Below, piece after piece: positions 1 to 64,000 of a DNA stretch of 64,000 nucleotides. The stretch covers positions 32,001-96,000 of the forward strand of contig JBIPSI010000005.1 in NCBI GenBank assembly GCA_044070495.1. Reading direction: 5' to 3'. The translations under genes were made by a program, and so were the position numbers. This DNA comes from Spirulina sp. Its GTDB lineage: Bacteria > Cyanobacteriota > Cyanobacteriia > Phormidesmidales > Phormidesmidaceae. Below the pieces are notes generated by a model. That model made no database searches and was not told where the DNA came from. It saw nothing but the letters and a program-made list of their open reading frames with translations. How positions within the stretch are numbered: the first letter of the stretch is position 1; each line of letters begins with the position of its first letter.

Positions 1-1
1 T

Positions 2-79
2 GCGCTTAGTGGGGAGGAGGATCTGGATCTAGGTGCCTTCGAGCCGATTGATTTTGACGATATTCGTGGAGCGTGGTGA
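2..79 (+). CDS. tnsB: C-terminal end of TnsB transposase (partial, runs in from upstream of window)
   Basis: Open frame ALSGEEDLDLGAFEPIDFDDIRGAW-stop (TGA 77-79), 2 nt before tnsC ATG; acidic/aromatic tail resembles the V-K TnsB C-terminal TnsC-binding hook; position fits. Confidence 0.75.
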   Translation, partial: ALSGEEDLDLGAFEPIDFDDIRGAW

Positions 80-81
80 GC

Positions 82-912
82 ATGACACAAGCAAAGGCCT
101 GGGCTGAGGTGCTAGGTGAGTCAACGCCGGATACGGACTCGCTACAGGCGGAAATCACCCGCCTACGGAAGAAAACCGTGTTGCCCCTAGAGCATGTCAG
201 CCAGCTTCACGGTTGGCTGGATGGGAAGCGCAAGGCGCGTCAGTCTTGCCGCATTGTGGGGGAATCGAGAACTGGAAAGTCGAGTGCCTGTGAGGCGTAC
301 TTTTACCGAAACAAGCCCACTCAAGCCACGGGCAAGAAGCCGATTGTCCCGGTCGTCTACATTCAGCCGCCACAGAAGTGCGGGTCGAGGGAACTGTTTA
401 AGGAGATCATCGAATTTCTCAAGTATCGGGTGGCTAAGGGGACGGTCTCTGATTTTCGGGGGCGGGCCTTTGAGGTGCTGAAGGGCTGCGAGGTCGAGAT
501 GATCGTCATCGACGAAGCGGATCGGCTGAAGCCCGAGACCTTTGCCGATGTGCGCGATTTTTACGACAAGCTGGCGATTTCGGTGGTCTTAGTCGGCACG
601 GATCGGCTGGATGCCGTCATCAAGCGAGATGAGCAGGTGTATAACCGCTTCCGAGCCTGCTACCGCTTTGGCAAGCTCTCCGGGGAGGACTTTATCAAAA
701 CGGTCAAGATTTGGGAGCAGAAGGTTTTGCTGCTGCCCGTGGCCTCTAACTTAACCAGCAAGGCGATGCAGAAAATTCTGATAGAGGCGACGGAGGGCTA
801 CATTGGCCGCATGGATGAGGTACTGCGGGAGGCGGCGATTCGTGCCTTGAGCCAGGGGCACAAGAAAATTGAGAAGTCGGTGCTGCAAGAGGTGGCTAGG
901 GAGTACAAATAA
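82..912 (+). CDS. tnsC: TnsC/TniB AAA+ ATPase of V-K CAST
   Basis: Walker A GESRTGKS, Walker B IVIDEADRL, typical V-K segments WLDGKRKARQSCR and LVGTDRLDAVIKRDEQVYNRF; ATG 82 preferred over GTG 73. Confidence 0.95.
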   Translation: MTQAKAWAEVLGESTPDTDSLQAEITRLRKKTVLPLEHVSQLHGWLDGKRKARQSCRIVGESRTGKSSACEAYFYRNKPTQATGKKPIVPVVYIQPPQKCGSRELFKEIIEFLKYRVAKGTVSDFRGRAFEVLKGCEVEMIVIDEADRLKPETFADVRDFYDKLAISVVLVGTDRLDAVIKRDEQVYNRFRACYRFGKLSGEDFIKTVKIWEQKVLLLPVASNLTSKAMQKILIEATEGYIGRMDEVLREAAIRALSQGHKKIEKSVLQEVAREYK

Positions 913-1415
913 TGGTGGAGTCTGGGATTCAGCCCTGGTTATTTGAGGTGGAACCTTACCCAGGCGAAAGCCTGAGCCATTACCTAGGGAGGTTTCGGCG
1001 ACGCAATCAACTGACACCGGGCGGGCTGGGAACCATGGCGGGCATTGGGGCGGTGGTGGCCCGTTGGGAAAAGTTTCACCTCAATCCCTATCCCACCCAG
1101 GCGCAGTTTGAGGCGCTGGGGAAGGTGCTAGGGCTATCGGCGGAGCGCCTTTGGGCCATGCTGCCACCTCAAGGAGAGGGGATGGTGCATGAGCCGATTC
1201 GGCTGTGTGGGGCCTGCTATGGGGAGAGTCCCTGTCATCGGATGGAGTGGCAATACAAGTCGGTTTGGAGGTGTGAGCGCCACAACCTCAAGCTACTCTC
1301 TAAGTGCCCTAACTGTGGGGCCAAGTTTAAGGCTCCAGCCCTTTGGGAGGATGGCTGCTGTAGTCGTTGCAAGATATCGTTTGCCATGACCGAAAAACTT
1401 CAAAAATCTAGCTAG
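912..1415 (+). CDS. tniQ: TniQ, short zinc-finger type
   Basis: PYPGESLSHYLGRFRR, ARWEKF, CxxC motifs (CGAC, CPNC, CSRC); TAATG overlap with tnsC. Confidence 0.95.
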   Translation: MVESGIQPWLFEVEPYPGESLSHYLGRFRRRNQLTPGGLGTMAGIGAVVARWEKFHLNPYPTQAQFEALGKVLGLSAERLWAMLPPQGEGMVHEPIRLCGACYGESPCHRMEWQYKSVWRCERHNLKLLSKCPNCGAKFKAPALWEDGCCSRCKISFAMTEKLQKSS

Positions 1416-2035
1416 GGCAAACTAATCTTACTTAACTCAAGCTTGTAAAACTCTTGCTTTTCATCTAAATCTTTATCCTGAAAGATCTCGTTGACTTCTG
1501 AGCTGGAGAGGCATTTTTTCTCGCAAATTATATCAGCAATGTGCGAGATTAAATCCCAATTTTCTTCGACGATTTTCCTCACTGGGTCAAGAAATCTATC
1601 GCTAGATCCTATAGGAAATCCTAGCTTCGTATATTTAGAAAAATCATCTCCTCCGCCTCCTACACTAAGAGAAGCAAAAGGCTCTTCAAATCCCCTGAAA
1701 ATATCCTCTGCTATGGATCCAGCAAATGCTATACAAGTGAAAATATATTTTTCCATCAAGTCTTCGATCAACTCTGGTGGAGTATAAGGAATGTAATTAG
1801 TCTCTCCTCCATTGTCTTTATCTATGGAAGCATTAATTACATCATATCCAAATAGTCGAATCATGAATATATGTCCTGCCTCATGATGGGCAGTTGCCTT
1901 TGCTTCTTCTTCCTGAGACTTGAATGGATTCATTGTGATTATTTTCTTTGTTAGATCGTCTGGAATTCCTGATAATCCATTCCGAATTGAATGCGATTTG
2001 CTTTCCTGATGAAGGGGAGTGCTGATAGAGATCAA
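1412..2035 (-). CDS. Standalone M41/FtsH-protease-like zinc metallopeptidase
   Basis: TAHHEAGH (HExxH), FAGSIAE third-ligand helix, GGDD; AT-rich; true start may be a downstream Met. Confidence 0.75.
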   Translation of the reverse strand: MISISTPLHQESKSHSIRNGLSGIPDDLTKKIITMNPFKSQEEEAKATAHHEAGHIFMIRLFGYDVINASIDKDNGGETNYIPYTPPELIEDLMEKYIFTCIAFAGSIAEDIFRGFEEPFASLSVGGGGDDFSKYTKLGFPIGSSDRFLDPVRKIVEENWDLISHIADIICEKKCLSSSEVNEIFQDKDLDEKQEFYKLELSKISLP

Positions 2036-2068
2036 TGCCTTCAGCGAAAATATGGGTCTTCACAATTA

Positions 2069-5000
2069 CTAAGGACTCGACTGAGCTTCTTCAAAAACTT
2101 TCTCGGCAAAATCTGGATCTTCCTGCATTTTCTTGAAAAGAGCGGGCATTTTGTCGTAGTGCTGTTTGAGAAACTGCTCTTCACTCTCGGGCAAACGGCC
2201 AGCTAGATAAATCAATTCTTCTTCATCGAGTTCTAAAATACGAGCAATCGCCCGAATAGCATCTTCCTTGGGCGGATAGTCGGCTTTATCGTTCTCTAGC
2301 TTTGACAGATAGGTGAAATTTAGTCCCACCGAGTCAGCTAGCTCTCGCTGGCTCAGCCCTTTTGCCTTCCTCGCCTGGAAGATTACCTGCCCAAAGGTTT
2401 CATCGGTGGTGTACGGGGCGACCGGCTCTCCAGCTCTTTGGGCACGGGGTTGGCGCTTGGTTTTGCCCTGCACCTCTACCCAGCCAATCAGTTGGGTAGA
2501 GAAAGCCCGTTCGGCTTGGGCTAGCCCCTGCTGCTTTAGCTCTCGGTTGAGCATGGGTTCCAGGTATTCGTGAAGTAGTCTTTGCCGCTCTTTGACTTCC
2601 CAGTTAGGGACGGCAGGGGCTTGCATCAAGACATCAATGCCTTTGCGTTCTAGGGTGGGTAGGCGTTTGCCGTTGGGGTTGGTTGCTAGAGATTTGAGGA
2701 CAAACTGTTGTTCCCCTCGTTGTCCCAAAACCTCTATCAACCACCAGGTCAACACCGCTGGCATTTCGTCATCGCCAATGACCGAGGCTCCCAGCTCTTC
2801 AGGCACAACGTTTTGCCACTTCTGTAGTGCCTGCTCCATCACCGGATGGTCTAGCCCCATGAGGTCGAGGGTTTCATTTTCGCAGGCCAGTTCCCGATTG
2901 GTGGTAAATCGCAGTAGCTTGGTGCCCTGGTCACCTCGGAGTTCAAACAGGCTGTCGCCAATGCGGACGACACTCTGTTTTTGATCTTCGAGGGCTGCCG
3001 ATAGGAAACGGATAATGCGATCTAGGCTAGCGCTGACATCGGCGAAGGGTTTGTAGTCATCAATGTTGAAGCCTTCCAGGTCTTGGAATAGCTCAAAGAC
3101 CACTTTGCGGGCCTCTGCTGCGTTGGAAAGGGCATTGGCTAATTCGTGCTGGGTGCGCTTCAAGGTTGGGTCAGACAGCGCCTGTTGATAGAGTTTTTCG
3201 TAGCTCAGGCGTTCGGAGAGTTGGCCGAGAATTTGAGCTTTCAGATCTTCGGCCACTTTGCCATGTTCGTCTACCTTGCCGACGGCTTTGGCAATTTCTT
3301 CTAGCTTTTCTTCCAGCAGCAGAAAGATTTTGCCCTCGATGGTGTCTGAGAGCACGAGGTTATAGACCTGGGCCGTATGGTTTTGCCCATAGCGGTGGAT
3401 GCGACCAATGCGCTGCTCGATATCCATCGGGTTCCAGGGCAGGTCGAAGTTAAACAGCACCCTAGCAAATTGCAGGTTGATGCCCTCTCGCCCTGCTGCG
3501 GTACAAATCAGCACGCGGGGGCCATTCTTTTGGCGGAATTTGCGCTCAGCGGCCAGCTTAGAGCCATGGTCGCCCCCTCGGAGCACTACTACGCCCTGGC
3601 CTGGGTAGGTGGTTTCGATTTCTGCGGCTAGCAGATCGACGGTGCCCAGGTAGGTGGCGAAGATCACGATTTTTTCGGTGGGGTTCTGCTTCCAGAGGTT
3701 GCCCAGGGCGATCATGAGTTTTTCGACCTTGGTTTCTCGGGCGACGGGGAAACTTTCTAGCAAAGCATTAATCCGATCGCGCTCTTCAGGCAGGGCAATT
3801 TTGACGAAGCTCACGGCAGCAGCTTCGGCCTGGCTGGCGTTGATTTCGCCGCTGTAGGCGTCCGAGCCGATTTCTAGTTCACCATCGTCGATCTTTTTGA
3901 GAATGGCGAGCTTAGCCTCGGCTAAGATGCGATCGCACTCGCCCTGGCCCATGGCATTCTCAGGCAGTTGGTACATCTGGCGAATGAGGTATCGAGCCTC
4001 ATCGAGCAGGCGCTCGCGGTTGTCGATGTCGAGTTCTTGGTCGCGCAGGATGGCTTCGTGGATGGTGAGCATCAGCAGCCGTCGCCGCAGGGTGAGGCGC
4101 ACCGCCGCGAAGCTAGAGGCGGCAATTTTTTGAAAAATGGCCATGATGAAGCCCAAGGCCCGTGCCTGGTTGCCCTGCTGCTTGGCTAGGTCAAAGCCAT
4201 CCTGGAGGTATTGGCAGAGCTTGGTGTAGAACTCCCGCTCTTCGTCGGCCATGGTGAAGGATTCGGTTTCCACTTGGCGGCGGGCAAACAGGGTGGAGCC
4301 GTCGGGCCTACAGGCATCGGCCTTGGTGCGGCGAAAGACAATGGTATTGAGGCGATGGCGATTTTCCACCATGTCGTCGGGGTTTTTGAACAGGGTGGAG
4401 TCGAGCAGGTTGGTCAGCATCCAGAAGCGGAAGTGATCGCCCTGGTGGGGGGTAGCGGAGAGCAAGATCAGATCGCGGGTGTGGTCTTTGAGCTTTTCGG
4501 CCAGCTTGTAGTTTTCGGTTTTGCGAACCCGGTTGCCGCTTTTGTAGGCATTGAGGTGATGGGCTTCGTCAAACACCACCAGATCCCAGGTGGGGGCATC
4601 GAGCAGCTTTTTAATGCGGCTAGTGCGTTTGAGGGTGTCGATGCTGACGATTAAATTGTCGTGTTTCTCAAAGGCGTTGGATTTACGGTCAAACACATCG
4701 CCTTCGCTGCCAAAGACTTCAAAATTGAGGTTAAAGACTTCGTTGAGTTCGCGATGCCAGTTGTTGACCAGGCCCGCTGGCACCACCATGAGGGCGCGGT
4801 TGAGTTCTGAGCGGCTGGCCAGTTCGCGCAGCAGCAGGGCGGTTTCAATGGTTTTGCCTAGGCCCACTTCGTCGGCGATTAGGTAGCGGCGGGGGCTGTT
4901 GGTGGCGATGCGGTGGGTAAGCACCACCTGGTGGGGCAGCAGGTCAATTTTGGCGGCGGTGAGGGCGGCGGCGCTTTCCATCAGGGGCAGGGCGTGGGCT

Positions 5001-5239
5001 TCGTGGACGAGCCAGAGCTGTCGCAGCCGTTCCCAGGTGCCAGAAACGTTGTGGATGATGCGCTCGTTTCTGGAGAGTTGGGGGGTGACGCTGGAGAGGG
5101 GCAGTTGCCGTTCGCCGCTGCCAAAGAAGACTCGCACGTAGCCGTTGCGGGGCGCTTCTAGCACCACCCCTTCGCCAAATTCGGCGTGGGTGATGCGCTT
5201 ACCGGGTTGGAGGCTGGCTTCGAGCAGTGGGTTATCCAT
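2069..5239 (-). CDS. SNF2-family helicase with C-terminal XRE-type HTH
   Basis: LIADEVGLGKT, FDEAHH, SATPHQG, GREGINLQ, QRIGRIHRYGQ; C-terminal FGQVIFQARKAKGLSQRELADSVGLNFTYLSKLEND. Confidence 0.92.
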   Translation of the reverse strand: MDNPLLEASLQPGKRITHAEFGEGVVLEAPRNGYVRVFFGSGERQLPLSSVTPQLSRNERIIHNVSGTWERLRQLWLVHEAHALPLMESAAALTAAKIDLLPHQVVLTHRIATNSPRRYLIADEVGLGKTIETALLLRELASRSELNRALMVVPAGLVNNWHRELNEVFNLNFEVFGSEGDVFDRKSNAFEKHDNLIVSIDTLKRTSRIKKLLDAPTWDLVVFDEAHHLNAYKSGNRVRKTENYKLAEKLKDHTRDLILLSATPHQGDHFRFWMLTNLLDSTLFKNPDDMVENRHRLNTIVFRRTKADACRPDGSTLFARRQVETESFTMADEEREFYTKLCQYLQDGFDLAKQQGNQARALGFIMAIFQKIAASSFAAVRLTLRRRLLMLTIHEAILRDQELDIDNRERLLDEARYLIRQMYQLPENAMGQGECDRILAEAKLAILKKIDDGELEIGSDAYSGEINASQAEAAAVSFVKIALPEERDRINALLESFPVARETKVEKLMIALGNLWKQNPTEKIVIFATYLGTVDLLAAEIETTYPGQGVVVLRGGDHGSKLAAERKFRQKNGPRVLICTAAGREGINLQFARVLFNFDLPWNPMDIEQRIGRIHRYGQNHTAQVYNLVLSDTIEGKIFLLLEEKLEEIAKAVGKVDEHGKVAEDLKAQILGQLSERLSYEKLYQQALSDPTLKRTQHELANALSNAAEARKVVFELFQDLEGFNIDDYKPFADVSASLDRIIRFLSAALEDQKQSVVRIGDSLFELRGDQGTKLLRFTTNRELACENETLDLMGLDHPVMEQALQKWQNVVPEELGASVIGDDEMPAVLTWWLIEVLGQRGEQQFVLKSLATNPNGKRLPTLERKGIDVLMQAPAVPNWEVKERQRLLHEYLEPMLNRELKQQGLAQAERAFSTQLIGWVEVQGKTKRQPRAQRAGEPVAPYTTDETFGQVIFQARKAKGLSQRELADSVGLNFTYLSKLENDKADYPPKEDAIRAIARILELDEEELIYLAGRLPESEEQFLKQHYDKMPALFKKMQEDPDFAEKVFEEAQSSP

Positions 5240-5297
5240 GGCGGTGGGGGAGGGAACTCCGGTGGGGGTGGGGAAATTTGAGGCAACCTGGGCCAGG

Positions 5298-5822
5298 TTA
5301 GGAAATGCGCTCTAGGTAAAGACCAATCCAATCGGGGCCTTCGAGGTCGGTGTTGGTGGGGGCATCGGCACGCAGAAGGTGGCCCGCATCGGTGGCGGCT
5401 CCGGCCCACAGGGCACGGCCCATGGCGAGGGTTTGGGCATTGTACCTGCCGCCACAGGCCCAGGTGTAGGCGTTGGTGGCGGGCTGGTGTTTGATGCGTT
5501 TTTGCCCCTGGGGGAGCCAGAAGAGCAACCCGGCTTGGCCTTCGTACTCGTCTTGGAAGCTGAGGATGGCGGGCTGGATAGTGTCTTCGAGGAATTGTTG
5601 GCCGTCGTCGGGGGAGAGGCTATCGAGGGCACCGTCTAACCCGGCGACGACGAGGGTGTTGCCATGGCTGGAGGGCAGGTCATCGGGCCAGTGCTCCTGT
5701 AGGCGCAGAAACTGTCGCAGGGAATAGACTTCGTCGGGGGCGGCGATGGTGGCCAATTTTTCGGCATTCCACAAGAGGGCCATGCCGTTTTTATGCCAGT
5801 TGGGGTTTCGCACGGGTCGCAT
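5298..5822 (-). CDS. Hypothetical 174-aa protein of the DUF499 operon
   Basis: Co-oriented, 6 nt after MTase stop; hydrophobic strand LVVAGLD may be a degenerate Walker B. Confidence 0.75.
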   Translation of the reverse strand: MRPVRNPNWHKNGMALLWNAEKLATIAAPDEVYSLRQFLRLQEHWPDDLPSSHGNTLVVAGLDGALDSLSPDDGQQFLEDTIQPAILSFQDEYEGQAGLLFWLPQGQKRIKHQPATNAYTWACGGRYNAQTLAMGRALWAGAATDAGHLLRADAPTNTDLEGPDWIGLYLERIS

Positions 5823-5828
5823 GGTGAT

Positions 5829-8800
5829 TTACTCCCCAAAGATGGACAGTTGGGTGGTGGTTTCTTGGGGATGCTTGCGCTCCCAAGTTTGCAAAATGCG
5901 GCGAGCCAAGGTGGCAGCCTGACGAATTTCGGCGGTGGCTCCCCGATCTTTGTGCCAGTCGAGCAGGGCGGCGAGGGCAGGGTGGGGTCGAAAGTTGGGG
6001 TTGTTGAGGGTGTCGTTGGCGTTGATGCCGCTGTTCTCGAAGCAGGCTCCGATGAGGATCATGGCTTGGTCGTAGTCGTTGGTGAGGCGCTGGCGGTGTT
6101 TACCATGCCAGGTTTGGGCGATTTCGAGGGGGGAGGTGAGGTAATACACTTTTTTCTGCTGCTTGCACCAGCCGCGTTCTTCAAATTCTTGGGGAGAAAT
6201 GCCCGTGCCGCGCAGGTATTTTTGCATTTGGTCGCGGGGTAGCTCGGTTTGGCGATCAAAGATTCTCAGAAATTGCCGGGTAAAGGGTTCTGCTTCGATG
6301 GGCGGCAGCACGTCGTTGGTGCTGTTTTCTTCGTCCAAAAGCTGAAAGATACCCACCAGCGCTTCTTTAACGGAAATGGGTTTGCCTTCGTCTAAATACA
6401 CTTTGCCATAGTGGCGAGAGTAATATTCTAGGGCTTTGCCTCGCTTAATGACTTGCAGATCGGCCTTGGGCAAACCTGCTTTTTCGTGCAGTTCTAAAAT
6501 GCCTTGCAGTTGGCGAACAGCGTTCAGTACCTCCCGGCGCATTTTGCCCCAGCTTACGGGTTGGGGTTCTTCCATGCGCTTGCGGCAAACGTGGACAATG
6601 TCGTATTCAATCTTTTGAGAACCAAAGGTACCCGGCTTTGAGCCTTCTCCTTTCGTTTCGTCAGAACGAATTGGGTAAGCTTGCTCTAGATAAAAGCCCG
6701 CATCAAAAAGACTTTCAAGGACATCGACCCACGGTTCATCTAAACTATGATGGAATGTAAAAGCTAGTATTCCTCCTGGCTTAAGCAATCGATTTGACTC
6801 GCTCCAGCACTGAGTTAAAAGACGCTTGTAAAAGCCATCAGGATCTTCAGGTTCCCGAGCCTTGTTTGAAAGGCATTCAAGAGCCTTTGGTGAAAATCTT
6901 GCGTCAAAATGCTCAGGATACTTTTCTTTCAGAATCAATTTAAGCCAAACATAGAAAAAGTCTGAAAGCTCTGAGTAATGAAGTAGCCCCCCAAATGGAG
7001 GATCAGTTATTACTGCATCCAAAGATTCACTGTCTCGACTTTTGATACTTGTACAAGAGGACGACTCTATCTCAAAGCTTGTTTCAACAACAGAATCAAA
7101 ACAATTAACTTTAATACTTTTCCCGCTGATTTCATCTGCAAGATAAGTTGGCAAAGATTTTTTTCCAATCAACTCCCAGGGCGAATTAAACCACGCATGG
7201 CCCTTGCGTAAGATCTCCACAGTTGAAGCCCAGGGGCCATACCCCATTGGGCTAAAAACTCCTACCTCAACAACATTAGATTTTGGATGAAAATTACTGT
7301 TTGACAATGCTGGAGCAAGTTTGTCATAGGTCATATGCCAAAAGGAAAACATGCACTGATTGCGAAGATACTGCTGAAATCCCCCTAATACGTATTCTTT
7401 GACTTTCCAAGAGTGATTATGTAAATTATCTTCGCTTATAGCTCTCAATATCTGAGCATGACCCAGTAACTGGCGGCTGTTGAACATCTTCCACCAATGG
7501 GTATACCCATGATTTGGAATCCCCCCATTATTCATGGAAGTCATAAACCCATAGGGCACCTCACTGCGAGGCCAAAAATCAGCTAAATCTTTCTCTTTGC
7601 GGGCTTCCCATTCCCGATCTGCTGCATCAAACCCAGCCGTGTTGGCTACGGGCGCAAAAAAGCGGCCCCCATAGGGCTTGTCTTCCTTCGCGCAGTCTGG
7701 GCAATAGCCCTGAATGGCATACATCGCCACCGGGCCAGTTTTGCGCGTTGCTTTTACCGTCGTCAAAATGTCCTGAGTTGTCCCACAGGCTCCACAGGCA
7801 TAGTGCGACTTCCTCGGCACCGTGCCCACATCCGTTTTTATCGTAATGCCCGTATCTGGGCAGATAACTTCCTCCGGTAATTCACCCCTCACCTCCAGCA
7901 GCTTTATCTTGCTCGCCCGTTCCCGGTTCCAAGCTGCTGTCGCCTCTGGCGTATCCGTCGCGCTGCCGCCATATTCCGTTCCATCCGGTGACATCTTCGG
8001 CGACCCTGCCAACCACTGCGGATGCACCAACAACGACAACGACACCTTCTTCTTCTGCCATCGGGGCATCACCATACCCTTCGATAGCTGCCGATGGCCA
8101 CAGTGCGGGCACGTCACCTTATTTTCCGCATCCAACACCGCATAGGGCGCTTCACCCTCCGCCACCACCAGCGACACCCCCGGTGCCATGCGGGCCTCCT
8201 GCGGTTCCTCATCAAACTTGCCGCCACACTGCTCACACTCCCGATCCAGCCATGCCTTCACCGTCAGCGTTTTCACCGCCATCACCGGGCTGCTCATAAT
8301 CGGTGTGCGGTGGCCACAGCCCGTCACCTGGCAAGGGCCATGCTTCGCCCAAAACACATAGATAATCTCCGGGCCATCGTAGCGATAATCCTTCCGTTCC
8401 TCCGGCGTCAGGCCCAGCGGGTCAAAGGTCTCATCCATCACCCGATTCGTGGAAAGCTGCGTCCACTTGCCCTTGTGCCCCCTAGGGCAATCGCAGGCAT
8501 AGAACGGCATAATCTGCGGCTTTACCTCCGCCTCAATATCCGCCAGCAGCGCCTCCACTTCTTTGATGTCTACCTGGGCCAGCTCATTCTTCACCACAAA
8601 CCAGGCCACCGGGTTTAGGTCTACCCCAAACATCTGCATCCCCAGCCGCGACCCCTCCACAACGGTGGTGCCCCCGCCCATAAAAATATCCGCCACCTTC
8701 AGATGGCTCAGCGCCCCCTTCTTCTGGTGGTTGGCGTAGTACACATCCCACACCGCCTTCGCCGCCTCCGCCGGGTCATCCGGCGCTTTCATCGCCGCCG

Positions 8801-9089
8801 CCAGCAGCAGCGCCCGAAACACACTCGACCGCCGCCGCGCCCACCACTTCGACATTTGGTAAATCGGCTTGCCCGCATTGCCCTCAATCGCCGCAATCTG
8901 GTTAATCGGCAAAATCGGGAAGTCTACCTCCAGGCACGTCTTAGGCCGATTGGGGTCAGAGAAATCCACCGTCTCCACCGCTACCGGACGGCCTGCCCCC
9001 ACCGCCTTGGCCACCTGCTCCGCCAGCCACTCTTTTTTGGTTTGCTTCTTCTCTCGTGCCACGGTTGCCCTATCCTTTGCTGATTTCAA
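5829..9089 (-). CDS. DUF1156-type adenine-specific DNA methyltransferase with zinc ribbons
   Basis: KWWARR, motif I DIFMGGG, DLNPVA, motif IV TDPPF, LKPGGILAFTFHH, several CxxC pairs. Confidence 0.9.
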   Translation of the reverse strand: MKSAKDRATVAREKKQTKKEWLAEQVAKAVGAGRPVAVETVDFSDPNRPKTCLEVDFPILPINQIAAIEGNAGKPIYQMSKWWARRRSSVFRALLLAAAMKAPDDPAEAAKAVWDVYYANHQKKGALSHLKVADIFMGGGTTVVEGSRLGMQMFGVDLNPVAWFVVKNELAQVDIKEVEALLADIEAEVKPQIMPFYACDCPRGHKGKWTQLSTNRVMDETFDPLGLTPEERKDYRYDGPEIIYVFWAKHGPCQVTGCGHRTPIMSSPVMAVKTLTVKAWLDRECEQCGGKFDEEPQEARMAPGVSLVVAEGEAPYAVLDAENKVTCPHCGHRQLSKGMVMPRWQKKKVSLSLLVHPQWLAGSPKMSPDGTEYGGSATDTPEATAAWNRERASKIKLLEVRGELPEEVICPDTGITIKTDVGTVPRKSHYACGACGTTQDILTTVKATRKTGPVAMYAIQGYCPDCAKEDKPYGGRFFAPVANTAGFDAADREWEARKEKDLADFWPRSEVPYGFMTSMNNGGIPNHGYTHWWKMFNSRQLLGHAQILRAISEDNLHNHSWKVKEYVLGGFQQYLRNQCMFSFWHMTYDKLAPALSNSNFHPKSNVVEVGVFSPMGYGPWASTVEILRKGHAWFNSPWELIGKKSLPTYLADEISGKSIKVNCFDSVVETSFEIESSSCTSIKSRDSESLDAVITDPPFGGLLHYSELSDFFYVWLKLILKEKYPEHFDARFSPKALECLSNKAREPEDPDGFYKRLLTQCWSESNRLLKPGGILAFTFHHSLDEPWVDVLESLFDAGFYLEQAYPIRSDETKGEGSKPGTFGSQKIEYDIVHVCRKRMEEPQPVSWGKMRREVLNAVRQLQGILELHEKAGLPKADLQVIKRGKALEYYSRHYGKVYLDEGKPISVKEALVGIFQLLDEENSTNDVLPPIEAEPFTRQFLRIFDRQTELPRDQMQKYLRGTGISPQEFEERGWCKQQKKVYYLTSPLEIAQTWHGKHRQRLTNDYDQAMILIGACFENSGINANDTLNNPNFRPHPALAALLDWHKDRGATAEIRQAATLARRILQTWERKHPQETTTQLSIFGE

Positions 9090-10065
9090 TAAACGGCGAC
9101 GCTACCTCCAACACACTCAGCCCCCCGTGGGTGAGCGTGGGGTAGCCGCTTTGGCCCTTCCATTTGCGACGGCCCAACACATAGCGATGGCACCCCCGGC
9201 GCGAGTCCAACACCACGTCAATCGGCGGGTTCCAGTTACCGAGAGGCTCCTTGGGGTCAGCCCATCGGCCATTCTTAAATGCAGATTTGAGATAATCGGC
9301 CTGTTCCCCATCCGCATTGGCAAACAGACTGCTAGCCGCATAGCCGTGGTCAGAGGTGATCACCAACCGCCGCCCCGTCGCCAGCCGCTCCACCAAGGCC
9401 CAAAAATCATCGCTGGTGAGGTTTTTTTCTGCCTCTAGAGCTAGCTTATCTAGCCCCGACCCAGCTTTTTCACCCAGCTCATGCACCCGATTGTCGGGCC
9501 AGTGGTGCCACAGCACCCAGTGGCGCTCTGAACCGATCATCGTTGAACAATCGATCCAGGGCAAATCTAAGCTCTCGGTCACTGCCCCTGCCAGCCGGTG
9601 CGAGTGCCCCGCCTGGTTATTGGCCAGGGCCGACCGCTGGGCAAACCCTAACGCTTGGGCAAAGGGGGTGGTATCGGCGGGCAGTTCGGCCCCCGTCACC
9701 TTGGTCTGTAGAATCTGAAACCCTCGCGCTTGGGCACCCTGGAGCAACCAGGGTACCTCCCGCAGGGAAAGGCCATCTAAAATCAGCACCGCTTTGCCCC
9801 CCAGTTGGCGATTCCACCAACTCGCTAGGGCATCGGCGGTGTGCTCCACTTCGGCATCGTAGGTCTGCCACAGATCCCAGGCGGCAGAGGCGAGGAACAG
9901 GTCAACGGCCTCCAGATCGCGATCGCGCTGCACGATGGTCGGGCCAACCTTGCCGGGCGGTACTGGCGGGCTAAAGATCTGCCACGCATAGGCAAAAATC
10001 GCCGCCCACCCCGCCGAGGCCGGAGCCGTTAAGGCCTTTTGCAGAAGTTCTAGGGAAGCCGTCAT
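9070..10065 (-). CDS. Short PglZ-like alkaline-phosphatase-fold protein
   Basis: LILDGLSLRE, PADT, ITSDHGY and HGGLS..E metal-binding motifs typical of PglZ. Confidence 0.82.
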   Translation of the reverse strand: MTASLELLQKALTAPASAGWAAIFAYAWQIFSPPVPPGKVGPTIVQRDRDLEAVDLFLASAAWDLWQTYDAEVEHTADALASWWNRQLGGKAVLILDGLSLREVPWLLQGAQARGFQILQTKVTGAELPADTTPFAQALGFAQRSALANNQAGHSHRLAGAVTESLDLPWIDCSTMIGSERHWVLWHHWPDNRVHELGEKAGSGLDKLALEAEKNLTSDDFWALVERLATGRRLVITSDHGYAASSLFANADGEQADYLKSAFKNGRWADPKEPLGNWNPPIDVVLDSRRGCHRYVLGRRKWKGQSGYPTLTHGGLSVLEVASPFIEISKG

Positions 10066-12842
10066 TAGCCTTCCTCCTTATCGAGTTCGAGGCCATAGGT
10101 CAGCCCGTCGGGCAGGTTTTTCAGCAGCTTTTGCAGTTGTGCCCCGGTCAACGACTCCACGCTAAGGGTCAGGTTTTTCACCTGGGATCCGGGGTTGATG
10201 CCCCACTCGTCAGTGGCCTTGGCATAGAGGTTGAGGGCAGAGGTGGCCGGGGTGAAACGGCGAGACACCTGGGCTGGTGGCGTAGAGTCAAAGATGGATC
10301 CGCCCATTGATCCACCCGTGGTACCTACCCCTGTGCCTGGGTCGGGTTCGTGGGGTATGGGTGGTGGTGGTGTGGTGGGCGGGGGGTAGGGGGTGTCTCC
10401 GGTCGGTATCGTCGGGGGCGATCCACCAGAATCGGGCGACACAATGCTGGTACTGCTCGATCCTGTGGAGGCGGGCGGGGCAGAGGAGCCGGACGACGAC
10501 CCATCGGAGGTGGGGGCGGCCTGGGGCAGTTGCAGGTAGGTTTCTTCTAGGTGTCTGCCGCTGGGGAGCTTTGCCTTCATGCGGTGATAGGCAGCGGATT
10601 CCTCTTCTCCTGGCTTGGCCTGGATGGTTTCTCGCCCCTGGAGGTTGATGGCCAGTTTGCCCTGGGCACAGAGGCGAATTAGCTTTTCCTTCACCTGCAC
10701 TTCCCCTAGCCAAGGAATGCAGTCTCTGCCGTTCGTGCGGGGTTCTTGCAGTTCGCTCAACAGCTTGCTCACCGAGTCGCCATTGGTCGTTGCCTCCAGC
10801 ACCTGCTCCTCAAAGTCTTCAGGAATAAAGATGTCCCGACGCAGGCGTTCTTCAATAGCATCGGGAATCTTAGATCCCTTAGCCTGCAACCCTTCCACCA
10901 CAAACTGACAGCGGTTCGGTTCGCCATAGTTCCAGGTTTGCAGAATCGCAAAGCGATCAAAGCGATCCTGAAGGGCCTCCTGCAACTGTCGATGATATTT
11001 CTTTTCAAACCCCTTATATTCAGGGCTTTGCCCTTGCCATTCCTTGGCTTTGAGCACGGCCCGCGCCAAAACAATCAAGTCGCGGTCGTAGTAGGCGTTT
11101 GAGCTGCCTACTTTGGGCAGCAGAAACCGAATGGTATTGCGGCGTTTGGGCACATGCTCCTTCAGCCAAGGGCCAAGCCGTTCATTCAGCTTAGCCACCT
11201 CCTCCGGAATCACCAGGATAGGCAATCGGGCATCCCACTGGTCGGGGTGTTCAGCGGGGTCGAGTTCTCCCCACGGATTGCTAAGCCATTGGGTAGGCAG
11301 CACAATCACCCGGAAATCTCCCCGCAGATCGCCGCTGCCCGCCAGGGCGTAGCGAATCTCGTTGCGCAGGTGCAACTGATCGGAACCGTCCTCAAACAGA
11401 CGATCGTTACGGGCAAAGGCCATCAGCTTGGTCTGGGGGTTGTCCTCTACCTGGAACACCAGGCGATCGCCCAGCCGATGAATGTTGAAGCTGTTCTCGG
11501 CGATGGTCTCTAGCTCAACCTGGAAGGCGTTTTCATCAATGGCGCGATCGCGGGTGATGTCGAGCTGGAGCGTTGCTGGATCGGCCCCGGTTAGCCGACT
11601 AACAGAAAGAGAACGCACCCATAGCGCCCCCATAACTTCCGACAGATGGGGCACCTCAGCATCTGGCCGCTTCACCGCCTCGCGGACAGCGACTAGGTTG
11701 CGCTGGGCCTTATCCCTAAGACTAAGATGACGCTGCCCCACCACCGAATCGAGCAATGAAGCTACCCCACTGACCTCATCATCGACCCGAAAATCAGCGG
11801 CGGTAATCAGCGGGCGATCACTATGGCGCTTGAATAAGTCAGCCAGAATTTTGATCAGGTCGCGGGTGTCCTGAGCCTCCGTGGCCACTAATATCTGGTC
11901 TTCCAACAACTGGAGCAGATGGGGAGCAAAGGGCCAAGCCTCAATAAATTCCTGCTGTTTGCGCTCCTGTTCGGTGGGCGGCACTGCTCTAAGCCGAAAA
12001 TACTCCGCCACATGGGCCTGGGTAAGGGATTCGATGGCTGACTCAGCCACCTGCATACGGTTCTCAAACAGTCGATGCAGCAGCAGTTTCCGGCGTTCGG
12101 AAGCGGCGTTAGGCCCCTCAAAGTCAATCAGGACAGGGTTCACCCGGTGGATTTGTAGATAGGCATCGGTTCCACCATTACGGACAGAAACTACCAGGGA
12201 CAGTAGATCGGGGTACTCCTGAGCAATTTCAGAGAGCATCTGAATAAAGCTAAACGCCCAGGTACGTGCCGGTAGCCGTTTGCTGTTTGTCAGGGCGTCG
12301 TACCAGGTCTGGAACTCGTCCAGAATCAGAACAATAGGTTGCTTCTGTAAAAGTTCTATAACGAGGTCATGGGGGAGAATGTCTGTTTTTTTGTCTCCCA
12401 TGCCTTCCCACTTACCCCGAATGTAATTCCCCTCCGGGTGTTCCTCCAGAATTAAATCCCATAAGTATTTGTACCTCTGGCGGTTGAGGTTGACGCTAAT
12501 GACCTGGGTATCGGTGCGGGGCCGTAGCCCAGCGATGTAGGGGCTACCAAGCTGCGCGGCCCAGTAGTTTAGCCATGTTGCGATTGCGTCAGGGGTCTTG
12601 ATGGCATGGTAGAGAGCCGCCATCAGGTGAGATTTACCTTTGCCGCGCTCACCCATCAACACCACCGGTCGCCCTTCCCCCGGCGCGAGGGCTGCCAACG
12701 TCTTGAGCAAATCGGTAGAAGGATAGGTAATGGCAAGGAACTGCTCAGCGGGAAGCTTACTCGCCTCCACCAAGTCGATTTGCGTTCCCTTGAGTCGTTT
12801 TCCTTCAAATTCTGAACGCAGTTGTAGGCCTAGCATAGGCAC
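10065..12842 (-). CDS. DUF499-family AAA+ ATPase (BrxC-related)
   Basis: Walker A GERGKGKSH, Walker B LILDEFQ, WPFAP, Q.TRDLI; Pro/Ser/Gly linker before small C-terminal domain; TAATG coupling to next gene. Confidence 0.85.
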   Translation of the reverse strand: MPMLGLQLRSEFEGKRLKGTQIDLVEASKLPAEQFLAITYPSTDLLKTLAALAPGEGRPVVLMGERGKGKSHLMAALYHAIKTPDAIATWLNYWAAQLGSPYIAGLRPRTDTQVISVNLNRQRYKYLWDLILEEHPEGNYIRGKWEGMGDKKTDILPHDLVIELLQKQPIVLILDEFQTWYDALTNSKRLPARTWAFSFIQMLSEIAQEYPDLLSLVVSVRNGGTDAYLQIHRVNPVLIDFEGPNAASERRKLLLHRLFENRMQVAESAIESLTQAHVAEYFRLRAVPPTEQERKQQEFIEAWPFAPHLLQLLEDQILVATEAQDTRDLIKILADLFKRHSDRPLITAADFRVDDEVSGVASLLDSVVGQRHLSLRDKAQRNLVAVREAVKRPDAEVPHLSEVMGALWVRSLSVSRLTGADPATLQLDITRDRAIDENAFQVELETIAENSFNIHRLGDRLVFQVEDNPQTKLMAFARNDRLFEDGSDQLHLRNEIRYALAGSGDLRGDFRVIVLPTQWLSNPWGELDPAEHPDQWDARLPILVIPEEVAKLNERLGPWLKEHVPKRRNTIRFLLPKVGSSNAYYDRDLIVLARAVLKAKEWQGQSPEYKGFEKKYHRQLQEALQDRFDRFAILQTWNYGEPNRCQFVVEGLQAKGSKIPDAIEERLRRDIFIPEDFEEQVLEATTNGDSVSKLLSELQEPRTNGRDCIPWLGEVQVKEKLIRLCAQGKLAINLQGRETIQAKPGEEESAAYHRMKAKLPSGRHLEETYLQLPQAAPTSDGSSSGSSAPPASTGSSSTSIVSPDSGGSPPTIPTGDTPYPPPTTPPPPIPHEPDPGTGVGTTGGSMGGSIFDSTPPAQVSRRFTPATSALNLYAKATDEWGINPGSQVKNLTLSVESLTGAQLQKLLKNLPDGLTYGLELDKEEG

Positions 12843-12999
12843 GCTCTAACTAAAGTTGGCAAACGATATCCAGTAGGGGCAGGCACTCGATGGGGACAAA
12901 GGGAACCCTTGTCAGATCCACAGATAACTGAAAAGGCTCCAATTTCGACCAGACAAACCGGGTCAGGATACCCCCAGATGAATCCATAGTACCCAAGAC

Positions 13000-13076
13000 T
13001 TGAAAAAAACATCAACTCGATGTTGACGTAGAAATCAACATCGGTTAGCTTGGTGGACAGTTGACGAAAAAATCAA
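13000..13076. promoter_or_regulatory. Three TTGA-N8-TCAA palindromic operators overlapping a sigma70-like promoter
   Basis: Sites at 13000-13015, 13023-13038 and 13061-13076; -35 TTGACG 13023-13028, 17 bp spacer, -10 TAGCTT 13046-13051. Confidence 0.75.
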
Positions 13077-13092
13077 GTTTTGGAGATTACCG

Positions 13093-14487
13093 ATGTCTAC
13101 ACCACCTTCTGTTTCCCTCAAGGCTCACGCCCCTGTCGCTGTCCGGCAGGTCAGCTTGTTTGATGAGCTAAGCGATTCGGGCTTTCACCCGCTCCATGTT
13201 CCCTTAGATGTGCTGGTCAGCATTCCAGCCAGCATCCGGCAAGACGAAATCCGATTGAATGACTATCTCATCCACGGCCTAAAGCTCGGCCTAGGGGCAC
13301 TCGCTCAGGCTGCCGTAAGCCTCGACACCACCGAGTACGTAGCCACTATCCAGCGGGAGTTTGCCGCCATTCAACAGTCCTGGAGCCAGCTCCAGACTGA
13401 GAGCCGCCAAGAGCTAGAACAGCTCATTGACCAAGAGTTGACCGGTGAAAATTCGGCCCTCGCCACCGAGCTAAAGCGCTATCTTGCTGACGGGGGCACC
13501 TTCACCAAGGCACTAGAGGATATTCACCGCAAACTTGCCGATCCCAATAACTTGACCAGCATTCCTGGCCAGGTCAAAGCGCTTTTGTCGGCAGCGTTTG
13601 AGCAGGCCGATGCCCCCTTCCGCAAAGCCCTAAGTATCGCTGACCACAACTCCCCCCTAGGCCAACTGCTGGAGCACCAGCAGCGAGAGCTAGCCAACCA
13701 CAAGGCGGCGATCACTCAACTGCACACCAACCTACATCAAGAGTTTAAGGAGCAGTTCGAGCTGATCAAAAACGGCCTGAACATTCAGGCACTGCTGGAG
13801 CAGCAGCAGGCAGAGCAATCGGCCCTGCTGGAAAAGAGCATCCAAAAAGGTCGCCCGTTTGAGGTTGTGGCCGCTGAGTGCCTAGACCAGGCCAGCCGCT
13901 ACTGTAAAGATATCGTCACTCCCCTAAGTGACGAGTTGGTGGAGGGCACTGGACGCAAGGTGGGCGATGTGCTGGTGGAAATCTTCGATGAAGCCTGCGC
14001 CGATATCAAGATCGTCGTAGAAACCAAGGCGGGTCAGTACAACATCGGCGGCAAGCGGGGGCTAATCAAACAAATGCAGGAGGCGATGGAGTTTCGCAAT
14101 GCCCAGGCTGCGATCGCCGTCGTTCACCGTGATTACGCCAAGCAAAACCAAGCCGTCTACAGCGAGTTAGGTCACAACCTTGTCATGGTTGCCGTAGATC
14201 CTGACAATGAGGAGTCTGGGTTGTTGCCCCTAGAGCTGGCCTATCTCTCTACTCGCTCTAAGCTGATTGCGCTCCACCGCAAAGGCAGCTCAGAGCAGCT
14301 TGATCTCAATGCTATCCAGCAAACTATCGATCAGCTATCGGCTTGCCTCAACAGCGCCCAGGCCATGAAAGCCAACTGCACCGCCGCCAAAACCAGTGTC
14401 GATAAGGTCTACGCAGATATTCAGCAGATGGAGTCAGGGGTCAAGCAGCAACTATCGACTCTCCGCTCTCAATTGGGGCTGGCTTAG
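13093..14487 (+). CDS. Coiled-coil protein with putative PD-(D/E)xK nuclease domain (RmuC/DUF2130-like architecture)
   Basis: GGAG RBS; long Q/E/L helical region, then KGRPFE...VGDVLV...IVVETK, then C-terminal coiled coil. Confidence 0.7.
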   Translation: MSTPPSVSLKAHAPVAVRQVSLFDELSDSGFHPLHVPLDVLVSIPASIRQDEIRLNDYLIHGLKLGLGALAQAAVSLDTTEYVATIQREFAAIQQSWSQLQTESRQELEQLIDQELTGENSALATELKRYLADGGTFTKALEDIHRKLADPNNLTSIPGQVKALLSAAFEQADAPFRKALSIADHNSPLGQLLEHQQRELANHKAAITQLHTNLHQEFKEQFELIKNGLNIQALLEQQQAEQSALLEKSIQKGRPFEVVAAECLDQASRYCKDIVTPLSDELVEGTGRKVGDVLVEIFDEACADIKIVVETKAGQYNIGGKRGLIKQMQEAMEFRNAQAAIAVVHRDYAKQNQAVYSELGHNLVMVAVDPDNEESGLLPLELAYLSTRSKLIALHRKGSSEQLDLNAIQQTIDQLSACLNSAQAMKANCTAAKTSVDKVYADIQQMESGVKQQLSTLRSQLGLA

Positions 14488-14621
14488 CAGACCGTGTACT
14501 CCCATCTGGCAAGTCAGGCTTTGTGTCCGAGGGGAGACGAGCCTACCCAACATCTGATTCCCAGTGAGCTTTGATCGCCCAGAAACAAGACAGCGTCTTT
14601 ATTCTCTCACGGTTGTAATTT

Positions 14622-16505
14622 ATGGCCCAAAAAACGATTCAATGCCGCCTAGTCGCCCCTGCTGAGACTCGTCAATACCTGTGGACACTCGCCGCCGAAA
14701 AGAACACACCGCTGATTAACGCCCTCATCCAGGGCATCGTCACCCACGAGGACTTTGAAACCTGGCGAATTAAGGGCCGACATCCCGCCGATGTTGTAAC
14801 CAAGCTCTGCAAAAGCCTGAAAACAGAAGCCCCCTTCTCCGGTCAGCCCTCCCGGTTCTATGCCTCCGCCGAAAAAGCCGTCAACTACATCTTCAAGTCC
14901 TGGTTTACCCTGCAACGCCGCCTCCAACAGAAAATCTCTGGCCAACAAACCTGGCTCACCATCCTCAAAAGCGATGACGAGCTAGTGGAGCTATGTGGCC
15001 ATGCGTTAGAAGATATCCAAGATAAAGCCGCCCAGATTTTGGATGACGCTGAAACAGCGATTGAGGAGGAAGGGCATTCAGGCCAATCGAAACAAACCGC
15101 CATCAGAGCACATCTGTTCAAAAAGCACGACCAGGCCAAACAACCCCTGATTCGCTGTGCCACCGCCTATCTCCTCAAAAACGGGGGCAAAATTCCCGAC
15201 CAGCCCGAAGACCCTGAGAAATTTGCCCACCGCCGCCGCAAAGCCGAAATCCAGGTGCAGCGCCTCCAAGACCAACTCGAAGCCCGCCTTCCCAAGGGCC
15301 GAGACCTCACCGGACAAACTTGGCTTTCCACCCTGCTCACCGCCACCACCACCGTCCCCAAAGACAACCGCGAACATAAGCAGTGGCAAGACAAACTGTT
15401 GGCCCAGCCCCGCACCATCCCCTTCCCCATCCTGTTTGAAACCAACGAAGACCTCGTCTGGTCACGGAATGCCTCCGGTCGTCTCTGTGTACGATTCAAC
15501 GGCCTGAGCGAACATCGGTTTCAAATCTACTGCGACCAACGGCAACTGCCCTGGTTTCAGCGATTCCTAGACGACCAAGAAACCAAGCGGGCCAGCAAAA
15601 ACCAGCACTCCAGCGCCCTCTTTGCCCTGCGTTCTGCCCGCCTCTCCTGGCAAGAATGCGATGACCACCAAGGCCACCCCTGGGATGCCCACACCCTCAC
15701 CCTCTCCTGCACCGTCGATACCCGCCTCTGGAGCGCTGAGGGCACCGACGACGTGCGCCAGGAAAAAGCTGCCGAGGTCTCCCAGATACTCACCCGCCTC
15801 AACGAGAAAGGTGACTTATCCAAAACCCAGGCAGGCTATGCCAAACGCCTCACCTCCACCCTAGAGCGCCTCGATAGCTCCTTCCATCGCCCCAGCCGCC
15901 CCCGCGACCAAGGACAAGCCCATATCATCGCTGGCCTCAGCCTGGGCTGGGATGTCCCGCTTACCCTAGCGATTTGGAACGCTAGCACCCAGGAAATCCT
16001 GACCTATCGCAGCCTCCGCCAACTCCTGGGTCAAGACTACAGCCTCTTCCTCAAACACCGCCGAGATCAACAGCAGCAGTCCCATCGCCGCCACAAGGCC
16101 CAGCGGCAGGGCAAAGATAACCGCTTTGGCACCTCCCACCTGGGAGAACATATTGATCGCCTACTGGCCAAGGCCGTCGTCGCTGTGGCCCAACAACACG
16201 GAGCCGGGAGCATCGCCATCCCCAAGCTAGACAACATCCGCGAAACCCTTCAGGCCGAAATTCAGACCAAAGCCGAGCAAAAAGCGCCCGGTTCCATCGA
16301 AGGGCAGAAACGCTACGCCAAGCAATACAAGATCAGCATCCACAAATGGAGCTACAGCAGGCTACTCGATCAAGTGGCCAGCAAAGCCGCCCAGCAAGGA
16401 CTCGTCATCGAAACCGTCAAACAACCCTGGCGGCAAAATCCCCAGGAGCGGGCAAAAGCCGTAGCCATAGCCGCCTACGAGGCACGACAAACGATAGTAC
16501 CTTAG
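14622..16505 (+). CDS. cas12k: Cas12k (C2c5), type V-K effector with inactive RuvC
   Basis: MAQKTIQCRL, LAAEKNTPLIN, AYLLKNG, PKGRD, FQIYCDQRQLPWFQRFLDDQ, NQHSSALF, VDTRLWSAEGT, HKWSYSRL; RuvC-I lacks Asp (AGLSLG). Confidence 0.97.
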   Translation: MAQKTIQCRLVAPAETRQYLWTLAAEKNTPLINALIQGIVTHEDFETWRIKGRHPADVVTKLCKSLKTEAPFSGQPSRFYASAEKAVNYIFKSWFTLQRRLQQKISGQQTWLTILKSDDELVELCGHALEDIQDKAAQILDDAETAIEEEGHSGQSKQTAIRAHLFKKHDQAKQPLIRCATAYLLKNGGKIPDQPEDPEKFAHRRRKAEIQVQRLQDQLEARLPKGRDLTGQTWLSTLLTATTTVPKDNREHKQWQDKLLAQPRTIPFPILFETNEDLVWSRNASGRLCVRFNGLSEHRFQIYCDQRQLPWFQRFLDDQETKRASKNQHSSALFALRSARLSWQECDDHQGHPWDAHTLTLSCTVDTRLWSAEGTDDVRQEKAAEVSQILTRLNEKGDLSKTQAGYAKRLTSTLERLDSSFHRPSRPRDQGQAHIIAGLSLGWDVPLTLAIWNASTQEILTYRSLRQLLGQDYSLFLKHRRDQQQQSHRRHKAQRQGKDNRFGTSHLGEHIDRLLAKAVVAVAQQHGAGSIAIPKLDNIRETLQAEIQTKAEQKAPGSIEGQKRYAKQYKISIHKWSYSRLLDQVASKAAQQGLVIETVKQPWRQNPQERAKAVAIAAYEARQTIVP

Positions 16506-16574
16506 AACCAAAAGCCTAGGCTATAATGGGCAAACAGCTTTGAACCCGACCGCTGAACCTAGACAACCGAATGA

Positions 16575-16846
16575 TTCAATCGCGCCGCGACTCATGCGTT
16601 AGCCTCTGAGTCGTGTGAAATAAGGGTTAGTTTGGCTGTTGGAAAACAGCCGTGCTTTCTGGCCCTGGTAGCTACTCGCCCTGATGCTGTCGGACGAGAG
16701 GCTTCGGCCTCTCCGAAGAGATTAAGTCGTAGTTGACGTGCTTGTAACCTTGATTATGACGTAGGTGCGCTCCCAGCAATAAGGGTGTGGATGTACTGCT
16801 GTAGTGGCTACCGAATCACCCCCGACCAAGGGGGAACTCGCTCCAA
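16575..16846 (+). ncRNA. Type V-K tracrRNA (ends approximate)
   Basis: Conserved blocks GCGCCGC, AGGGTTAGTTTG, TGCTTTCTGGCCCTGGTAGCT, TAGGTGCGCTCCCAGCAATAAGG, GATGTACTGCTGTAGTGGCTAC, CACCCCCGACCAAGGGGGAAC; TATAAT at 16522-16527 upstream. Confidence 0.92.
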
Positions 16847-17045
16847 TACTGGGGTTGAGGGTCTTTGGAAGGATGAAATACGCCTTCTCGATCCGCGCCA
16901 AGACCGAACAACCCGTCACACGGTTATTCCAAGTCTTTGCCCAGGTCAAAAGACCCTCGACCTCACCAGTACTGCCGGGATGGATGAGGCGATCCGCGCA
17001 AATGACTTCTGAAAGCCTTGTCTTGAGAGCCTTTCAGAAGCCTGC

Positions 17046-17292
17046 GTCACAATCAACCACCCTGCACAGGGGAGGTTGAAAGGGCGCAGCCCATGGGAAG
17101 GCGTGCTTGCTTTCAGGTCACAATCAACCACCCTGCACAGGGGAGGTTGAAAGAAGGTAGGCACCTAGCTCCCAGGAGGTCAACGAACGTCACAATCAAC
17201 CACCCTGCACAGGGGAGGTTGAAAGCACTATACGGAGTGGACAAGAGATCAGCGGGTTGGTCACAATCAACCACCCTGCACAGGGGAGGTTG
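17046..17292 (+). CRISPR. V-K CRISPR array: 3 full 37-nt repeats plus 1 truncated repeat; spacers of 34, 35 and 34 nt
   Basis: GTCACAATCAACCACCCTGCACAGGGGAGGTTGAAAG at 17046, 17117 and 17189; fourth copy 17260-17292 lacks terminal AAAG. Confidence 0.97.
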
Positions 17293-17376
17293 GTGGGAAT
17301 TATCTGTGTATGATGGCCAAATGACATAATTAGGGACTTTGGCTAGTGCTGAAGACCTCAGAAGACAGAATAAACC

Positions 17377-17407
17377 AGCGAGTTGAAAGGTAAAACCTTA
17401 GCCTTCC
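17377..17407 (+). CRISPR. Delocalised homing mini-crRNA (partial repeat plus short spacer against tRNA-Gly)
   Basis: AGCGAGTTGAAAG followed by GTAAAACCTTAGCCTTCC, 18/18 match to the minus strand of 17576-17593 with GTG PAM. Confidence 0.95.
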
Positions 17408-17422
17408 TGTATTCCACTTAAG

Positions 17423-17533
17423 CGACAACAATTTGTCACCAGTATTTTGACGACAAGATTTTGTCCCGACGACAGTAATATGACCTTGACGACATCAATC
17501 TGTCACCGATGACAAATAACGTGTCACTGTACA
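17423..17533 (-). repeat. CRISPR-proximal transposon end (left end in ShCAST nomenclature) with about 5 TnsB-binding sites
   Basis: GACA...TGTCAC-like units at about 17423, 17451, 17470, 17490 and 17510; minus strand starts TGTACAGTGACAC. Confidence 0.92.
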
Positions 17534-17539
17534 GATTTA

Positions 17540-17610
17540 AGCGGGTGGGGGGAATCGAACCCCCATCATTAGCTTGGAAGGCTAAGGTTTTACCACTAAA
17601 CTACACCCGC
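17540..17610 (-). tRNA. tRNA-Gly (anticodon TCC), CAST attachment site
   Basis: Acceptor stem GCGGGTG/CACCCGC, D arm GTTTAGTGGTAAAAC, anticodon arm TTAGC-CTTCCAA-GCTAA, T loop GGTTCGATTCC; CCA not encoded. Confidence 0.97.
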
Positions 17611-17753
17611 AAGGTGGATGGCGCTCTATTTATCTAGAACTAGTTATTTAGAGCCAGTATGGCCTGAAGCCTAGTTTAGCATAGGTTGGGATCGAAGCTG
17701 TGGCCACGATTGGGAGCGCTAAGCAGGCCTGAGCAACGGGATTGAGCAACGGG

Positions 17754-17789
17754 AAAACCGGAGCACTTTCTCTGAAGCACTCCGGTTTT
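17754..17789 (-). terminator. Intrinsic terminator downstream of hpf
   Basis: AAAACCGGAG...CTCCGGTTTT inverted repeat. Confidence 0.7.
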
Positions 17790-17869
17790 GGGTAGAGATT
17801 AGGCTATGGCCCTAGCAGGTCTCCCGAATTGGCCCCTAGGCAGGATGCCAGTTCGGGCGCGAGGAAAAC

Positions 17870-18508
17870 CTAGGGTGCCGCAGCCGACAGTTCTTTATTG
17901 CTGACACCATTAGCTTCGTTGCCGTTGGGCTGGCGGGGTTGGATGAGGCCATAGCCGCCGTGGTTGCGTTCATAGACCACGTTGATTTCGTTGGTGTCCG
18001 CATTGAGGAACATATAGAAATCGTGGTCGATCAGCATCAGTTGTTCCAGGGCATCGGACACCGTCATCGGCGGCATCGCGAAGTATTTGGCCCGGATCAC
18101 CTCTTCCGGCAGTTGAGGTTCGGCGTTGTTCAGCACCTCCGTGACGTTGGTAACGGGCGCTTCGTTCAAGTAGGCTTCTGTGGTTTTGCCCAGACTGCCG
18201 TGCTTGCGGTCGTTGCGCTTTTCTTTGAACTTGCGGAGTTGGCGGCTAATTTTATCGGCAACTAGATCGATACTGGCGTATAGGTTTTCGCTGCTTTCCT
18301 CAGCCCGCACAATGGCCCCATCGACATAGAGCGTTACCTCTGCCGACTGCTTGGAGCTAATCCGAGGATTGCGCGCCACCGATAGGTGAACGTCAACCTC
18401 GTTGGTCAGATGATTGAAGTGGCTGACCGCCTTGAGGATCTTCTGCTCCACATAGTCGCGAATTGCATCGGTAATCTCGATATTTCTGCCATGGATAACC
18501 AGTTTCAT
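17870..18508 (-). CDS. hpf: Ribosome hibernation factor LrtA / long HPF
   Basis: [58 protein letters not shown]. Confidence 0.95.
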
Positions 18509-18675
18509 AATAAAGCGGACTCCTTGAAACGTCGGCTTATGACTTCACCCTAGCACCTTGTATTCTGCACAACACTGTCCGTTAGAATCCTTTGCATGGG
18601 TTGATAATTCTTGATTGCTACCTCCGCAATTCTCCACAGTTCATCACATTTTCCAGTTGTTGTACGGTTGACAAG

Positions 18676-19374
18676 ATGGGGCACGACGACCAAAAGATCC
18701 GGCCTTTATGCGAGGTGTATCCCCTAGGGTTGATGCCCTATGAGGACGCCTGGACCCTACAAAAGGCATGGGTTTCGCGCCATCGACAATCCCCCCAGCC
18801 CGACCGTCTGCTGCTGGTAGAGCATCCCCCGGTCTACACCCTGGGGCAAGGATCCACCGTAGAAAATCTTAAATTTCTAGAGAGTGATCCTCCCCACCCC
18901 CTGTTTCGCATCGAGCGCGGCGGCGAAGTGACCCACCACTGCCCCGGCCAACTGGTGGGCTATCCGATCCTCGATCTCAAGCGCCACCAGACCGATCTGC
19001 ATTGGTATCTGCGGCAGTTGGAAGAGGTGGTGATTCAAACTCTGGCCGCGTTGGATATCCCCGGCACCCGCCAACCGGGCCTAACGGGGGTGTGGGTGGG
19101 CGATACCAAACTGGCGGCCATCGGCATCAAGGTTAGCCGCTGGATTACTATGCACGGTTTTGCCCTCAACGTTTGTCCTGACCTATCCGGCTTTGAGGCC
19201 ATCGTTCCCTGCGGCATTGCCGATAAATCCGTGGGCAGCGTGGCGCAATTTTGTCCCGGCATCACCGTGGCGGAGGTGGTGCCCGTGGTGAAGCAGTCGT
19301 TCAGCCAGGTGTTTGCGCTAGATCTTATGGATATCGCTATTCAACAGCAGGGGCACCCACAACGACACTTTTAG
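18676..19374 (+). CDS. lipB: Octanoyltransferase
   Basis: [47 protein letters not shown]; start approximate. Confidence 0.93.
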
Positions 19375-19397
19375 GTTTATCAGGATTGAAGAAACCC

Positions 19398-19426
19398 TTG
19401 CAGTCAACTTCGCAAATTGCTAAGAT
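19398..19426 (+). promoter_or_regulatory. higBA promoter with embedded palindromic operator
   Basis: -35 TTGCAG 19398-19403, 17 bp, -10 TAAGAT 19421-19426; near-palindrome TTCGCAAATTGCTAA at 19409-19423. Confidence 0.6.
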
Positions 19427-19512
19427 CGCCTAAACAGTTATGAACGTTCTAAATCCCCCTTGGTTGAGTAGCTGCCGTTAAGTATTGTCTGCGCTGACCT
19501 ACAAGGCTATTC

Positions 19513-19815
19513 ATGCACATTATTACGCGTTCCCGATTGGTTGAGTTTTGGGAGAAGCACCCTAATTCTAAGATAAGCCTGTTGCTTTGGTATAAGTTAG
19601 CTAGCACGGCTAATTGGCAAAATTTTGTAGAATTACGACAAGTTTTTTCTTCTGCCGATCAGGTCATGAATTTCACAATTTTCAATATAGGAGGCAATAA
19701 GTATCGTCTAATTGCATTGGTAGATTATAGCTATCAGAAAATTTTTATTCGACATGTTCTTACCCATGCAGAATATGACAAGGGCGACTGGAGGAAAGAT
19801 AGTTGGTATAAGTAG
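19513..19815 (+). CDS. higB: HigB-family mRNA interferase toxin
   Basis: MHIITRSRLVEFW, IFNIGGNKYRLI, LTHAEYDK. Confidence 0.9.
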   Translation: MHIITRSRLVEFWEKHPNSKISLLLWYKLASTANWQNFVELRQVFSSADQVMNFTIFNIGGNKYRLIALVDYSYQKIFIRHVLTHAEYDKGDWRKDSWYK

Positions 19816-19945
19816 CCTGAGTCTCTTGGCGCGATGAAGAACGAGGTAAACAAAATCTTTTACCAGTAGGTACTTTAGGCTTGATACTTATTTTGAATAG
19901 CCAGAGCATCTCATGTCAGTTCATTCTTGAGGTAAGGAGAAAACA

Positions 19946-20353
19946 ATGATTGTGACTGAGGCTGATAGCTACCGTGATCTTCTCCAACAGTTTCCACCCC
20001 GTCCTATCAAGTCTGAGGCAGAATTGATGGCAACTCAGGCATTTATTGATTCCTTGCTAGACTCCGATGAGATAACAGCCGACAAGCGAGATTACATTCA
20101 TCTGCTGGGAATGCTTGTTCATGACTATGAGGAAAAATACGTTACTATTCCAGATCTCAGTGGTGTGGAACTGCTTAAAGCACTGATCGATGAATTTGAT
20201 CTTAAGCAAAAAGATTTAACCCCTATTTTTAAAACTGAATCTATTATCTCTGAAGTTCTCAATGGTCGGCGTGGTTTTACTGTAGAACATATTGAAAAGC
20301 TGGCGAACTTTTTTCATGTTTCTCCTTCAGTCTTCTTTAGTCGATCAGCGTGA
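19946..20353 (+). CDS. higA: HigA-family antitoxin with HTH
   Basis: FPPRPIKSE, LVHDYE, LKQKDL..IF..ESIISEVLNGRR..T.EHIEKLA.FF. Confidence 0.88.
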   Translation: MIVTEADSYRDLLQQFPPRPIKSEAELMATQAFIDSLLDSDEITADKRDYIHLLGMLVHDYEEKYVTIPDLSGVELLKALIDEFDLKQKDLTPIFKTESIISEVLNGRRGFTVEHIEKLANFFHVSPSVFFSRSA

Positions 20354-20400
20354 TGAGGTGATTTAGATGAGATGAGATGAGATGTTTTTCAACGGAGTAC

Positions 20401-20551
20401 TATAGCGGTTCTCGATAGAGTGAGGTACACCGTTGCCGGGTTCTAGATCCCCCCAGTATCTAGCGGTCTAAGTTTTGCTCTGTACCCCCCCTTATCAAGG
20501 GGGGCAGGGGGGATCCCCAAAATGTACTTCACTCGATTGGAATCCGCTATA
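20401..20551. mobile_element. MITE-like element (151 bp) with imperfect 29-bp terminal inverted repeats starting TATAGCGG
   Basis: Left TATAGCGGTTCTCGATAGAGTGAGGTACA versus reverse-complemented right TATAGCGGATTCCAATCGAGTGAAGTACA (23/29 identical); internal CCCCCTTATCAAGGGGG hairpin. Confidence 0.75.
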
Positions 20552-20596
20552 AGTTATGGTGACAACGCTGAGAGTTCTTCCAGATTTATGAACGCT

Positions 20597-20628
20597 AAAA
20601 ACCCCCTCAGGGCAAGCCCGTCGGGGGT
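20597..20628 (-). terminator. Probable chlP terminator
   Basis: ACCCCC...GGGGGT stem followed by a T run on the minus strand. Confidence 0.5.
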
Positions 20629-20653
20629 AATCAGAGGGTTAATCTAGCCGACC

Positions 20654-21889
20654 CTACCAGCTCCGAGTAGGAGCCAAGGCGTGGCCGCGAATCAGGCTAC
20701 CCACGGTTTTGGCGGTGATTTTCATCTGCACTAGGGGGTTGGCAGGCACCACGGTTTTGTAGAGGTAGCTGTCGAAGGTGAGCTTCTGCACGTCGATGTC
20801 CGAGCACATTTCCACGAAGGCTTCACGGGTGGCGTCGGAACGGTAGAACACCGTTTGCAGCAGATCCAGCACCTTGTAGGTCATGCCGTACTGCTTGTCC
20901 CACCGCTTCAGGTAGATTTTCAGCTCGTCTTCGGTGGGGATGCGCTGACCGCCGTTGGAGAATTCCACGATGGTTTCGGCGCACATGCGGGCCGACTTGG
21001 CGGCAAAGTAGATGCCTTCGCCGGAGGACTTGGTGACGGTACCAGCGGCATCGCCCACCAGGGCCACCCGACCCACCACCCGACGAGGGCGGGGATGCTC
21101 AGGGATGGGGTGCGCTTCCACTTTGATGATTTCGCCGCCTTCCAAACGCTTGGCGGCACGGGCGCGGATCCCGGCCTGGAGCTGCTTGATTTTGGCTTGG
21201 TTCACCCGCATGGTGCCGGTGCCCACGGCGACGTGGTCGTACTTGGGGAACACCCAGGCGTAGAAGTCGGGGGAGACATCGTTGCCGACGTACATTTCCG
21301 CCAGGTCTTCGTAGTAGGCCATTTTGTCTTCGGGCAGACGAATCCGCTCTTGGAAGGCGATGGCGTAGTTGTAGTCCCCGGCATCAATGGCCTTGGCCAC
21401 GCGGGAGTTCGCGCCATCGGCCCCAATCACCAGATCCACTTGCAGCGATTTGTTGTCGCCCACCAGACCGTCTTCGCGGTGCTCGGTGTAGTGGAGGGTG
21501 TAGGGTTGGTTGCTGGATTTGGGCAGGTCTAGGGCGTAGACGGTGCCGTTGATTAGCTTGGCCCCCAGCTTAGCGGCCCGATCCCGCATGAAGCCATCCA
21601 TCACTTCGCGGCGGCACATGCCGATGTACTCGTCATCCTTCAGCGTGCTGCCGATGTTGACTTCAATATTGGAGGGGGAGATCATCTTCATCTTCCGCAC
21701 CCGGCGGTCGATGATGCTGGGGGGCAGGTCAAACTCGTCCACCATGCAGAGGGGAATGGCCCCACCGCAGGGCTTGGCGTTGTCTAACTTGCGCTCAAAC
21801 AAATAGGTTTCGATACCGGCTTTTACTAAAGTCTCGGCAGCCGAGGAGCCTGCCGGACCTGATCCTACTACTGCTACCCGAAGTGACAA
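20654..21889 (-). CDS. chlP: Geranylgeranyl reductase
   Basis: LRVAVVGSGPAG, AKPCGGAIP, GDAAG, GEGIYFA, DSYLYK; TTG start inferred. Confidence 0.96.
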   Translation of the reverse strand: MSLRVAVVGSGPAGSSAAETLVKAGIETYLFERKLDNAKPCGGAIPLCMVDEFDLPPSIIDRRVRKMKMISPSNIEVNIGSTLKDDEYIGMCRREVMDGFMRDRAAKLGAKLINGTVYALDLPKSSNQPYTLHYTEHREDGLVGDNKSLQVDLVIGADGANSRVAKAIDAGDYNYAIAFQERIRLPEDKMAYYEDLAEMYVGNDVSPDFYAWVFPKYDHVAVGTGTMRVNQAKIKQLQAGIRARAAKRLEGGEIIKVEAHPIPEHPRPRRVVGRVALVGDAAGTVTKSSGEGIYFAAKSARMCAETIVEFSNGGQRIPTEDELKIYLKRWDKQYGMTYKVLDLLQTVFYRSDATREAFVEMCSDIDVQKLTFDSYLYKTVVPANPLVQMKITAKTVGSLIRGHALAPTRSW

Positions 21890-22105
21890 GGATGTGTCTC
21901 CCAAAATCGCAAAAGCTACGAGAGGCATCGTATCACGCCAATTTGGGCATTTCGGGCCGCCCCTGAGAGGATGTAACCGGATTGAAACACTCGTTTACAA
22001 TGCGATACCTGGATCGGGGACGGATCTATTTCTTGGCCAGAGAGTTTTCTATCGACGCCTCGGACGATGCCTTAGATAGGGAAGACCCTGTGCCCTGCGC
22101 CCCCA

Positions 22106-22138
22106 GTGTTGGGTTCCGCTTCGCTGCACCCAACCTAC
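22106..22138. repeat. REP-like small dispersed repeat
   Basis: GTGTTGGGTTCCGCTTCGCTGCACCCAACCTAC; near-identical inverted copy at 32717-32749. Confidence 0.75.
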
Positions 22139-22210
22139 TTTGGAGAGGTGTCAGGCAATCAGGACTAGGGTGGGCAATCTGGATTTTAGGATTGATGTTG
22201 GTAGGAATTA

Positions 22211-22801
22211 TCAAAACGTACAGTTTTGGGCTAGGGCCACCTTAAGCAAGCTTTTGTATTCTCGTTCGGGCACGATGTAGGCCCCAAACCGGGAAAGATG
22301 GGGGTTCATCATTTGGGCATCAAATAAAACAAAATGTTGTCGTCTGAGGTGTTCTACCAGCTTCACCATGGCCACCTTAGACCCCTCAGAAATACGAAAA
22401 AACATCGACTCGCCAATGAATGCCCCGCCAATCACCAGGCCCAGCACGCCGCCTGCCAGTTCGTTGCCCTGCCAGGTTTCAAAACTGTAGGCCCAGCCCA
22501 TTTGATAGAGATCCCAATACACCTGCTTGAGTTCCTCGGAGATCCAGGTAGTGTCTCGGTCGGCGCAGCCTTCGACCACATCTTGAAAAGCCTGATTAAT
22601 AGCCACCCGGAAGCGGTTTTGGTTGAGTACTCGCCGCAACGATTTGGGATATCGAAACCGTTGGTCGAGGGGAATAAGCGTGCGTTGACGACTTGCGTAC
22701 CAGCCGAGGGTGTTGCCGTCGTCGTCGGCCATCAAAAAATAGCCTCGGGAGTAGCCGTCAATGATGGCGTCAATGTCGTATCGAGGGGGGCGCAAGGTCA
22801 C
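22211..22801 (-). CDS. aat: Leucyl/phenylalanyl-tRNA--protein transferase
   Basis: YSRGYFLMAD, TWI, AYSFETW, AFIGESMF, SKVAMVKL, LFDAQ. Confidence 0.92.
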   Translation of the reverse strand: MTLRPPRYDIDAIIDGYSRGYFLMADDDGNTLGWYASRQRTLIPLDQRFRYPKSLRRVLNQNRFRVAINQAFQDVVEGCADRDTTWISEELKQVYWDLYQMGWAYSFETWQGNELAGGVLGLVIGGAFIGESMFFRISEGSKVAMVKLVEHLRRQHFVLFDAQMMNPHLSRFGAYIVPEREYKSLLKVALAQNCTF

Positions 22802-22963
22802 CGGGGTTTTCTCCGTAACGCTGTTTTCATTATCCCTTAACCCCCGTCCTGCATTCCCAGGGGCATCAGGCCGCAGGGGCGAGTAACAGACTGTGTCCTA
22901 AGTCTTTCCAGGCCAAAATCCCTTGCTTAGCATGGAGGGACTATCTCTTTTTGGGAAATCGCC

Positions 22964-23506
22964 ATGTTTTTGAATCAATGGAAGGGGGCTGTCGTGGCCC
23001 TGGTTGGGGTGCTGCTCTCCTTTGCGGGGATTAAACCTGCCCCCGCTGTCCCCTTGGCCGAGCCAGAACCCTCCCTAGCCCAGGCGGCTTGCCCTAGCGA
23101 ATGGCAAACTCGCCAGCGCTATGCGCGGGTAATTACAGAACGGGATCCGCTGCGAATTCGGGCCACCCCCAATGGTCGAGCGATTGGGTCGGTGCCGAAG
23201 GGCTGGGCCGTGGTGGTGCTAGAGCGTGACCCTAGCGGCCAATGGACAAGAATTACTAGCCATTTTGGCGAATATACCAACGACGCCGAATTTGCCTCAG
23301 CTCCCTACTTTCGCGATGGCTGGGTGGCAACGCGCTTTTTGCGAGATCTGGGTGAGTTTTGCGAAAAACCCATGGCCATGGGCGTTGCGCCTCTGGTGTC
23401 CTCGGCTCAGCCTGCCCCCGCTGCCGATTGGCTGGCCCTAGGGGATGAGATTGCCCAGGCCTCCCAGGCTCAACCTGCCCGAACCCAGTCCACGGATCAG
23501 GAATGA
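22964..23506 (+). CDS. Secreted SH3b-like domain protein
   Basis: Signal peptide; PLRIRATPNG..IG, W.RI, GWVA. Confidence 0.7.
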   Translation: MFLNQWKGAVVALVGVLLSFAGIKPAPAVPLAEPEPSLAQAACPSEWQTRQRYARVITERDPLRIRATPNGRAIGSVPKGWAVVVLERDPSGQWTRITSHFGEYTNDAEFASAPYFRDGWVATRFLRDLGEFCEKPMAMGVAPLVSSAQPAPAADWLALGDEIAQASQAQPARTQSTDQE

Positions 23507-25989
23507 TCGACGGGCGACAACCTGCGCCACCGGCCCTTGTCCAAGATCGACTAGCGGCGGTGCTGCAAGCCGCGATGGATGCCCCTGGCAACGGGCCTCG
23601 GTTGCGGGCGGCGGGGCTGGTGGCGGCGTTCTTTGACGGGGTAGAACAACCTCAGCCATCCCAAGGCCGACCTGGAAACCCCCGATTTCCCGCCTACCCA
23701 ACCGTAGGGGCGAGGTCTCCTCGCCCGCTCATACCGGGGGTAAACCAGCCGAATTTACGATTAGTGGCGGATTGGGCAGAGCGATTCACTCAAATTCCGA
23801 TCCTCACCAAGGCGGAGATTCGTTCCCAACCCGGATTATTTTTGGCCTCGGTAGCTAGGATCGCCTATCGGGGCAGCACCAGCGGTAGCCGGGGCCAAGC
23901 CTACGAATTTTTTGCCGGGGCCGATTGGAACCAAGCCCGCATCCAGGCTCGTGAGCGAAGTTTAGCCTGGTGGGGCATTTCCCCAGCGGTACCAATTCTC
24001 AACCTAAACAGTCGGCTGATGCCTGGTCGGACGGGGGATCTGGCCCTAGGTGGCCCCCTTAGTACTGAAATGATGGCGGGGTTGGTGGAAAGCTTGCGCC
24101 ACACCCCCATGGCCCTGCGCGGCTACCCCAGCCGATTGTGCGAGGTGGCCTCTGAGTTAACCGAATCCTTGCCATCGGTGCGGGCTGTGATCTGCACGGG
24201 AGAGCCCCTGTTTGACCATCAGAAACACCTGTTAGAAGCGGTGTTTCAGGCTCCGGTAGTGAACGAGTATGGCTGCCACGAATCGGCGGCCTTTGGCATG
24301 ACCTGCCCAGAGGCGGGCCGCCTGCACCTCGACGAACACCGCTGTTTCTACGAAATTTTGGATCAACACCTGATCACCACGGATTTGTGGAACGAAACCA
24401 TACCGCTGGTTCGTTACCAAAGCGGCGATTTGGTGCAGCCCTACGCCACCCCCTGCCCCTGCGGTCGCCCTGGGCTAACGGTGGACATCCTAGGCCGCAT
24501 GGAGGATCGCGTCACCACCCTTAACGGCCTGGTGCCCACCGGAAACGTTCCCCTGCCGCCGCTGCCGGGGATTTCCCACTACCGCATCCAGCGGATAGCA
24601 CCGGGGCAAGTGTTGGCCTGGGCGAAACCTGCTTCGGAACAGTTGGTCAATCCGTCTCAACCTCAGGATGGCCTCGCATCCAAGCAGAATCCTCTCAACC
24701 CAAGTCGGCAGGATCCCAGATTTTCCGAAGCCCAAGAGAGCCTAAACACCTGGGTACAAGACACCTTTGGCCCCAGCCGCGTCGCCATTACCTGGGCCGA
24801 ATCTAGCTTGGCTGAATCCATTCCCCCCGCACCCTGGACGGATCAACAGTGGCAAACCGTAGTGACCCAGCAATCGTTGGGGGCTTGGTTGCAAACTGGG
24901 GCCATGCCCACCGGAGAAGCCCAGTCCATCGCCGCACTGCTAAAGGATTTAGTGAGTCCCACGGTGATTGGTCAGCCGTTGCCCTGGGTCATGCAGAAAA
25001 AAATTGCTGACCTCGTCGATAGGCCCCCCCTAGCCGATCCAGCCCTGGAAATTCTGCGATGGCGAGTCTTGCTGTTGGCAACGAGTGTGTTGCCCCAGTC
25101 CCAGGCTGAAACCCTCTATGGTCAGACCCTAGATCGGCTTCAGTCCATGCCCCTTCCTGCCTCCGCCTGGTTAGATAGCCTCATTCCCAGCCTGCACCTG
25201 CCTACCGAAATCACCGCCCTCGCCTGGGCCGATCTGATGGCTTCCCAGCGCCATAATTTTGGGGAGGTGTGGCCCCTCGATCCCCTCAACGCCCACCACC
25301 TACTCGCCGCCTTTGATGGGGTGATCCATCGCCAAGCACCCCCAAAACGTCCCCCTGTGGCCAAGGCTCTCACGCCCCTGCTGGCGGTTCTAGTAGGGGA
25401 TTTGCGTCAATGGGCCTCAGAATTTACCCCAGATCACCTGCTGCACTGGATCGCCCTCGTTCAGGGAAAAACACCTGTTGATCTAACGGATTCAGCCTCC
25501 ACAACATCCCTGGATACAGGCCACCTCAGTCCTTTTGCCAAGGCTTGGCTAACCTGGCGACAGCGCCTTATTCAGGGTTCCTCAGGCCTGACTTGTGACT
25601 CAGCCCTAGAGCAGGATTGGCACACCCTCAAAGCGGCGACCCCAGCCGGTCAGCAAGCCCGCCTTTGGATCGAGTGGGGCTATGGTCAACGGGTGCAGGG
25701 GCAAGCCCTCGATCCGGCCCAGTGGCTCCCCATCCTAGACACCCACATACCGGGATGGCTGGATCCAGCCCAGTCCCCCCCAGCGGGCATCACCCCCTGG
25801 TTGCCCATTGTGCAAGCCTTGGCCCAGCCCCTTCACCGTCAGGGACAGGTGGAGTTGGCCTATCGCTGTTTGCAGGTGGCGGCCCTGGCTCCTCGGCAAT
25901 CAATGGCCTTTGCGGCGTTGACCCAGCACTACAACACAAAGCAAGCCGTCCTGGTGGATTTGCTGCCCTGGCAGGGGGCCGAGGGATGA
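23503..25989 (+). CDS. PaaK/CapK-like adenylate-forming enzyme with long helical C-terminal extension
   Basis: STSGSRG, GYPSRL, TGEPL, NEYGCHE, PLVRYQSGD, CPCGR, GR.ED. Confidence 0.8.
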   Translation: MIDGRQPAPPALVQDRLAAVLQAAMDAPGNGPRLRAAGLVAAFFDGVEQPQPSQGRPGNPRFPAYPTVGARSPRPLIPGVNQPNLRLVADWAERFTQIPILTKAEIRSQPGLFLASVARIAYRGSTSGSRGQAYEFFAGADWNQARIQARERSLAWWGISPAVPILNLNSRLMPGRTGDLALGGPLSTEMMAGLVESLRHTPMALRGYPSRLCEVASELTESLPSVRAVICTGEPLFDHQKHLLEAVFQAPVVNEYGCHESAAFGMTCPEAGRLHLDEHRCFYEILDQHLITTDLWNETIPLVRYQSGDLVQPYATPCPCGRPGLTVDILGRMEDRVTTLNGLVPTGNVPLPPLPGISHYRIQRIAPGQVLAWAKPASEQLVNPSQPQDGLASKQNPLNPSRQDPRFSEAQESLNTWVQDTFGPSRVAITWAESSLAESIPPAPWTDQQWQTVVTQQSLGAWLQTGAMPTGEAQSIAALLKDLVSPTVIGQPLPWVMQKKIADLVDRPPLADPALEILRWRVLLLATSVLPQSQAETLYGQTLDRLQSMPLPASAWLDSLIPSLHLPTEITALAWADLMASQRHNFGEVWPLDPLNAHHLLAAFDGVIHRQAPPKRPPVAKALTPLLAVLVGDLRQWASEFTPDHLLHWIALVQGKTPVDLTDSASTTSLDTGHLSPFAKAWLTWRQRLIQGSSGLTCDSALEQDWHTLKAATPAGQQARLWIEWGYGQRVQGQALDPAQWLPILDTHIPGWLDPAQSPPAGITPWLPIVQALAQPLHRQGQVELAYRCLQVAALAPRQSMAFAALTQHYNTKQAVLVDLLPWQGAEG

Positions 25990-27440
25990 CCGTGACTTCG
26001 ACCGTGACTTCGACCGTGACCTCAACAGAGCCGTTGCTGATTCTGGACGGTCGCTTTGTGTCAGCGGAAATGGTGGCGGCAGCGATGGCTAAACGTCCGC
26101 CAGACCTGCCTAACCATCGGTGGGTGGTGCTGGTATCGGGGGATTTTTCTGAGGATTTTTCTTGGGATTGTGGAAGGGTGAGGTTCTTGTCGGAGAGGGA
26201 TCTGGGTGGTGCATTCGCAAAGCAATGCACCCTACGGGGGTGGGTAGGGTATGGGGTGTTGGGGGAGGATGGGGGGTGGCCGTTTGGGGGGTTGCCTTGG
26301 CCAACGGAGGATTTCGTCCACGTTGACATGGGTTACCTGGCTCCCTGGTTGCCATCGCCTGGGTTTCCGAAAGAAACGGCCCAGGCTAGTCCTGAGGCTT
26401 CTACAGCCTGGATTGCTTCTACGGACTTGGTGCAGGCTGGTTTGACGGAGTTGCCTGGGGATCGCCCGTGGTCGCTGATGGATTTAGCGGAACGCCTGGA
26501 ACGGCGTCGGATTCTTTTTTCTTGGCGGGTTTGGGCCGGGGGCACAGAATCCTTGACGCCCTCCTCGGCAAAATCCTTGACGAAAGCTTGGCCAGACACC
26601 CCCACCCGCCCGCCACCCACCCACCCATCACCCCACCACCCCGCCACCCTTCTCGCCACCGTTCTCGCCATCGTGCCCCACTACCGCTGCGAACCCTGGC
26701 TGCGGCGTTGCTTGGCTGCCTTGGTCAACCAAACCCGCCCCCCCGATGGCATTGTGGTGGTGGACGATGGTTCCCCCCTGCCGCCAGCGGAGATTGTGGC
26801 CGAGTTCCCCACCGTGACCCTGCTGACCGCCCCTGCCACCGTTGGCCCCTACCGATTGGTGCAGCAGGTCATCCAAGACACCCATTACGACTATTACCTG
26901 TTCCAAGATGCCGATGATTGGTCGTTTTCGGAACGCCTTGCCCAGTTGTTAGCCGTTGCCGAACACACCCAGGCCGACCTAATCGGCACCCAAGAACTGC
27001 GCTGGGAATGCGAACCGGGTCGCCTTTTGCCCGTCCACTATCCCCTAGACGTGAACCTCGCCCTGGCGGAAAAACCGGGACACCCCCTGCTACACCCCAC
27101 CAGCCTGGTACGGCGGCAGTTGGTGATGGCGGTGGGAGGCTTTGCCACGGGCCTGCGCTTTGGCGGCGATACAGAATTTCTGCTGCGGGCCGCCTGGGTG
27201 GGGCGCATCCTCAACCTGCCCAGCTACGGCTATCTACGCCAAAAACGGCCCCACTCCCTCACCACCGATCCCCAAACGGGCCTAGATTCCCCCGCTCGCC
27301 AAGCCCTGCTAAAAGCCCTCAAACAACGCGCCCACCAAAACCGCACTGCCCACCGTCAGGGGCTTCCCCTTGACCTTAGCCCCCTCTGCCAAGCGCCCCC
27401 GATCCGCCTTCAGCACCACGCTGGCCCTGCCTTACCATGA
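25986..27440 (+). CDS. GT2 glycosyltransferase with N-terminal extension
   Basis: IVPHY, VVVDDGS, FQDADD, HPTSLVRR, GGF, DTEF; ATGA overlap gives start 25986. Confidence 0.82.
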   Translation: MTVTSTVTSTVTSTEPLLILDGRFVSAEMVAAAMAKRPPDLPNHRWVVLVSGDFSEDFSWDCGRVRFLSERDLGGAFAKQCTLRGWVGYGVLGEDGGWPFGGLPWPTEDFVHVDMGYLAPWLPSPGFPKETAQASPEASTAWIASTDLVQAGLTELPGDRPWSLMDLAERLERRRILFSWRVWAGGTESLTPSSAKSLTKAWPDTPTRPPPTHPSPHHPATLLATVLAIVPHYRCEPWLRRCLAALVNQTRPPDGIVVVDDGSPLPPAEIVAEFPTVTLLTAPATVGPYRLVQQVIQDTHYDYYLFQDADDWSFSERLAQLLAVAEHTQADLIGTQELRWECEPGRLLPVHYPLDVNLALAEKPGHPLLHPTSLVRRQLVMAVGGFATGLRFGGDTEFLLRAAWVGRILNLPSYGYLRQKRPHSLTTDPQTGLDSPARQALLKALKQRAHQNRTAHRQGLPLDLSPLCQAPPIRLQHHAGPALP

Positions 27441-28318
27441 CCCCCATGCTCGACATCATCATTCCGCTCAAAGATCGTCCGGTAGCAGCCTGTGTGGAGT
27501 CTCTGTGGCGGAGTTTGGTGAATTGGAATGCGGGTACCTATCGGATTTGGCTGTGTGATGGCGGATCTACCCAGCCCGAAGTCGTCGATACCCTGGCCCA
27601 TCTGGCCAATGGGGACAGGGTGACGGTGTTGTCTCGGCTCGATTCTGGATTCAACAAAGCGGCGTTGATGAACGAGGGCCTGCGCCACGCCCAGGCGGAA
27701 ACGGTGCTGGTATCGGATGCGGATATTCTGTGGAATGAAGCGGCCCTTGAGTCCGTGCTGACTGTCCTGGATGCAACCCCAACGGCCCTCTGCCACATCG
27801 CCCAGGTGAACGAAACGGAACCGCAAACGACGGCTTTATCACGACCTCGCTACGGCTACCGTCTGAAAACGACAGCCCAGGGGCTAGCGGTCATTGTGGA
27901 ACAGGTTGCCCCTCGGCCCGATCACCGTCCGGGCTGTGGCTTGGTGGCGGCAAGGCGGGAGACCTGGCAAACACTTGGGGGCTACAAGGAACAGTTCCAT
28001 GGCTGGGGCTGGGAGGATCAAGACTTGCTGATGCGGGCGGAATTGTTGGGGATTCCCCTGCGGGCGGCGGGTTGCGTGTTACATCAGTCCCATGCTGACG
28101 CTCTGCGCAACCCCTTCCATGGACATCAACCTCCGCAAGCCACCCGTGACTTAAACCTGTTGCGGTGCCTAGAGGGTCTGCAACGGGGCGACCTGTGGGG
28201 CGATCTTGGCAATTCCGGTGATTCCATCCAGACAAGACGGCCCCCCATCCAGGCCGCTATCCGGGTAGATTTGCCTCCCGACTTGGCCCGTTTCCTGGAA
28301 GGTCTGTCATCGCCGTAG
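27437..28318 (+). CDS. GT2 / galactosyltransferase-C-like glycosyltransferase
   Basis: IIIP, CDGGS, FNKAALMNEG, SDAD, GGYKEQFHGWGWEDQDL. Confidence 0.82.
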   Translation: MTPMLDIIIPLKDRPVAACVESLWRSLVNWNAGTYRIWLCDGGSTQPEVVDTLAHLANGDRVTVLSRLDSGFNKAALMNEGLRHAQAETVLVSDADILWNEAALESVLTVLDATPTALCHIAQVNETEPQTTALSRPRYGYRLKTTAQGLAVIVEQVAPRPDHRPGCGLVAARRETWQTLGGYKEQFHGWGWEDQDLLMRAELLGIPLRAAGCVLHQSHADALRNPFHGHQPPQATRDLNLLRCLEGLQRGDLWGDLGNSGDSIQTRRPPIQAAIRVDLPPDLARFLEGLSSP

Positions 28319-28320
28319 GT

Positions 28321-28818
28321 TTACCCTTGGGCGGGGGCTACGGCCTCAGCCAAAGCCTGGTTTACCAACGCCTTCGCCTTTTCGTCCAGGGCAATCCAGT
28401 CGATTTCGCCATCTTCCATCACCAAGGACGCATCCGTGGTGGCGGGTTGAGCCGGATCGTAGTCCTCGCAGCAGAGGCGAAAGCAGAGTTCCCACACATC
28501 CAGCGTGGCGATGCGTTCCCCTTGAGTGAGGCGCAGGTGGTAGATCGGGGTGGGGGTGGGCAGTTGGGCGAGGGCCTGCTCGATCTGGGCGGTGGCCTCG
28601 GCGTCGGCCTTGGCCTCACCGAGCTGGGCCGAGAGATCCGCGACCCGTTGCTTTTGATCATCGGTGGTGCCCTCTATCCAGGCCAGGGTTTGGGTGTATT
28701 CGCTCTGCCAGTCTAGGGTTTCGGTGGCCTTGCGCAGGTTGTCGATGATGCGAATTAGGCAAGGCTGCATCAGGTGATGGGCTAGGGCATAGTCGCGGTC
28801 GGTGGCAAAGGTCAGCAT
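28321..28818 (-). CDS. Conserved cyanobacterial hypothetical protein
   Basis: Host-like ORF; LMQPCLIRIIDNLRK, DVWELCF, IDW..LD.KA. Confidence 0.75.
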   Translation of the reverse strand: MLTFATDRDYALAHHLMQPCLIRIIDNLRKATETLDWQSEYTQTLAWIEGTTDDQKQRVADLSAQLGEAKADAEATAQIEQALAQLPTPTPIYHLRLTQGERIATLDVWELCFRLCCEDYDPAQPATTDASLVMEDGEIDWIALDEKAKALVNQALAEAVAPAQG

Positions 28819-28886
28819 GGTAGGGAAAGCTCAGGGAAACAACGGGGTTAGCAATGACAGAACCGGGTTATTACGGAGTCTCTATT

Positions 28887-28980
28887 GGCCCTCACCCCCA
28901 GCCCCTCTCCCAAGGAGGAGAGGGGAGCTAGAAGGTTCAAAGTCCCTCTCCCCACGGGAGAGGGATTTAGGGTGAGGGCC
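28887..28980. repeat. Palindromic cyanobacterial dispersed repeat
   Basis: GGCCCTCACC...GGTGAGGGCC termini enclosing two CCCTCTCC/GGAGAGGG hairpins. Confidence 0.75.
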
Positions 28981-29047
28981 AAATCTCGGTAAAAGAGCAG
29001 GTTTGTAACCTAGTGAGTCTAGCAATCAGGGATCCTGGGGGCGAAAT

Positions 29048-30523
29048 CTAGGGGCGAATCACCTTCAGGGTGGCGAGGCTGGGGTCGCTGGCCCCGGTGA
29101 CGTAGCCGCCCTGTTGGTAAACGGTGGTGAGGTGGGCGATGGCGGCGGGGGTAATTTCCTCGCCCGCGAACAGGGTGGGGATGCCGGGGGGATAGGCCGC
29201 TAGGGTTTCGGCACTGAGGTGGCCTAGGGCTTCGGCGGCGGGTAGGGTGGCGGTGGGGGCAAAGAAGGCTTCGCGGGGCGACATCGGGGGCAGGGTGAAG
29301 GGGTGTGGGGTAGGGGGTAGGGGGGCAGGATTGTGGGGGAATGAGGATTGCGGGGTGGTGAGGGTGGTGAGGTGGCGGAATCCGGCTAGGCAGCGATCTT
29401 CATCGGCAGGGGTATTGCCGAGGCTAACGATTAGGGTGAGGTGGTGCAGTTCCGGTAGTTCCACGGTCACGCCTTGGGTTTCGTGGAGGATTTCGTCGGC
29501 CTCTAGCCCGGTCATGCCCAGGTCAGTTACGTCCACGGTAATGCGCGTTAGATCAAGGGCTTGCACACTGGCGTAGGGGGTTACGTCCTGGGGAGAAACC
29601 ACCCGCACCCCCGGCAGTTGGGCTAACTTATCCCGCAGATTTTGGGCAAGGGCGAGGGTGTCGGTTAGCAGGGCCTTGCCCTCGGTGGCCATTTGGTGAC
29701 GGGCGGCATCGAGGGAGGCTAGCAGCAGGTAGTTGGGGCTGGTGGATTGGGTGATCTGAAGGGCGGCCTGGAGCCGTTCTCGGTCAATCCGTTCCCCCTG
29801 AATATGGAGCATGGAGGCTTGGCTGAGGGCCGCTAACACCTTGTGGGTAGACTGCACCACCAGGTCGGCCCCCTGGCGCAGGGCGGGGGTGGGCAGGTGG
29901 GGATGGAAGGCAAAGTGGGGGCCATGGGCCTCGTCCACCAGCAGCGGGATGCCGTGGGCGTGGGCTAGGTCGGCCAAGGCATCTAAATGGGAGCAAATCC
30001 CGTGGTAGGTGGGCGACACCACCAGCACCGCCCGCGCATCGGGGTGGTGGGCTAGGGCTGTCTCAACATCTTCGACCCGCAACCCCAGGGTGAGGCCCAG
30101 GTCGGGGGCATACTCTGGCTCCACAAACACCGGACGCGCCCCCGCCAGCACCAGCCCCGCGATTACCGAGCGGTGGACATTGCGCGGCAGGATGATTTTG
30201 TCCCCCGGATTGCACACCGTCAAAATGGCGGATTCTAGGCCACAGGTGGAGCCATTGGCCAAAAACCAGGTTTGCTCGGCCCCAAAGGTACCCGCCGCTA
30301 AGCGTTGGGCCTCCAGAATCACGCCCTCCGGCGCAAACAGGTTATCCAACTCCGTCAGTTCCGGCAGATCGGCCCGCAAAGCCCCTTCCCCCAGCAGATC
30401 CCGTAGGCCAGCCGGGGCACCTTGGCCGCGCTTGTGGCCGGGGGTATAGAAAGCCGCATGGGGCCGCTGGGCACAGTCCCTAAGGGCCGTCAGCAGAGGG
30501 GTCTGGGTGTGGTCGAGGGGCAT
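29048..30523 (-). CDS. Orn/Lys/Arg decarboxylase, fold type I PLP enzyme
   Basis: TPGHKRG, NGSTCG, RNVHRS, VDEAHG, QSTHK, YPPGIP. Confidence 0.92.
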   Translation of the reverse strand: MPLDHTQTPLLTALRDCAQRPHAAFYTPGHKRGQGAPAGLRDLLGEGALRADLPELTELDNLFAPEGVILEAQRLAAGTFGAEQTWFLANGSTCGLESAILTVCNPGDKIILPRNVHRSVIAGLVLAGARPVFVEPEYAPDLGLTLGLRVEDVETALAHHPDARAVLVVSPTYHGICSHLDALADLAHAHGIPLLVDEAHGPHFAFHPHLPTPALRQGADLVVQSTHKVLAALSQASMLHIQGERIDRERLQAALQITQSTSPNYLLLASLDAARHQMATEGKALLTDTLALAQNLRDKLAQLPGVRVVSPQDVTPYASVQALDLTRITVDVTDLGMTGLEADEILHETQGVTVELPELHHLTLIVSLGNTPADEDRCLAGFRHLTTLTTPQSSFPHNPAPLPPTPHPFTLPPMSPREAFFAPTATLPAAEALGHLSAETLAAYPPGIPTLFAGEEITPAAIAHLTTVYQQGGYVTGASDPSLATLKVIRP

Positions 30524-30559
30524 ACTGGGCGGGGATTCTGGATGGGCTAGCGTGGTGGG

Positions 30560-32638
30560 CTAATTGGTTTTGGCGGGGGGTGGTTCGGGGCTAGTATCGG
30601 TCACGTTGTCGGCCCCCACGGTCAGGCTAAAGGGAATGGTTTCCCCACTTTGGGACACCACCACAATTTCGTAGTAGCCCGACTGGGGCAGTTCTCCGGC
30701 CCAGGTGTTTTGGGCGGCGCTGGCCAGAATGTGGGGCAGTTCCGGCGTGGGCACCGGCACGTAGAGGGACAGGCGAGTGCTATCGGGCGGGGCCTGGAGG
30801 TTAATCCGCATCAGTTGGCCCTGGCGCAGGTTGAGGATATACACATGGCCGTCGCCGGGGGAAAAGTTACCCGTGACCTGATGGTCAAAGCGATCCGGCT
30901 CAAAGCGAATTTCCGTTAGGGCTTCGCCGCTGGTGATGGCGGTGACGCGATCCTGAGCCAGGGCCAGCCAGATTTGATCCACCGGGGTTTCCACAAAGCC
31001 CTGCTGGGTGCGCCCCGGAAAAAGCGTCTGAAACCGAGCGTTGGCCAGGTCTTCCATGGCCTTGCTGCTGACGTAGCGTTCGTTCACCTGGCGCTGCCAC
31101 CGTTCTCGGTCGGTGGGGTTGTAGCGCCCCAGTTTGGCCCTCGCCTCTGGGCTGAGGTGGGTTTCCACTAAATCGAGGTTGGCTGTGGCGATGGCGTCCC
31201 AGTCCTCCCGCAGGGCGGCATCCTGGGGTTGATCGGTGAGCTGGGTACCCTGCAAGCTGGGGTTTTGCTCAAAGAAAAACTGATCGGTGAGGCTGACCAA
31301 GTAAGCCCAATCTACCCCCAGAGCCGAGGCCCGATCTCGGATCGCCTGCTTGCGGGCCTGTTCTGCCTCGCTGAGGTTGGGGTTGGCGGCATTATTTCCC
31401 CCAGGGTTGACGGCCCCCGAATTGCGCCAGTCCAACGGGTCGAGCCACCAGCCCAAGCCCACCGCCACCCCCAGCACCAGGGCCATGGCCGCTAGGGCCG
31501 ATCCACACCCCGCCCCCGACCGCTGGGAAACCTTGGTGGGGCGGGGCGGCGGCGGCACGGTGTAGGTGGGGTCGGGGTAGGCCGCATTGCCGTAGGCCGC
31601 GTTTTGCTCCGATGGATAAACCGGGGCGGCAGTGGGGTAGGCCAGGTTTTGGCTGGCTGATTTGGGGGACGGACGACGGGCCACGGCCACGGTGGGGGGC
31701 GGTTCTGGCGGCGGTGGGACGATGGGCTGCATTCGCACGGGCAGGGATGTCTCTTCCGGTGGGGCGGCACCCGCAGGATTAGCCAGGTTTAATGCCGCCA
31801 TCACCTGCCTTGCCGAGGTGGGCCGCTGGGCCGGATCCATAGCCACCATTTGTTCTAATACCTGCCGCAGCCGATCCGACACCTCCAGGTGCGGTGGCCA
31901 GTCCCAGCGTTTCCGGCGGTCGTCGTAGAGGTTCTCTGGATCCTTGCCCGTTAGCAGCACCATGGCCGTCATGCCAAGGGCGTAGAGATCATCCGACGGG
32001 CTGGCTAAGCCTTCGCTGGCCTGAGTTTTGGGACGATATCCCCCATGACCCAAGCGGGTGATGGTGCCATCGGCGGATCGGTAGGGCTGGGCCGCCCCCA
32101 TCTGGTAGCGCACATTCACCAGCAGTTGCTTCACGCTGCCAAAGTCGATCAGCACCGGGCGACCATCGGCGTTGCGCTGTACCAGGTTGTCGGGGGAGAT
32201 ATCGCGATGCACAATGCCCAGCCCATGCAGATATTGCAGCACAGGCAACACCTGGGCCAGCAGCGGCAGCACCTCCGCCTCCGAAAATTGACCCCCCTGG
32301 GCCTGCCGACGGGCCAGCAGATGGCGATAGGTGGGGCCTTCTACGTAGTCCTGCACCAAAAAAAGCTGCCCTTCCTCCCGCAGCAGTTCGCGAAACCGAG
32401 GAATTTGGGGGTGATCCAACTGGTAGAGCAGGCTGGCCTCGCGCTCAAACAGCATTTGAGCCTGGTCTAGGAGCGCTTTTCCCTCCACCTGGGGGTTAAA
32501 TTCTCGCAGCACGCAGAGTTCTTGAAAGCGGTGGGTGTCCTCCGCCAGGTAGGTGCGGCCAAAGCCACCACTGCTGAGCTGTCGCAAAATGCGATAGCGC
32601 CCCCCCAGAAGCCGATCCCCCCGTTCTGCTGCCTCCAT
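30560..32638 (-). CDS. Hanks-type Ser/Thr kinase-like membrane protein (probable pseudokinase)
   Basis: GGFGRTY, HRDISPDN, IDFG; TM helix; extracellular domain; beta-3 Lys replaced by Arg and APE motif degenerate. Confidence 0.88.
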   Translation of the reverse strand: MEAAERGDRLLGGRYRILRQLSSGGFGRTYLAEDTHRFQELCVLREFNPQVEGKALLDQAQMLFEREASLLYQLDHPQIPRFRELLREEGQLFLVQDYVEGPTYRHLLARRQAQGGQFSEAEVLPLLAQVLPVLQYLHGLGIVHRDISPDNLVQRNADGRPVLIDFGSVKQLLVNVRYQMGAAQPYRSADGTITRLGHGGYRPKTQASEGLASPSDDLYALGMTAMVLLTGKDPENLYDDRRKRWDWPPHLEVSDRLRQVLEQMVAMDPAQRPTSARQVMAALNLANPAGAAPPEETSLPVRMQPIVPPPPEPPPTVAVARRPSPKSASQNLAYPTAAPVYPSEQNAAYGNAAYPDPTYTVPPPPRPTKVSQRSGAGCGSALAAMALVLGVAVGLGWWLDPLDWRNSGAVNPGGNNAANPNLSEAEQARKQAIRDRASALGVDWAYLVSLTDQFFFEQNPSLQGTQLTDQPQDAALREDWDAIATANLDLVETHLSPEARAKLGRYNPTDRERWQRQVNERYVSSKAMEDLANARFQTLFPGRTQQGFVETPVDQIWLALAQDRVTAITSGEALTEIRFEPDRFDHQVTGNFSPGDGHVYILNLRQGQLMRINLQAPPDSTRLSLYVPVPTPELPHILASAAQNTWAGELPQSGYYEIVVVSQSGETIPFSLTVGADNVTDTSPEPPPAKTN

Positions 32639-32716
32639 GGCCCCTCCCGTTCTAAACGCTCTCCCATCCTATAGAAAATCGCCCCCTAGGAGGCCGAGGG
32701 TCAGTCTGTAGAGTCG

Positions 32717-32852
32717 GTAGGTTGGGTGCAGTGAAGCGGAACCCAACACCCATCCAGAATTTCGGGCTGGTTGGGTTCTGCTATCGCGCCACCCAACCTA
32801 CGATATATCAAGGATTTTTGGAGTTGCGATATATCAAGGATTTTTGGAGTTG
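32717..32852. repeat. Inverted REP-like pair plus exact 26-bp tandem duplication
   Basis: GTAGGTTGGGT.. (32717-32749) and ..ACCCAACCTAC (32770-32801); CGATATATCAAGGATTTTTGGAGTTG twice (32801-32852). Confidence 0.8.
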
Positions 32853-32871
32853 TGTCAGGCAACCGACCGAC

Positions 32872-35412
32872 TTACTTGGTGGTCATAATATGCACACCAT
32901 CCCAGTCCTGAGGGGGCGGCTCTACCAGGTAGTGGCGGGCGCGGTTGATGTGGACGGCCACGGCCTTGTCGTTGGGGCGCATGTCCTTGGCGGCGTAGAA
33001 CAACTCCAGGGCTTCTTTGAAGTTCATGGCAATGTAGGCCGTACGAGCCTGGGCATAGCGCTCTAGAAAGTCTTCGGTGCCAGGGTCTAGGGGCATTTCG
33101 CGGGGGCCAATCAGCTCATAGAGATTGACGGGCTGATTTTTCCCTTTCACCTGGGTGCGGTCTAGCTCTCTCACCCAAATTTTGTCTTGGCAGAGGGAGT
33201 AGGTGTACTCACTAATCACGATGTCGCAGCCGTATTCCTTCGTGACGCCCTCCAGGCGGGAGCTGAGGTTCACCCCATCGCCGATGACGGTGTACTCCAT
33301 TTTGCGCTGGGAGCCAATGTTTCCGGAGACCACTTCGCCGGAGCTAATGCCAATGCCAATCCGGATTTCGGGCTGCTTCAGGTGTCGCCGTTCTTGGTTG
33401 AACTGGGCGAGGCGGCGGCGCATATCCAAGGCACTTTGCACCGCCGACCAGGCATGGTTCGTCAACGGTAGGGGCGCACCAAAGACGGCCATCAGGGCAT
33501 CTCCGATGAATTTATCTAGAGTGCCCTCGAAGTTAAACACCGCCTCCACCATGGTTTCAAAGTAGGCGTTGAGCATTTCCACCACCTTGTCGGCTTCCAG
33601 GTTTTCGGTGAGGGTGGTGTAGCCACGAATATCGGAGAACAAGACCGTCACGTCCTTGCGTTCGCCCTTCATCAGCACATCGTCGCCCAGGGCCATCACT
33701 CGCTCGGCCACACCGGGGGTCATGTAGCGATAAAGAGTGCTCTTCATCCGTTTTTCCTGGCTGATGTCTTCTAGCACCAGCAGGCCGCCCAGCACCTTGC
33801 CTTCGGGGTTGGTGAGGGGGTTCACGGTCAGGTTGACGCTGCGTTCTAGGGATTTCACCCGATCGGCGGTGAGGAGAGGCGCATCGGCATCGCCCCAGGG
33901 ACGATAGTGATCAGCCTGGGCCGGATCGGGTAGGGCGAGGTGAATGGGGCCTTCTCCGGCCTCGTCATCCCCCAGTTGCAGGGCAACGCGCAGGGTTTGT
34001 TCGGGCACGTAATGTCTGGCCCCGTGGCTGAGGCTGTCTTCAATGCGGAAGCGCATACTTTCGATGGGCATCACCTCCCACACCGGGCGGTTGAGAAGCC
34101 GTTCTTGCCATTGATCGCGCCGTTCCCGCAGGTGGTCGCCCTCATGGGGACAGCCCAGTAAATCGACAGCGGCATCGTTGATGGTGACAATACGGCCTTC
34201 CAAATCGGTGGAAATGACCGCATCGGAGAGGCTTTGCAGAATGTCTTTTTGGTACTGTTTTTCGACCAGGACGCTTTCAAACAGCTTGGCATTTTCTAAC
34301 GCAATGCCCGCCTGAATGTTGAAGGCCCGCATAAAGGCCTCGTCGGAACTATTAAAAGTACCCTGAACTTTGTTGATCAGTTGGGTAACGGCAATCAGCT
34401 TACCCGATGAATTAAACACGGGCATACAGAGAATGTTGCGGGTAACGTAGCCCGTGCGCTTATCGGTTTCAGGATTAAAGCGGGGATCTTTGTAGGCATC
34501 GGGGATGTTCAGCACCTCGCCAGTGCTAGCCACATGGCCCACAACACCACTGCCAATGGAGTGATGCAGTTCCAGCATGGTTTTGCCATCACCCATCTTC
34601 ACCCGCGACCACAGTTCCCCCTTTTCTTCATCCATAATCCAGAGGGTACTGCGGTCAGCCTGCATCAGTTGACGGGCTTCCTCCATCACCGATTGCAGGG
34701 TTTTCTCTAAATCCAAACTCTGTTCTAGGGAGGAAATCGCCTTCAGCAGGGCGGCGACCCCCTTTTGGTTACGGGCGGCAACGTAGAACGAATTACAGCT
34801 TTCTAAAATTACCCCTAGGGATTCGGCAAACTCCCTAAAATGCTGCTCGTCCTCCTCGTTGAAGGGCATTTCATTGAGTTTATTGAGCAGTTGTACGACG
34901 GCTACGATGTTGTTTGACTTTTTGCTCAGCACCGGCATACAGAGGATACTGCGGGTGCGGTAGCCGGTTTTTTTATCGTAGGAGCGGTCGAAGCGGTCGT
35001 CGTCGTAGGCGTCTGGAATATTCAGGGTTTTAACGTGGGTAGCCACATAGCCCGAAATACCCTTATCCATGGGTACCCGTAGATCTAGGGATCGCTCCCC
35101 ATCACCCTGGGCAATTTTCGACCAGAGTTCTTGTTTTTCCTGATCCACCATAAAAATGGTGGTGCGTTCGGCCTGCAAAATTTGGCCAATCTTGAGGGTA
35201 AACGCCTCAAGGATTTGCTCCAGCATGATCTCCAACGATTCGTTGTTGATCATGTCGATGGCGCGGAGGAAATGCTCGAATTCGTCGGTAATTCGATCCA
35301 GCAGGTCGATAAATTGGGGCGTGGGCAGATCGCGCACCCGATGGGTGAGGGAGCTACTTTGGTTGACCATCGAGAGTGTGGCCAACATACCGCGATTAGA
35401 CTGAGTGACCAT
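32872..35412 (-). CDS. cyaB: GAF-GAF-PAS class III adenylate cyclase (CyaB type)
   Basis: Two GAF domains (DAY.D.RF, TGY.TR.ILCMP, QL.NK), PAS, FSDIRGYT, DKFIGDALM, GDGVNLSSRLE. Confidence 0.92.
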   Translation of the reverse strand: MVTQSNRGMLATLSMVNQSSSLTHRVRDLPTPQFIDLLDRITDEFEHFLRAIDMINNESLEIMLEQILEAFTLKIGQILQAERTTIFMVDQEKQELWSKIAQGDGERSLDLRVPMDKGISGYVATHVKTLNIPDAYDDDRFDRSYDKKTGYRTRSILCMPVLSKKSNNIVAVVQLLNKLNEMPFNEEDEQHFREFAESLGVILESCNSFYVAARNQKGVAALLKAISSLEQSLDLEKTLQSVMEEARQLMQADRSTLWIMDEEKGELWSRVKMGDGKTMLELHHSIGSGVVGHVASTGEVLNIPDAYKDPRFNPETDKRTGYVTRNILCMPVFNSSGKLIAVTQLINKVQGTFNSSDEAFMRAFNIQAGIALENAKLFESVLVEKQYQKDILQSLSDAVISTDLEGRIVTINDAAVDLLGCPHEGDHLRERRDQWQERLLNRPVWEVMPIESMRFRIEDSLSHGARHYVPEQTLRVALQLGDDEAGEGPIHLALPDPAQADHYRPWGDADAPLLTADRVKSLERSVNLTVNPLTNPEGKVLGGLLVLEDISQEKRMKSTLYRYMTPGVAERVMALGDDVLMKGERKDVTVLFSDIRGYTTLTENLEADKVVEMLNAYFETMVEAVFNFEGTLDKFIGDALMAVFGAPLPLTNHAWSAVQSALDMRRRLAQFNQERRHLKQPEIRIGIGISSGEVVSGNIGSQRKMEYTVIGDGVNLSSRLEGVTKEYGCDIVISEYTYSLCQDKIWVRELDRTQVKGKNQPVNLYELIGPREMPLDPGTEDFLERYAQARTAYIAMNFKEALELFYAAKDMRPNDKAVAVHINRARHYLVEPPPQDWDGVHIMTTK

Positions 35413-35742
35413 AGAACACCCGATTTAGCGTAATTCAGACCGACCGGACTGGGAGGATGCAGAGCGTGTCTAGTACCTACTACTCTAACCGTATCTATTC
35501 CGAATCATACGGTAAGTTCTCTATGAACCCAGAAGCCCCATTGCCGTAAATGGCTAGAAACCTGACGTATTAGATGCGATATGAATTCTTGGATGCGATG
35601 TGGATTCGCCATGGATTGAGCAGAGCGGCAAGGGAAAGGGTTGCGGATAACCCTGATAGACGGTTCTGTTAAAGATCCTTACGGAGTCGTCTAGGTCGGA
35701 TAACGGGCGGTTTATCGTGCAAAGGTTCTACGGAGATTGGGA

Positions 35743-37257
35743 ATGTCGCGGCAACAGTGGTCATCTCAGACGGTGTTTATCTTGGCTGCCGTGGGTTCGG
35801 CGGTGGGGTTGGGCAATGTGTGGCGCTTCCCCTACTTGGCCGGACGCTACGGCGGCGGGGCGTTTTTGATTCCCTACCTGCTGGCCTTTGTGCTGCTGGC
35901 CACGCCGATGCTGATTCTGGAATTGGCGATTGGTCAGCGGATGCAGCGGGGGCCGGTTCAATCCCTGCGGCGGATGCACCCAGCCTTTGGCGGCGTGGGG
36001 CTGGTGGCGGTGGCCTCGGCCTTTTTGGTGGTGGCCTACTATGCCGTGGTGATGGCCTGGTGTTTGCTGTACCTGGTGCGATCCCTGGGGGTGCCCTGGG
36101 CCGACGACCCGGAGGGCTATTTCTTTGGCCAAGTGCTGCAACTGAGCGACAGCGTAGGACAACTGGGCGGCTTCAACGGGCCGATTTTGATTTCCCTGGT
36201 GGTGATTTGGCTGTCGATTTATTTCTGCATTTGGCAAGGCCCCAAGAGCGTGGGTAAGGTGGTGCTGTACACGGTGCCGATTCCGGTAGTGGTGCTGGCG
36301 GTGCTGTTTGTGCGGTCGATCTTTTTGCCGGGGTTCCTAGAGGGCTGGCGGGTTTACCTCAGCCCGGTGTGGAGCGCCATGCTGGATCCAGCGGTGTGGA
36401 CGGCGGCGGCGGCCCAGGCGTTTCTCACCCTGTCTGTGGCCTTTGCCATCATGCTCACCTACGCCAGCTACAAACAGCCCGACGAAGACATTGTTAAGTC
36501 CTCCTGGCTGACGGCCATTGCCGACCTGGCCATTAGTCTGTTTGCCGGATTTGTGGTGTTTGCGGTGCTGGGCTACATGGCCTGGAGCACCGGGGTAACG
36601 GTGCAGGATGTGGCTGCCTCTGGGCCGGGGCTAGCCTTTGTGGTGTTCCCCAAGGCGCTGAGTTTGATGCCCCTGGCCGGACTGTTTAGCGCCCTGTTCT
36701 TTTTTATGCTGCTTACCCTCGGCATCGACAGCGCCTTTTCCCTGATTGAACCCACCGTAGCGGCGGTGCTGGATATCCAACCCGGACGCCAAAGCACCCA
36801 CATTGCCGGATGGGCCTGTTTTGCGGCCTTCCTGGTCGGTAGCCTCTACACCACCAAGGCGGGGCTTTATTTTTTGGATATCGTCGATCACTTCGTCACC
36901 ACCTACAACGCCATCCTCGTCGCCCTGGGCATGGCCCTGCTGGGGGGCTGGGTGTTTGGGGCCGAAGCCCTACGCCGCTACGTCAACGAGATTAGCGATT
37001 GGCACATAGGCCGCTGGTGGAATGTGGCGATCAAATGGGTGGCCCCCGTGGTGCTGGTGATTTTGCTGGCCACCCAGCTTTCCACCGACCTGCGCACCCC
37101 CTACGAAGGCTACCCCGCCTGGGCCTTGGCCATTGGCTGGGGCACGGTAATTCTGCCCGTGGGGGCTGGGGTAGCCCTCAGTTTCGGGGCGAAAAATCCA
37201 GAGTCCCTAGAGCGCAACGACGAATCCTATGGGGATCAGACCGATCCTCACGCCTAG
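35743..37257 (+). CDS. Sodium-dependent transporter, NSS/SNF family
   Basis: GSAVGLGNVWRFPY, GGGAF, GPGLAFV.FP, multiple TM helices. Confidence 0.93.
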   Translation: MSRQQWSSQTVFILAAVGSAVGLGNVWRFPYLAGRYGGGAFLIPYLLAFVLLATPMLILELAIGQRMQRGPVQSLRRMHPAFGGVGLVAVASAFLVVAYYAVVMAWCLLYLVRSLGVPWADDPEGYFFGQVLQLSDSVGQLGGFNGPILISLVVIWLSIYFCIWQGPKSVGKVVLYTVPIPVVVLAVLFVRSIFLPGFLEGWRVYLSPVWSAMLDPAVWTAAAAQAFLTLSVAFAIMLTYASYKQPDEDIVKSSWLTAIADLAISLFAGFVVFAVLGYMAWSTGVTVQDVAASGPGLAFVVFPKALSLMPLAGLFSALFFFMLLTLGIDSAFSLIEPTVAAVLDIQPGRQSTHIAGWACFAAFLVGSLYTTKAGLYFLDIVDHFVTTYNAILVALGMALLGGWVFGAEALRRYVNEISDWHIGRWWNVAIKWVAPVVLVILLATQLSTDLRTPYEGYPAWALAIGWGTVILPVGAGVALSFGAKNPESLERNDESYGDQTDPHA

Positions 37258-37307
37258 GGGTTGGGGCCTGGGCTGGGTAAGGAATCAGGATGCCATGGGA
37301 CAGATTC

Positions 37308-37535
37308 ATGGGACAGATTACGGTGCAGGTTAAACCCAACGCCAAACAGCAAAAAATCCTGCGGCGAGAGGACGGCACTTGGTTGGTGCACCTCAAAGCT
37401 CCCCCCACCGAGGGCAAGGCCAATCAAGCGTTAATCACCTGTTTGGCCGAACACTTTGGCGTCACCAAGGCCCAGGTTGAGATTCGATCTGGCCACACCG
37501 GACGGATCAAGCGGGTGTGGATTGATGACGATTGA
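37308..37535 (+). CDS. DUF167/YggU family protein
   Basis: VKPNAK, APPTEGKAN, SGHTGRIK. Confidence 0.88.
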   Translation: MGQITVQVKPNAKQQKILRREDGTWLVHLKAPPTEGKANQALITCLAEHFGVTKAQVEIRSGHTGRIKRVWIDDD

Positions 37536-37566
37536 CAGGCATACCCATCGTCTAGAACGCCGCTAT

Positions 37567-37630
37567 AGAACCCCGGTTTCTGCGCAAAGGCCAAATCTCC
37601 TGGGCGCACCGACAAAGAAACCAGGGTTCT
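37567..37630. repeat. AGAAACC(N)GGTTTCT-type palindromic repeat pair
   Basis: AGAACCCCGGTTTCT and AGAAACCAGGGTTCT. Confidence 0.6.
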
Positions 37631-37837
37631 CTCAATACCGGATTTCTCTCAATCCTGAACCGATGCTCTAGTTGAGGCTTGCTAGGAGGGTGAAAGGGCA
37701 AAAATACCTTCTACCTAGATTTTGGCGTGATCGATCCCCATCGCGAGGGAAAACTAGGGCAGGTTGTCGTGGTCTGCGCTGGTTGGCGCTATCTCCTGCT
37801 ATGGCCCTCGTGCGTTATCGATATCGTCCTTAAGCTT

Positions 37838-38809
37838 ATGAATCACTCCGTGCAACCCCGATTCCGTTGGATATCCCTCAGCCTTACGGGTTTGACCGCC
37901 CTATTGGCGGGAACCATGGCCTGTTCCCTCAGCCCTTCAACCCTGGCTCCGCTAGACTCCGCGTCATCCCTCGGCCTCGGTCAATCGGCCCAGGCCCAAA
38001 CCGACCACTGGCCTCAGCTTGAGCAGGATATTGTGGCCTTCCAAAACCAGGCCCGCCAGAACCCAGCCAGCCTCATTCCCCTGCTGGAAGCCCGCCTAGC
38101 CGCCATGAACGAGGCCGGAGAGATCGTCAATGGCTGTGGCCGCCGCTGCAACATTGCCACCCAAGAGGGAAAATCCGCCGTGCAGGAGGCCATCGATTTT
38201 TTGCGGAATCAAGAGCCTCTCTCGCCCCTGGAGTTTTCAGCCCAGGTCGCCCTAGCCGCCCAAACCCACGCCGATGATCAGGCCGATGGTGCAACGGGTC
38301 ACACCGGATCCGATGGCAGCCGTCCCAGTGACCGCCTTGACCGGGCCGGAGCCTTAAATAGTGCCAGCGGCGAAAATATTGCCTACGGATCCCCCACGGG
38401 TCAGGAGGTCATCCTCGATCTGATTGTGGACGATGGCGTCCCAGGACGGGGGCATCGGGTCAACATCTTTACGCCCCGCTGGACTCGCACGGGTGCAGGC
38501 TGTGGCCCCCACGCCACCTACGGCCTAGTCTGCGTGATCAACTACATCACCTTTTCCCCGCAGATCACCATTGACCATCGCGGCACCGTTGCCCTAGAGT
38601 CGCTAACCGTGGAGGGGCAAAACCTTCTAGCCAGCCCCCTAGCACCGGGGAGAACCCAAACCATTCCCCTTAACCCCCAGCAGTGCAAGGCTACCCTGGA
38701 TATTCAACTCCAGGGCTACAATCTGCTGCAATGGCCCGATCTTTCCCTCTGTGGCGCAACCCTCACCATCGAACCCGACAACGGCTTTGAACTGGGCTAT
38801 CCCCAATAG
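37838..38809 (+). CDS. CAP/SCP-domain lipoprotein
   Basis: Lipobox-like MAC; A..HA.D, GHTGSDGS, GENIAYG, DDGVPGRGHR.NI. Confidence 0.85.
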   Translation: MNHSVQPRFRWISLSLTGLTALLAGTMACSLSPSTLAPLDSASSLGLGQSAQAQTDHWPQLEQDIVAFQNQARQNPASLIPLLEARLAAMNEAGEIVNGCGRRCNIATQEGKSAVQEAIDFLRNQEPLSPLEFSAQVALAAQTHADDQADGATGHTGSDGSRPSDRLDRAGALNSASGENIAYGSPTGQEVILDLIVDDGVPGRGHRVNIFTPRWTRTGAGCGPHATYGLVCVINYITFSPQITIDHRGTVALESLTVEGQNLLASPLAPGRTQTIPLNPQQCKATLDIQLQGYNLLQWPDLSLCGATLTIEPDNGFELGYPQ

Positions 38810-38849
38810 GGATCCCCAAATCGGGGGAGGCCCGCCGGATAGGTACCCG

Positions 38850-41800
38850 TCACCGCCGACAGGCCACCCTCAGGCAGGATTGATCCAGGGGATGACAGAG
38901 CCATTGCTCGATGGCGTCGGGAGGCTGGGGTTTGCCAAACCAGTAGCCTTGGCCGAGGTCGCAGTTAAGTTGTTGGAGGGTTTGTACGTCGAGTTCGGCT
39001 TCAATGCCCTCGGCGATGGCGGTAAACCCAAGCTGATGGGCCAGGGTAATGATAGTCTCCACAATTTTGTGATGGTGGGGGCTAGTCTGCATTTGGCTGA
39101 CAAAGGATCGGTCGATTTTGAGGTGGTTGATGGGGAATTGGTAGAGGTAGCTGAGGGAGGAATAGCCGGTGCCAAAGTCGTCGATGCTGAGGGAAATAGA
39201 GCGCTGGCGGAGGGCATGGAGGACAGTGAGGGTGGTCTGGATATCGTCGATGAGCATACTCTCGGTGATTTCTAGCACCAAGGCCTGGGGCGGCAAACCC
39301 GTGCGGGCCAGGATATCGTCAATGTGGGACAGCAAGCTAGGGCTATGGAGCTGCATGGCGGCGAGGTTGACGCTAATCGTAAGCCCCTGGGCCTGGGGAC
39401 AGCAGGTTTGCCAATCGTGCAACTGCCGACAGGCGGTTTCCATCAGGTGGTAGCTGAGGGGCACAATCAGGCCCGTTTCTTCCGCCAGGGGGATGAACTC
39501 GCCGGGGGGCACCAGGCCGCGCTGGGGATGCTGCCAACGCACCAGGGTTTCAAAGCCCTCAACGGCGGCGGTGGCCATGTCCACGATGGGCTGGTAGTAG
39601 AGAACAAATTCTTCGGGATGTTCCAGCAAGGAGCGCCGTAGTTCGGTTTCCAGTTGCAGGCGGGTGATGGCCTGGGTGTGCATGGCGCTGTTGAAGACTT
39701 CGTAGCCATCGCGGCCCTTATTTTTGGCGCGATACATGGCAATGTCGGCATCGCGCAGCAGTTCGGGGGCGTCGGTATAGGTGCTGTCTCCCATCACAAT
39801 GCCCACGCTGACGGTGGTAAACACCTCCTGGCTGCTGAGGTGCAGGGGTTCGCGCAGGCTGGCCAAGACGACTTCTGCGAGATTAATCACCTCGGTGAGG
39901 TCGGCCACGTCCTCCATCAGCAGAATAAATTCATCTCCCCCTAGGCGGGCCGCGAGGTCGGTGGGGCGGGCCACACTGCGTAGGCGACTGGCGATTTCAA
40001 TCAGCAGTTCATCGCCAATCAGGTGGCCGAGGCTGTCGTTCACCACCTTGAACCGATCCACATCTAAAAACAGCACGGCAAACCGATAGTGGCTGTGGCG
40101 GCGGGTGCGGTTGAGGGCTAATTCCAGCCGATCTTGCAGCAGTTTGCGGTTGGGCAATCCGGTGAGGCTGTCGTGGAGGGCATCGTGCTGGAGTTGTTTG
40201 CGCATCCGCATGGTTTCGGTGACATCGCGGGAGGCGGTTTGCAATTGGATGACGTCACCACTGGCGTTGAGGATGGGGCGGATGAGGGTTTCAATCCAAA
40301 GGTAGTGGCCCAGCTTGTGGCGCATCCGGTAGGTGGCCTTGGCCGATTCTCCCGCTAACACCTGGGGCTGGGCCGATGGCTGGCAGGTAGAGACATCACT
40401 AGGGTGCACCCAATCGGCAACCTGAGTGTCTAGCAGTTCACTGGGTTGATAGCCCAAGGTCCATTCCACCGACGGGCTGACGTAGAGGTAAGTGCCGTCT
40501 AGGGCTTGGAGGCAGACCAAGTCGGTCATATTGTCGGCCATTAGGCAAAATAGGGCAGACTGCTGCTGAATCTCAGCATTGGCTGTCTCTAAGTCGGCCT
40601 TCGACTGTTGCAGATCGTGGACGGTGGCGGCAATGCGCTGGGCCATGGTGTTAAAGGCCAGCACCAGTTGTTCCAGTTCATCCAGGCGGCTGGTGCGTAG
40701 GTTGTGGTGCAGTTGGCCGTTGGCCATGGCCTGGGCCGCCCGCCTCACCTGGACAATAGGCCGCGAAATCCATCGGCTGGTAATCAGCCCTAACCCCAGG
40801 GCCACCGCCAACGCCAACAGACAGAGAATCACGGTGGAGCGGCGGGAGGCTTCGATGGTGGCCATAAAGTCCCGTTCGGGCACCACCACCACAATCAGCC
40901 AGTCCAGCCCCACATCGTCCCGAAAGGGCACCACTTCCACAAACTGCCGCTGGCGATCAAGCTGAAACTCAAACTGCTGAGGTAAACGCACATCGCCCAG
41001 GTAGCCGTTGTATTGTCGCAGCAAGAACTGGCTGCTGGCCCGAATCAGCGGGTCTTGGTTGGTGACGGAATACAGACGTTGGGGCTGGCCATTCACCACC
41101 ACAAACGGTTCCGGCAGGGTGGAACTGGCCACAATCAAGCCCTTTCGATCCAAAATGAACGCCTGCCCGTGGTCGCTAATCTTCAGCGTAGCCAGAAAAT
41201 CGCTGATCGCTGACAAAAAGAAGTTATTGCCCAACACGCCGATCAACTTACCCTCGGCATCGTAGACCGGGCGGGAGGTGGGCAGCGCCAGCACCGGGTA
41301 GGCATGGTAGGGAAAAACCTCACCCCACACTGGCCCGTTTGCCCGTATGGCCGCCAAATACCAAGGCCGCGTTTGGGTGTCCCATCCTGGCGTGGTTTGC
41401 TGAATGGCCAGGGTGTTGCCGTTGTCATCCACCGTTGAAAATTGGATAGCACCCCCCAGAGATGGCCCCCCCTGCATGCGCTGATGCTGGCCAGGGCCTA
41501 GATCGCTGTGGCCAATGAATTCTTGGTTGACATGGCCAAAGAAGATGGAATCGACCAGGGGAAACTGACGGGACTGCCGCAAAAAGTGCTGAAACAGGGC
41601 TTCGGAGTCCTCAGGGTCGAGCTGCCCTGCCTGGATGGCGTCTTGGTTGAGCCGATTCACCAGGTGGGGCATAGCCAAAAAGCTATCCAGTTCCTGCACA
41701 ATTTGCTGGGCCACCGAGGCGCGCAACTGGCTAGCGACCTGGTTCACCGCCTGCTCCCCATGGCGCATGGATAACCAACCCGTAACCGCCACCGCCGCCG

Positions 41801-41894
41801 TTATCTGGGCCACAAAGGGAACAACCAGCACCCCTCGCAACGGTAAACGCCGCAGGGTGCGGGCAAAGATGGTTCGAGACCAACCCAAAATCAT
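38850..41894 (-). CDS. dCache-HAMP-PAS-GGDEF-EAL signalling protein
   Basis: TRPWY, HDSLTGLPNR, RLGGDEF, YQPIV..ETLVRW, IDDFGTGYSSL, KIDRSF. Confidence 0.93.
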   Translation of the reverse strand: MILGWSRTIFARTLRRLPLRGVLVVPFVAQITAAVAVTGWLSMRHGEQAVNQVASQLRASVAQQIVQELDSFLAMPHLVNRLNQDAIQAGQLDPEDSEALFQHFLRQSRQFPLVDSIFFGHVNQEFIGHSDLGPGQHQRMQGGPSLGGAIQFSTVDDNGNTLAIQQTTPGWDTQTRPWYLAAIRANGPVWGEVFPYHAYPVLALPTSRPVYDAEGKLIGVLGNNFFLSAISDFLATLKISDHGQAFILDRKGLIVASSTLPEPFVVVNGQPQRLYSVTNQDPLIRASSQFLLRQYNGYLGDVRLPQQFEFQLDRQRQFVEVVPFRDDVGLDWLIVVVVPERDFMATIEASRRSTVILCLLALAVALGLGLITSRWISRPIVQVRRAAQAMANGQLHHNLRTSRLDELEQLVLAFNTMAQRIAATVHDLQQSKADLETANAEIQQQSALFCLMADNMTDLVCLQALDGTYLYVSPSVEWTLGYQPSELLDTQVADWVHPSDVSTCQPSAQPQVLAGESAKATYRMRHKLGHYLWIETLIRPILNASGDVIQLQTASRDVTETMRMRKQLQHDALHDSLTGLPNRKLLQDRLELALNRTRRHSHYRFAVLFLDVDRFKVVNDSLGHLIGDELLIEIASRLRSVARPTDLAARLGGDEFILLMEDVADLTEVINLAEVVLASLREPLHLSSQEVFTTVSVGIVMGDSTYTDAPELLRDADIAMYRAKNKGRDGYEVFNSAMHTQAITRLQLETELRRSLLEHPEEFVLYYQPIVDMATAAVEGFETLVRWQHPQRGLVPPGEFIPLAEETGLIVPLSYHLMETACRQLHDWQTCCPQAQGLTISVNLAAMQLHSPSLLSHIDDILARTGLPPQALVLEITESMLIDDIQTTLTVLHALRQRSISLSIDDFGTGYSSLSYLYQFPINHLKIDRSFVSQMQTSPHHHKIVETIITLAHQLGFTAIAEGIEAELDVQTLQQLNCDLGQGYWFGKPQPPDAIEQWLCHPLDQSCLRVACRR

Positions 41895-42041
41895 GTATTA
41901 GACGTTACAGACCACTAGCCCTAGTGTGCCTAAATCTGTCGTAAAACTAAGACTACGACATCAGCCGTAACATCTCTCCTCAAAAGAGAAAGCAACGTTC
42001 TCCGCTATCCGTCGCTGTCGCTGCCTTTTGGAATCCGGTTT

Positions 42042-42097
42042 CCCCCTTTTTATAGACGCTTGCGGCTTCCCGCAGGGTAGGAGGGCTAGGGGGGATA
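42042..42097. repeat. Nested small dispersed repeats
   Basis: CCCCCTTTTTA[TAGACGCTTGCGGCTTCCCGCAGGGT]AGGAGGGCTAGGGGGGAT; outer part resembles 20485-20516. Confidence 0.55.
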
Positions 42098-42186
42098 AAC
42101 CCCAGGAACCCAGAGGAATAGGGCCTTATATATGAGCGGTATATGTGAGCGGTAGCTTCCCAGCAGGATGGCCACGACTCTATCGA

Positions 42187-44205
42187 TTAACCTGGGGGAA
42201 TTTGGTCACCCGTAGAGGGGGCTGTGGGGTTGGCCCCTGGAAGGCTAGCAGGGCTAGGCGCGGGAGATTCGGAATCCATCGCGCCCTCAGGGTTGAGGGA
42301 ATCGTCAGGGCTGAGAGAACCGTTGGGGCTAGGGGATGCCTCAGGGCTGGCTGACCCATCGGGGTTAACCGTATCCTCAGCGGGGGCTGCTTCGCCGGGG
42401 GCTACGGGGCGTCCTACCGGGGCAATGGGCTGGTTCAGTTCTTTGTGAATGGCTTCGGTGATGCGGCGAATCAGTTCGCTGGCGCGGCCATCGTTGTTAG
42501 GACGCTGCACCATAATCGCCAGGGCATAGCGATTGCCGTTGGGGGTATCCACCAGGGCCACATCCCCCAAGGCCAGGGCGATATCCCCGGTTTTGTTGGC
42601 CACCAGGGAACCATCGGTGAGGCTAAAGGCAATCAGGCTGCGGTTAACGGTGCGCTGCATGATGCTGAACAACCGCTCCCGCGACCGACGGCTGAGCACA
42701 TCCCCCTGATCCACTAGGGCCATCAGCAGGGCCAAATCGCGGGGGCTGGTGGTGTTGGTGCCCTCCAAATCCGGCAGGATATTCCGCAACACGGTGGACT
42801 CTAGCCCCCAGGTGGCGAACTGCTGGTTGAGGGCCTCCTGGCCCCCCAGGGCTTCGATCATCATGTTGGTAGCGGTGTTGTCGCTGTGGATGATCATGCG
42901 GGTGGCCACATCCAGGGCGGTGTATTCGCTACCGATGGCATCGTTCGCCAGGGTGCCCGATCCGCCCGCAAGGTGCTGTTCCTGCAACACCACCGCCTGG
43001 TTCAGGGCGAGATTGCCCGCATCCACCTGCTGCAAAAAGGCCACCAAAATCGGCACCTTGATGGTGCTGGCCGCCGCCACCGCCTCGGTGCCGCTGAGAT
43101 CAACGTAGCGCCCCGAATCGACATCAAAGGCGTAGACCGCTGGGGTAAGGCCTGGCGTGAGGGTGGCGAGTTGATCCAACTGGGCCTTCAGGCGAGTGAG
43201 TTCGCTACTGGGCTGAATGTCGGCAATGGTGACCGCCCCTTGGCCAGGGAGGGGACTGGGGTTGCCTCGCCGAGGAGCCGTGGCTGTGGTCGTTTCGCCG
43301 CTACCGGAGGTCACATTACTGGGGCTTAATACCGACAGCAGCGTGCCTGCAATGGCCGCTACCCCAATTCCCAAAATGGCCAACCGCATCAGATAAAGGG
43401 CGGGCAGGGGCAGTTTAGCCAGCCGTCGCTGGGGAGAGAATCGCCGTGTCCGCTGGGTGGTGCCTTCCCGCTGAGGGGGGGCCGCGAGGGCCGCTAATCC
43501 GGCGGTGGTCGCCGCCGTGGCCGCCGCCGCCATACCCGCCGCCATGCCCACCGTTCGCCGCCGCGAATCCCTAGACCGCATAGGTGTCACCTTGGGAGAG
43601 GGTGGCTCTGGGGCCGGACTAGGCCGTCGGGGCATGGTCACAGCCCCCGATTCTCCACCCTGGGGTAGAGAGGTGCTGTGGGGGTGCATGCTGACCGAAC
43701 TGCCGGGGGCCGAGGGCCGAAACGTGGGGGCATGGGCATAAGCACCGGGGGCCGCAGCACCGAGGGCCGCAGCACTGGGAGCCACAGCATTAGGGGACTG
43801 CATCCCCGCCGGACGAGGCGACTGGGGCAGACGGGCAGCGCTTGTCCCCTGGACAAAGTTAGGACTGTGGGGGGCACCGTGGGTCGAACTGGGGCCACCC
43901 TTGAGGTTAAAACTGGGCAAGGCGGCGGTTCGATTCACCGCCGGGGTGGACGGTGGGGGAGTGGCCTGCGCTCCTGGGCTAGGGGATTCGGGTTCGGAGT
44001 CGGGACGGCCAAAATCGGGGGTCATGTACTTATACTGCCGCCACTGGTTGCGGCGACGCGCCGTGGACGACGACCGATTCCGCCAGTCCCCATCGGCTGC
44101 CCCTTGCCCTGCACCGTTAAAACCGCTAGAACCGTTGGTCAATCCCGATTCCCCCAGGGAATTAGGCCGGGACGAAGGATTGGAAAAGTCGTCGTGCTGT
44201 GCCAT
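42187..44205 (-). CDS. Class A beta-lactamase-like serine hydrolase (PBP-A type) with disordered N-terminus and TM helix
   Basis: ASTIK, SDN, KTG motifs. Confidence 0.88.
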   Translation of the reverse strand: MAQHDDFSNPSSRPNSLGESGLTNGSSGFNGAGQGAADGDWRNRSSSTARRRNQWRQYKYMTPDFGRPDSEPESPSPGAQATPPPSTPAVNRTAALPSFNLKGGPSSTHGAPHSPNFVQGTSAARLPQSPRPAGMQSPNAVAPSAAALGAAAPGAYAHAPTFRPSAPGSSVSMHPHSTSLPQGGESGAVTMPRRPSPAPEPPSPKVTPMRSRDSRRRTVGMAAGMAAAATAATTAGLAALAAPPQREGTTQRTRRFSPQRRLAKLPLPALYLMRLAILGIGVAAIAGTLLSVLSPSNVTSGSGETTTATAPRRGNPSPLPGQGAVTIADIQPSSELTRLKAQLDQLATLTPGLTPAVYAFDVDSGRYVDLSGTEAVAAASTIKVPILVAFLQQVDAGNLALNQAVVLQEQHLAGGSGTLANDAIGSEYTALDVATRMIIHSDNTATNMMIEALGGQEALNQQFATWGLESTVLRNILPDLEGTNTTSPRDLALLMALVDQGDVLSRRSRERLFSIMQRTVNRSLIAFSLTDGSLVANKTGDIALALGDVALVDTPNGNRYALAIMVQRPNNDGRASELIRRITEAIHKELNQPIAPVGRPVAPGEAAPAEDTVNPDGSASPEASPSPNGSLSPDDSLNPEGAMDSESPAPSPASLPGANPTAPSTGDQIPPG

Positions 44206-44214
44206 ATCGAAAGT

Positions 44215-45021
44215 CTAGGGGGAACGAGGAGCGCCGGTAATGGCCCAATTGACCTGCCGCAAAATGCCCCTAAGCATAGCCAATTCCTGGGAATTTGGCT
44301 CAGCCCGATGGAGCAGGTGCCGCAATTTGGCCATGCGACTGGCGGCAGTATGGGGGTAAAGATAACCGATCTTGAGCAAAATCGCTTCTAAGTCTTGGTG
44401 AAATCCCTCAATCTGATCCAGGCTAGCCGGTGGATCTAGTGGATCTAGATCTAAATGGAGAGCCTCAGGACTATCGGGTTCAGGCCGCACCAACCCCCAC
44501 GCTTCAGGCTGGCCCCCCGTGGCCTGACGGTGCAGCAGATAACTACACACCGCCACCGCCTGGGCCAAATTGAGGGAAGGATAGGCCTCGCTGGCGGGAA
44601 TACGAATCCAGCGCTGGGCATAGATCAGTTCTTCATTGCTCAGGCCCCGATCCTCCGGGCCAAAGATCAGCGCTGTGGTGATCGGCCTTTGGGGATCCGT
44701 AGACAGCAGCCAGGGCAGCACCGCCTCCGGGGTTTCTAGCCCTTGGCGCTGGGGATGGATTCGGCCTGTGGTTGCCACCGCCCGCTGACAACCCACCAAT
44801 GCCTCCGGCAGGGTAGCCACCACCTGGGCCGACTCCAGCACATCCCGCCCATGCACCGCCATGCGCCAAGCCGCCGTGCTAGTGGGGTCGCACTGGGGGT
44901 TCACCAACACCAGATGGTGCAGCCCCATGTTTTTCATAATCCGCGCCGCCGCCCCTACATTGATCGGCCCTGCTGGTTCCACCAGAACAATACGCAGATG
45001 TGCCAGTTGCTCTAGCCCCAT
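44215..45021 (-). CDS. trmJ: TrmJ/LasT SPOUT RNA methyltransferase
   Basis: VLVEP.G..NVG..AR.MKNMG, FGPEDRGLSNEEL, SLNLAQAV. Confidence 0.88.
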   Translation of the reverse strand: MGLEQLAHLRIVLVEPAGPINVGAAARIMKNMGLHHLVLVNPQCDPTSTAAWRMAVHGRDVLESAQVVATLPEALVGCQRAVATTGRIHPQRQGLETPEAVLPWLLSTDPQRPITTALIFGPEDRGLSNEELIYAQRWIRIPASEAYPSLNLAQAVAVCSYLLHRQATGGQPEAWGLVRPEPDSPEALHLDLDPLDPPASLDQIEGFHQDLEAILLKIGYLYPHTAASRMAKLRHLLHRAEPNSQELAMLRGILRQVNWAITGAPRSP

Positions 45022-45079
45022 GCTGACCCCACAAACCCCTTAGAATGAACACCGTAGTGATCAATTGAGTACCCTAGCT

Positions 45080-45367
45080 ATGGCCCAGGTAACCTGGAAC
45101 GGCGTCGTTCTCGCCGAAAGTGACCAATGCGAAACGGTGGAAGGAAACCTATACTTTCCCCCCACCGCTCTTAATATGGACTATTTCCGTCCCATCTCCC
45201 AAACCACCGTCTGCGGCTGGAAGGGCACCGCGAACTACTACGACATTGTGGTAGATGGCCAAGTCAACGGCGGTGCCGCCTGGTACTATGCCGACCCCAA
45301 ACCCGCCGCCAACAACATCAAAGGCTACGTCGCCTTTTACCGTAACAAGGTCGCCATTGCCCCCTAG
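45080..45367 (+). CDS. DUF427 protein
   Basis: WNGVVLAES, VEGN.YFP, CGWKG.A.YY, AAWYY..PK. Confidence 0.88.
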   Translation: MAQVTWNGVVLAESDQCETVEGNLYFPPTALNMDYFRPISQTTVCGWKGTANYYDIVVDGQVNGGAAWYYADPKPAANNIKGYVAFYRNKVAIAP

Positions 45368-45475
45368 TAACGTGACCAGATAGGTGTTAAGGGTTACATA
45401 ACCCGCGTCCTCGCCACGGTCATTACCGCTCTAACAGAGACAAAGCCCTTAAATCAGCAGATCTCATAAAGAAGA

Positions 45476-45679
45476 CTAGTAGCTGTCTTCGGTGACGGTG
45501 TGGAGGGCCAGATCGTGGTTGGCCTGATTGAGGCGGTCAGCGATGGCCTTGCGCCACTTCAGGCTCACCTGATCATCGGCCAGCACCTCCTGGGCTTCTT
45601 CTCGGTAGGTCGCGCCTTGGACGGCATCCACTTCTTCAATGTGCTGGAGGTGGGCAAAAACTTCTTTGGGGGTCGTCAT
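45476..45679 (-). CDS. Small hypothetical protein
   Basis: 67-aa ORF with AAGGA RBS and host-like composition. Confidence 0.65.
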   Translation of the reverse strand: MTTPKEVFAHLQHIEEVDAVQGATYREEAQEVLADDQVSLKWRKAIADRLNQANHDLALHTVTEDSY

Positions 45680-45902
45680 GGTTCAATCCTTTGGATAGGT
45701 GAGCCTGTGGATACGTTGGCCTTGAACGAACAGGTGGCCTTGAAGGAAATCGGGTCATTCCAGGCCAAGCTTGGCTGCGGTCGCCATGGTTTTATTGTGG
45801 GCCAGGGCTGCCCCCGTGGGGCATTCCCCTAGAGAACCTTTACGCCCTGAAACGGTTGTTAGCAGTTCGCAGCAGAACTTTGCAATGGAAGGGATTAAAT
45901 CT

Positions 45903-46697
45903 ATGGACATCTACCAAACCTTGCAGCACAGTCAACGGCAACGGGTCAGCGATGGCCAATGGACGCCTGTTCTCTCGGGGATCACCGGGGCAGACTATAC
46001 CCTAGTGATGGTCTTGCCCCAGTTGGGCGACTTCGACAGCCTGGAATATGCCTGGTTGGTGCGGCGGGGCTGGGATGTTCTGGTCGCCAAGGGGGTGACG
46101 GTGCGGGCGGTGGGTATTGGCCAGCGCGAGTCGGGCCAAGCCTTTTGCCAGTTCACAGGGTTTCCTGCCGATCAGCTTTGGGTGGATCCCACCGCCGACC
46201 TACACCGCCAGCTTGGCCTATACGAGGGTCTGTCGCTGACCATTCCGGGCCTTACCCCTGGGCAACGGGCCTGGGTAAACCTGATGCTGATGTGTGCGGG
46301 GATCGCCAGCCCAGGCACCTTGGCGGAGGTGTTTCGGGGCTACCGAGGGGATCGCAACGCCCCCCAACTGATCGGCGATGACGAGGAAATCCAGGCGTTC
46401 CCCTTGCCGCCCCTGCGGGGACGGTTCTTTCGCTGGGCGGGCGGCAGTGGGTTTCAGCGCCCCTTTGAACTCGCCACCCTACGCCTGCGCAACATGGCCG
46501 AGGTACTCGGCAAATGGAGCACCTATGTCCCCGATGCCACCTATCTCACCCAGCGGGGCGGCACCTTTTTGTTTGATGCTGATCACCGGCTGATTTACGA
46601 ACACCGAGATCGCGGCATTCTAGACTTTGCTGAGCACAAAAGCGACCCCCTCACCTTTCTCAGGGCCGTCGCTTCGTCAGACACAGCCTTAATCTAA
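45903..46697 (+). CDS. Peroxiredoxin-like (AhpC/TSA-2) protein
   Basis: QLGDFDSLEYA, GIASPGTL.EV.RGY, QRPFELATLRL.NM, QRGGTFLF. Confidence 0.82.
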   Translation: MDIYQTLQHSQRQRVSDGQWTPVLSGITGADYTLVMVLPQLGDFDSLEYAWLVRRGWDVLVAKGVTVRAVGIGQRESGQAFCQFTGFPADQLWVDPTADLHRQLGLYEGLSLTIPGLTPGQRAWVNLMLMCAGIASPGTLAEVFRGYRGDRNAPQLIGDDEEIQAFPLPPLRGRFFRWAGGSGFQRPFELATLRLRNMAEVLGKWSTYVPDATYLTQRGGTFLFDADHRLIYEHRDRGILDFAEHKSDPLTFLRAVASSDTALI

Positions 46698-46805
46698 TGG
46701 CCCACCCCATCGTCTATGTGGCCCGAAATCCTCTTGGCCACCCGCAATTCCCCGGTGGTGCATTGCGGCTAATCACAGCGTCTTTGTGAGGATGCCGATA
46801 ACCAG

Positions 46806-47495
46806 TCAGCCGAATAAGTTGTACCTAAGAATGCAGTAAATGGCGCGAACCCCGTCTTTCCAGCCAATTTTTTTGCCCTCTTTATAGGTGCGACCATAGT
46901 AGGAAATGCCGACTTCATAGATACGGCAGTTTAGCTTGGCGATCTTGGCGGTAATTTCGGGCTCAAACCCAAACCGATTTTCTTGAATAGCAATAGACTG
47001 AATAACCTCCCGCCGAAAGGCTTTATAGCAGGTTTCCATGTCGGTGAGGTTGATATTGGTCAGCATATTGGAGAGTGTCGTAAGAAACTTATTGCCTACC
47101 ATATGCCAGTAGTAAACAACCCGATGGGGAGCTCCCCCCTGAAATCGTGAGCCAAACACCACATCTGCCTTACCGCTAATAATCGGGTCGATCATGTGCG
47201 GAAATTCCTGCGGATCATACTCAAGATCGGCATCTTGAACGATAACAATATCTCCCGTTGCCGCAGCGAAACCGCTCCTAAGGGCAGCTCCTTTACCTCG
47301 ATTTTCGGGATGATAAATCACCTGATCCACTTGCGAGGCAATAGTCTGCTTTAGCAGTTCACGGGTGCCATCGGTGGAGCCATCATCAACAATAATAATT
47401 TCACAATGCTTAACTGGGGATTTTCGCACGGCATCGACCACTTGCTGAATCGTACCCACTTCGTTAAAGCAGGGAATGACAACCGTTAGCTTCAT
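46806..47495 (-). CDS. GT2 glycosyltransferase, DPM1-like
   Basis: [34 protein letters not shown]. Confidence 0.92.
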
Positions 47496-47509
47496 AGTTA
47501 CCCTGTTTC

Positions 47510-48070
47510 TTAGTCTTTATTGACGGTGCAAAAGTTGTTCATGCCAAGCTGGAAGTAGCGATGATTAAAGTTGCTAAAGCCACCCTTTTCTACCAGGACA
47601 TGATAAAGTTTCTGGCGATCATAGTAACGTTTGTGATCGCGAATTTCTGCCTCGCTGACAATTTTGAGTCGATAGGCCAAGAACTCTAGCACCGGCTGCG
47701 CCCACACCGAGGGCACGGTGAGTACGAGCTTCCCCCCTGGCACTAAAACGCGATGAATCTCCTTCACCATAGCGGCTTCATGCTCAATGTGCTCCAGCAC
47801 CGCTAGCATGGTGACGACATCAAAGGTGCCATCGGCAAAAGGCAACTGGCCGCTAAAGTGAAGCTGCGATACGGTAAGGTTTCCTGATTCAAAGGGATCG
47901 GCCTTAAAGTCTACGCCAAATCCTTTTTGAAGGCGGGGGGAAATGTAGCACAAAAAAGCGGCCTTGGTACCGCACCCAATATCTAACAAGACGACATTGG
48001 TAGGGATATGTTTTAGGACTTTAGAAAGTCTGAGGCGTCTAAGAAGGGGTTCTAGGATAGGTTCTTTCAT
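47510..48070 (-). CDS. Class I SAM-dependent methyltransferase
   Basis: LLDIGCG, FDVV, VLEHI, RVLVPGG. Confidence 0.88.
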
Positions 48071-48092
48071 GGCGGTTGGGCAGATTGCAGTT

Positions 48093-48953
48093 TTAGCCTA
48101 GGGCATCCATGCCTCGGCGAGCATAGTGGATACGTAGCTTTAGCCCCAGGGTAATTTGCTTCATCAGCCAGTAGAACACAGTCAGAATAATGAAGGTCAC
48201 GACGATCACCGCCAGAGGCCGTTTGGAGGTGAGAATATTAAGGGTATCGGTGATCACGTCTAGGGGATCGGTGACTAAATCCCAACTGTTAAACCGAATG
48301 AAGCGGCCTAGGTAAATGCCAACGGCACAGAGAAGGTGGATGGTGAGTTCCATAGGGAGAATCCAGGCTTTTGCGCCCTGCTGCTTGAGGAAGTAGGCCA
48401 GATTCAGGATGGAAATCACGTAGGCTTCAAACCCCAACACAATGGCCGTGGCGTGGATGGGCACAAAAACGAGGGCAATTACCCACGTCGGAATCTCGCC
48501 AACGCGAGTGCCGCGAATCAGGTGGATGATATCCGTGAGCAGGTAGGGGGCGTTGGGCAAAAAGGTGATAAACACCACAACCCCCAGCCACCAAAGCCAG
48601 GGACGCCGAGCATGGTGAGGGCTTAGCCCCCATCGCCATAGACCCACCGCCACCAACCCAACCAGACCCAGCCAACTGAGCCGCAGGAGCGCACTAACAT
48701 CTCCAGTGACAGCATCTCCCAGGGTGCTGGCCCACGCAACTAAGATTTTTGGTGTTCTAGACCAGAGACCCACAACCCCGATAGCCACCACCAACGCACA
48801 GGCCATCTGAAACCAGGGCCGGGGAATAGCACGGGGACGAAACAGCCAAAAACTAAGCATCAATGGCACAAAGGCCAAAAAGAGGTTCCACAGAATCCAA
48901 CCGCTATAGACATTGTCGAAGGCGGTGGCGATGGCGGCGAGTCGTGATCCCAT
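48093..48953 (-). CDS. DUF1361 membrane protein
   Basis: WNLFLA, FLPNAPYLLTDIIHL, GIYLGRFIRFNSWD. Confidence 0.85.
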   Translation of the reverse strand: MGSRLAAIATAFDNVYSGWILWNLFLAFVPLMLSFWLFRPRAIPRPWFQMACALVVAIGVVGLWSRTPKILVAWASTLGDAVTGDVSALLRLSWLGLVGLVAVGLWRWGLSPHHARRPWLWWLGVVVFITFLPNAPYLLTDIIHLIRGTRVGEIPTWVIALVFVPIHATAIVLGFEAYVISILNLAYFLKQQGAKAWILPMELTIHLLCAVGIYLGRFIRFNSWDLVTDPLDVITDTLNILTSKRPLAVIVVTFIILTVFYWLMKQITLGLKLRIHYARRGMDALG

Positions 48954-49043
48954 TCGATTCCTTTCTCCCAGGCGCGTATCCCGATTGATAAGCGATAGTT
49001 GACCTTAGGTCGTTAGCCTCAGGCTTGGCAATACCACCCTAGT

Positions 49044-49823
49044 CTAGGCCGTACCCAGGCGAGGGCGGCGCAGACTCCACAGGCTACCTAATCCCAAAAT
49101 AACCATCCCCCCCAGGGCCGTCATCCACAGAGCGGGCTGATCCGAGTGGCGCTGGGCAATAGCCCCCAAGGCCCAGATAAACACTAGGGCGAAAGTGATA
49201 TCCCGCCGCTGCCACAGCACCACCGCCCCCAACAGAATCGCGACGCCCATCATCACCACCGTCCAAACCATGGGATTACCTCCCCAACCAGCGGCGTAGA
49301 GGGTGGCGGCGATGTTGACAATGGTGGCAACGGCAATCCAGCCCAGGTAGAGGCTAAAGGGAATATGGGCCATCCAGCGCCGCTGACGGGAGGTACGAAC
49401 TTGGCCAATGCCTAGCGTGATGTAGATGTCGATTAGAGATCCCAGGATCACCAGCATGGCCAGAATCGAGGCCGCGAAGGACTGCCAGGTAAACAGAAAG
49501 ATCCAGATCACTTGGGCCACGCAGGCTAGGATTAATCGCTGGTTCACCCGCTGAATCTGAGGGTCTGACCGTCGTTCTGAGTGAAATTGGTAGATTCCGT
49601 AGGCGATCAGCCCCAGATAAATCACGCCCCAAATAATGAAGGCGTAGTTGGCGGGGGTGATCAGCACTCCAGCTAGGACGGTGTTGGAAATTTCCCCCAC
49701 GTTTTGCCCCCCCGGTGGGTACAGATTGGAGAGGGTATTGACGGCCAGGGTGGCGATAATGGCGACGATAGTGCCGATGGCCAAGCCAAGGCCAGCTTTA
49801 GGATTGGACGGCGTGGCATTCAT
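49044..49823 (-). CDS. TspO-like tryptophan-rich membrane protein
   Basis: TPANYAFIIWG.IY, PFSLYLGWI.VAT; multiple TM helices. Confidence 0.75.
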   Translation of the reverse strand: MNATPSNPKAGLGLAIGTIVAIIATLAVNTLSNLYPPGGQNVGEISNTVLAGVLITPANYAFIIWGVIYLGLIAYGIYQFHSERRSDPQIQRVNQRLILACVAQVIWIFLFTWQSFAASILAMLVILGSLIDIYITLGIGQVRTSRQRRWMAHIPFSLYLGWIAVATIVNIAATLYAAGWGGNPMVWTVVMMGVAILLGAVVLWQRRDITFALVFIWALGAIAQRHSDQPALWMTALGGMVILGLGSLWSLRRPRLGTA

Positions 49824-49829
49824 AGAATC

Positions 49830-50957
49830 CTAGGGTTTAAGGACAACCAGGTTATCGCGGTGGATCACAGTATCGGCCCCAACATAGCCCAAAATGGCTG
49901 GGATATCGTCGGAATGCCGCCCCATAATCCGCTTTAGGTCTTGGTCACCATAGTTGACGATACCCCGCGCAATTTCTTCCCCTCCCTGGGCACAGAGTTG
50001 CACGGCATCCTGGGGCTGAAACTCTCCGGCGACTTCAATAATACCCGCCGCCAACAATGACTTGCCCCGGCTCAAAATGGCCTTGGCTGCGCCCTCATCC
50101 ACGTACAGCCGTCCGGCGGGGGGCAAGCTGGCGGCAATCCAGCGCTTACGGCCCCGGCTGGGTTTGGGCTGGGGGGCCACCTGGGTACCTACCGATTCGC
50201 CGCGCAACACCCGCAAAATGTTGTCGGGCTGTTTGCCGTTGGTAATCACCGTCCGCACCCCGGCGGTGGTAGCGATGTGGGCGGCTTCAAGTTTCGTGAC
50301 CATGCCGCCTGTCCCCCAGGTGCTGCCCTGCCCTCCGGCCACCGCCTTGAGGGAACGCAGGGTGTCTAGATCCTGAATCAGAGGAATGGGCTGGGCGTCG
50401 GGGTTAGACCGGGGGTCGGCGGAGTAGAGCCGATCCACATCGGTCAGGATAAACAGCCAGTCGGCCCCAATCAGGCTGGCTACGAGGGCGGAGAGGGTAT
50501 CGTTATCGCCAAACTTCAGTTCCTCCACCGCCACCGTGTCGTTTTCGTTGACGATGGGAATCACCCCCAGAGAGAGCAACTGCCGAAAGGTGCGGTAGCT
50601 ATTGACGTAGCGGGCGCGCTGGGCCAGATCGCTGCGGGTAAGCAGCACCTGGGCAATGGGTTGATTCAGGGCCGAAAACAGGTCGTCGTAAATTCGCATC
50701 AGTCGTCCTTGCCCCACCGCCGCCACCGCCTGTTTCATGGCCAGGGTTTTGGGGCGCTCGGCCATGGCCAGCCGCCGACAGCCAATCCCCACCGCCCCCG
50801 AAGACACCAGCACCACCTGATGCCCCTGGCTCCGCAGGGTACAGAGAGTTTCCACCACACTGGCCAGGGTAGACAGGGCAAACTGCCCCAGCCCCGGCCC
50901 CGCCAAGCTGGATGTGCCAATTTTGACCACCAGGGTTTGCGCCGCACTCACCGCCAT
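49830..50957 (-). CDS. proB: Glutamate 5-kinase
   Basis: [41 protein letters not shown] domain. Confidence 0.96.
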
Positions 50958-51178
50958 AGCTTCCTTTTGCTCATGCTCCCTTTCGATAGTACGCCCTTAA
51001 CCTCTCTGTCTTGAGGCGATCTCTGGAGAACCATCACCGTTGTCGCCCACCGACCGATGATCTGGCAAACTTGGCCCAGCTTCGGCCAGGGGGGAATCTC
51101 TTAGCTGGACATTATCTGGCCATGGAATCCGGTGATGACCTCAGCCATTCGCCCTTCACCTTCGGCAAGGTTTAAAAT

Positions 51179-51217
51179 AAAATCTGGGTGCCGATCAATC
51201 AATGACCGGCACCCAGA
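51179..51217 (-). terminator. Intrinsic terminator-like hairpin
   Basis: TCTGGGTGCCG...CGGCACCCAGA followed by a T run on the minus strand. Confidence 0.65.
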
Positions 51218-51486
51218 AAGGAGTTTATTAAAGAACTTATTAAAGTTAAAGGTCTTTATTTGGCTTGACCTTTGTTTATCTTTCTAAATTATGGAGGTCA
51301 TTTTCAGTCGAAGGTGAATCCGTAATCTTTTCTTTATGTTTCCCAGCCTAACGTTTTCCCCGGCTTCGTTAGGCTTCTTGGTATTTCGTTGCAAAAGTAC
51401 GCAAAGCTAGTCCCTTAAGGACGTTCAGGGGTTGTGCCACCGAATCATCGCATGGCTTAGATACGGGCTAGTCCCTTGTCTAGGAG

Positions 51487-52020
51487 CTAGGGCGGGGGCA
51501 CAGCCCCCAGGGAAATGCCCAGTAGCTTGAGTAGGGCTATCTCTAGGGTGCGTAGGAGGGATAGGCGAGGACGGGCCTGATCAAGGGTTGGCATGGGATC
51601 CACCAAAATGGTGAAAAGGCCGAGGCGATTGCCCGCTAGCACATCGGTGAGTAGGCGATCACCCACCATAGCCACCTGTTCGGGGGGTAGGTCCATGGCC
51701 TCTAGAGCTTGCTTGAGCTTGCGGCGAGAGGGCTTTCCGGCACTGGTGAGGTAGGGCACGTCTAGGGGGGTGGCAATGCGCTTAATGCGGCTGCTGTTGA
51801 CGTTGTTGCTCACCAGCCAGACTTCGCCCACCGCCTTAATGCTGGCCATCCACACCGCTAGGTCTGGGTCGCTCTCGGCCTGCCGCAGGGGCACCAGGGT
51901 ATCGTCTACGTCTAGGATCAACCCCCTGAGGTTATGGTGGCGCATCAGATCGGGAGAGAGCGCAAACACACTTCCACCCAGCACCAAGTTGGGCTCTAAC
52001 AGGCTAGACCACACCATCAC
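51487..52020 (-). CDS. YqeG-family HAD IIIA phosphatase
   Basis: LDVDDTL, VSNN, KP, VGDRLLTD. Confidence 0.9.
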   Translation of the reverse strand: MMVWSSLLEPNLVLGGSVFALSPDLMRHHNLRGLILDVDDTLVPLRQAESDPDLAVWMASIKAVGEVWLVSNNVNSSRIKRIATPLDVPYLTSAGKPSRRKLKQALEAMDLPPEQVAMVGDRLLTDVLAGNRLGLFTILVDPMPTLDQARPRLSLLRTLEIALLKLLGISLGAVPPP

Positions 52021-52045
52021 CCAAACCCACCATCATGACGACTAT

Positions 52046-52095
52046 ACCGAGTGCTTTGACCCTAATTATCACCGAGTGCTTTGACCCTAATTATC
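52046..52095. repeat. Exact 25-bp tandem duplication over the mltG stop codon
   Basis: ACCGAGTGCTTTGACCCTAATTATC twice. Confidence 0.9.
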
Positions 52096-53151
52096 AAAGG
52101 TGGCCCGAATGGCATTCTTGGCGGCTTCATGCTCTGCCAAGGTACGGCTAAAGACATGGGTGCCATCGTAGCGGGCAACGAAGAATAAATAATCCGTGTC
52201 CTCAGGGTTGAGCACCGCCTCTAGGCTGGCCTGGCCGGGGCTGGCAATGGGGGTGGGGGGCAATCCTGGGTTGATATAGGTATTGTAGGGCGAGGGGGTG
52301 CCCACCTGGGCCCAAGTGAGGGGTTGCTCTGGGGTTTGGGTAATACCGAGGCCGTATTCCACCGTGGGGTCGGCCCCCAGGGGAATGTTTTGCTCTAACC
52401 GATTGGTAAACACCCCGGCAATGGTGCCCCGTTCTTCCTCCACCACGGATTCCTTTTCCACAATGCTGCTGAGGGTGACCCAATCCAGCAACGATAGCTC
52501 CGTGGCGTTGGGGTCGTACAGCGGTAGGGCCACGGTTTCAAACTGCTGAAGCATGATGTCGCGCACCTGGGTTGCGGTGATCCCTGCGGCGGGTAGTTGG
52601 TAGGTGTTAGGGAACAAAAAGCCCTCTAGGTGGGGCAAGCCATCGGGAATCCAGGGAAACCGATCTCGCGGAATCTCCTCCGTCACCGCTAGAAACTCGG
52701 CGGCGAGGAAAAATCCCTCCTGCTCAAAGTAGTCTGCCATTCTGCGTCGATTCCAGCCTTCGGGAATGGTGAAGGAGGTCTGCACCACCTGCCCCGTCCA
52801 AATGATTTCGGCAATGTCGGTCATGGAACTGGTGGGGGCCAGGGCGTAGGTGCCCGCTTGGAATCCTCCCTCGTCGGTCTGCCGTGCCTGCCAGCGAGAC
52901 CATAGTTTCCAGGCCAAGGCCGAGCGGATCAGTCCCGCCGCCTCTAGGTCTTGACCAATCTGCTGCCCTGGGGTGCCAGGGGGAATTTGGATTTGGACAG
53001 TCTGGTCGGGACTTTGCTCAGCGGATTCGGCCACCACAGGACTGGTCGCCCAACTCCACCAGGCCCATCCCTGCCATGCGGCAATACCCGCTGCCACGGG
53101 CACCACAAGCCCTAGGAATCCCAATCTTACCCACTTTGAACCTTTCGCCAT
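52087..53151 (-). CDS. mltG: Endolytic transglycosylase
   Basis: TIPEG, LEGFLFP.TY, SIVEKE, DPTV.Y, SPYNTY..PGLPPTPI. Confidence 0.94.
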   Translation of the reverse strand: MAKGSKWVRLGFLGLVVPVAAGIAAWQGWAWWSWATSPVVAESAEQSPDQTVQIQIPPGTPGQQIGQDLEAAGLIRSALAWKLWSRWQARQTDEGGFQAGTYALAPTSSMTDIAEIIWTGQVVQTSFTIPEGWNRRRMADYFEQEGFFLAAEFLAVTEEIPRDRFPWIPDGLPHLEGFLFPNTYQLPAAGITATQVRDIMLQQFETVALPLYDPNATELSLLDWVTLSSIVEKESVVEEERGTIAGVFTNRLEQNIPLGADPTVEYGLGITQTPEQPLTWAQVGTPSPYNTYINPGLPPTPIASPGQASLEAVLNPEDTDYLFFVARYDGTHVFSRTLAEHEAAKNAIRATFDN

Positions 53152-53287
53152 AACCTTGGGATTGCGCTGCTATCAGTGATCAACAATCTTGGATCAAGAA
53201 TTCTCTGGATCAAGAATTTCGGAACGACCTACCTCTCAGTGTAACCAGGTTCAGACTCTTGGCCCGTGCCAAATACGCCCCAGCACC

Positions 53288-53848
53288 CTACTCTAAAACA
53301 TCGAACAGTTTTTCCTCTAGGCTACCGCGAATGGTCTGAAATTCCTCTGGAGTCACGATATCCAGAGTGCCCTCGGCGGTGCGGTAGGCGAAGATCAGTA
53401 GGGGTTCCACGGGGGTGCAGAGGGTGTACTCCTGCTCGTCATGGAAGCAGGTGGCCAGAATTTGAAACTCCTCGGCCATGGGTTCTCCGGTTTCATCGAC
53501 CTCATCCAGTTCTAGGGTGAGGCAGTTTTCCTCATCCACGTCAGGCAACTCCCCCGAGGCCGTGAGAGTAATGGCCGTGTGTTGGAGCACGAGGTTTTGC
53601 TCTGCCAAGACAGCCTTGGCGGTGGGGAAAATACGCTCAATGTCCTCTTCTTCGATGTCCATCAGCACCTCGTCTTCCTCCTCCTGCTGCCACACGAAGA
53701 TTTCAATGGGGGGATCGAGGGGCAACAACAGCAGATATTCACGACCGTTTAGGTCAAAGCGTTGTTCCACCTGGCAGGGCAAAAATCGGCCTGAATCATC
53801 GGTGAGGACAACGGCTGAGTCGTCAAAGGCTTGGGTATCATCCGCCAT
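53288..53848 (-). CDS. DUF3727-type acidic protein
   Basis: Acidic; AKAVLAEQNL; typical ruvX-DUF3727-mltG synteny. Confidence 0.8.
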   Translation of the reverse strand: MADDTQAFDDSAVVLTDDSGRFLPCQVEQRFDLNGREYLLLLPLDPPIEIFVWQQEEEDEVLMDIEEEDIERIFPTAKAVLAEQNLVLQHTAITLTASGELPDVDEENCLTLELDEVDETGEPMAEEFQILATCFHDEQEYTLCTPVEPLLIFAYRTAEGTLDIVTPEEFQTIRGSLEEKLFDVLE

Positions 53849-53914
53849 GGAGGCTACTCTATAAACGTTGGATGGACAAACTGGGAGGAACGGCAGCGGT
53901 TAAAAACCGTGTTA

Positions 53915-54361
53915 TCAGAATATCCCATCCTGTTCCGCCCTTTGCCGTTCGTCCAACCAACGCTGCAAAATCAGCGCCGCCGCCTTGCGATCCACCAAAC
54001 CCCGATCATCCCTAGCGGATCCCCCCTGGTTCCGAATCAATTCCTCCGCCTCGATAGATGTAAATCGTTCATCGATGTAGACAACGGGGAGATCTAGGGC
54101 TTTGGAGAGGCCCGTGGCCATGCGCCGCACCTGTTTGGCCTGGGATCCCTCCTCCCCCGCTACTGTAAAGGGCAGGCCGACCACCAGCACCTCCACCCGC
54201 CGTTCGACCACCAGTTCCGCTAGTTCCGCCACCACCTGGTTAAAGGACTGACGGTAGATGGTTAATAAGCCAGAGGCCATCAACCCCAACCGATCACAAC
54301 CTGCCACACCGATGCGCTTGCGGCCAATATCGAGGCCCAACGCCGAAATTTCTTGAGTCAA
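53915..54361 (-). CDS. ruvX: YqgF/RuvX pre-16S rRNA nuclease
   Basis: ALGLD.G.KRIGVA, VVGLP, DERFTS, D..AAALILQ. Confidence 0.93.
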   Translation of the reverse strand: MTQEISALGLDIGRKRIGVAGCDRLGLMASGLLTIYRQSFNQVVAELAELVVERRVEVLVVGLPFTVAGEEGSQAKQVRRMATGLSKALDLPVVYIDERFTSIEAEELIRNQGGSARDDRGLVDRKAAALILQRWLDERQRAEQDGIF

Positions 54362-54396
54362 GCTGAAGTCCCTCTCTAACCTATCCCTCTCTAAAC

Positions 54397-55623
54397 CTAA
54401 AGATCGGGGGTTTCCGGAGTCTGGGGCCGCAGGGCCGAGGGATCAGTACTGTCGGGGGCTGGCGCAGGTTTGGGAGGTAAATCCGCTGCCCAAGTCATGC
54501 GTCCAGGAATCGGCTTAGCCGCTGGTTGCAGCCCCGTCAGCACATCGGATAATTGCAGCCCTTCGAGGGATATGGGCTTGCTTTCCCGCACCTTGTGCCA
54601 TACCGAACGGGACATCAGCAGGGTGTGGGATTCCGGGATCGCCTGCATTTGGGCCAGACATTCCTCTCGCTCCGGCTGGTAGTCCCGCGAGGTGAGGTGC
54701 AGGGGCTGGGCCGGGAAGGGCTGCAAAATCTTCGCCATCTGAACTATCAGTTCTGGATAGAGCCAGGTGTAGGCCGGATGAACGGTAAGTTCGGCGGTGT
54801 GGGGTTGGCGGCCATCGCGGCAAATGGTGAGCTGAAACTGGCCAATGGCGGCCTTGCGCTGCTGCTCGAAGACGTAGGCGCTGACGGTTTCTAGGTTGTT
54901 CACCAGCCGATCTACGGTGGCGTTGGCGGTGCCCATCACCCCACTCTTGAAGTCCTGGATTTGATGGTCAAAGACCTGACGCACCAGGGGCGGCATTGAG
55001 GCGGTATTGAGCTGGTACAGCAGTTGGGCATCGGCATTGCTGACGGGCAGCAAATTGGGCAAATCTGGCTCCCGCTGAGCCAACGTCGCGATGGCCTCCG
55101 GCAGCAACGACCAATAGGTGGTTTGGGCCAGGGGCTGAAACCCGTTAAAGCGGTACAGAGAGAGGGCGGTCTTATGGTTGACGTTCACCTCCAACATCCA
55201 GGTGCGGGCTTCCCACACCGCCTCGAAGCAGTGGCGCAGCAGGCGCGACCCCACATCCATGTAGCCCGTAATCATGAGCTTAGCGGCCACAGCGCGGTTG
55301 ACCACTACCCGCTCCACCTGCCAAGTGCTGCGGGTGCGGTTGAAGGGAGCCACCTGAATAAAGCCCACCAGGCACCCCTGGCGTTTGGCCACGAAGGTCA
55401 GCGAGGATTGAGCCACTGGACTTGGCATCCAGCTTAAAAGCTTGAGGGGGGCGTACCATCGGCGCTGGTGATCGAGCCAGGACACTACCGAGGCCGAGGA
55501 TAGGCTGTCATCTCCCGCATCCATGTCTTCGGGCTGCCACTGCATGAGATCGTCAAGATCGCGGTACTGCAATGGCCGTACCGTAAGCATTGGGCCAGTT
55601 GTCGTCATGCGGGCCATAGCCAA
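54397..55623 (-). CDS. GNAT-family acetyltransferase
   Basis: GS.LLRHC, N..AL.LYR.NGFQPLA. Confidence 0.82.
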   Translation of the reverse strand: MAMARMTTTGPMLTVRPLQYRDLDDLMQWQPEDMDAGDDSLSSASVVSWLDHQRRWYAPLKLLSWMPSPVAQSSLTFVAKRQGCLVGFIQVAPFNRTRSTWQVERVVVNRAVAAKLMITGYMDVGSRLLRHCFEAVWEARTWMLEVNVNHKTALSLYRFNGFQPLAQTTYWSLLPEAIATLAQREPDLPNLLPVSNADAQLLYQLNTASMPPLVRQVFDHQIQDFKSGVMGTANATVDRLVNNLETVSAYVFEQQRKAAIGQFQLTICRDGRQPHTAELTVHPAYTWLYPELIVQMAKILQPFPAQPLHLTSRDYQPEREECLAQMQAIPESHTLLMSRSVWHKVRESKPISLEGLQLSDVLTGLQPAAKPIPGRMTWAADLPPKPAPAPDSTDPSALRPQTPETPDL

Positions 55624-55871
55624 GAACAGAGGAAACCGGTTATGAACTTATCTTAGCCGGTTTTCCGGTTTTCCACATCGCTCCACCGCTGTGAGGACTC
55701 AGGGATAGGGTAGGGTGAGGGCATCGAAGAATCTCGCCTCAGACAGCGGAATTTTCAAGGCCAGACGTTTACAAAACTTATAATTTGAGGCACGATTTCA
55801 TCATTGGTTGGTATTAGTCAATCGCTCCACGGCCCATTTCCCCATTTTGCAAGCGGTACTTGAGATTCACC

Positions 55872-56798
55872 ATGAGACGCCTTTTGACGATTGAACGCTA
55901 TTGCCTGTACGGACATTTGGTGGCCATGGCCTTCGGGCTGGCCGGATTGCTATGGGTGGTGCCTCACCCCGGCATCCTCAACTACTTGCCCGCTGGACAA
56001 ACGATGTTCCGCTGGAGCATGGCGGGGGGTGGCGTCGGCTATATTCTGTTGGGTACGGTGGCGGTGGCGCTCTACGGATACCGTACTCTGGGGCTGAAGG
56101 CTATTTTGGCCTTTGCGGCGGCAGCGATCGGCGTCTCTCTCTCCAGCGAACTGCTAGGAACTAGCACGGGCTTTCCCTTTGGTCACTACAGCTATCTCAA
56201 CGGCTTAGGCTACAAGATTGGTGGCCTGGTTCCCTTCACGATTCCGCTGTCCTGGTTTTATCTGGGGCTATCTTCCTATCTTTTGGCCCGTAGCGGTTTG
56301 AAGGCCACCGGGGTTCAATCCCCCCAGGCCGAATCCAGCTACGGCTGGCTGCGTTCCCTGGGAGCGATTTTTCTGGGATCTGTGCTGCTCACCTCCTGGG
56401 ATTTTGTCCTCGATCCAGCCATGAGCCAAACCGCCCTGCCCTTCTGGTACTGGCATGAGCCCGGTGCCTTCTTTGGGATGCCCTACCAAAACTTTGCGGG
56501 CTGGCTGGGTACCGGGGTGGTCTTTATCTCCGTTGGCTTGTCCCTCTGGCGGGTTTTGGGTGTGGGGTTAGAGCCGCCCAAGTCCGTGACAATTCCTCTG
56601 ATTGTCTACATTGGCAACTTCACCTTTGCCATGGTAATGAGCCTCGCCGCTGGGTTCTATGTGCCGATTGCCATGGGAATGATCACCGGGCTGATTCCGG
56701 CCATTCTCTGCTGGCGCACCGCCAACCAAGGGGATATCGATGGGGATGCAGCCCTTGATCCAGCGGTGGCTCCCCCGGCCAATGCGGCCCTCAAGTAA
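55872..56798 (+). CDS. cruF: Carotenoid 1',2'-hydratase
   Basis: ELLGTSTGFPFG.Y.Y, VPFTIPLSWF, WDFVLDPAM, GMPYQNFAGW. Confidence 0.9.
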   Translation: MRRLLTIERYCLYGHLVAMAFGLAGLLWVVPHPGILNYLPAGQTMFRWSMAGGGVGYILLGTVAVALYGYRTLGLKAILAFAAAAIGVSLSSELLGTSTGFPFGHYSYLNGLGYKIGGLVPFTIPLSWFYLGLSSYLLARSGLKATGVQSPQAESSYGWLRSLGAIFLGSVLLTSWDFVLDPAMSQTALPFWYWHEPGAFFGMPYQNFAGWLGTGVVFISVGLSLWRVLGVGLEPPKSVTIPLIVYIGNFTFAMVMSLAAGFYVPIAMGMITGLIPAILCWRTANQGDIDGDAALDPAVAPPANAALK

Positions 56799-56812
56799 GC
56801 CATCCAGGAGAA

Positions 56813-58042
56813 TTGTCGTTGTCTTCCTTGCTGCTGTCTTTTCCCTGGTTGAGCGGCGTTGCCCTGCTGCTGATCGTCCTCCAACTGCCCATGGTCGCGG
56901 TGCTGCTTTCCCGGCTGATCACTGGCCCCCTGCGTAGGCCACCCTTGGCTCCCCAATCGGCCACCCTGAAGGAATTGGGGACGGTTTCGGTGGTGGTGCC
57001 CACCTTAAACGAAGCCCAGCGCCTTGCCCCCTGCCTGGAGGGACTGACCCATCAGGGCTATGAGCTGCGCGAGGTACTGGTCGTCGATAGCCGTTCCACC
57101 GATGGCACCCAGGATGTGGTCACCACCTATCAACGGAACGATCCTCGCATCCGTCTACTCACCGACGATCCGCTACCGTCGGGTTGGGTGGGGCGGCCCT
57201 GGGCACTAGACTACGGCTTTCGCCACAGCTCCCCCGCTAGCACCTGGTTTTTGGGCATTGATGCCGACACCCAGCCGCAACCGGGGTTAATCGCGGCCCT
57301 AGTCCAGGCCATGGAGCAGGAACGTTATGACTTGGTATCCTTAGCTCCCCGGTTTATCCTCAAAACCGCTGGGGAGATGTGGTTGCAACCCGCCCTACTG
57401 ATGACTCTGATCTACCGCTTCGGCCCCGCCGGAAATCGAGGCTCCCAGCCCCAGCGGGTGATGGCCAATGGGCAGTGCTTCATGGTGCGGCGATCCCTGC
57501 TGGAGTCCCTAGATGGCTACAGTTCCGCCCGTGCCTCCTTTTGCGATGATGTCACTCTGGCCCGCAATGCCGCTGTTCAGGGGGCCAAGGTGGGCTTTTG
57601 GGACGGCAGCCGCCTGCTGAAGGTGCGCATGTATGAAGGTTTAGCCGAAACCTGGCAAGAATGGGGCCGCTCCCTCGATCTTAAGGATGCCGCTACACCG
57701 GAACAAACCTGGTGGGATGTGGCTTTCCTGGCGCTAGTACAGGGGCTACCTTGGCTGCTGACGCCCTTGCTCATGGTGATGAAAGCTCTGCATTGGGCTG
57801 AATGGTCTTTGGCTCTGCAACTGCTGCTGGTGATGAACGGATTTTTGCTATTCACACGAATCGGGATGCAAGCCGCCGTTCTATCTGCCTATGACCTTAG
57901 CCAAGCCCAGGGCAAATGGGCCTTTTGGCTATCTCCCCTGGCCGATGTGGCGGCAGTCTATCGCATTGCTCTGTCGTCCTGGCAACGCCCCACCCAGTGG
58001 CGCGGGCGGCAGTATCCCGCCCCCGGTACGCTCTCCTCCTAA
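56813..58042 (+). CDS. cruG: Carotenoid glycosyltransferase (myxoxanthophyll pathway)
   Basis: VPTLNEA, GW.GRPWAL, DADT, ANGQC, DDV.LAR, EWGRSLDLKD; adjacent to cruF. Confidence 0.9.
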   Translation: MSLSSLLLSFPWLSGVALLLIVLQLPMVAVLLSRLITGPLRRPPLAPQSATLKELGTVSVVVPTLNEAQRLAPCLEGLTHQGYELREVLVVDSRSTDGTQDVVTTYQRNDPRIRLLTDDPLPSGWVGRPWALDYGFRHSSPASTWFLGIDADTQPQPGLIAALVQAMEQERYDLVSLAPRFILKTAGEMWLQPALLMTLIYRFGPAGNRGSQPQRVMANGQCFMVRRSLLESLDGYSSARASFCDDVTLARNAAVQGAKVGFWDGSRLLKVRMYEGLAETWQEWGRSLDLKDAATPEQTWWDVAFLALVQGLPWLLTPLLMVMKALHWAEWSLALQLLLVMNGFLLFTRIGMQAAVLSAYDLSQAQGKWAFWLSPLADVAAVYRIALSSWQRPTQWRGRQYPAPGTLSS

Positions 58043-58151
58043 CCCTGCCCAAATCCTAGCCGCTAGGCCAGCCATTTTGCCAAATTCGGGACATTTAGGG
58101 TTTCTAGGCGGTCTAGGCGGGACTCTGGGACGTTGGCGTTGGTCATTTCGG

Positions 58152-58619
58152 TTAGCTCCAGTCGGTAAAGGGATGGCGAGCTAGGTTGGAGTTGCTATAG
58201 CGCAGGTCGTAGGTCACCTCTTCCCCAATCCAGTCGGGGAGGCGCACGGGTTGATCGGGTGAAGTCAGTTCCACCTCGGCGATGATGAGCCCTGCGTTGG
58301 CCCCAAAGAACTCATCCACCTCCCACACCACATCGTCCAGGGGAATACGGTAGCGCTGCTTTTCAATCAGGGGCGGCTGGCAGAGGGTAGACAGAATGGT
58401 TTCGGCATCCTCCAGGGGAATCGGGTACTCAAATTCTGGGCGCACCATTCCCACCGCTGGCCCCTTCAGGGTGAGATAGCCCTGGTCTCCCACCACCCGA
58501 ACCCTCACGGTACGGGCATCCTGGGTGGGGATATAGCCCTGGCGCAACCGCAAGCCTGGGTCATCGCTACGCCAGTGATGATTCGTGACTAAAAATTTCC
58601 GCTCAATTTCCTGCCCCAT
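58152..58619 (-). CDS. CYTH domain protein
   Basis: EIERKFLV, QGY, RVR, EFEY, EK.R, AEVEL. Confidence 0.92.
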   Translation of the reverse strand: MGQEIERKFLVTNHHWRSDDPGLRLRQGYIPTQDARTVRVRVVGDQGYLTLKGPAVGMVRPEFEYPIPLEDAETILSTLCQPPLIEKQRYRIPLDDVVWEVDEFFGANAGLIIAEVELTSPDQPVRLPDWIGEEVTYDLRYSNSNLARHPFTDWS

Positions 58620-58640
58620 GGGTATGTCCTAAATTGCTTC

Positions 58641-59621
58641 CTAAGTCATTAACTGGTTGTGGAGGTACAAAAACGCCTCCACGGCTCTGGCATCGGGTTG
58701 GGCCGTCATGGCTCCGGGCTGGGTTGCCGTAAGCGCCCCGGAGGCACTGGCATACTGTACAGCGGCTTGTAAAGGATCCTCGTTTTCCAAGAGATCCATC
58801 CCTTGCCGGGTCAGTTGGTGGAGAAATCCAGCTAGAAAGCTATCCCCTGCCCCCGTGCTGTCCTCGCAATCTACGGCATAGGCTGGGACGTAGCCGTTTA
58901 GGGTGGCGGTGGCGTAGTGGCAACCCTTGGCCCCGTCGGTCAACAGCACCAATTTGGCCGATAGACGCGCTTGAATCGTCTCTGCTTGGGTGGTCTGAAA
59001 CAGGATCTCTGCCTCTTCCCGGTTCAGCTTCAGAATATCCACCTGAGCCAAAAAAGCCTGGATAATCGGAATTGCCTGCTCTGGCTGGGGCCAAAACACG
59101 GGTCGCCAGTTGAGGTCAATCACCGTGATGATGCCGTTCTGCTTGGCCCAGGCCCAGGCGGTTCGCATACTCTGTCCCAGGTTCTCGTAGGCCAGCCCCA
59201 GGGTGCCCATTACCAGGTATTGGACGGTTTCAAAGCTAGCAAAGTCAATCGGGTCGGCCCCTAGGTAGGCATCGGCAAAACGGCTGGGGTCGGGCAGGCT
59301 AAACCCCACAAAGGTACGCTCTCCCTGAGCATCTCGGTTCACCAGTACCACACGGGTGGGGTGGGCCGTTGTCCATTGCAGCGCCGTGCAATCGACTCCC
59401 GCATCCTGCAAGGCCGCTTCTACCTGTTGACCCTGGGGGTCGGTGCCGAGGCAAGTGATCAGGGCGGCGGGGGTGCCCAACTTGGCCAGGGCCGTGGCTA
59501 CATTCGCCGGAGCCCCACCGGGATGATCGATCCAAAAGGGAGTATTCGGAGTTTGACCGTCGCGGCGATCAAAAATTCGGTCAATCAGGGCCTCGCCCAA
59601 ACAAACTACCCGTGGGGCCAT
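58641..59621 (-). CDS. PfkB-family carbohydrate kinase (fructokinase-like)
   Basis: GEALID, GGAPANVA, DLNWR, DSTGAGDSF. Confidence 0.92.
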   Translation of the reverse strand: MAPRVVCLGEALIDRIFDRRDGQTPNTPFWIDHPGGAPANVATALAKLGTPAALITCLGTDPQGQQVEAALQDAGVDCTALQWTTAHPTRVVLVNRDAQGERTFVGFSLPDPSRFADAYLGADPIDFASFETVQYLVMGTLGLAYENLGQSMRTAWAWAKQNGIITVIDLNWRPVFWPQPEQAIPIIQAFLAQVDILKLNREEAEILFQTTQAETIQARLSAKLVLLTDGAKGCHYATATLNGYVPAYAVDCEDSTGAGDSFLAGFLHQLTRQGMDLLENEDPLQAAVQYASASGALTATQPGAMTAQPDARAVEAFLYLHNQLMT

Positions 59622-59652
59622 GGCGCGTGGTGGTAAAGGATTACCCTAGGGC

Positions 59653-60624
59653 TCAGAATACCCGCCGCAGCACGTAGTCGGCAATATCTTGGAGGGCTTG
59701 CTTTGCCGCCGAGGGGGGCAGAGAGGCCAAACATTCCACCGCCAGACGAGACTGCTCCGCCGCCAAATCCCGCGATTTCTGGATACCGTTGCCTTGGTGA
59801 ATTAGCTCAATGGCCTGGTCAAAGTCGGAGGCTTCCGCAAATTCCCGCTCAATCAGGGTGGCGAGGAAGGGCTGTTCGGCCATGGTGTAGAGCACCGGGG
59901 CAGTGAGGTTGCCGCTGCGGAGGTCAGAACAGGCGGGTTTGCCCAGCACCTCGTCGGAACTGGTGAAGTCGAGGATGTCGTCCACAATTTGGAAGGCCAA
60001 CCCCAGGTGACGACCGTAGGCATAGAGCTGGTTGATGGTGACTTCGGAGATGTCGCTGAGTACCCCTGTCGCCTTGGCGCTGTTGGCCAAGAGCGACGCT
60101 GTTTTGAAGTAGCTTTTTTCCAAATAAGCGTCGATGGATAGGCTGGTATCAAAGCGATTTAGGCCCTGCTGAATTTCCCCTTCGGCCAAGTCCATAATCA
60201 CCTGGGACAGCAGCTTTACCACCCGCAGGTTGTCGAGGTTGGCCAGGTACCAGGAGGACTGGGCAAAAAGGAAATCCCCCGCCAGCACCGCAATGCGATT
60301 GCCAAAGCGGCTGTGGACGGTGGGCACCCCCCGCCGCACACTGGACTCGTCCACCACGTCATCGTGCACCAGGCTGGCGGTGTGGATCATCTCGGTGATC
60401 TCGGCCAGCCGTCGATGTTTCGGCGTAATCTCCTGATTGGCCATGGTGGCCTTGGCTAACAGCAGCACAATGGCAGGGCGAAGGCGCTTGCCCCCGGCCC
60501 CAAAAAGATGCTCAGCGGCGGCGGACAGAATCGGATGCCGTGCCCCCACCAACCCCTTGAGGTTGTGGGTGAGGAGGTCAAGATCGGTCTCAACCGGCGC
60601 GAAAAGGGAGGTTACTGAAGTCAT
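59653..60624 (-). CDS. sds: Solanesyl diphosphate synthase
   Basis: GGKRLRP, HDDVVD, KTASL, FQIVDDILD. Confidence 0.93.
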   Translation of the reverse strand: MTSVTSLFAPVETDLDLLTHNLKGLVGARHPILSAAAEHLFGAGGKRLRPAIVLLLAKATMANQEITPKHRRLAEITEMIHTASLVHDDVVDESSVRRGVPTVHSRFGNRIAVLAGDFLFAQSSWYLANLDNLRVVKLLSQVIMDLAEGEIQQGLNRFDTSLSIDAYLEKSYFKTASLLANSAKATGVLSDISEVTINQLYAYGRHLGLAFQIVDDILDFTSSDEVLGKPACSDLRSGNLTAPVLYTMAEQPFLATLIEREFAEASDFDQAIELIHQGNGIQKSRDLAAEQSRLAVECLASLPPSAAKQALQDIADYVLRRVF

Positions 60625-61361
60625 GGACAGCCGAGGAAGGCGATTATGGTTACGTTTTTTAACATAGTCTACCGTTATTTTAAGCTAACCCCCAGAGATG
60701 TGGCGGCATTGAACAGGCATTTTAGCTGGCCCGATTCTGCCCAGATTCGGGATTTATCCTCCTAAAGCTCCTCAAAAGGGGAAAAATTACCCCTCGAATA
60801 GGGGTTGCCAACCCATCGAAAAGGCCAGATGCCATGGGCTGTCCAACCCAGATCAATATCTGCCATCAACTTCTTCAACGTCTCTCCTAGTCAGGGAAGC
60901 GCGTGTTAAGATACAAAGTAAGACTTTTCTAAAGTAAGCGGCTTAGGTTTCTTATTTTTCCATCGTCGTCAGTCTGAAATTGGGTAGCCTTTGGGTGTTT
61001 AGGCCAGCGGTTACCTGCGTTTCCTCTAAGTGCTCGTCGGTCTCAGCCGTGTTTGCGGCGATGCAGACTGTCCTTAGGCGTCTGGGACTTTCCTTCGATG
61101 GATGAATGCCGCTACAACTCATAGGTGCTGTGCGCTCAAGGGAGCCTTAGTTCTAGTGTTCATAGCTAGGACACTAGGGCTGGTTTTGGGCAATCTTGCG
61201 GATCATCGCTATCTTCTTCGCAGGCTGGTTTTTCAATGCAGAAAAGCCAGCAGGTTTTGGGCGTTGGAATAACGGTGATAACGGGCCTAGGCTACTTCCC
61301 TGAGTTGAGATCTGCGCTGTTTGTTTGCTCCTACCCGTTCTGCCTATCCGTTGTGACTGTC

Positions 61362-61469
61362 ATGGCCGTGAATACCACTACGTTCATCATTCCCGTTCTT
61401 GCTGTGGCCTACCTGGTCTTGGTCTATAGTGTGTTGCTGTGGTGGTCTAGGCGTTCTACGGCGCGCTAG
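61362..61469 (+). CDS. Putative 35-aa single-pass membrane protein
   Basis: MAVNTTTFIIPVLAVAYLVLVYSVLLWWSRRSTAR: one TM helix plus basic tail. Confidence 0.4.
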   Translation: MAVNTTTFIIPVLAVAYLVLVYSVLLWWSRRSTAR

Positions 61470-61588
61470 TAGGGCAAATTCGGTCGGGTCTGCTGCCCGT
61501 AAGCGACCCTGTCCATGGCTAGGGTTAACGATCTAGCCTCCAAGACCAAGACCCTGGATGGATCTGAATCCCGTGCTGATGACTCACC

Positions 61589-62692
61589 TCAAGGCTGGAT
61601 TGGATAAATTCTCAGCGGTTGGGGGGGAAGGGCAGGGTTGACCTGCCCGCCAACGGGGATGACCTGGCTGGCGGATTGGCGAGCGTAGAGGATATGCCCA
61701 GAGGGGGTAGAGAGGCCATACTTGTATTCTCGGCCCAGAAATTGGCGACTGTTCACCCGCAGGAGTCCGTTGTGGTCCACGGGTTGCAACGAGAGGTCTT
61801 CCTGGCGAACCATGATTTCTCCCTGGGCTAGGGTGTCGTCAGGGATAGATCCGTTGGCCTGGATCACTTGGGTGAACAGACCGAGCTCGGTTTCCCAGCC
61901 CTGGGGGGTGCGGCGAGCGGGCAGGAAGTTAGCCTGGGTGACAAAGCTGGCAATGAAGCGGGAGGCCGGGGCCATGTAGACCGCTTCGGGGCTACCCCAC
62001 TGTTCTAGCCGTCCCTGGCGCATCACCGCGACTTGGTCTGCAATGGCGAGGGCTTCCTCTTGGTCGTGGGTGACAAAGACCCCGGAGGCGTTCACCTGCT
62101 TAAGGACATCCCGCACCTCTTGGCGCAGATGTAGGCGCACCTGTACGTCCAAATTACTGAAGGGTTCATCCAGCAAAATAATCGTAGGCCGAGGGGCCAG
62201 GGCACGGGCTAGGGCCACCCGCTGCTGCTGCCCACCGGAAAGTTCGTGGGGGAAGCGGGACTCAAACCCGGTCAGACCCACGAGGGCAATGGCCTCCTGG
62301 GTTTGGGTGTGCACCTGCTTAGGATTCAAGCTGCCTAGACGCACTAAGGATTGCAGCCCAAAGGCCACATTTTTCTCCACCGTCAGGTGGGGAAAGAGCG
62401 CATAGTCCTGAAAGACAATGCCCACATCCCGCCGTTCTGGGGGTAGCCAGCAGGGGCCACAGACGGGCTGCTGGCCCAGGGAGATGGTGCCTTGGTCGGG
62501 GCGTTCAAACCCGGCAATCAGACGCAGCAGGGTGGTTTTGCCGCAGCCGGAAGGGCCGAGTAGGGCCAGAATCTCGCCCTGGCGCAATCCGAGACTCACT
62601 CCATCTACCGCCGGGGGGGCGTTGGGGGTGTATCGCTTTGTGATCGCATCAAGGCGCAGAATATCCAATGAAGTCATTGCGTTGGTCAGCAT
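61589..62692 (-). CDS. futC: Fe3+ ABC transporter ATP-binding subunit (FutC/FbpC type)
   Basis: [32 protein letters not shown]-like C-terminus; upstream Fur-like box. Confidence 0.82.
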
Positions 62693-62737
62693 GGGAACCA
62701 GGGAAGGAAAGGCCCGCCCTGCCAGACATCCTACCCT

Positions 62738-62760
62738 TTATTGACGATGATTTGCATTAA
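62738..62760 (-). promoter_or_regulatory. Putative Fur box
   Basis: TTAATGCAAATCATCGTCAATAA, AT-rich imperfect palindrome 45 bp upstream of the iron ABC ATPase. Confidence 0.5.
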
Positions 62761-62805
62761 CCCCGCCGGGTCGTCCCATCCTCTTGCCAAGCGGTTTTGC
62801 CATGA

Positions 62806-63711
62806 CTAGGCGGCGACTTCCGCTGGAGGGACTGATTGATCCGTCATGGGCAGTAGGTCAATCGCCACGGTGTCGGCGGGCTGTGGCTGGAAGTGGTTCC
62901 ACTGCTCCAAATATTGGGCCAAATGCTGGTCTCCCGCCTCGATGTGTCGATGCAGCAGATCCCGTACGCGATCTTCTTCGACTTGGTGCTGTTCAGGGCT
63001 AAAAAAGCCCGCAAACAGGGCCGTCCGTAGCCACACCAGGTAGGTGGTGATGGCATCAAAGTGGTTGTATTCCACAATCGCCCGCAGGTTGCCCTCCACC
63101 CACAAATCCACCACGGTGCTGCCGTCGGTGCCCATCTTGCCGGGAATGCCCATGGCCGCTGCCAGTTCGTGGAGGGAGGGGGTGCCAATGCCCCAGCCGC
63201 TGACCAAATTTTTGATGTCGATGTGGGCCTCGGTGTGGCGGGCAAAGTAGTCAATCCCCTCCCAGGGTTTATCTGGGCGGTGACAAAAATCCTTGGCGGA
63301 AATGCCGGTGGCCATGCCCCGCTGGAGCAGAATGGGCAGGTCGGAGGTGTGGGAATTAAACCCCACCAACTGAGGCTTTTGCTGACCCACATAGCCCAGG
63401 AACGTGGCGATCAACTCCCCCTCCGCCATGGGCTGGTCGAGCTGTTTGGGCAGGGCCGTCAGCCGCAGCGTCACCTCGCCTTTGCGGGATTGCTCTCGAA
63501 TCACCGCCGCCACCGACACTACCCGACACAGAGCCGTTTTCAAGTAGGGCCGAGGTTTATCCTCCGTAGCCCCGCCGTTGTCCCACATCACCTGAAACAC
63601 CTCCCCATCGGGCAGGGTCTCCGGCAACCGATATACCCGCCGCCCCGAGGGCGCATCGGGCACCCATTCTAAGTCAAACGCACACACCCGCTGACCCACG
63701 GACTTAAACAC
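62806..63711 (-). CDS. PolB-like 3'-5' exonuclease (DEDD family)
   Basis: FDLEW, GFN...DLP, HID, Y..FD; GTG start after AGGGGG RBS. Confidence 0.85.
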   Translation of the reverse strand: MFKSVGQRVCAFDLEWVPDAPSGRRVYRLPETLPDGEVFQVMWDNGGATEDKPRPYLKTALCRVVSVAAVIREQSRKGEVTLRLTALPKQLDQPMAEGELIATFLGYVGQQKPQLVGFNSHTSDLPILLQRGMATGISAKDFCHRPDKPWEGIDYFARHTEAHIDIKNLVSGWGIGTPSLHELAAAMGIPGKMGTDGSTVVDLWVEGNLRAIVEYNHFDAITTYLVWLRTALFAGFFSPEQHQVEEDRVRDLLHRHIEAGDQHLAQYLEQWNHFQPQPADTVAIDLLPMTDQSVPPAEVAA

Positions 63712-64000
63712 AGCGATCCCCCCTGAGTTAAATGCACAGCCTAGGAGCCCTGTAGACCCAATGGTGGTAGACCGGGTAGGCCACCACTGGGGTGATGGCT
63801 GCCCTACGCTCAATGGAAGATCTACAGAACCTTGCCCATAAGCTGCCCAAGGTTTAGTTCCCTGCCCCAAACCTCGGCTCACTTCCGTCAGTTGTCGTAG
63901 GTTGTGTTGAGATGTTTCTCGGATGTCTCTTTAGAAATCAGTCAGCTAGAAATCAGTCAGCTTGGTGATGAAGGGTTTAGCCAAAAAGAAACTAGCGATG

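Follow-up and report, generated by a model that had tools for sequence, protein, structure and literature searches.

The analysed region very probably holds a complete, single-copy type V-K CAST of 19.5 kb that was homed to a tRNA-Gly(TCC) gene by its own guide. The element spans 19,528 bp (C5:30006-49533, where C5 denotes the Spirulina sp. contig). The window, a 64,000-nucleotide stretch of this contig, opens inside the element, whose last base is window position 17533. Reading from the tnsB-side end (RE) to the CRISPR-side end (LE), the order is RE, tnsB, tnsC, tniQ, a cargo made up of an Hma defence system and ORFs without family, cas12k, tracrRNA, CRISPR array, anchor crRNA and LE. The insertion point lies between tRNA-Gly(TCC) and the terminator hairpin of that tRNA, so that the element now separates the gene from its terminator.

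Components of the element

Cas12k and the transposition genes are enclosed by one pair of inverted ends, with tnsB, tnsC and tniQ in that order at one end, as in type V-K CASTs. The core genes contain neither internal stop codons nor frameshifts. A preliminary description had reported tnsC, tniQ, cas12k, tracrRNA, array and a transposon end without lesions, and had proposed that an intact tnsB and a TGT-starting opposite end be sought upstream of the window. All of the listed parts are present, with the genes uninterrupted, and the upstream sequence contained both an intact tnsB, with a near full-length match to ShTnsB, and the opposite end.

Table 1. Features of the element and its target (window positions; C5, contig coordinates)
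Feature	Position	Strand	Remarks
tnsB-side end (RE)	starts C5:30006		1,995 bp upstream of window base 1; begins TGTACAGTGACACG
tnsB, 3′ end	1..79	+	whole gene C5:30328-32079, 583 aa; start 1,672 bp upstream of window
tnsC, AAA+ regulator	82..912	+	Pfam TniB 1.3e-33
tniQ, 167 aa	912..1415	+	Pfam TniQ 2.2e-11
Cargo ORF, 207 aa	1412..2035	-	no family
Hma-type defence cargo	2069..12842	-	PADLOC and Pfam domains
HmaA, SNF2 helicase with C-terminal HTH	2069-5239	-	PADLOC 1.2e-97
HmaB, DUF1156 methyltransferase	5829-9089	-	PADLOC 7.9e-31
HmaC, DUF499/AAA ATPase	10065-12842	-	PADLOC 3.9e-8
Two ORFs among the Hma genes	5298-5822, 9070-10065	-	no family
Cargo ORF, 464 aa	13093..14487	+	no family; directly upstream of cas12k
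cas12k, 627 aa, uninterrupted	14622..16505	+	NCBIfam NF038191 (V_Cas12k) 870.9 bits
Putative tracrRNA region	16536..16850	+	ends approximate; near-invariant in alignment with 6 relatives
CRISPR array	17046..17296	+	37-nt repeats starting 17046, 17117, 17189, 17260
Array spacers	17083-17116, 17154-17188, 17226-17259	+	
Delocalised homing ("anchor") crRNA	17377..17407	+	truncated repeat AGCGAGTTGAAAG 17377-17389; 18-nt spacer 17390-17407
CRISPR-side end (LE)	17424..17533	+	terminal ...GTCACTGTACA
Flank GATTTA between LE and tRNA	17534..17539		six nt; not duplicated at other end
tRNA-Gly(TCC), target	17540..17610	-	ARAGORN; Rfam tRNA 76 bits

The transposition proteins closely resemble those of ShCAST. 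TnsB contains the Pfam rve and Mu-transpos_C domains, and its residues 9-572 align to ShTnsB 13-576 (E 2.6e-259), with D, D and E identical at ShTnsB positions 205, 287 and 321, which we take to be the catalytic residues. The tnsC ORF begins with GTG 73, and Met1 of ShTnsC corresponds to the ATG at 82; TnsC residues 4-279 align to residues 1-276 of the 276 in ShTnsC (E 2.2e-125) and retain the GESRTGK and IDEAD motifs. In TniQ, residues 5-165 match ShTniQ 6-166 of 167 (E 4.4e-81), and the Cys/His clusters are likewise present. No TnsA family match was found when 14 ORFs of the element, tnsB included, were scanned against Pfam.

The single cas12k of the genome scores far above the 150-bit cutoff of its NCBIfam model, and the protein matches ShCas12k from the PDB with E 1.4e-216 over residues 1-624 and the PADLOC Cas12k model with 9e-262; its family assignment is based on these profile and full-length similarities. 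Beside cas12k, we found no gene for CvkR (MerR), Arc_1, Arc_2 or an HTH regulator. No reverse-orientation ORF of at least 35 aa that could encode a small regulator occurs at 12700-14700, which places the element outside the CvkR/Arc-regulated subgroups (Ziemann 2023). Five of 10 relatives have a 70-aa HTH_26 gene in this place, for which the best match in this genome reached only E 0.02. Since the accessible text of PMC9938897 reports a CvkR/Arc-type regulator in only 86 of 118 V-K CASTs, this absence is not unusual. With no known repressor gene, this copy could be a naturally de-repressed variant.

The slot that holds the small repressor gene in many V-K CASTs is filled by the 464-aa ORF, on the same strand as cas12k. 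This ORF had no Pfam or PADLOC match, and in 10 related loci the 6 kb upstream of cas12k contained no homologue. Its neighbouring clusters in the Atlas, which serve as leads only, include DUF2130 in 13% of members and Mrr_cat in 12%. The 207-aa ORF had nothing above thresholds in Pfam, PADLOC or NCBIfam.

Judging by sequence conservation, the tracrRNA locus follows cas12k on the same strand and precedes the array, as expected for type V-K. It is preceded by a conserved TAnAAT box (16523-16528), which a promoter scan did not call, and its anti-repeat ...GGGGGAACTCGCTCC ends at 16844. The long form of the tracrRNA is present here, with ~90 nt between two conserved blocks; among 11 measurable, more distant loci, four have the long form and six the short form (35-45 nt). 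Rfam contained no family for it, the only match in the window being the tRNA. We considered 16703-16714, where 12 nt are complementary to the 3′ end of the repeat, as a second anti-repeat and rejected it: these nucleotides form the 3′ arm of an internal hairpin, in which one relative carries a compensatory change (alignment, by eye).

The array faces LE. Three full repeats end in GGTTGAAAG and the fourth has a degenerate 3′ end, giving three spacers. These spacers had no other match in their own genome or in plasmid and phage collections, and against 52 other genomes of the genus the only matches were to repeats. The repeats end in ...GTTGAAAG, the V-K consensus in the accessible text of PMC12416283. 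The same text defines the V-K_V2 subgroup by the anti-repeat AACUACCACCCCC and the repeat end GGTGGTGGGTTGAAAG, both of which are absent here. Instead, the tracrRNA is of the V1 kind (repeat end GGGGAGGTTGAAAG, anti-repeat region GGGGGAACTCGCTCC).

Both ends are of the inverted TGT...ACA kind with multiple putative TnsB-binding repeats, as in V-K elements, and their outermost 23 nt are identical (23/23). Six TnsB-site-like repeats occur at RE (C5:30014-30301) and five at LE, the latter within 110 bp, compared with 0.15 per kb genome-wide.

Guide and target at the tRNA gene

The anchor spacer matches tRNA-Gly(TCC) at all 18 positions, as the reverse complement at 17576-17593, next to a GTG PAM at 17594-17596; protospacer and PAM are both read on the minus strand. 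In the 5.3-Mb genome, the 18-mer occurs only twice, as the spacer itself and as the protospacer in the tRNA. The distance from the PAM to the last transposon base is exactly 60 nt (17534-17593). The match, the PAM and the 60-bp distance given in the preliminary description are thus all borne out, and its proposal of an intact CAST at a programmed tRNA-Gly site is supported by the parts, the ends and the guide match. The accessible text of PMC9938897 characterises delocalised guides by a truncated repeat of ~12 nt, a spacer of ~17 nt, a GTN PAM and 46-82 nt between PAM and LE; the guide described here agrees (18/18, GTG, 60 nt).

Of nine loci compared, seven (the window and six of the eight relatives) have a truncated repeat with a spacer that matches the adjacent tRNA beside a GTN PAM; the PAM-to-end distance is 59-62 nt at six of these seven, the window included, and 170 nt at one. 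Since the same arrangement recurs at these loci, the match between guide and tRNA is not due to chance. We also considered a Tn7-like transposon lying, without any CRISPR guidance, by chance beside a tRNA gene and a decayed CRISPR locus. This has next to no probability: the 18-mer match is unique, at the canonical distance and with the canonical PAM, the six relatives with the pattern carry it with different tRNAs, and Cas12k shares its pair of inverted ends with the transposition genes. The unique match, the spacing and the pattern in the relatives suffice to refute it.

We had also entertained an abnormal orientation of the element, on the premise that RE should face the target. This idea was dropped, as the accessible text of PMC9938897, which covers 118 cyanobacterial V-K CASTs, has LE adjacent to and downstream of the tRNA, which is directed at the element, with the array facing LE and tnsB-tnsC-tniQ at RE.

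Junctions without a target-site duplication

The preliminary description predicted that GATTT, which directly follows LE at 17534-17538, would recur immediately before the opposite end. This prediction failed. The 5 bp before RE are TTTGC, with GATTT 2 bp farther out, and the pattern GATTTTGT (GATTT followed directly by TGT) had no match in the 12 kb upstream. The outer GATTT belongs to the 3′ half of a stem, aaatccct/agggattt; at 11 unoccupied sites in relatives from the genus, the counterpart of this stem is the terminator hairpin that follows tRNA-Gly. These empty sites fix both boundaries of the element to the base, and compared with them the two flanks join without net duplication. Once joined, the flanks match the closest empty site (G057) in length, each having 11 nt after 'aaaggga', and we conclude that there is no target-site duplication. 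Such a duplication is called "characteristic" of integration by transposition in the accessible text of PMC9881144 (Hsieh & Peters). Its absence lowers the claim of a single clean insertion, not the family assignment of the machinery.

The simplest explanation of the missing duplication would be that the element homed twice, 5 bp apart (60 and 65 nt from the PAM), and that recombination between the copies merged the two events. Tentatively, we read the duplication-free junctions as a possible trace of element turnover at a tRNA site that was already occupied. A second homing would have occurred 5 bp from the first, both distances lying within the known insertion window, and after recombination one element would remain, its left junction stemming from one event and its right junction from the other. 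We saw no chimerism between the two halves of the element at the resolution of this comparison: TnsB and Cas12k have their closest relative in common, with similar identities, which gives no support for recombination with a divergent element. The comparison is blind to recombination between near-identical copies.

A more trivial cause is rather doubtful, though GATTT does lie within 2 bp of the expected place and the sequence between terminator and tRNA varies among relatives. Here, a 5-bp duplication would have been made and one copy later deleted, or the ancestral site of this lineage would have been 5 bp shorter than that of every relative sampled, with the GATTT near RE being the second copy plus a 2-bp insertion. 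However, the GC between GATTT and the end is conserved after the T-run in three of the first four empty sites, and GATTT pairs with aaatc in the stem, which makes it ancestral. The spacing from stem to tRNA is 11 nt, as at the closest empty site. Coincidence would be needed for 5 bp to be deleted precisely or for a 2-bp insertion to remake the conserved GC.

Relatives offer few junctions for comparison, as most assemblies have the two ends on different contigs. In the one complete relative (G016; 35.6 kb, at tRNA-His), the flanks are CTAAA and TAAAA, which overlap by four bases and form no clean 5-bp repeat; no empty site for this element was found in the 52 other genus genomes. If turnover is general, V-K CASTs at tRNA hot spots would be replaced and reshuffled by re-homing and recombination, despite target immunity. 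Natural copies lacking duplications should then not be dismissed as non-transposed.

Mobility and comparison with known systems

By analogy with ShCAST, Cas12k, the tracrRNA and the short anchor crRNA would bind the 18-nt protospacer in the tRNA beside the GTG PAM. TniQ and a TnsC filament would then mark the DNA downstream of the protospacer, and TnsB, bound to the repeated sites of both ends, would join the element to it ~60 nt from the PAM, the CRISPR-side end being the one closer to the target. Insertion into other targets would be directed by the three array spacers.

Judged from its sequence, the element is probably transposition-competent and still mobile. The four genes are highly similar to those for the active ShCAST proteins, the terminal repeats are fully identical, and the tracrRNA, repeats and anchor guide show no lesions when compared with the clade consensus. 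All this argues against a complete-looking but immobile island, with remodelled junctions and genes that were kept for another reason or have not yet decayed. In favour of such an island are the missing duplication, the frequent occurrence in the genus of decayed copies and solo ends at this tRNA, the broken cas12k of the closest relative and the array spacers without detectable targets. Loss of the duplication alone does not disable an element, and we regard immobility as unlikely.

The element confirms the way in which V-K CASTs target tRNA genes. The gain in new biology is small, as its architecture has already been described for more than 100 cyanobacterial systems. It is a further complete V-K CAST whose proteins resemble those of the best-studied system, and as such a candidate genome-insertion tool. 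It has modest value as a natural insertion, defined to the base against empty sites, that lacks the expected duplication, and as a copy that carries none of the known repressor genes.

Cas12k homologues occurred in 21 of 53 genus genomes (roughly 40% of those sampled) and in 48 of 301 genomes of the class. The closest relative found is the CAST of Phormidium sp. FACHB-1136 (locus L006, genome G005), with 94-96% identity in Cas12k, 93% in TnsB and a near-identical tracrRNA, repeats and ends. With such a relative, and a family this widespread in the genus, the preliminary description's "new ortholog" holds only narrowly. Unlike the element described here, the Phormidium CAST sits at tRNA-Gly(CCC), matched by its own anchor spacer, an insert of ~104 nt interrupts its cas12k and breaks the frame, and its array has at least 29 repeats, compared with 4. 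This near-identical pair, with guides for two different glycine tRNAs, is an example of how a slight alteration of the guide retargets an element.

ShCAST (Scytonema hofmanni; PDB 7n3o, 7svw, 7m99, 7n6i, 8ea3 and others) has the same four proteins. Their lengths here and in ShCAST are 583 and 584 aa for TnsB, 276 and 276 for TnsC, 167 and 167 for TniQ, and 627 and 639 for Cas12k. Both systems lack tnsA and use a GTN PAM. The ends of ShCAST presumably begin TGTACAGTGAC..., as do those described here, and ShCAST reportedly inserts at 60-66 bp, a range that includes our 60 nt. The two differ in the tracrRNA, with ~90 nt between blocks here instead of the 35-45 nt of the short form, to which we take the ShCAST tracrRNA to belong. 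They also differ in the repeat 3′ end and anti-repeat (here GGGGAGGTTGAAAG with AACTCGCTCC), in the cargo, which is an Hma system here, and in that the natural copy described here is without the 5-bp duplication.

In the accessible text of the AnCAST work and the catalogues of 118-128 V-K CASTs (Ziemann et al., PMC9938897; PMC12416283), the architecture agrees with ours point by point. The element departs from these systems in having the 464-aa same-strand ORF upstream of cas12k in place of CvkR, Arc_1 or Arc_2, and in an anchor match of 18 nt, where 17 is usual in that text.

Structure and integrity of the element

From the first base of the tnsB-side end (RE) and the last base of the CRISPR-side end beside the tRNA (LE), it follows that the element spans C5:30006-49533 (19,528 bp) of C5, the contig whose bases 32001-96000 form the window, in a genome of 5.3 Mb and 74 contigs. 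The preliminary description had called for an intact tnsB and a second end upstream of the window, and both are present. The first 23 nt of RE are an exact inverted copy of the LE terminus. TnsB-site-like repeats (pattern G[AT]CA-N6-7-[TG]GTC) cluster at both ends, with six in RE (C5:30014-30301) and five in LE (17424-17525), compared to 0.15 per kb genome-wide. The array has three spacers, and the 3′ end of its fourth repeat is degenerate. ARAGORN and Rfam detected only one RNA gene, the tRNA, in the whole window.

Features of the element and its target tRNA (window coordinates unless prefixed C5)
Feature	Position	Strand	Basis or location
RE, starts TGTACAGTGACACGTTATTTGTC	C5:30006		322 bp ahead of tnsB start
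tnsB, 583 aa	ends at 79		found in 12 kb upstream of window
tnsC	ORF 73-912		ORF listing and profile searches
tniQ	912-1415		ORF listing and profile searches
Cargo block	1412-12842	minus	ORF listing and profile searches
464-aa ORF, no family match	13093-14487		ORF listing and profile searches
cas12k	14622-16505		ORF listing and profile searches
Four 37-nt repeats	starts 17046, 17117, 17189, 17260		sequence 16440-17900 and script
Truncated repeat AGCGAGTTGAAAG	17377-17389		sequence and script
Anchor spacer, 18 nt	17390-17407		sequence and script
LE terminus ...GTCACTGTACA	last base 17533		sequence and script
tRNA-Gly(TCC)	17540-17610	minus	ARAGORN and Rfam

We compared the core proteins with those of ShCAST, the type V-K CAST of Scytonema hofmanni. 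TnsB residues 9-572 aligned with 13-576 of 584 (E 2.6e-259), TnsC 4-279 with 1-276 of 276 (E 2.2e-125), TniQ 5-165 with 6-166 of 167 (E 4.4e-81), and Cas12k 1-624 with 1-636 of 639 (E 1.4e-216). Met1 of ShTnsC aligns with the ATG at 82 of the tnsC ORF. TnsB contains rve, Mu-transpos_C, and HTH domains, and its D, D, and E are identical to ShTnsB positions 205, 287, and 321 in the alignment; we take D205, D287, and E321 to be the catalytic triad. TnsC retains its GESRTGK and IDEAD motifs, TniQ retains its Cys/His clusters, and cas12k is single-copy in the genome. Judged from sequence, the element looks free of visible damage, and transposition activity is plausible.

Besides the anchor 18-mer itself, its only other copy in the genome is the reverse complement within the tRNA (17576-17593). 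The match stops at 18 nt because the spacer diverges from the tRNA beyond that point. Immediately 5′ of the protospacer, read along the protospacer strand, is a GTG PAM (17594-17596), and 60 nt (17534-17593) separate the PAM from the last transposon base. The preliminary figures for match length, PAM, and distance were thus correct.

In an alignment with six relatives (Cas12k 77-96% identical), the stretch from cas12k to the array has 81% mean column identity, with ~16560-16850, including the anti-repeat GGGGGAACTCGCTCC, almost invariant and a TAnAAT box conserved at 16523-16528. The tracrRNA does not belong to the V2 type described in Ziemann 2025 (PMC12416283). Instead, it is an ordinary-type tracrRNA in a long variant, whose two conserved blocks, CCCTGGTAGCT and GGTGCGCTCCCAGCAA, stand ~90 nt apart (16663-16780). 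Among 15 more distant loci (L117-L131), this spacing was measurable in 11, being long in four, short (35-45 nt) in six, and 202 nt in one. The extra segment of the long form folds as two hairpins, and one hairpin arm (16703-16714) is complementary over 12 nt to the repeat 3′ end, G-U pairs included.

Junctions and the target-site duplication

Transposases of this family are expected to leave a 5-bp target-site duplication, and ShCAST also generates one. For a related CAST, Hsieh & Peters (PMC9881144) regard such a duplication as 'characteristic' of transposition-driven integration. The preliminary description had predicted GATTT directly before the opposite end and had listed a missing duplication as grounds for refutation. 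The prediction failed: the 5 bp ahead of RE are TTTGC, and GATTT lies 2 bp further out.

Searching the left flank against 40 relatives yielded four genomes with an empty site, in which this flank directly abuts tRNA-Gly(TCC). A further 20 genus genomes supplied the 3′ flank of this tRNA, for a total of 24 sites: 11 are empty with a terminator hairpin, nine contain a CAST-type end at a distance of 6-8 nt from the tRNA, one has a degenerate end, and three have unrelated flanks. Empty sites consist of the hairpin (e.g. cccctgaaag...caggggtttttgc), ~6 nt, and the tRNA, while the window reads ...aaaatccctgaaaccgttgattctaaagggatttgc, CAST, gattta, tRNA. This comparison confirmed both element ends to the base and placed the insertion point exactly between tRNA-Gly and its terminator. 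The GATTT near RE belongs to a stem, aaatccct/agggattt, of which it forms the 3′ arm, and is therefore ancestral. In the closest empty site (genome G057), 11 nt separate 'aaaggga' from the tRNA, as in the window (5 + 6 = 11); thus, the flanks join without net duplication.

The tRNA now lies 19.5 kb from its hairpin terminator (window 17534-17539; L002:9972-10005, where L002 is the left-flank locus). Since it is cut off from the terminator, tRNA transcription may enter the transposon end, and such read-through may be antisense to the anchor crRNA and array.

We considered exact loss of one duplicated copy, as well as an ancestral site that lacked 5 bp present at every one sampled. We favor a model in which two homing events, 5 bp apart at distances of 60 and 65 nt from the PAM, occurred either in tandem or in separate lineages. 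The copies would then recombine, with the left junction kept from one event and the right junction from the other, which would yield the observed sequence exactly. Repeated insertion at tRNA-Gly(TCC) also fits a related locus (L009:8799-9128, same sequence as L111), in which a degenerate CAST end lies directly beside this tRNA and a second, better-preserved end with an anchor crRNA lies ~130 bp further in, with 170 nt from PAM to end; this arrangement looks like a remnant of insertions that followed one another at a single tRNA. Against the two-event model, TnsB and Cas12k share their closest relative, Phormidium sp. FACHB-1136 (93% and 94-96% identity), and there is therefore no visible chimerism with a divergent element. 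The sole other complete element in the genus, in genome G016, is flanked by CTAAA and TAAAA; no empty site for it was found in the genus genomes searched.

Cargo and flanking regions

Defence systems are typical CAST cargo. PADLOC called an Hma system in the cargo (HmaA, 1.2e-97; HmaB, 7.9e-31; HmaC, 3.9e-8), and four cargo ORFs received no family assignment. The 464-aa ORF, possibly a defence gene of nuclease type, encodes a protein with a long helical N-terminal region and, by eye, a C-terminal D...E-x-K-like motif; in Atlas it neighbours unnamed clusters in which a minority of members have DUF2130 or Mrr_cat.

In the left flank, a 150-aa ORF whose sole domain is an integrase Arm DNA-binding domain (L002:9419-9871, minus strand) abuts the insertion site, and in relatives, homologues of this ORF adjoin tRNA-Gly or tRNA-Thr. 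The region beyond it to the left (L002:2285-9342) encodes an NB-ARC/TPR protein, a kinase-WD40 protein, and two nucleotidyltransferases; a HEPN gene follows one of the two nucleotidyltransferase genes. This gene content indicates that the tRNA borders an island-like region. On its other side, the interval to hpf (17611-17868; hpf, 17870-18508) was searched against 52 other genomes of the genus and matched none of them. As tRNA-Gly and hpf lie at different places in those genomes, synteny breaks here too.

Relatives and comparison with catalogued systems

Among 53 genus genomes, the window's included, 21 encode Cas12k homologues (E <= 1e-50), 17 encode TnsB homologues, 24 contain the CAST end motif, and 18 the repeat family; across the class, 48 of 301 sampled genomes encode Cas12k (E <= 1e-30). 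Related loci include Nodosilinea, Phormidium, and Leptolyngbya strains. The preliminary interpretation is borne out in part, for an intact element at its programmed site; the predicted duplication is missing, and the element is one of many close relatives.

The closest element, L006 of Phormidium sp. FACHB-1136, sits at tRNA-Gly(CCC), which its own anchor spacer matches, rather than at tRNA-Gly(TCC). Its cas12k (protein 94-96% identical) is split by a ~104-nt frame-breaking insert (L006:7170-7275), and at least 29 repeats make up the array (L006:8535-10881). At another site (L025/L033; G044 = G051, C19:4213-4270), two back-to-back CAST ends are separated by 12 bp, and one of them belongs to a ~50-bp mini-element of two inverted termini alone. 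Locus L013 (L013:4480-5250) adjoins tRNA-Val(TAC), although the anchor spacer that accompanies its truncated cas12k (first 113 residues) is glycine-tRNA-like, with a single mismatch; this decayed copy either lies away from its programmed site or sits behind another insertion.

In the survey sections of Ziemann et al. 2023 (PMC9938897), 86 of 118 systems have a small reverse-oriented regulator gene upstream of cas12k (53 CvkR, 22 Arc_1, 11 Arc_2). The window's element differs from these, as no fitting opposite-strand ORF of at least 35 aa lies upstream of cas12k (12700-14700). In five of ten related loci, a 70-aa gene that shares the strand of cas12k lies just upstream of it (L008:5667-5879, plus strand; equivalent place, ~120 bp upstream, in L009, L010, L011, and L012). 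It encodes a Cro/C1-type HTH protein (Pfam HTH_26, 2.3e-14) and, unlike the published CvkR, Arc_1, and Arc_2 genes, is not on the opposite strand. It may represent a further V-K regulator type; the window's genome has no homologue (beyond E 0.02), and the window's element does not carry the gene.

The general V-K architecture drawn from the 118 systems, as outlined in those sections, has the tRNA pointing at the element with LE downstream, the array facing LE, a truncated repeat followed by an 'anchor' spacer of ~17 nt, a GTN PAM 46-82 nt from LE, and tnsB-tnsC-tniQ at RE. The window's element agrees with this outline on every structural point.

Follow-up and report, generated by a model that had tools for sequence, protein, structure and literature searches.

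The 64,000-nucleotide stretch of DNA analysed here, called the window below, carries five tightly packed genes inside a transposon, and the question that they raise is what kind of system they encode, how it might work and what distinguishes this copy from its relatives. The most likely answer is that the five genes are a Type-3 BR (BREX-Related) defence system, that this system is the main cargo of a complete type V-K CAST, and that it works and is regulated in the way proposed below. The operon is a real and probably functional defence system.

The list of open reading frames contains five intact frames in the same orientation on the minus strand of the window (2069-12842). From promoter-proximal to promoter-distal, these are gene A (10065-12842, 925 aa), encoding a DUF499-type AAA+ ATPase; gene B (9070-10065, 331 aa), a stand-alone PglZ; gene C (5829-9089, 1086 aa), a DUF1156 N6-adenine DNA methyltransferase; gene D (5298-5822, 174 aa), a protein with a predicted degenerate P-loop fold; and gene E (2069-5239, 1056 aa), a Swi2/Snf2 helicase with an XRE-HTH tail. 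The common orientation and close packing given in the preliminary description were found as described. Genes A and B share the letters TAATG, with a 1-nt overlap preceded by AAGGAGGA, and the stop of gene B (9070) overlaps the listed TTG start of gene C, both read directly from the sequence. An in-frame GTG at 9062, residue 10 of the listed gene C product, coincides with the point where the alignment of its relatives begins and is, on this alignment, the likely true start, which would leave a gap of 7 nt after gene B. The spacing is 6 nt between genes C and D and 58 nt between genes D and E.

Three of the five products are recognizable from sequence profiles. Gene A matches Pfam AAA_16 (E = 7e-8) and DUF499 (3e-6; 25.7 bits against a cut-off of 23), as had been proposed for it, and its best PADLOC match is HmaC (3.9e-8). 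It has Walker A (GERGKGKS, 64-71) and Walker B (VLILDE, 171-176) motifs and a Pro/Ser/Gly-rich linker (about 790-860) followed by a small C-terminal domain, and it is 51-58% identical to relatives in other phyla. By analogy, it may act as a BrxC/MtsA-like loader or scaffold. Gene C also deserves the DUF1156 label that it had been given (Pfam, 2.8e-6; 27.8 bits against a cut-off of 24); it further matches HmaB (7.9e-31), PglX/PglXI (8e-20) and DUF1156_MTase (4.8e-18) in PADLOC and, under the cut-off of that model, DUF1156_antiphage in NCBIfam (3e-24). Its motifs include FMGGG (136-140) and DPPF (696-699), and a large insert between motif I and motif IV contains four CxxC pairs (at 285, 327, 432 and 463).

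Gene E matches HmaA (1.2e-97) and, over residues 97-858, BrxHI/BrxHII (6.5e-96) in PADLOC, and SNF2-rel_dom (9e-22), Helicase_C and HTH_3 (1e-10, at 955-1009) in Pfam. A BrxHII-type helicase with the motifs GLGKT (126), DEAH (224-227) and QRIGRIHRYGQ (609) occupies about residues 1-925, and an XRE-family HTH tail occupies about residues 940-1056 (window 2072-2422, minus strand). No nuclease family is found among its Pfam matches, in agreement with the initial reading of a helicase that ends in an HTH and carries no nuclease domain.

Gene B has no Pfam match at E <= 0.01, and neither has any of the 26 family members scanned; its identity as a PglZ therefore rests on structure. A model of the protein (pLDDT 83.9, pTM 0.88) matched PorX (8tfm_A, E = 7.6e-9), BREX PglZ (9zn5_B, 3.3e-6) and then NPP/autotaxin in Foldseek, and the corresponding sequence matches are weak (NCBIfam BREX_PglZ_4, 6.6e-4; PorX, 0.03 in a profile search against the PDB). 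In the model, a helical N-terminal region (about 1-88) precedes a catalytic core of the alkaline-phosphatase/NPP fold, and there are no further domains. Residues invariant among 26 sequences include D97, S100, D191, H195, D239, H240 and H313. The modelled protein thus shows a PglZ fold in which every metal- and nucleophile-type residue is conserved. PglZ is indeed cut down to about 330 aa, as first described, to a catalytic domain with a helical N-terminus that matches PglZ structurally. With SDHG located at 238-241 of this protein, all motifs that had been named in advance (Walker A, DPPF, DEAH and SDHG) were located.

Gene D has no match in Pfam, NCBIfam, PADLOC or PHROGs, and 27 members of its family reached a best E of only 0.033 against Pfam. 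Profile searches of the PDB gave no link, nor did the ESM Atlas, whose own model has a pLDDT of 0.42 (TM < 0.5); Foldseek gave nothing better than E = 0.28, and hhalign against 16 BrxB sequences from the cyanobacterial phylum gave a probability of at most 0.5%. The family comprises 403 clusters at 90% identity and 338 at 50%, and gene D is the fastest-evolving component of the operon, with 50-82% identity compared with 75-92% for the helicase at the same loci. The protein models confidently (pLDDT 96.3). Among two lists of 50 structural matches in the PDB, P-loop ATPase cores make up 50 of 50 in one and all but a handful in the other, at weak scores (best Z of 4.7 and 4.9, with RecA/Rad51 and AAA+ cores as the top matches), and Avs4, a STAND protein, reaches Z = 3.8. 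The segment VVAGLDG (58-64) takes the place of Walker A but lacks its Lys and Ser/Thr, and a beta hairpin (110-122) follows strand 98-102 in the model. The model of gene D accordingly shows a P-loop-like fold in which Walker A has eroded. In the published class, 82% of taxa have iSTAND, which PMC12839542 describes as a STAND NTPase that has lost its activity, its Walker motifs being eroded and a beta insert following strand 4. Because the structural matches do not exceed Z = 4.9, the iSTAND assignment of gene D is not established here beyond the P-loop-like fold.

A complex of the products of genes B and D was predicted with an ipSAE of 0.91, a value of model confidence and no measurement, compared with 0.00 for the best of three controls. 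Of 157 solved complexes, 116 attain the mark used for ipSAE, as do 2 of 215 mismatched pairs; these counts calibrate the result only roughly, because our own alignments were used for this pair. At least 96% of contacts recur between runs, the partner has a pLDDT of at least 88, and the interface sets residues 2-13, 53-65 and 275-280 of B against residues 29-42, 60-81 and 102-104 of D. The prediction thus has the degenerate P-loop face of gene D docking onto the N-terminal helices of the mini-PglZ. In type I BREX, a BrxB:PglZ(1-98) heterodimer is reported to form a bridge to BrxC (PMC13326643); the predicted pair parallels this heterodimer, although no sequence similarity between gene D and BrxB could be detected. 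The P-loop-like model of gene D and its predicted pairing with the mini-PglZ are new.

Of 80 related genome loci, spread over many phyla, 65 have the complete gene order A-B-C-D-E, and a mini-PglZ relative is encoded in 333 of 376 pattern-matched stretches from a set of 185,579 species genomes. The five-gene arrangement is far beyond chance. It corresponds to Type-3 BR, which Rakesh & Krishnan (Nucleic Acids Res 2026; PMC12839542) delineated by computation and record in 569 taxa. Its components, each with a gene of its own at a single locus, are a DUF499 ATPase, an N6-MTase (carrying two 4C Zn fingers in a subset), a nuclease-less BrxHII-like helicase, for which the paper also describes inactive-REase and C-terminal alpha+beta domains, a stand-alone active PglZ and iSTAND. 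The operon has, also as separate genes, the ATPase (gene A, with Pfam DUF499 and Walker A/B), the methyltransferase with a Zn-finger insert (gene C, with DUF1156, DPPF and four CxxC), the BrxHII-like helicase without a fused nuclease (gene E, residues 97-858), a PglZ with intact metal-site residues and predicted activity (gene B), and a small protein modelled with a degenerate P-loop-like fold (gene D).

The surmise that such an architecture had already been noted computationally was therefore right. The proposed hybrid of two cores holds insofar as a DUF499/DUF1156/SNF2 core is joined by PglZ, but it is no one-off: it is a widespread subtype, with 333 species genomes here and 569 published taxa. 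Likewise, the operon remains a candidate in the sense that a literature search found no experimental study of any Type-3 BR system, whereas the gene set itself is catalogued. Because Type-3 BR is already catalogued, the value of this locus lies in its variant features and in testable predictions, and not in a new class. What is new in comparison with the catalogued system is that this is a rare version, with an HTH fused to the helicase, three boxes at the promoter and a location in a type V-K CAST; in the main text of PMC12839542, the terms "XRE" and "Tn7" are absent and "transposon" occurs in the reference list only.

Several related systems were considered and rejected. MANTIS (Gao_RL, Type-2 BR; Shaw et al., bioRxiv 2026, 10.64898/2026.09.23.753747) is the only BR type with a worked-out mechanism, in which the ATPase loads hemimethylation of 6-bp asymmetric sites and restriction by a helicase-nuclease needs all components. 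Its DUF499 AAA+ ATPase, small accessory protein, N6-adenine MTase and SF2 helicase-type effector all have counterparts in the operon. However, its accessory MtsB (DUF3870 in the preprint, the Type-2-specific DUF3780 in PMC12839542) is replaced here by PglZ and the P-loop-like protein; its helicase is fused to a PLD nuclease, whereas the helicase here has none; and some of its operons carry a separate Arc/CopG-type repressor, MtsR, whereas the XRE domain here is part of the helicase. The operon has no PLD or DUF3780 match in Pfam, and the PLD_Helicase model covers only the helicase C-lobe (523-655). Hma (Type-1 BR) provides the best PADLOC matches for three of the five proteins (HmaA, HmaB and HmaC, at the E-values given above), and loci related to the operon are insertion hotspots for other defence genes, as is the hma locus (Liu et al., Microb Biotechnol 2024, PMC11232893). 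However, HmaA is reported to rely on a C-terminal PD-(D/E)xK nickase domain (PMC11232893), which is missing here: gene E is covered by the HmaA model only to profile position 692 of 1176 and ends in the HTH, and PglZ and the 174-aa gene are additions.

The PglXI-like methyltransferase, the BrxHII-like helicase and the PglZ catalytic domain recall type 3 and type 1 BREX. Type 3 BREX was rejected, as a PADLOC scan of ten proteins gave no match to BrxA, BrxF, BrxL or the DUF6079-type BrxC, gene A included, and as PglZ is short: BREX PglZ has about 800 aa and extra domains, whereas the protein here has 331 aa and only a helical N-terminal extension. MADS was rejected on weak matches (mad2, 1.4e-5; mad8, 0.0094), and DISARM and Dpd because the matches to DrmD and DpdE cover the shared Snf2 core only.

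The HTH tail of the helicase is a clade-specific fusion. The helicase ends near query residue 923-947 in all 55 other loci with a stop in view, and the tail is fused elsewhere only in P0242-P0245, L100-L104 and G178; the five HTH-bearing rows of the PglZ tree form one clade (UFboot 84 / SH-aLRT 78), which is probably cyanobacterial. The tail is homologous to free-standing XRE proteins of 112-122 aa. No conserved regulator is found 3' of the helicase in other loci, where 48 neighbours include one XRE and three Peptidase_S24 genes.

A pattern search identified three operator-like boxes (TTGAY-N6-KTCAA) on the minus strand upstream of gene A, at 13061-13076, 13023-13038 and 13000-13015. These are the only matches in the 64 kb (0.39 expected; none of 100 shuffles reaches three), counted with a pattern that was taken from the same copies. 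The boxes fall within a candidate promoter (12986-13076, minus strand), in which the -35-like element (13010-13015) is the left half of box 3 and lies 18 nt before TACTAT (12986-12991). The left half of the box is a generic -35-like TTGAC, and the boxes sit in a region shared with a divergent 464-aa gene. The three boxes and TACTATGGATT are kept upstream of gene A in L104 and G178, where the flanks diverge, so that conservation of the operators, together with the -10 element, is seen across three loci, including the window. Triple boxes and HTH tail are found together in all three HTH-bearing loci with readable upstream DNA (the window, L104 and G178); the triple array is absent from the 80 tail-less loci, of which L054, L062 and L079 have a single box match upstream of gene A. 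The co-occurrence of the tail with three conserved boxes over the operon promoter suggests that the operon is autoregulated by its HTH tail, which would act as a fused controller that binds the boxes and damps operon expression. The comparison is with C-proteins of mobile R-M systems, small XRE-type HTH proteins that recognize repeated palindromic boxes at the promoter of their own operon and so time restriction to follow entry into a new host. C-proteins are free proteins, whereas the HTH here is fused to the helicase C-terminus and its binding is putative.

The operon lies between tniQ (912-1415, plus strand; PADLOC TniQ_V, 1.8e-78) and cas12k (14622-16505, plus strand; PADLOC Cas12k, 9e-262). 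The tnsC gene (73-912, plus strand; TnsC_V-K, 6e-110) precedes tniQ, and tnsB (L107:4328-6079, with Mu-transpos_C and rve) lies just upstream of the window and ends at about window position 79. A repeat search found a CRISPR array of four repeats at 17045-17296, which together with cas12k and a tRNA-Gly gene (17540-17610, minus strand) marks the right side of the element. The element is thus a complete type V-K CAST adjoining a tRNA gene, with tnsB-tnsC-tniQ, cargo, cas12k and a short array. The operon fills 10.8 of about 13.2 kb of cargo and adds a concrete CAST case in which the cargo is almost wholly one defence system. It was not found in any of 24 other genomes of the genus searched, which suggests recent acquisition. 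That an RNA-guided transposon spreads the system is true of this copy only: within the DNA stretches examined, none of six loci of the HTH-bearing clade has TnsC, TniQ or Cas12k. Two adjacent genes were rejected as operon members. One, at 1412-2035, encodes a 207-aa HEAGH peptidase-like protein and was a candidate sixth member that might pair with the XRE tail in the manner of ImmA; the other is the 464-aa gene (13093-14487). By tblastn, neither was found in the 80 loci, L100-L106 or G178.

Methylation, defence and PglZ nuclease activity are ascribed to the operon by analogy. As in MANTIS and type I BREX, the DUF499 ATPase would load short asymmetric sites with the DUF1156 methyltransferase, whereby host DNA would become N6-adenine (hemi)methylated. 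Unmodified invader DNA would be held by the ATPase-methyltransferase complex, to which the Snf2 motor would be recruited. The effector would be the pair of D and PglZ, linked to the ATPase in the way that BrxB links PglZ to BrxC; metal-dependent nicking or phosphodiester cleavage by this pair would replace the helicase-fused nuclease of Types 1 and 2. The way in which BREX-type systems arrest phage DNA has yet to be worked out, and of their core parts PglZ is understood least. Type-3 BR keeps a catalytic PglZ domain and a small partner beside an ATPase-methyltransferase-helicase core, and its Type-2 cousin MANTIS has a mechanism; a compact, intact copy is thus a tractable object for asking if PglZ acts as the effector and the 174-aa protein as its adaptor, and how such a system stays safe when it moves. 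A bolder and rather doubtful proposal is that the clade represents a self-controlled minimal BREX-like machine, in which the helicase-fused XRE reads three operators of its own promoter, with a pair of gene D and PglZ helices equivalent to BrxB:PglZ. If so, the component that is made last and is potentially dangerous would throttle the whole system, a CRISPR-guided transposon could bring a methylation-restriction system safely into naive genomes, and the 10.8-kb operon would be the smallest natural system for dissecting the unsolved BREX effector step.

The effector step could also be conceived without a cut, with PglZ as a regulator, or as an enzyme (phosphodiesterase or phosphatase) whose substrate is a nucleotide or a protein, and the ATPase, methyltransferase and helicase blocking replication in a BREX-like manner. 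The closest solved fold, PorX, agrees with this, being a phosphodiesterase on cyclic and linear oligonucleotides according to the PglZ section of PMC12839542, as do the NPP-type phosphodiesterases that come next. However, a nuclease holds the slot of PglZ in Types 1 and 2 BR (PMC12839542, section 33), and work cited in section 18 of that paper reports metal-dependent DNA nicking by type-1 BREX PglZ; we regard a non-cutting PglZ as unlikely. Autoregulation faces a tentative alternative of its own, in which the XRE tail tethers or targets the helicase on DNA, or senses or decoys phage factors, and the boxes serve another protein or are plain promoter elements. A repressor is not usually linked covalently to a 925-residue motor, one half-site among the boxes is -35-like, and most such systems work tail-less (55 of 55 helicases with a stop in view, with a downstream XRE gene in 1 of 48). 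The autoregulator, on the other hand, has in its favour the pairing of boxes and tail in 3 of 3 readable loci, against a triple array in 0 of 80 tail-less ones, and the homology of the tail to free-standing XRE proteins.

That the operon is a decaying or inactive remnant is highly improbable, as all five frames are open and of full length relative to their homologues, every catalytic motif is intact and gene coupling is preserved. It might instead serve mainly the transposon, as an R-M-like addiction or competition module that stabilizes the CAST once inserted or excludes rival elements, protection from phages being a by-product. Most of the cargo of this complete CAST is the operon, a search of 24 congeneric genomes found it in none, and a built-in repressor would fit establishment control, which is typical of mobile R-M systems. 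Methylation-restriction modules and BREX are, moreover, known cargo of Tn7-like elements, with BrxC reported in 40 Tn7-like transposons (PMC8649781). However, none of the six sister loci shows CAST genes in the stretches examined, and elsewhere the 65 complete loci have other defence genes as neighbours, so that the system is not bound to a CAST-type element, and a role mainly for the transposon is improbable. The transposon-serving and host-defence roles are compatible with each other.

The five genes of the operon lie on the minus strand and encode a DUF499 AAA+ ATPase (A, 10065-12842, 925 aa; AAA_16 and DUF499 in Pfam), a stand-alone PglZ (B, 9070-10065, 331 aa), a DUF1156 N6-adenine methyltransferase (MTase) (C, 5829-9089, 1086 aa; DUF1156 and an N6_N4 MTase motif region in Pfam), a small protein (D, 5298-5822, 174 aa) and a Swi2/Snf2 helicase (E, 2069-5239, 1056 aa; SNF2-related, Helicase_C and a C-terminal HTH_3 at residues 955-1009 in Pfam). 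The junctions bear out the preliminary description of co-oriented, tightly packed genes coupled by TAATG and overlap: A and B share a TAATG preceded by AAGGAGGA, the stop of B runs into the TTG listed as the start of C, and gaps of 6 nt and 58 nt separate C from D and D from E. The start of C is more likely the in-frame GTG at 9062, the point where homologue alignments begin. PADLOC matched C to HmaB, PglXI and DUF1156_MTase, and E to HmaA (1.2e-97) and BrxHI|BrxHII (6.5e-96). B and D had no match in Pfam, PADLOC or PHROGs, and B weakly matched the C-terminal part of BREX-4 PglZ in NCBIfam (6.6e-4). The genes are intact, as are their motifs: Walker A and B in A; LDGLS, WHHWPD...H, SDHG and THGG in B; FMGGG, DPPF and four CxxC in C; and GLGKT, DEAH and QRIGRIHRYGQ in E.

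Exactly the same parts make up the Type-3 BREX-Related (BR) system, defined computationally in 569 taxa. Its description lists a DUF499 ATPase, an N6-MTase with two 4C zinc fingers in a subset, a BrxHII-like Swi2/Snf2 helicase that has lost its nuclease fusion, a catalytically intact stand-alone PglZ and, in 82% of taxa, a small "iSTAND" protein (PMC12839542). The operon is thus a real member of a system type catalogued in 2025-26, with a clade-specific regulatory fusion, and its initial reading as a BREX-related system was correct. Type-1 BR is the "Hma" of PADLOC, whose helicase-nickase was tested in Halomonas (PMC11232893), and Type-2 BR is Gao_RL, now MANTIS, the mechanism of which was elucidated in a preprint of 2026 (10.64898/2026.09.23.753747). 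A full-text literature search found no experimental work on Type-3 BR.

The five-gene set is a conserved system. Homologues of B form at least 2446 clusters at 90% identity, and those of D form 403 clusters at 90% and 338 at 50% identity. When one genome per species was scanned, 333 stretches proved to encode a relative of B, and the 80 best were compared by tblastn with the window proteins. Of these 80 loci, 65 hold the complete five-gene set as A-B-C-D-E, with best aligned segments 49-70% identical for A, B, C and E and 40-55% for D; host phyla include Planctomycetota, Acidobacteriota, Pseudomonadota, Bacteroidota, Verrucomicrobiota and Cyanobacteriota. In the remaining 15 loci the available DNA stops short of further genes, except in L031 and L057, which have an unmatched stretch after B.

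Co-oriented inserts are found in the B-C gap (L027, L034, L035, L041, L042, L062, L069, L079), the D-E gap (L027, L035, L054, L064, L068), the C-D gap (L040, L048) and the A-B gap (L032). They encode SIR2 with HerA, AAA+ with subtilase, AAA_21 with DUF4276, Schlafen/AlbA_2 with a ParA-like ATPase, a HIRAN protein, or a C5 methylase with HEF_HK and a receiver domain. Thus, other Type-3 BR operons serve as an insertion hotspot for further defence modules, as likewise reported for hma; the window copy has no inserts between its core genes. Two metagenome loci that are close relatives of the window operon show mosaic identity to it: L100 has a helicase 91.5% identical and A-D just 66-75% identical, and L101 has an MTase 96% and a D 82% identical. 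This pattern suggests module exchange among systems.

Sequence alone identifies B as a PglZ only weakly: none of 26 B members matched Pfam at E<=0.01, and PF08665 is flagged for some B relatives in a precomputed table. The AlphaFold2 model of B (26-sequence alignment; pLDDT 83.9) has the PglZ fold, with best structural matches to PorX PglZ domains (best E 7.6e-9) and Acinetobacter BREX PglZ (9zn5_B, 3.3e-6), followed by NPP and autotaxin enzymes. D97, S100, D191, H195, D239, H240 and H313 are invariant in the alignment, in an order that we take to be typical for the two-metal site of this superfamily.

The model of D (63-sequence alignment) has a pLDDT of 96.3. Its best Foldseek match had an E of only 0.28, and an exhaustive VIA search and a second look gave best Z scores of only 4.7 and 4.9. 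Nearly all the matches are P-loop ATPase cores (RecA, Rad51 or DMC1 and inactive paralogues, AAA+ proteins, KaiC); the STAND protein Avs4 is among them (Z 3.8), and such scores do not establish D as a STAND protein. D carries VVAGLDGALD in the strand-loop-helix at the Walker A position, and the next, "Walker B" strand terminates in WLPQG. These matches and the eroded Walker A site support a degenerate P-loop fold for the modelled protein. Homology to BrxB is not established either (hhalign probability <=0.5% against 16 BrxB sequences).

D is predicted to bind B. The complex scored 0.91, the best of three controls scoring 0.00; of 157 solved complexes, 116 attain the score mark, as do 2 of 215 mismatched pairs, rates that are only rough because the B:D alignments were our own. 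Runs agreed in at least 96% of contacts, with partner pLDDT of at least 88. The predicted interface joins the N-terminal helices of B (residues 2-13 and 53-65, plus 275-280) to the degenerate P-loop face of D (29-42, 60-81 and 102-104). This resembles type I BREX, where BrxB, itself an inactivated AAA+ domain, pairs tightly with residues 1-98 of PglZ as a heterodimer and links PglZ to the ATPase domain of BrxC (PMC13326643). The predicted pairing and this precedent support a BrxB-like adaptor role for D.

As judged from its distribution, the HTH tail of E is a fusion specific to one clade. A helicase stop is visible in 55 genome loci, and there the protein ends 0-33 residues past the last aligned residue (query ~920-947), with two exceptions (L066, 51 residues beyond; L061, 92 beyond); in L011 the alignment reaches query 976, with 29 residues beyond. 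With the tail (residues 926-1056) as query, the only match next to a helicase was a separate XRE gene of 122 aa in L008. Four other clusters (633-1055 aa, 67-74% identical) came from a database search with this segment, and a metagenome scan gave two free-standing XRE homologues and five loci with the fused tail and the same gene order (L100-L104; the L103 sequence stops short of A and B). G178, a genome of the same class, also has the operon, with a helicase of 1055 aa. A PglZ tree was built from 84 rows: the window, L100, L101, L102, L104 and all but one of the 80 genome loci (79), with G178 and L103 left out. In it, the five rows with an HTH group together (UFboot 84/SH-aLRT 78), sister to a cyanobacterial Laspinema locus (86/93) whose contig ends before the helicase. 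Elsewhere in the tree, the L058 and L061 PglZ proteins, from an Akkermansiaceae and a Proteobacteria MAG, are identical, and L047, from a 'Synechococcus' MAG, is nested within Comamonadaceae; these patterns reflect either very recent transfer or binning errors. In the G178 operon (L111, G178:C1, 8319-12086), the MTase aligns as query 9-622 and 619-1086 with ~530 nt between, and the B-C spacing is 768 nt; this MTase may be interrupted by an insertion, or disrupted.

Three operator-like boxes of the form TTGAY-N6-KTCAA lie 5' of gene A (13061-13076, 13023-13038 and 13000-13015). They are the only matches in the 64 kb (0.39 expected; three reached in 0 of 100 shuffles), a count that is not independent because the pattern was built from the same copies. 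Independent evidence comes from phylogenetic footprinting of the window, L104 and G178: the latter two, with A proteins only ~59% identical to the window's, retain three boxes at the same spacing (box 1 degenerate in G178) and the TACTATGGATT element 18 nt past the TTGAYG of box 3, amid diverged DNA. None of the 80 tail-less loci has the triple array; single matches do occur there, three of them directly upstream of gene A. Box 3 probably overlaps the -35 element of the operon promoter, and the tail would act as an autorepressor of the operon.

By analogy with MANTIS and BREX, the most likely mechanism has four steps. The DUF499 ATPase would load the MTase at short asymmetric sites, ATP turnover supporting N6-adenine (hemi)methylation of host DNA. 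On unmodified DNA, the ATPase-MTase complex would engage the Snf2 motor. PglZ, coupled to the ATPase through D in the predicted complex, would then provide a metal-dependent phosphodiesterase or nickase activity, standing in for the nuclease (PD-(D/E)xK or PLD) that Types 1 and 2 have. Finally, the XRE tail would exert feedback on the promoter.

A complete type V-K CRISPR-associated transposon (CAST) carries the operon as cargo. TnsB (Mu-transpos_C and rve) lies directly upstream of the window, at 4328-6079 of the DNA reaching left of it (L107); PADLOC identified TnsC (73-912), TniQ (912-1415) and Cas12k (14622-16505), followed by a CRISPR array of four repeats (17045-17296) and tRNA-Gly (17540-17610), with housekeeping genes beyond. 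A search of 24 other genomes in the genus did not find B in any of them; among 16 others from the class, B was found in one. Defence systems, BREX among them, are known on Tn7-like transposons, cyanobacterial ones included (PMC8649781). The proposal that an RNA-guided transposon spread the system holds for the window copy, but the short flanks available for six other HTH-clade loci contain no TnsC, TniQ or Cas12k, and the CAST link is therefore specific to the window copy.

The tniQ-cas12k interval contains only two genes besides the operon, and tblastn found neither in any of the 80 genome loci. A 207-aa ORF (1412-2035, minus strand) has HEAGH at residues 51-55 and matches Peptidase_M41 weakly (E 0.0016). 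It lies 33 nt 3' of the gene for the HTH-tailed helicase and runs into the stop region of tniQ; an ImmA-like role alongside the XRE domain was considered for it, but it is missing from all related loci examined. A 464-aa gene (13093-14487, plus strand) diverges from the operon, and the three boxes sit in the intergenic region common to both. It had no match in a family scan; among its Atlas look-alike clusters, DUF2130 occurs in 13% of members and Mrr_cat in 12%, a hint of a protein that combines coiled-coil and restriction-endonuclease-like parts. To the left of the CAST, on the minus strand of L107, are genes for an NB-ARC/TPR STAND protein (628 aa, 1456-3342) and a 150-aa Arm-DNA-binding-domain fragment (3419-3871), and the CAST appears to be seated in a defence or mobile-element island.
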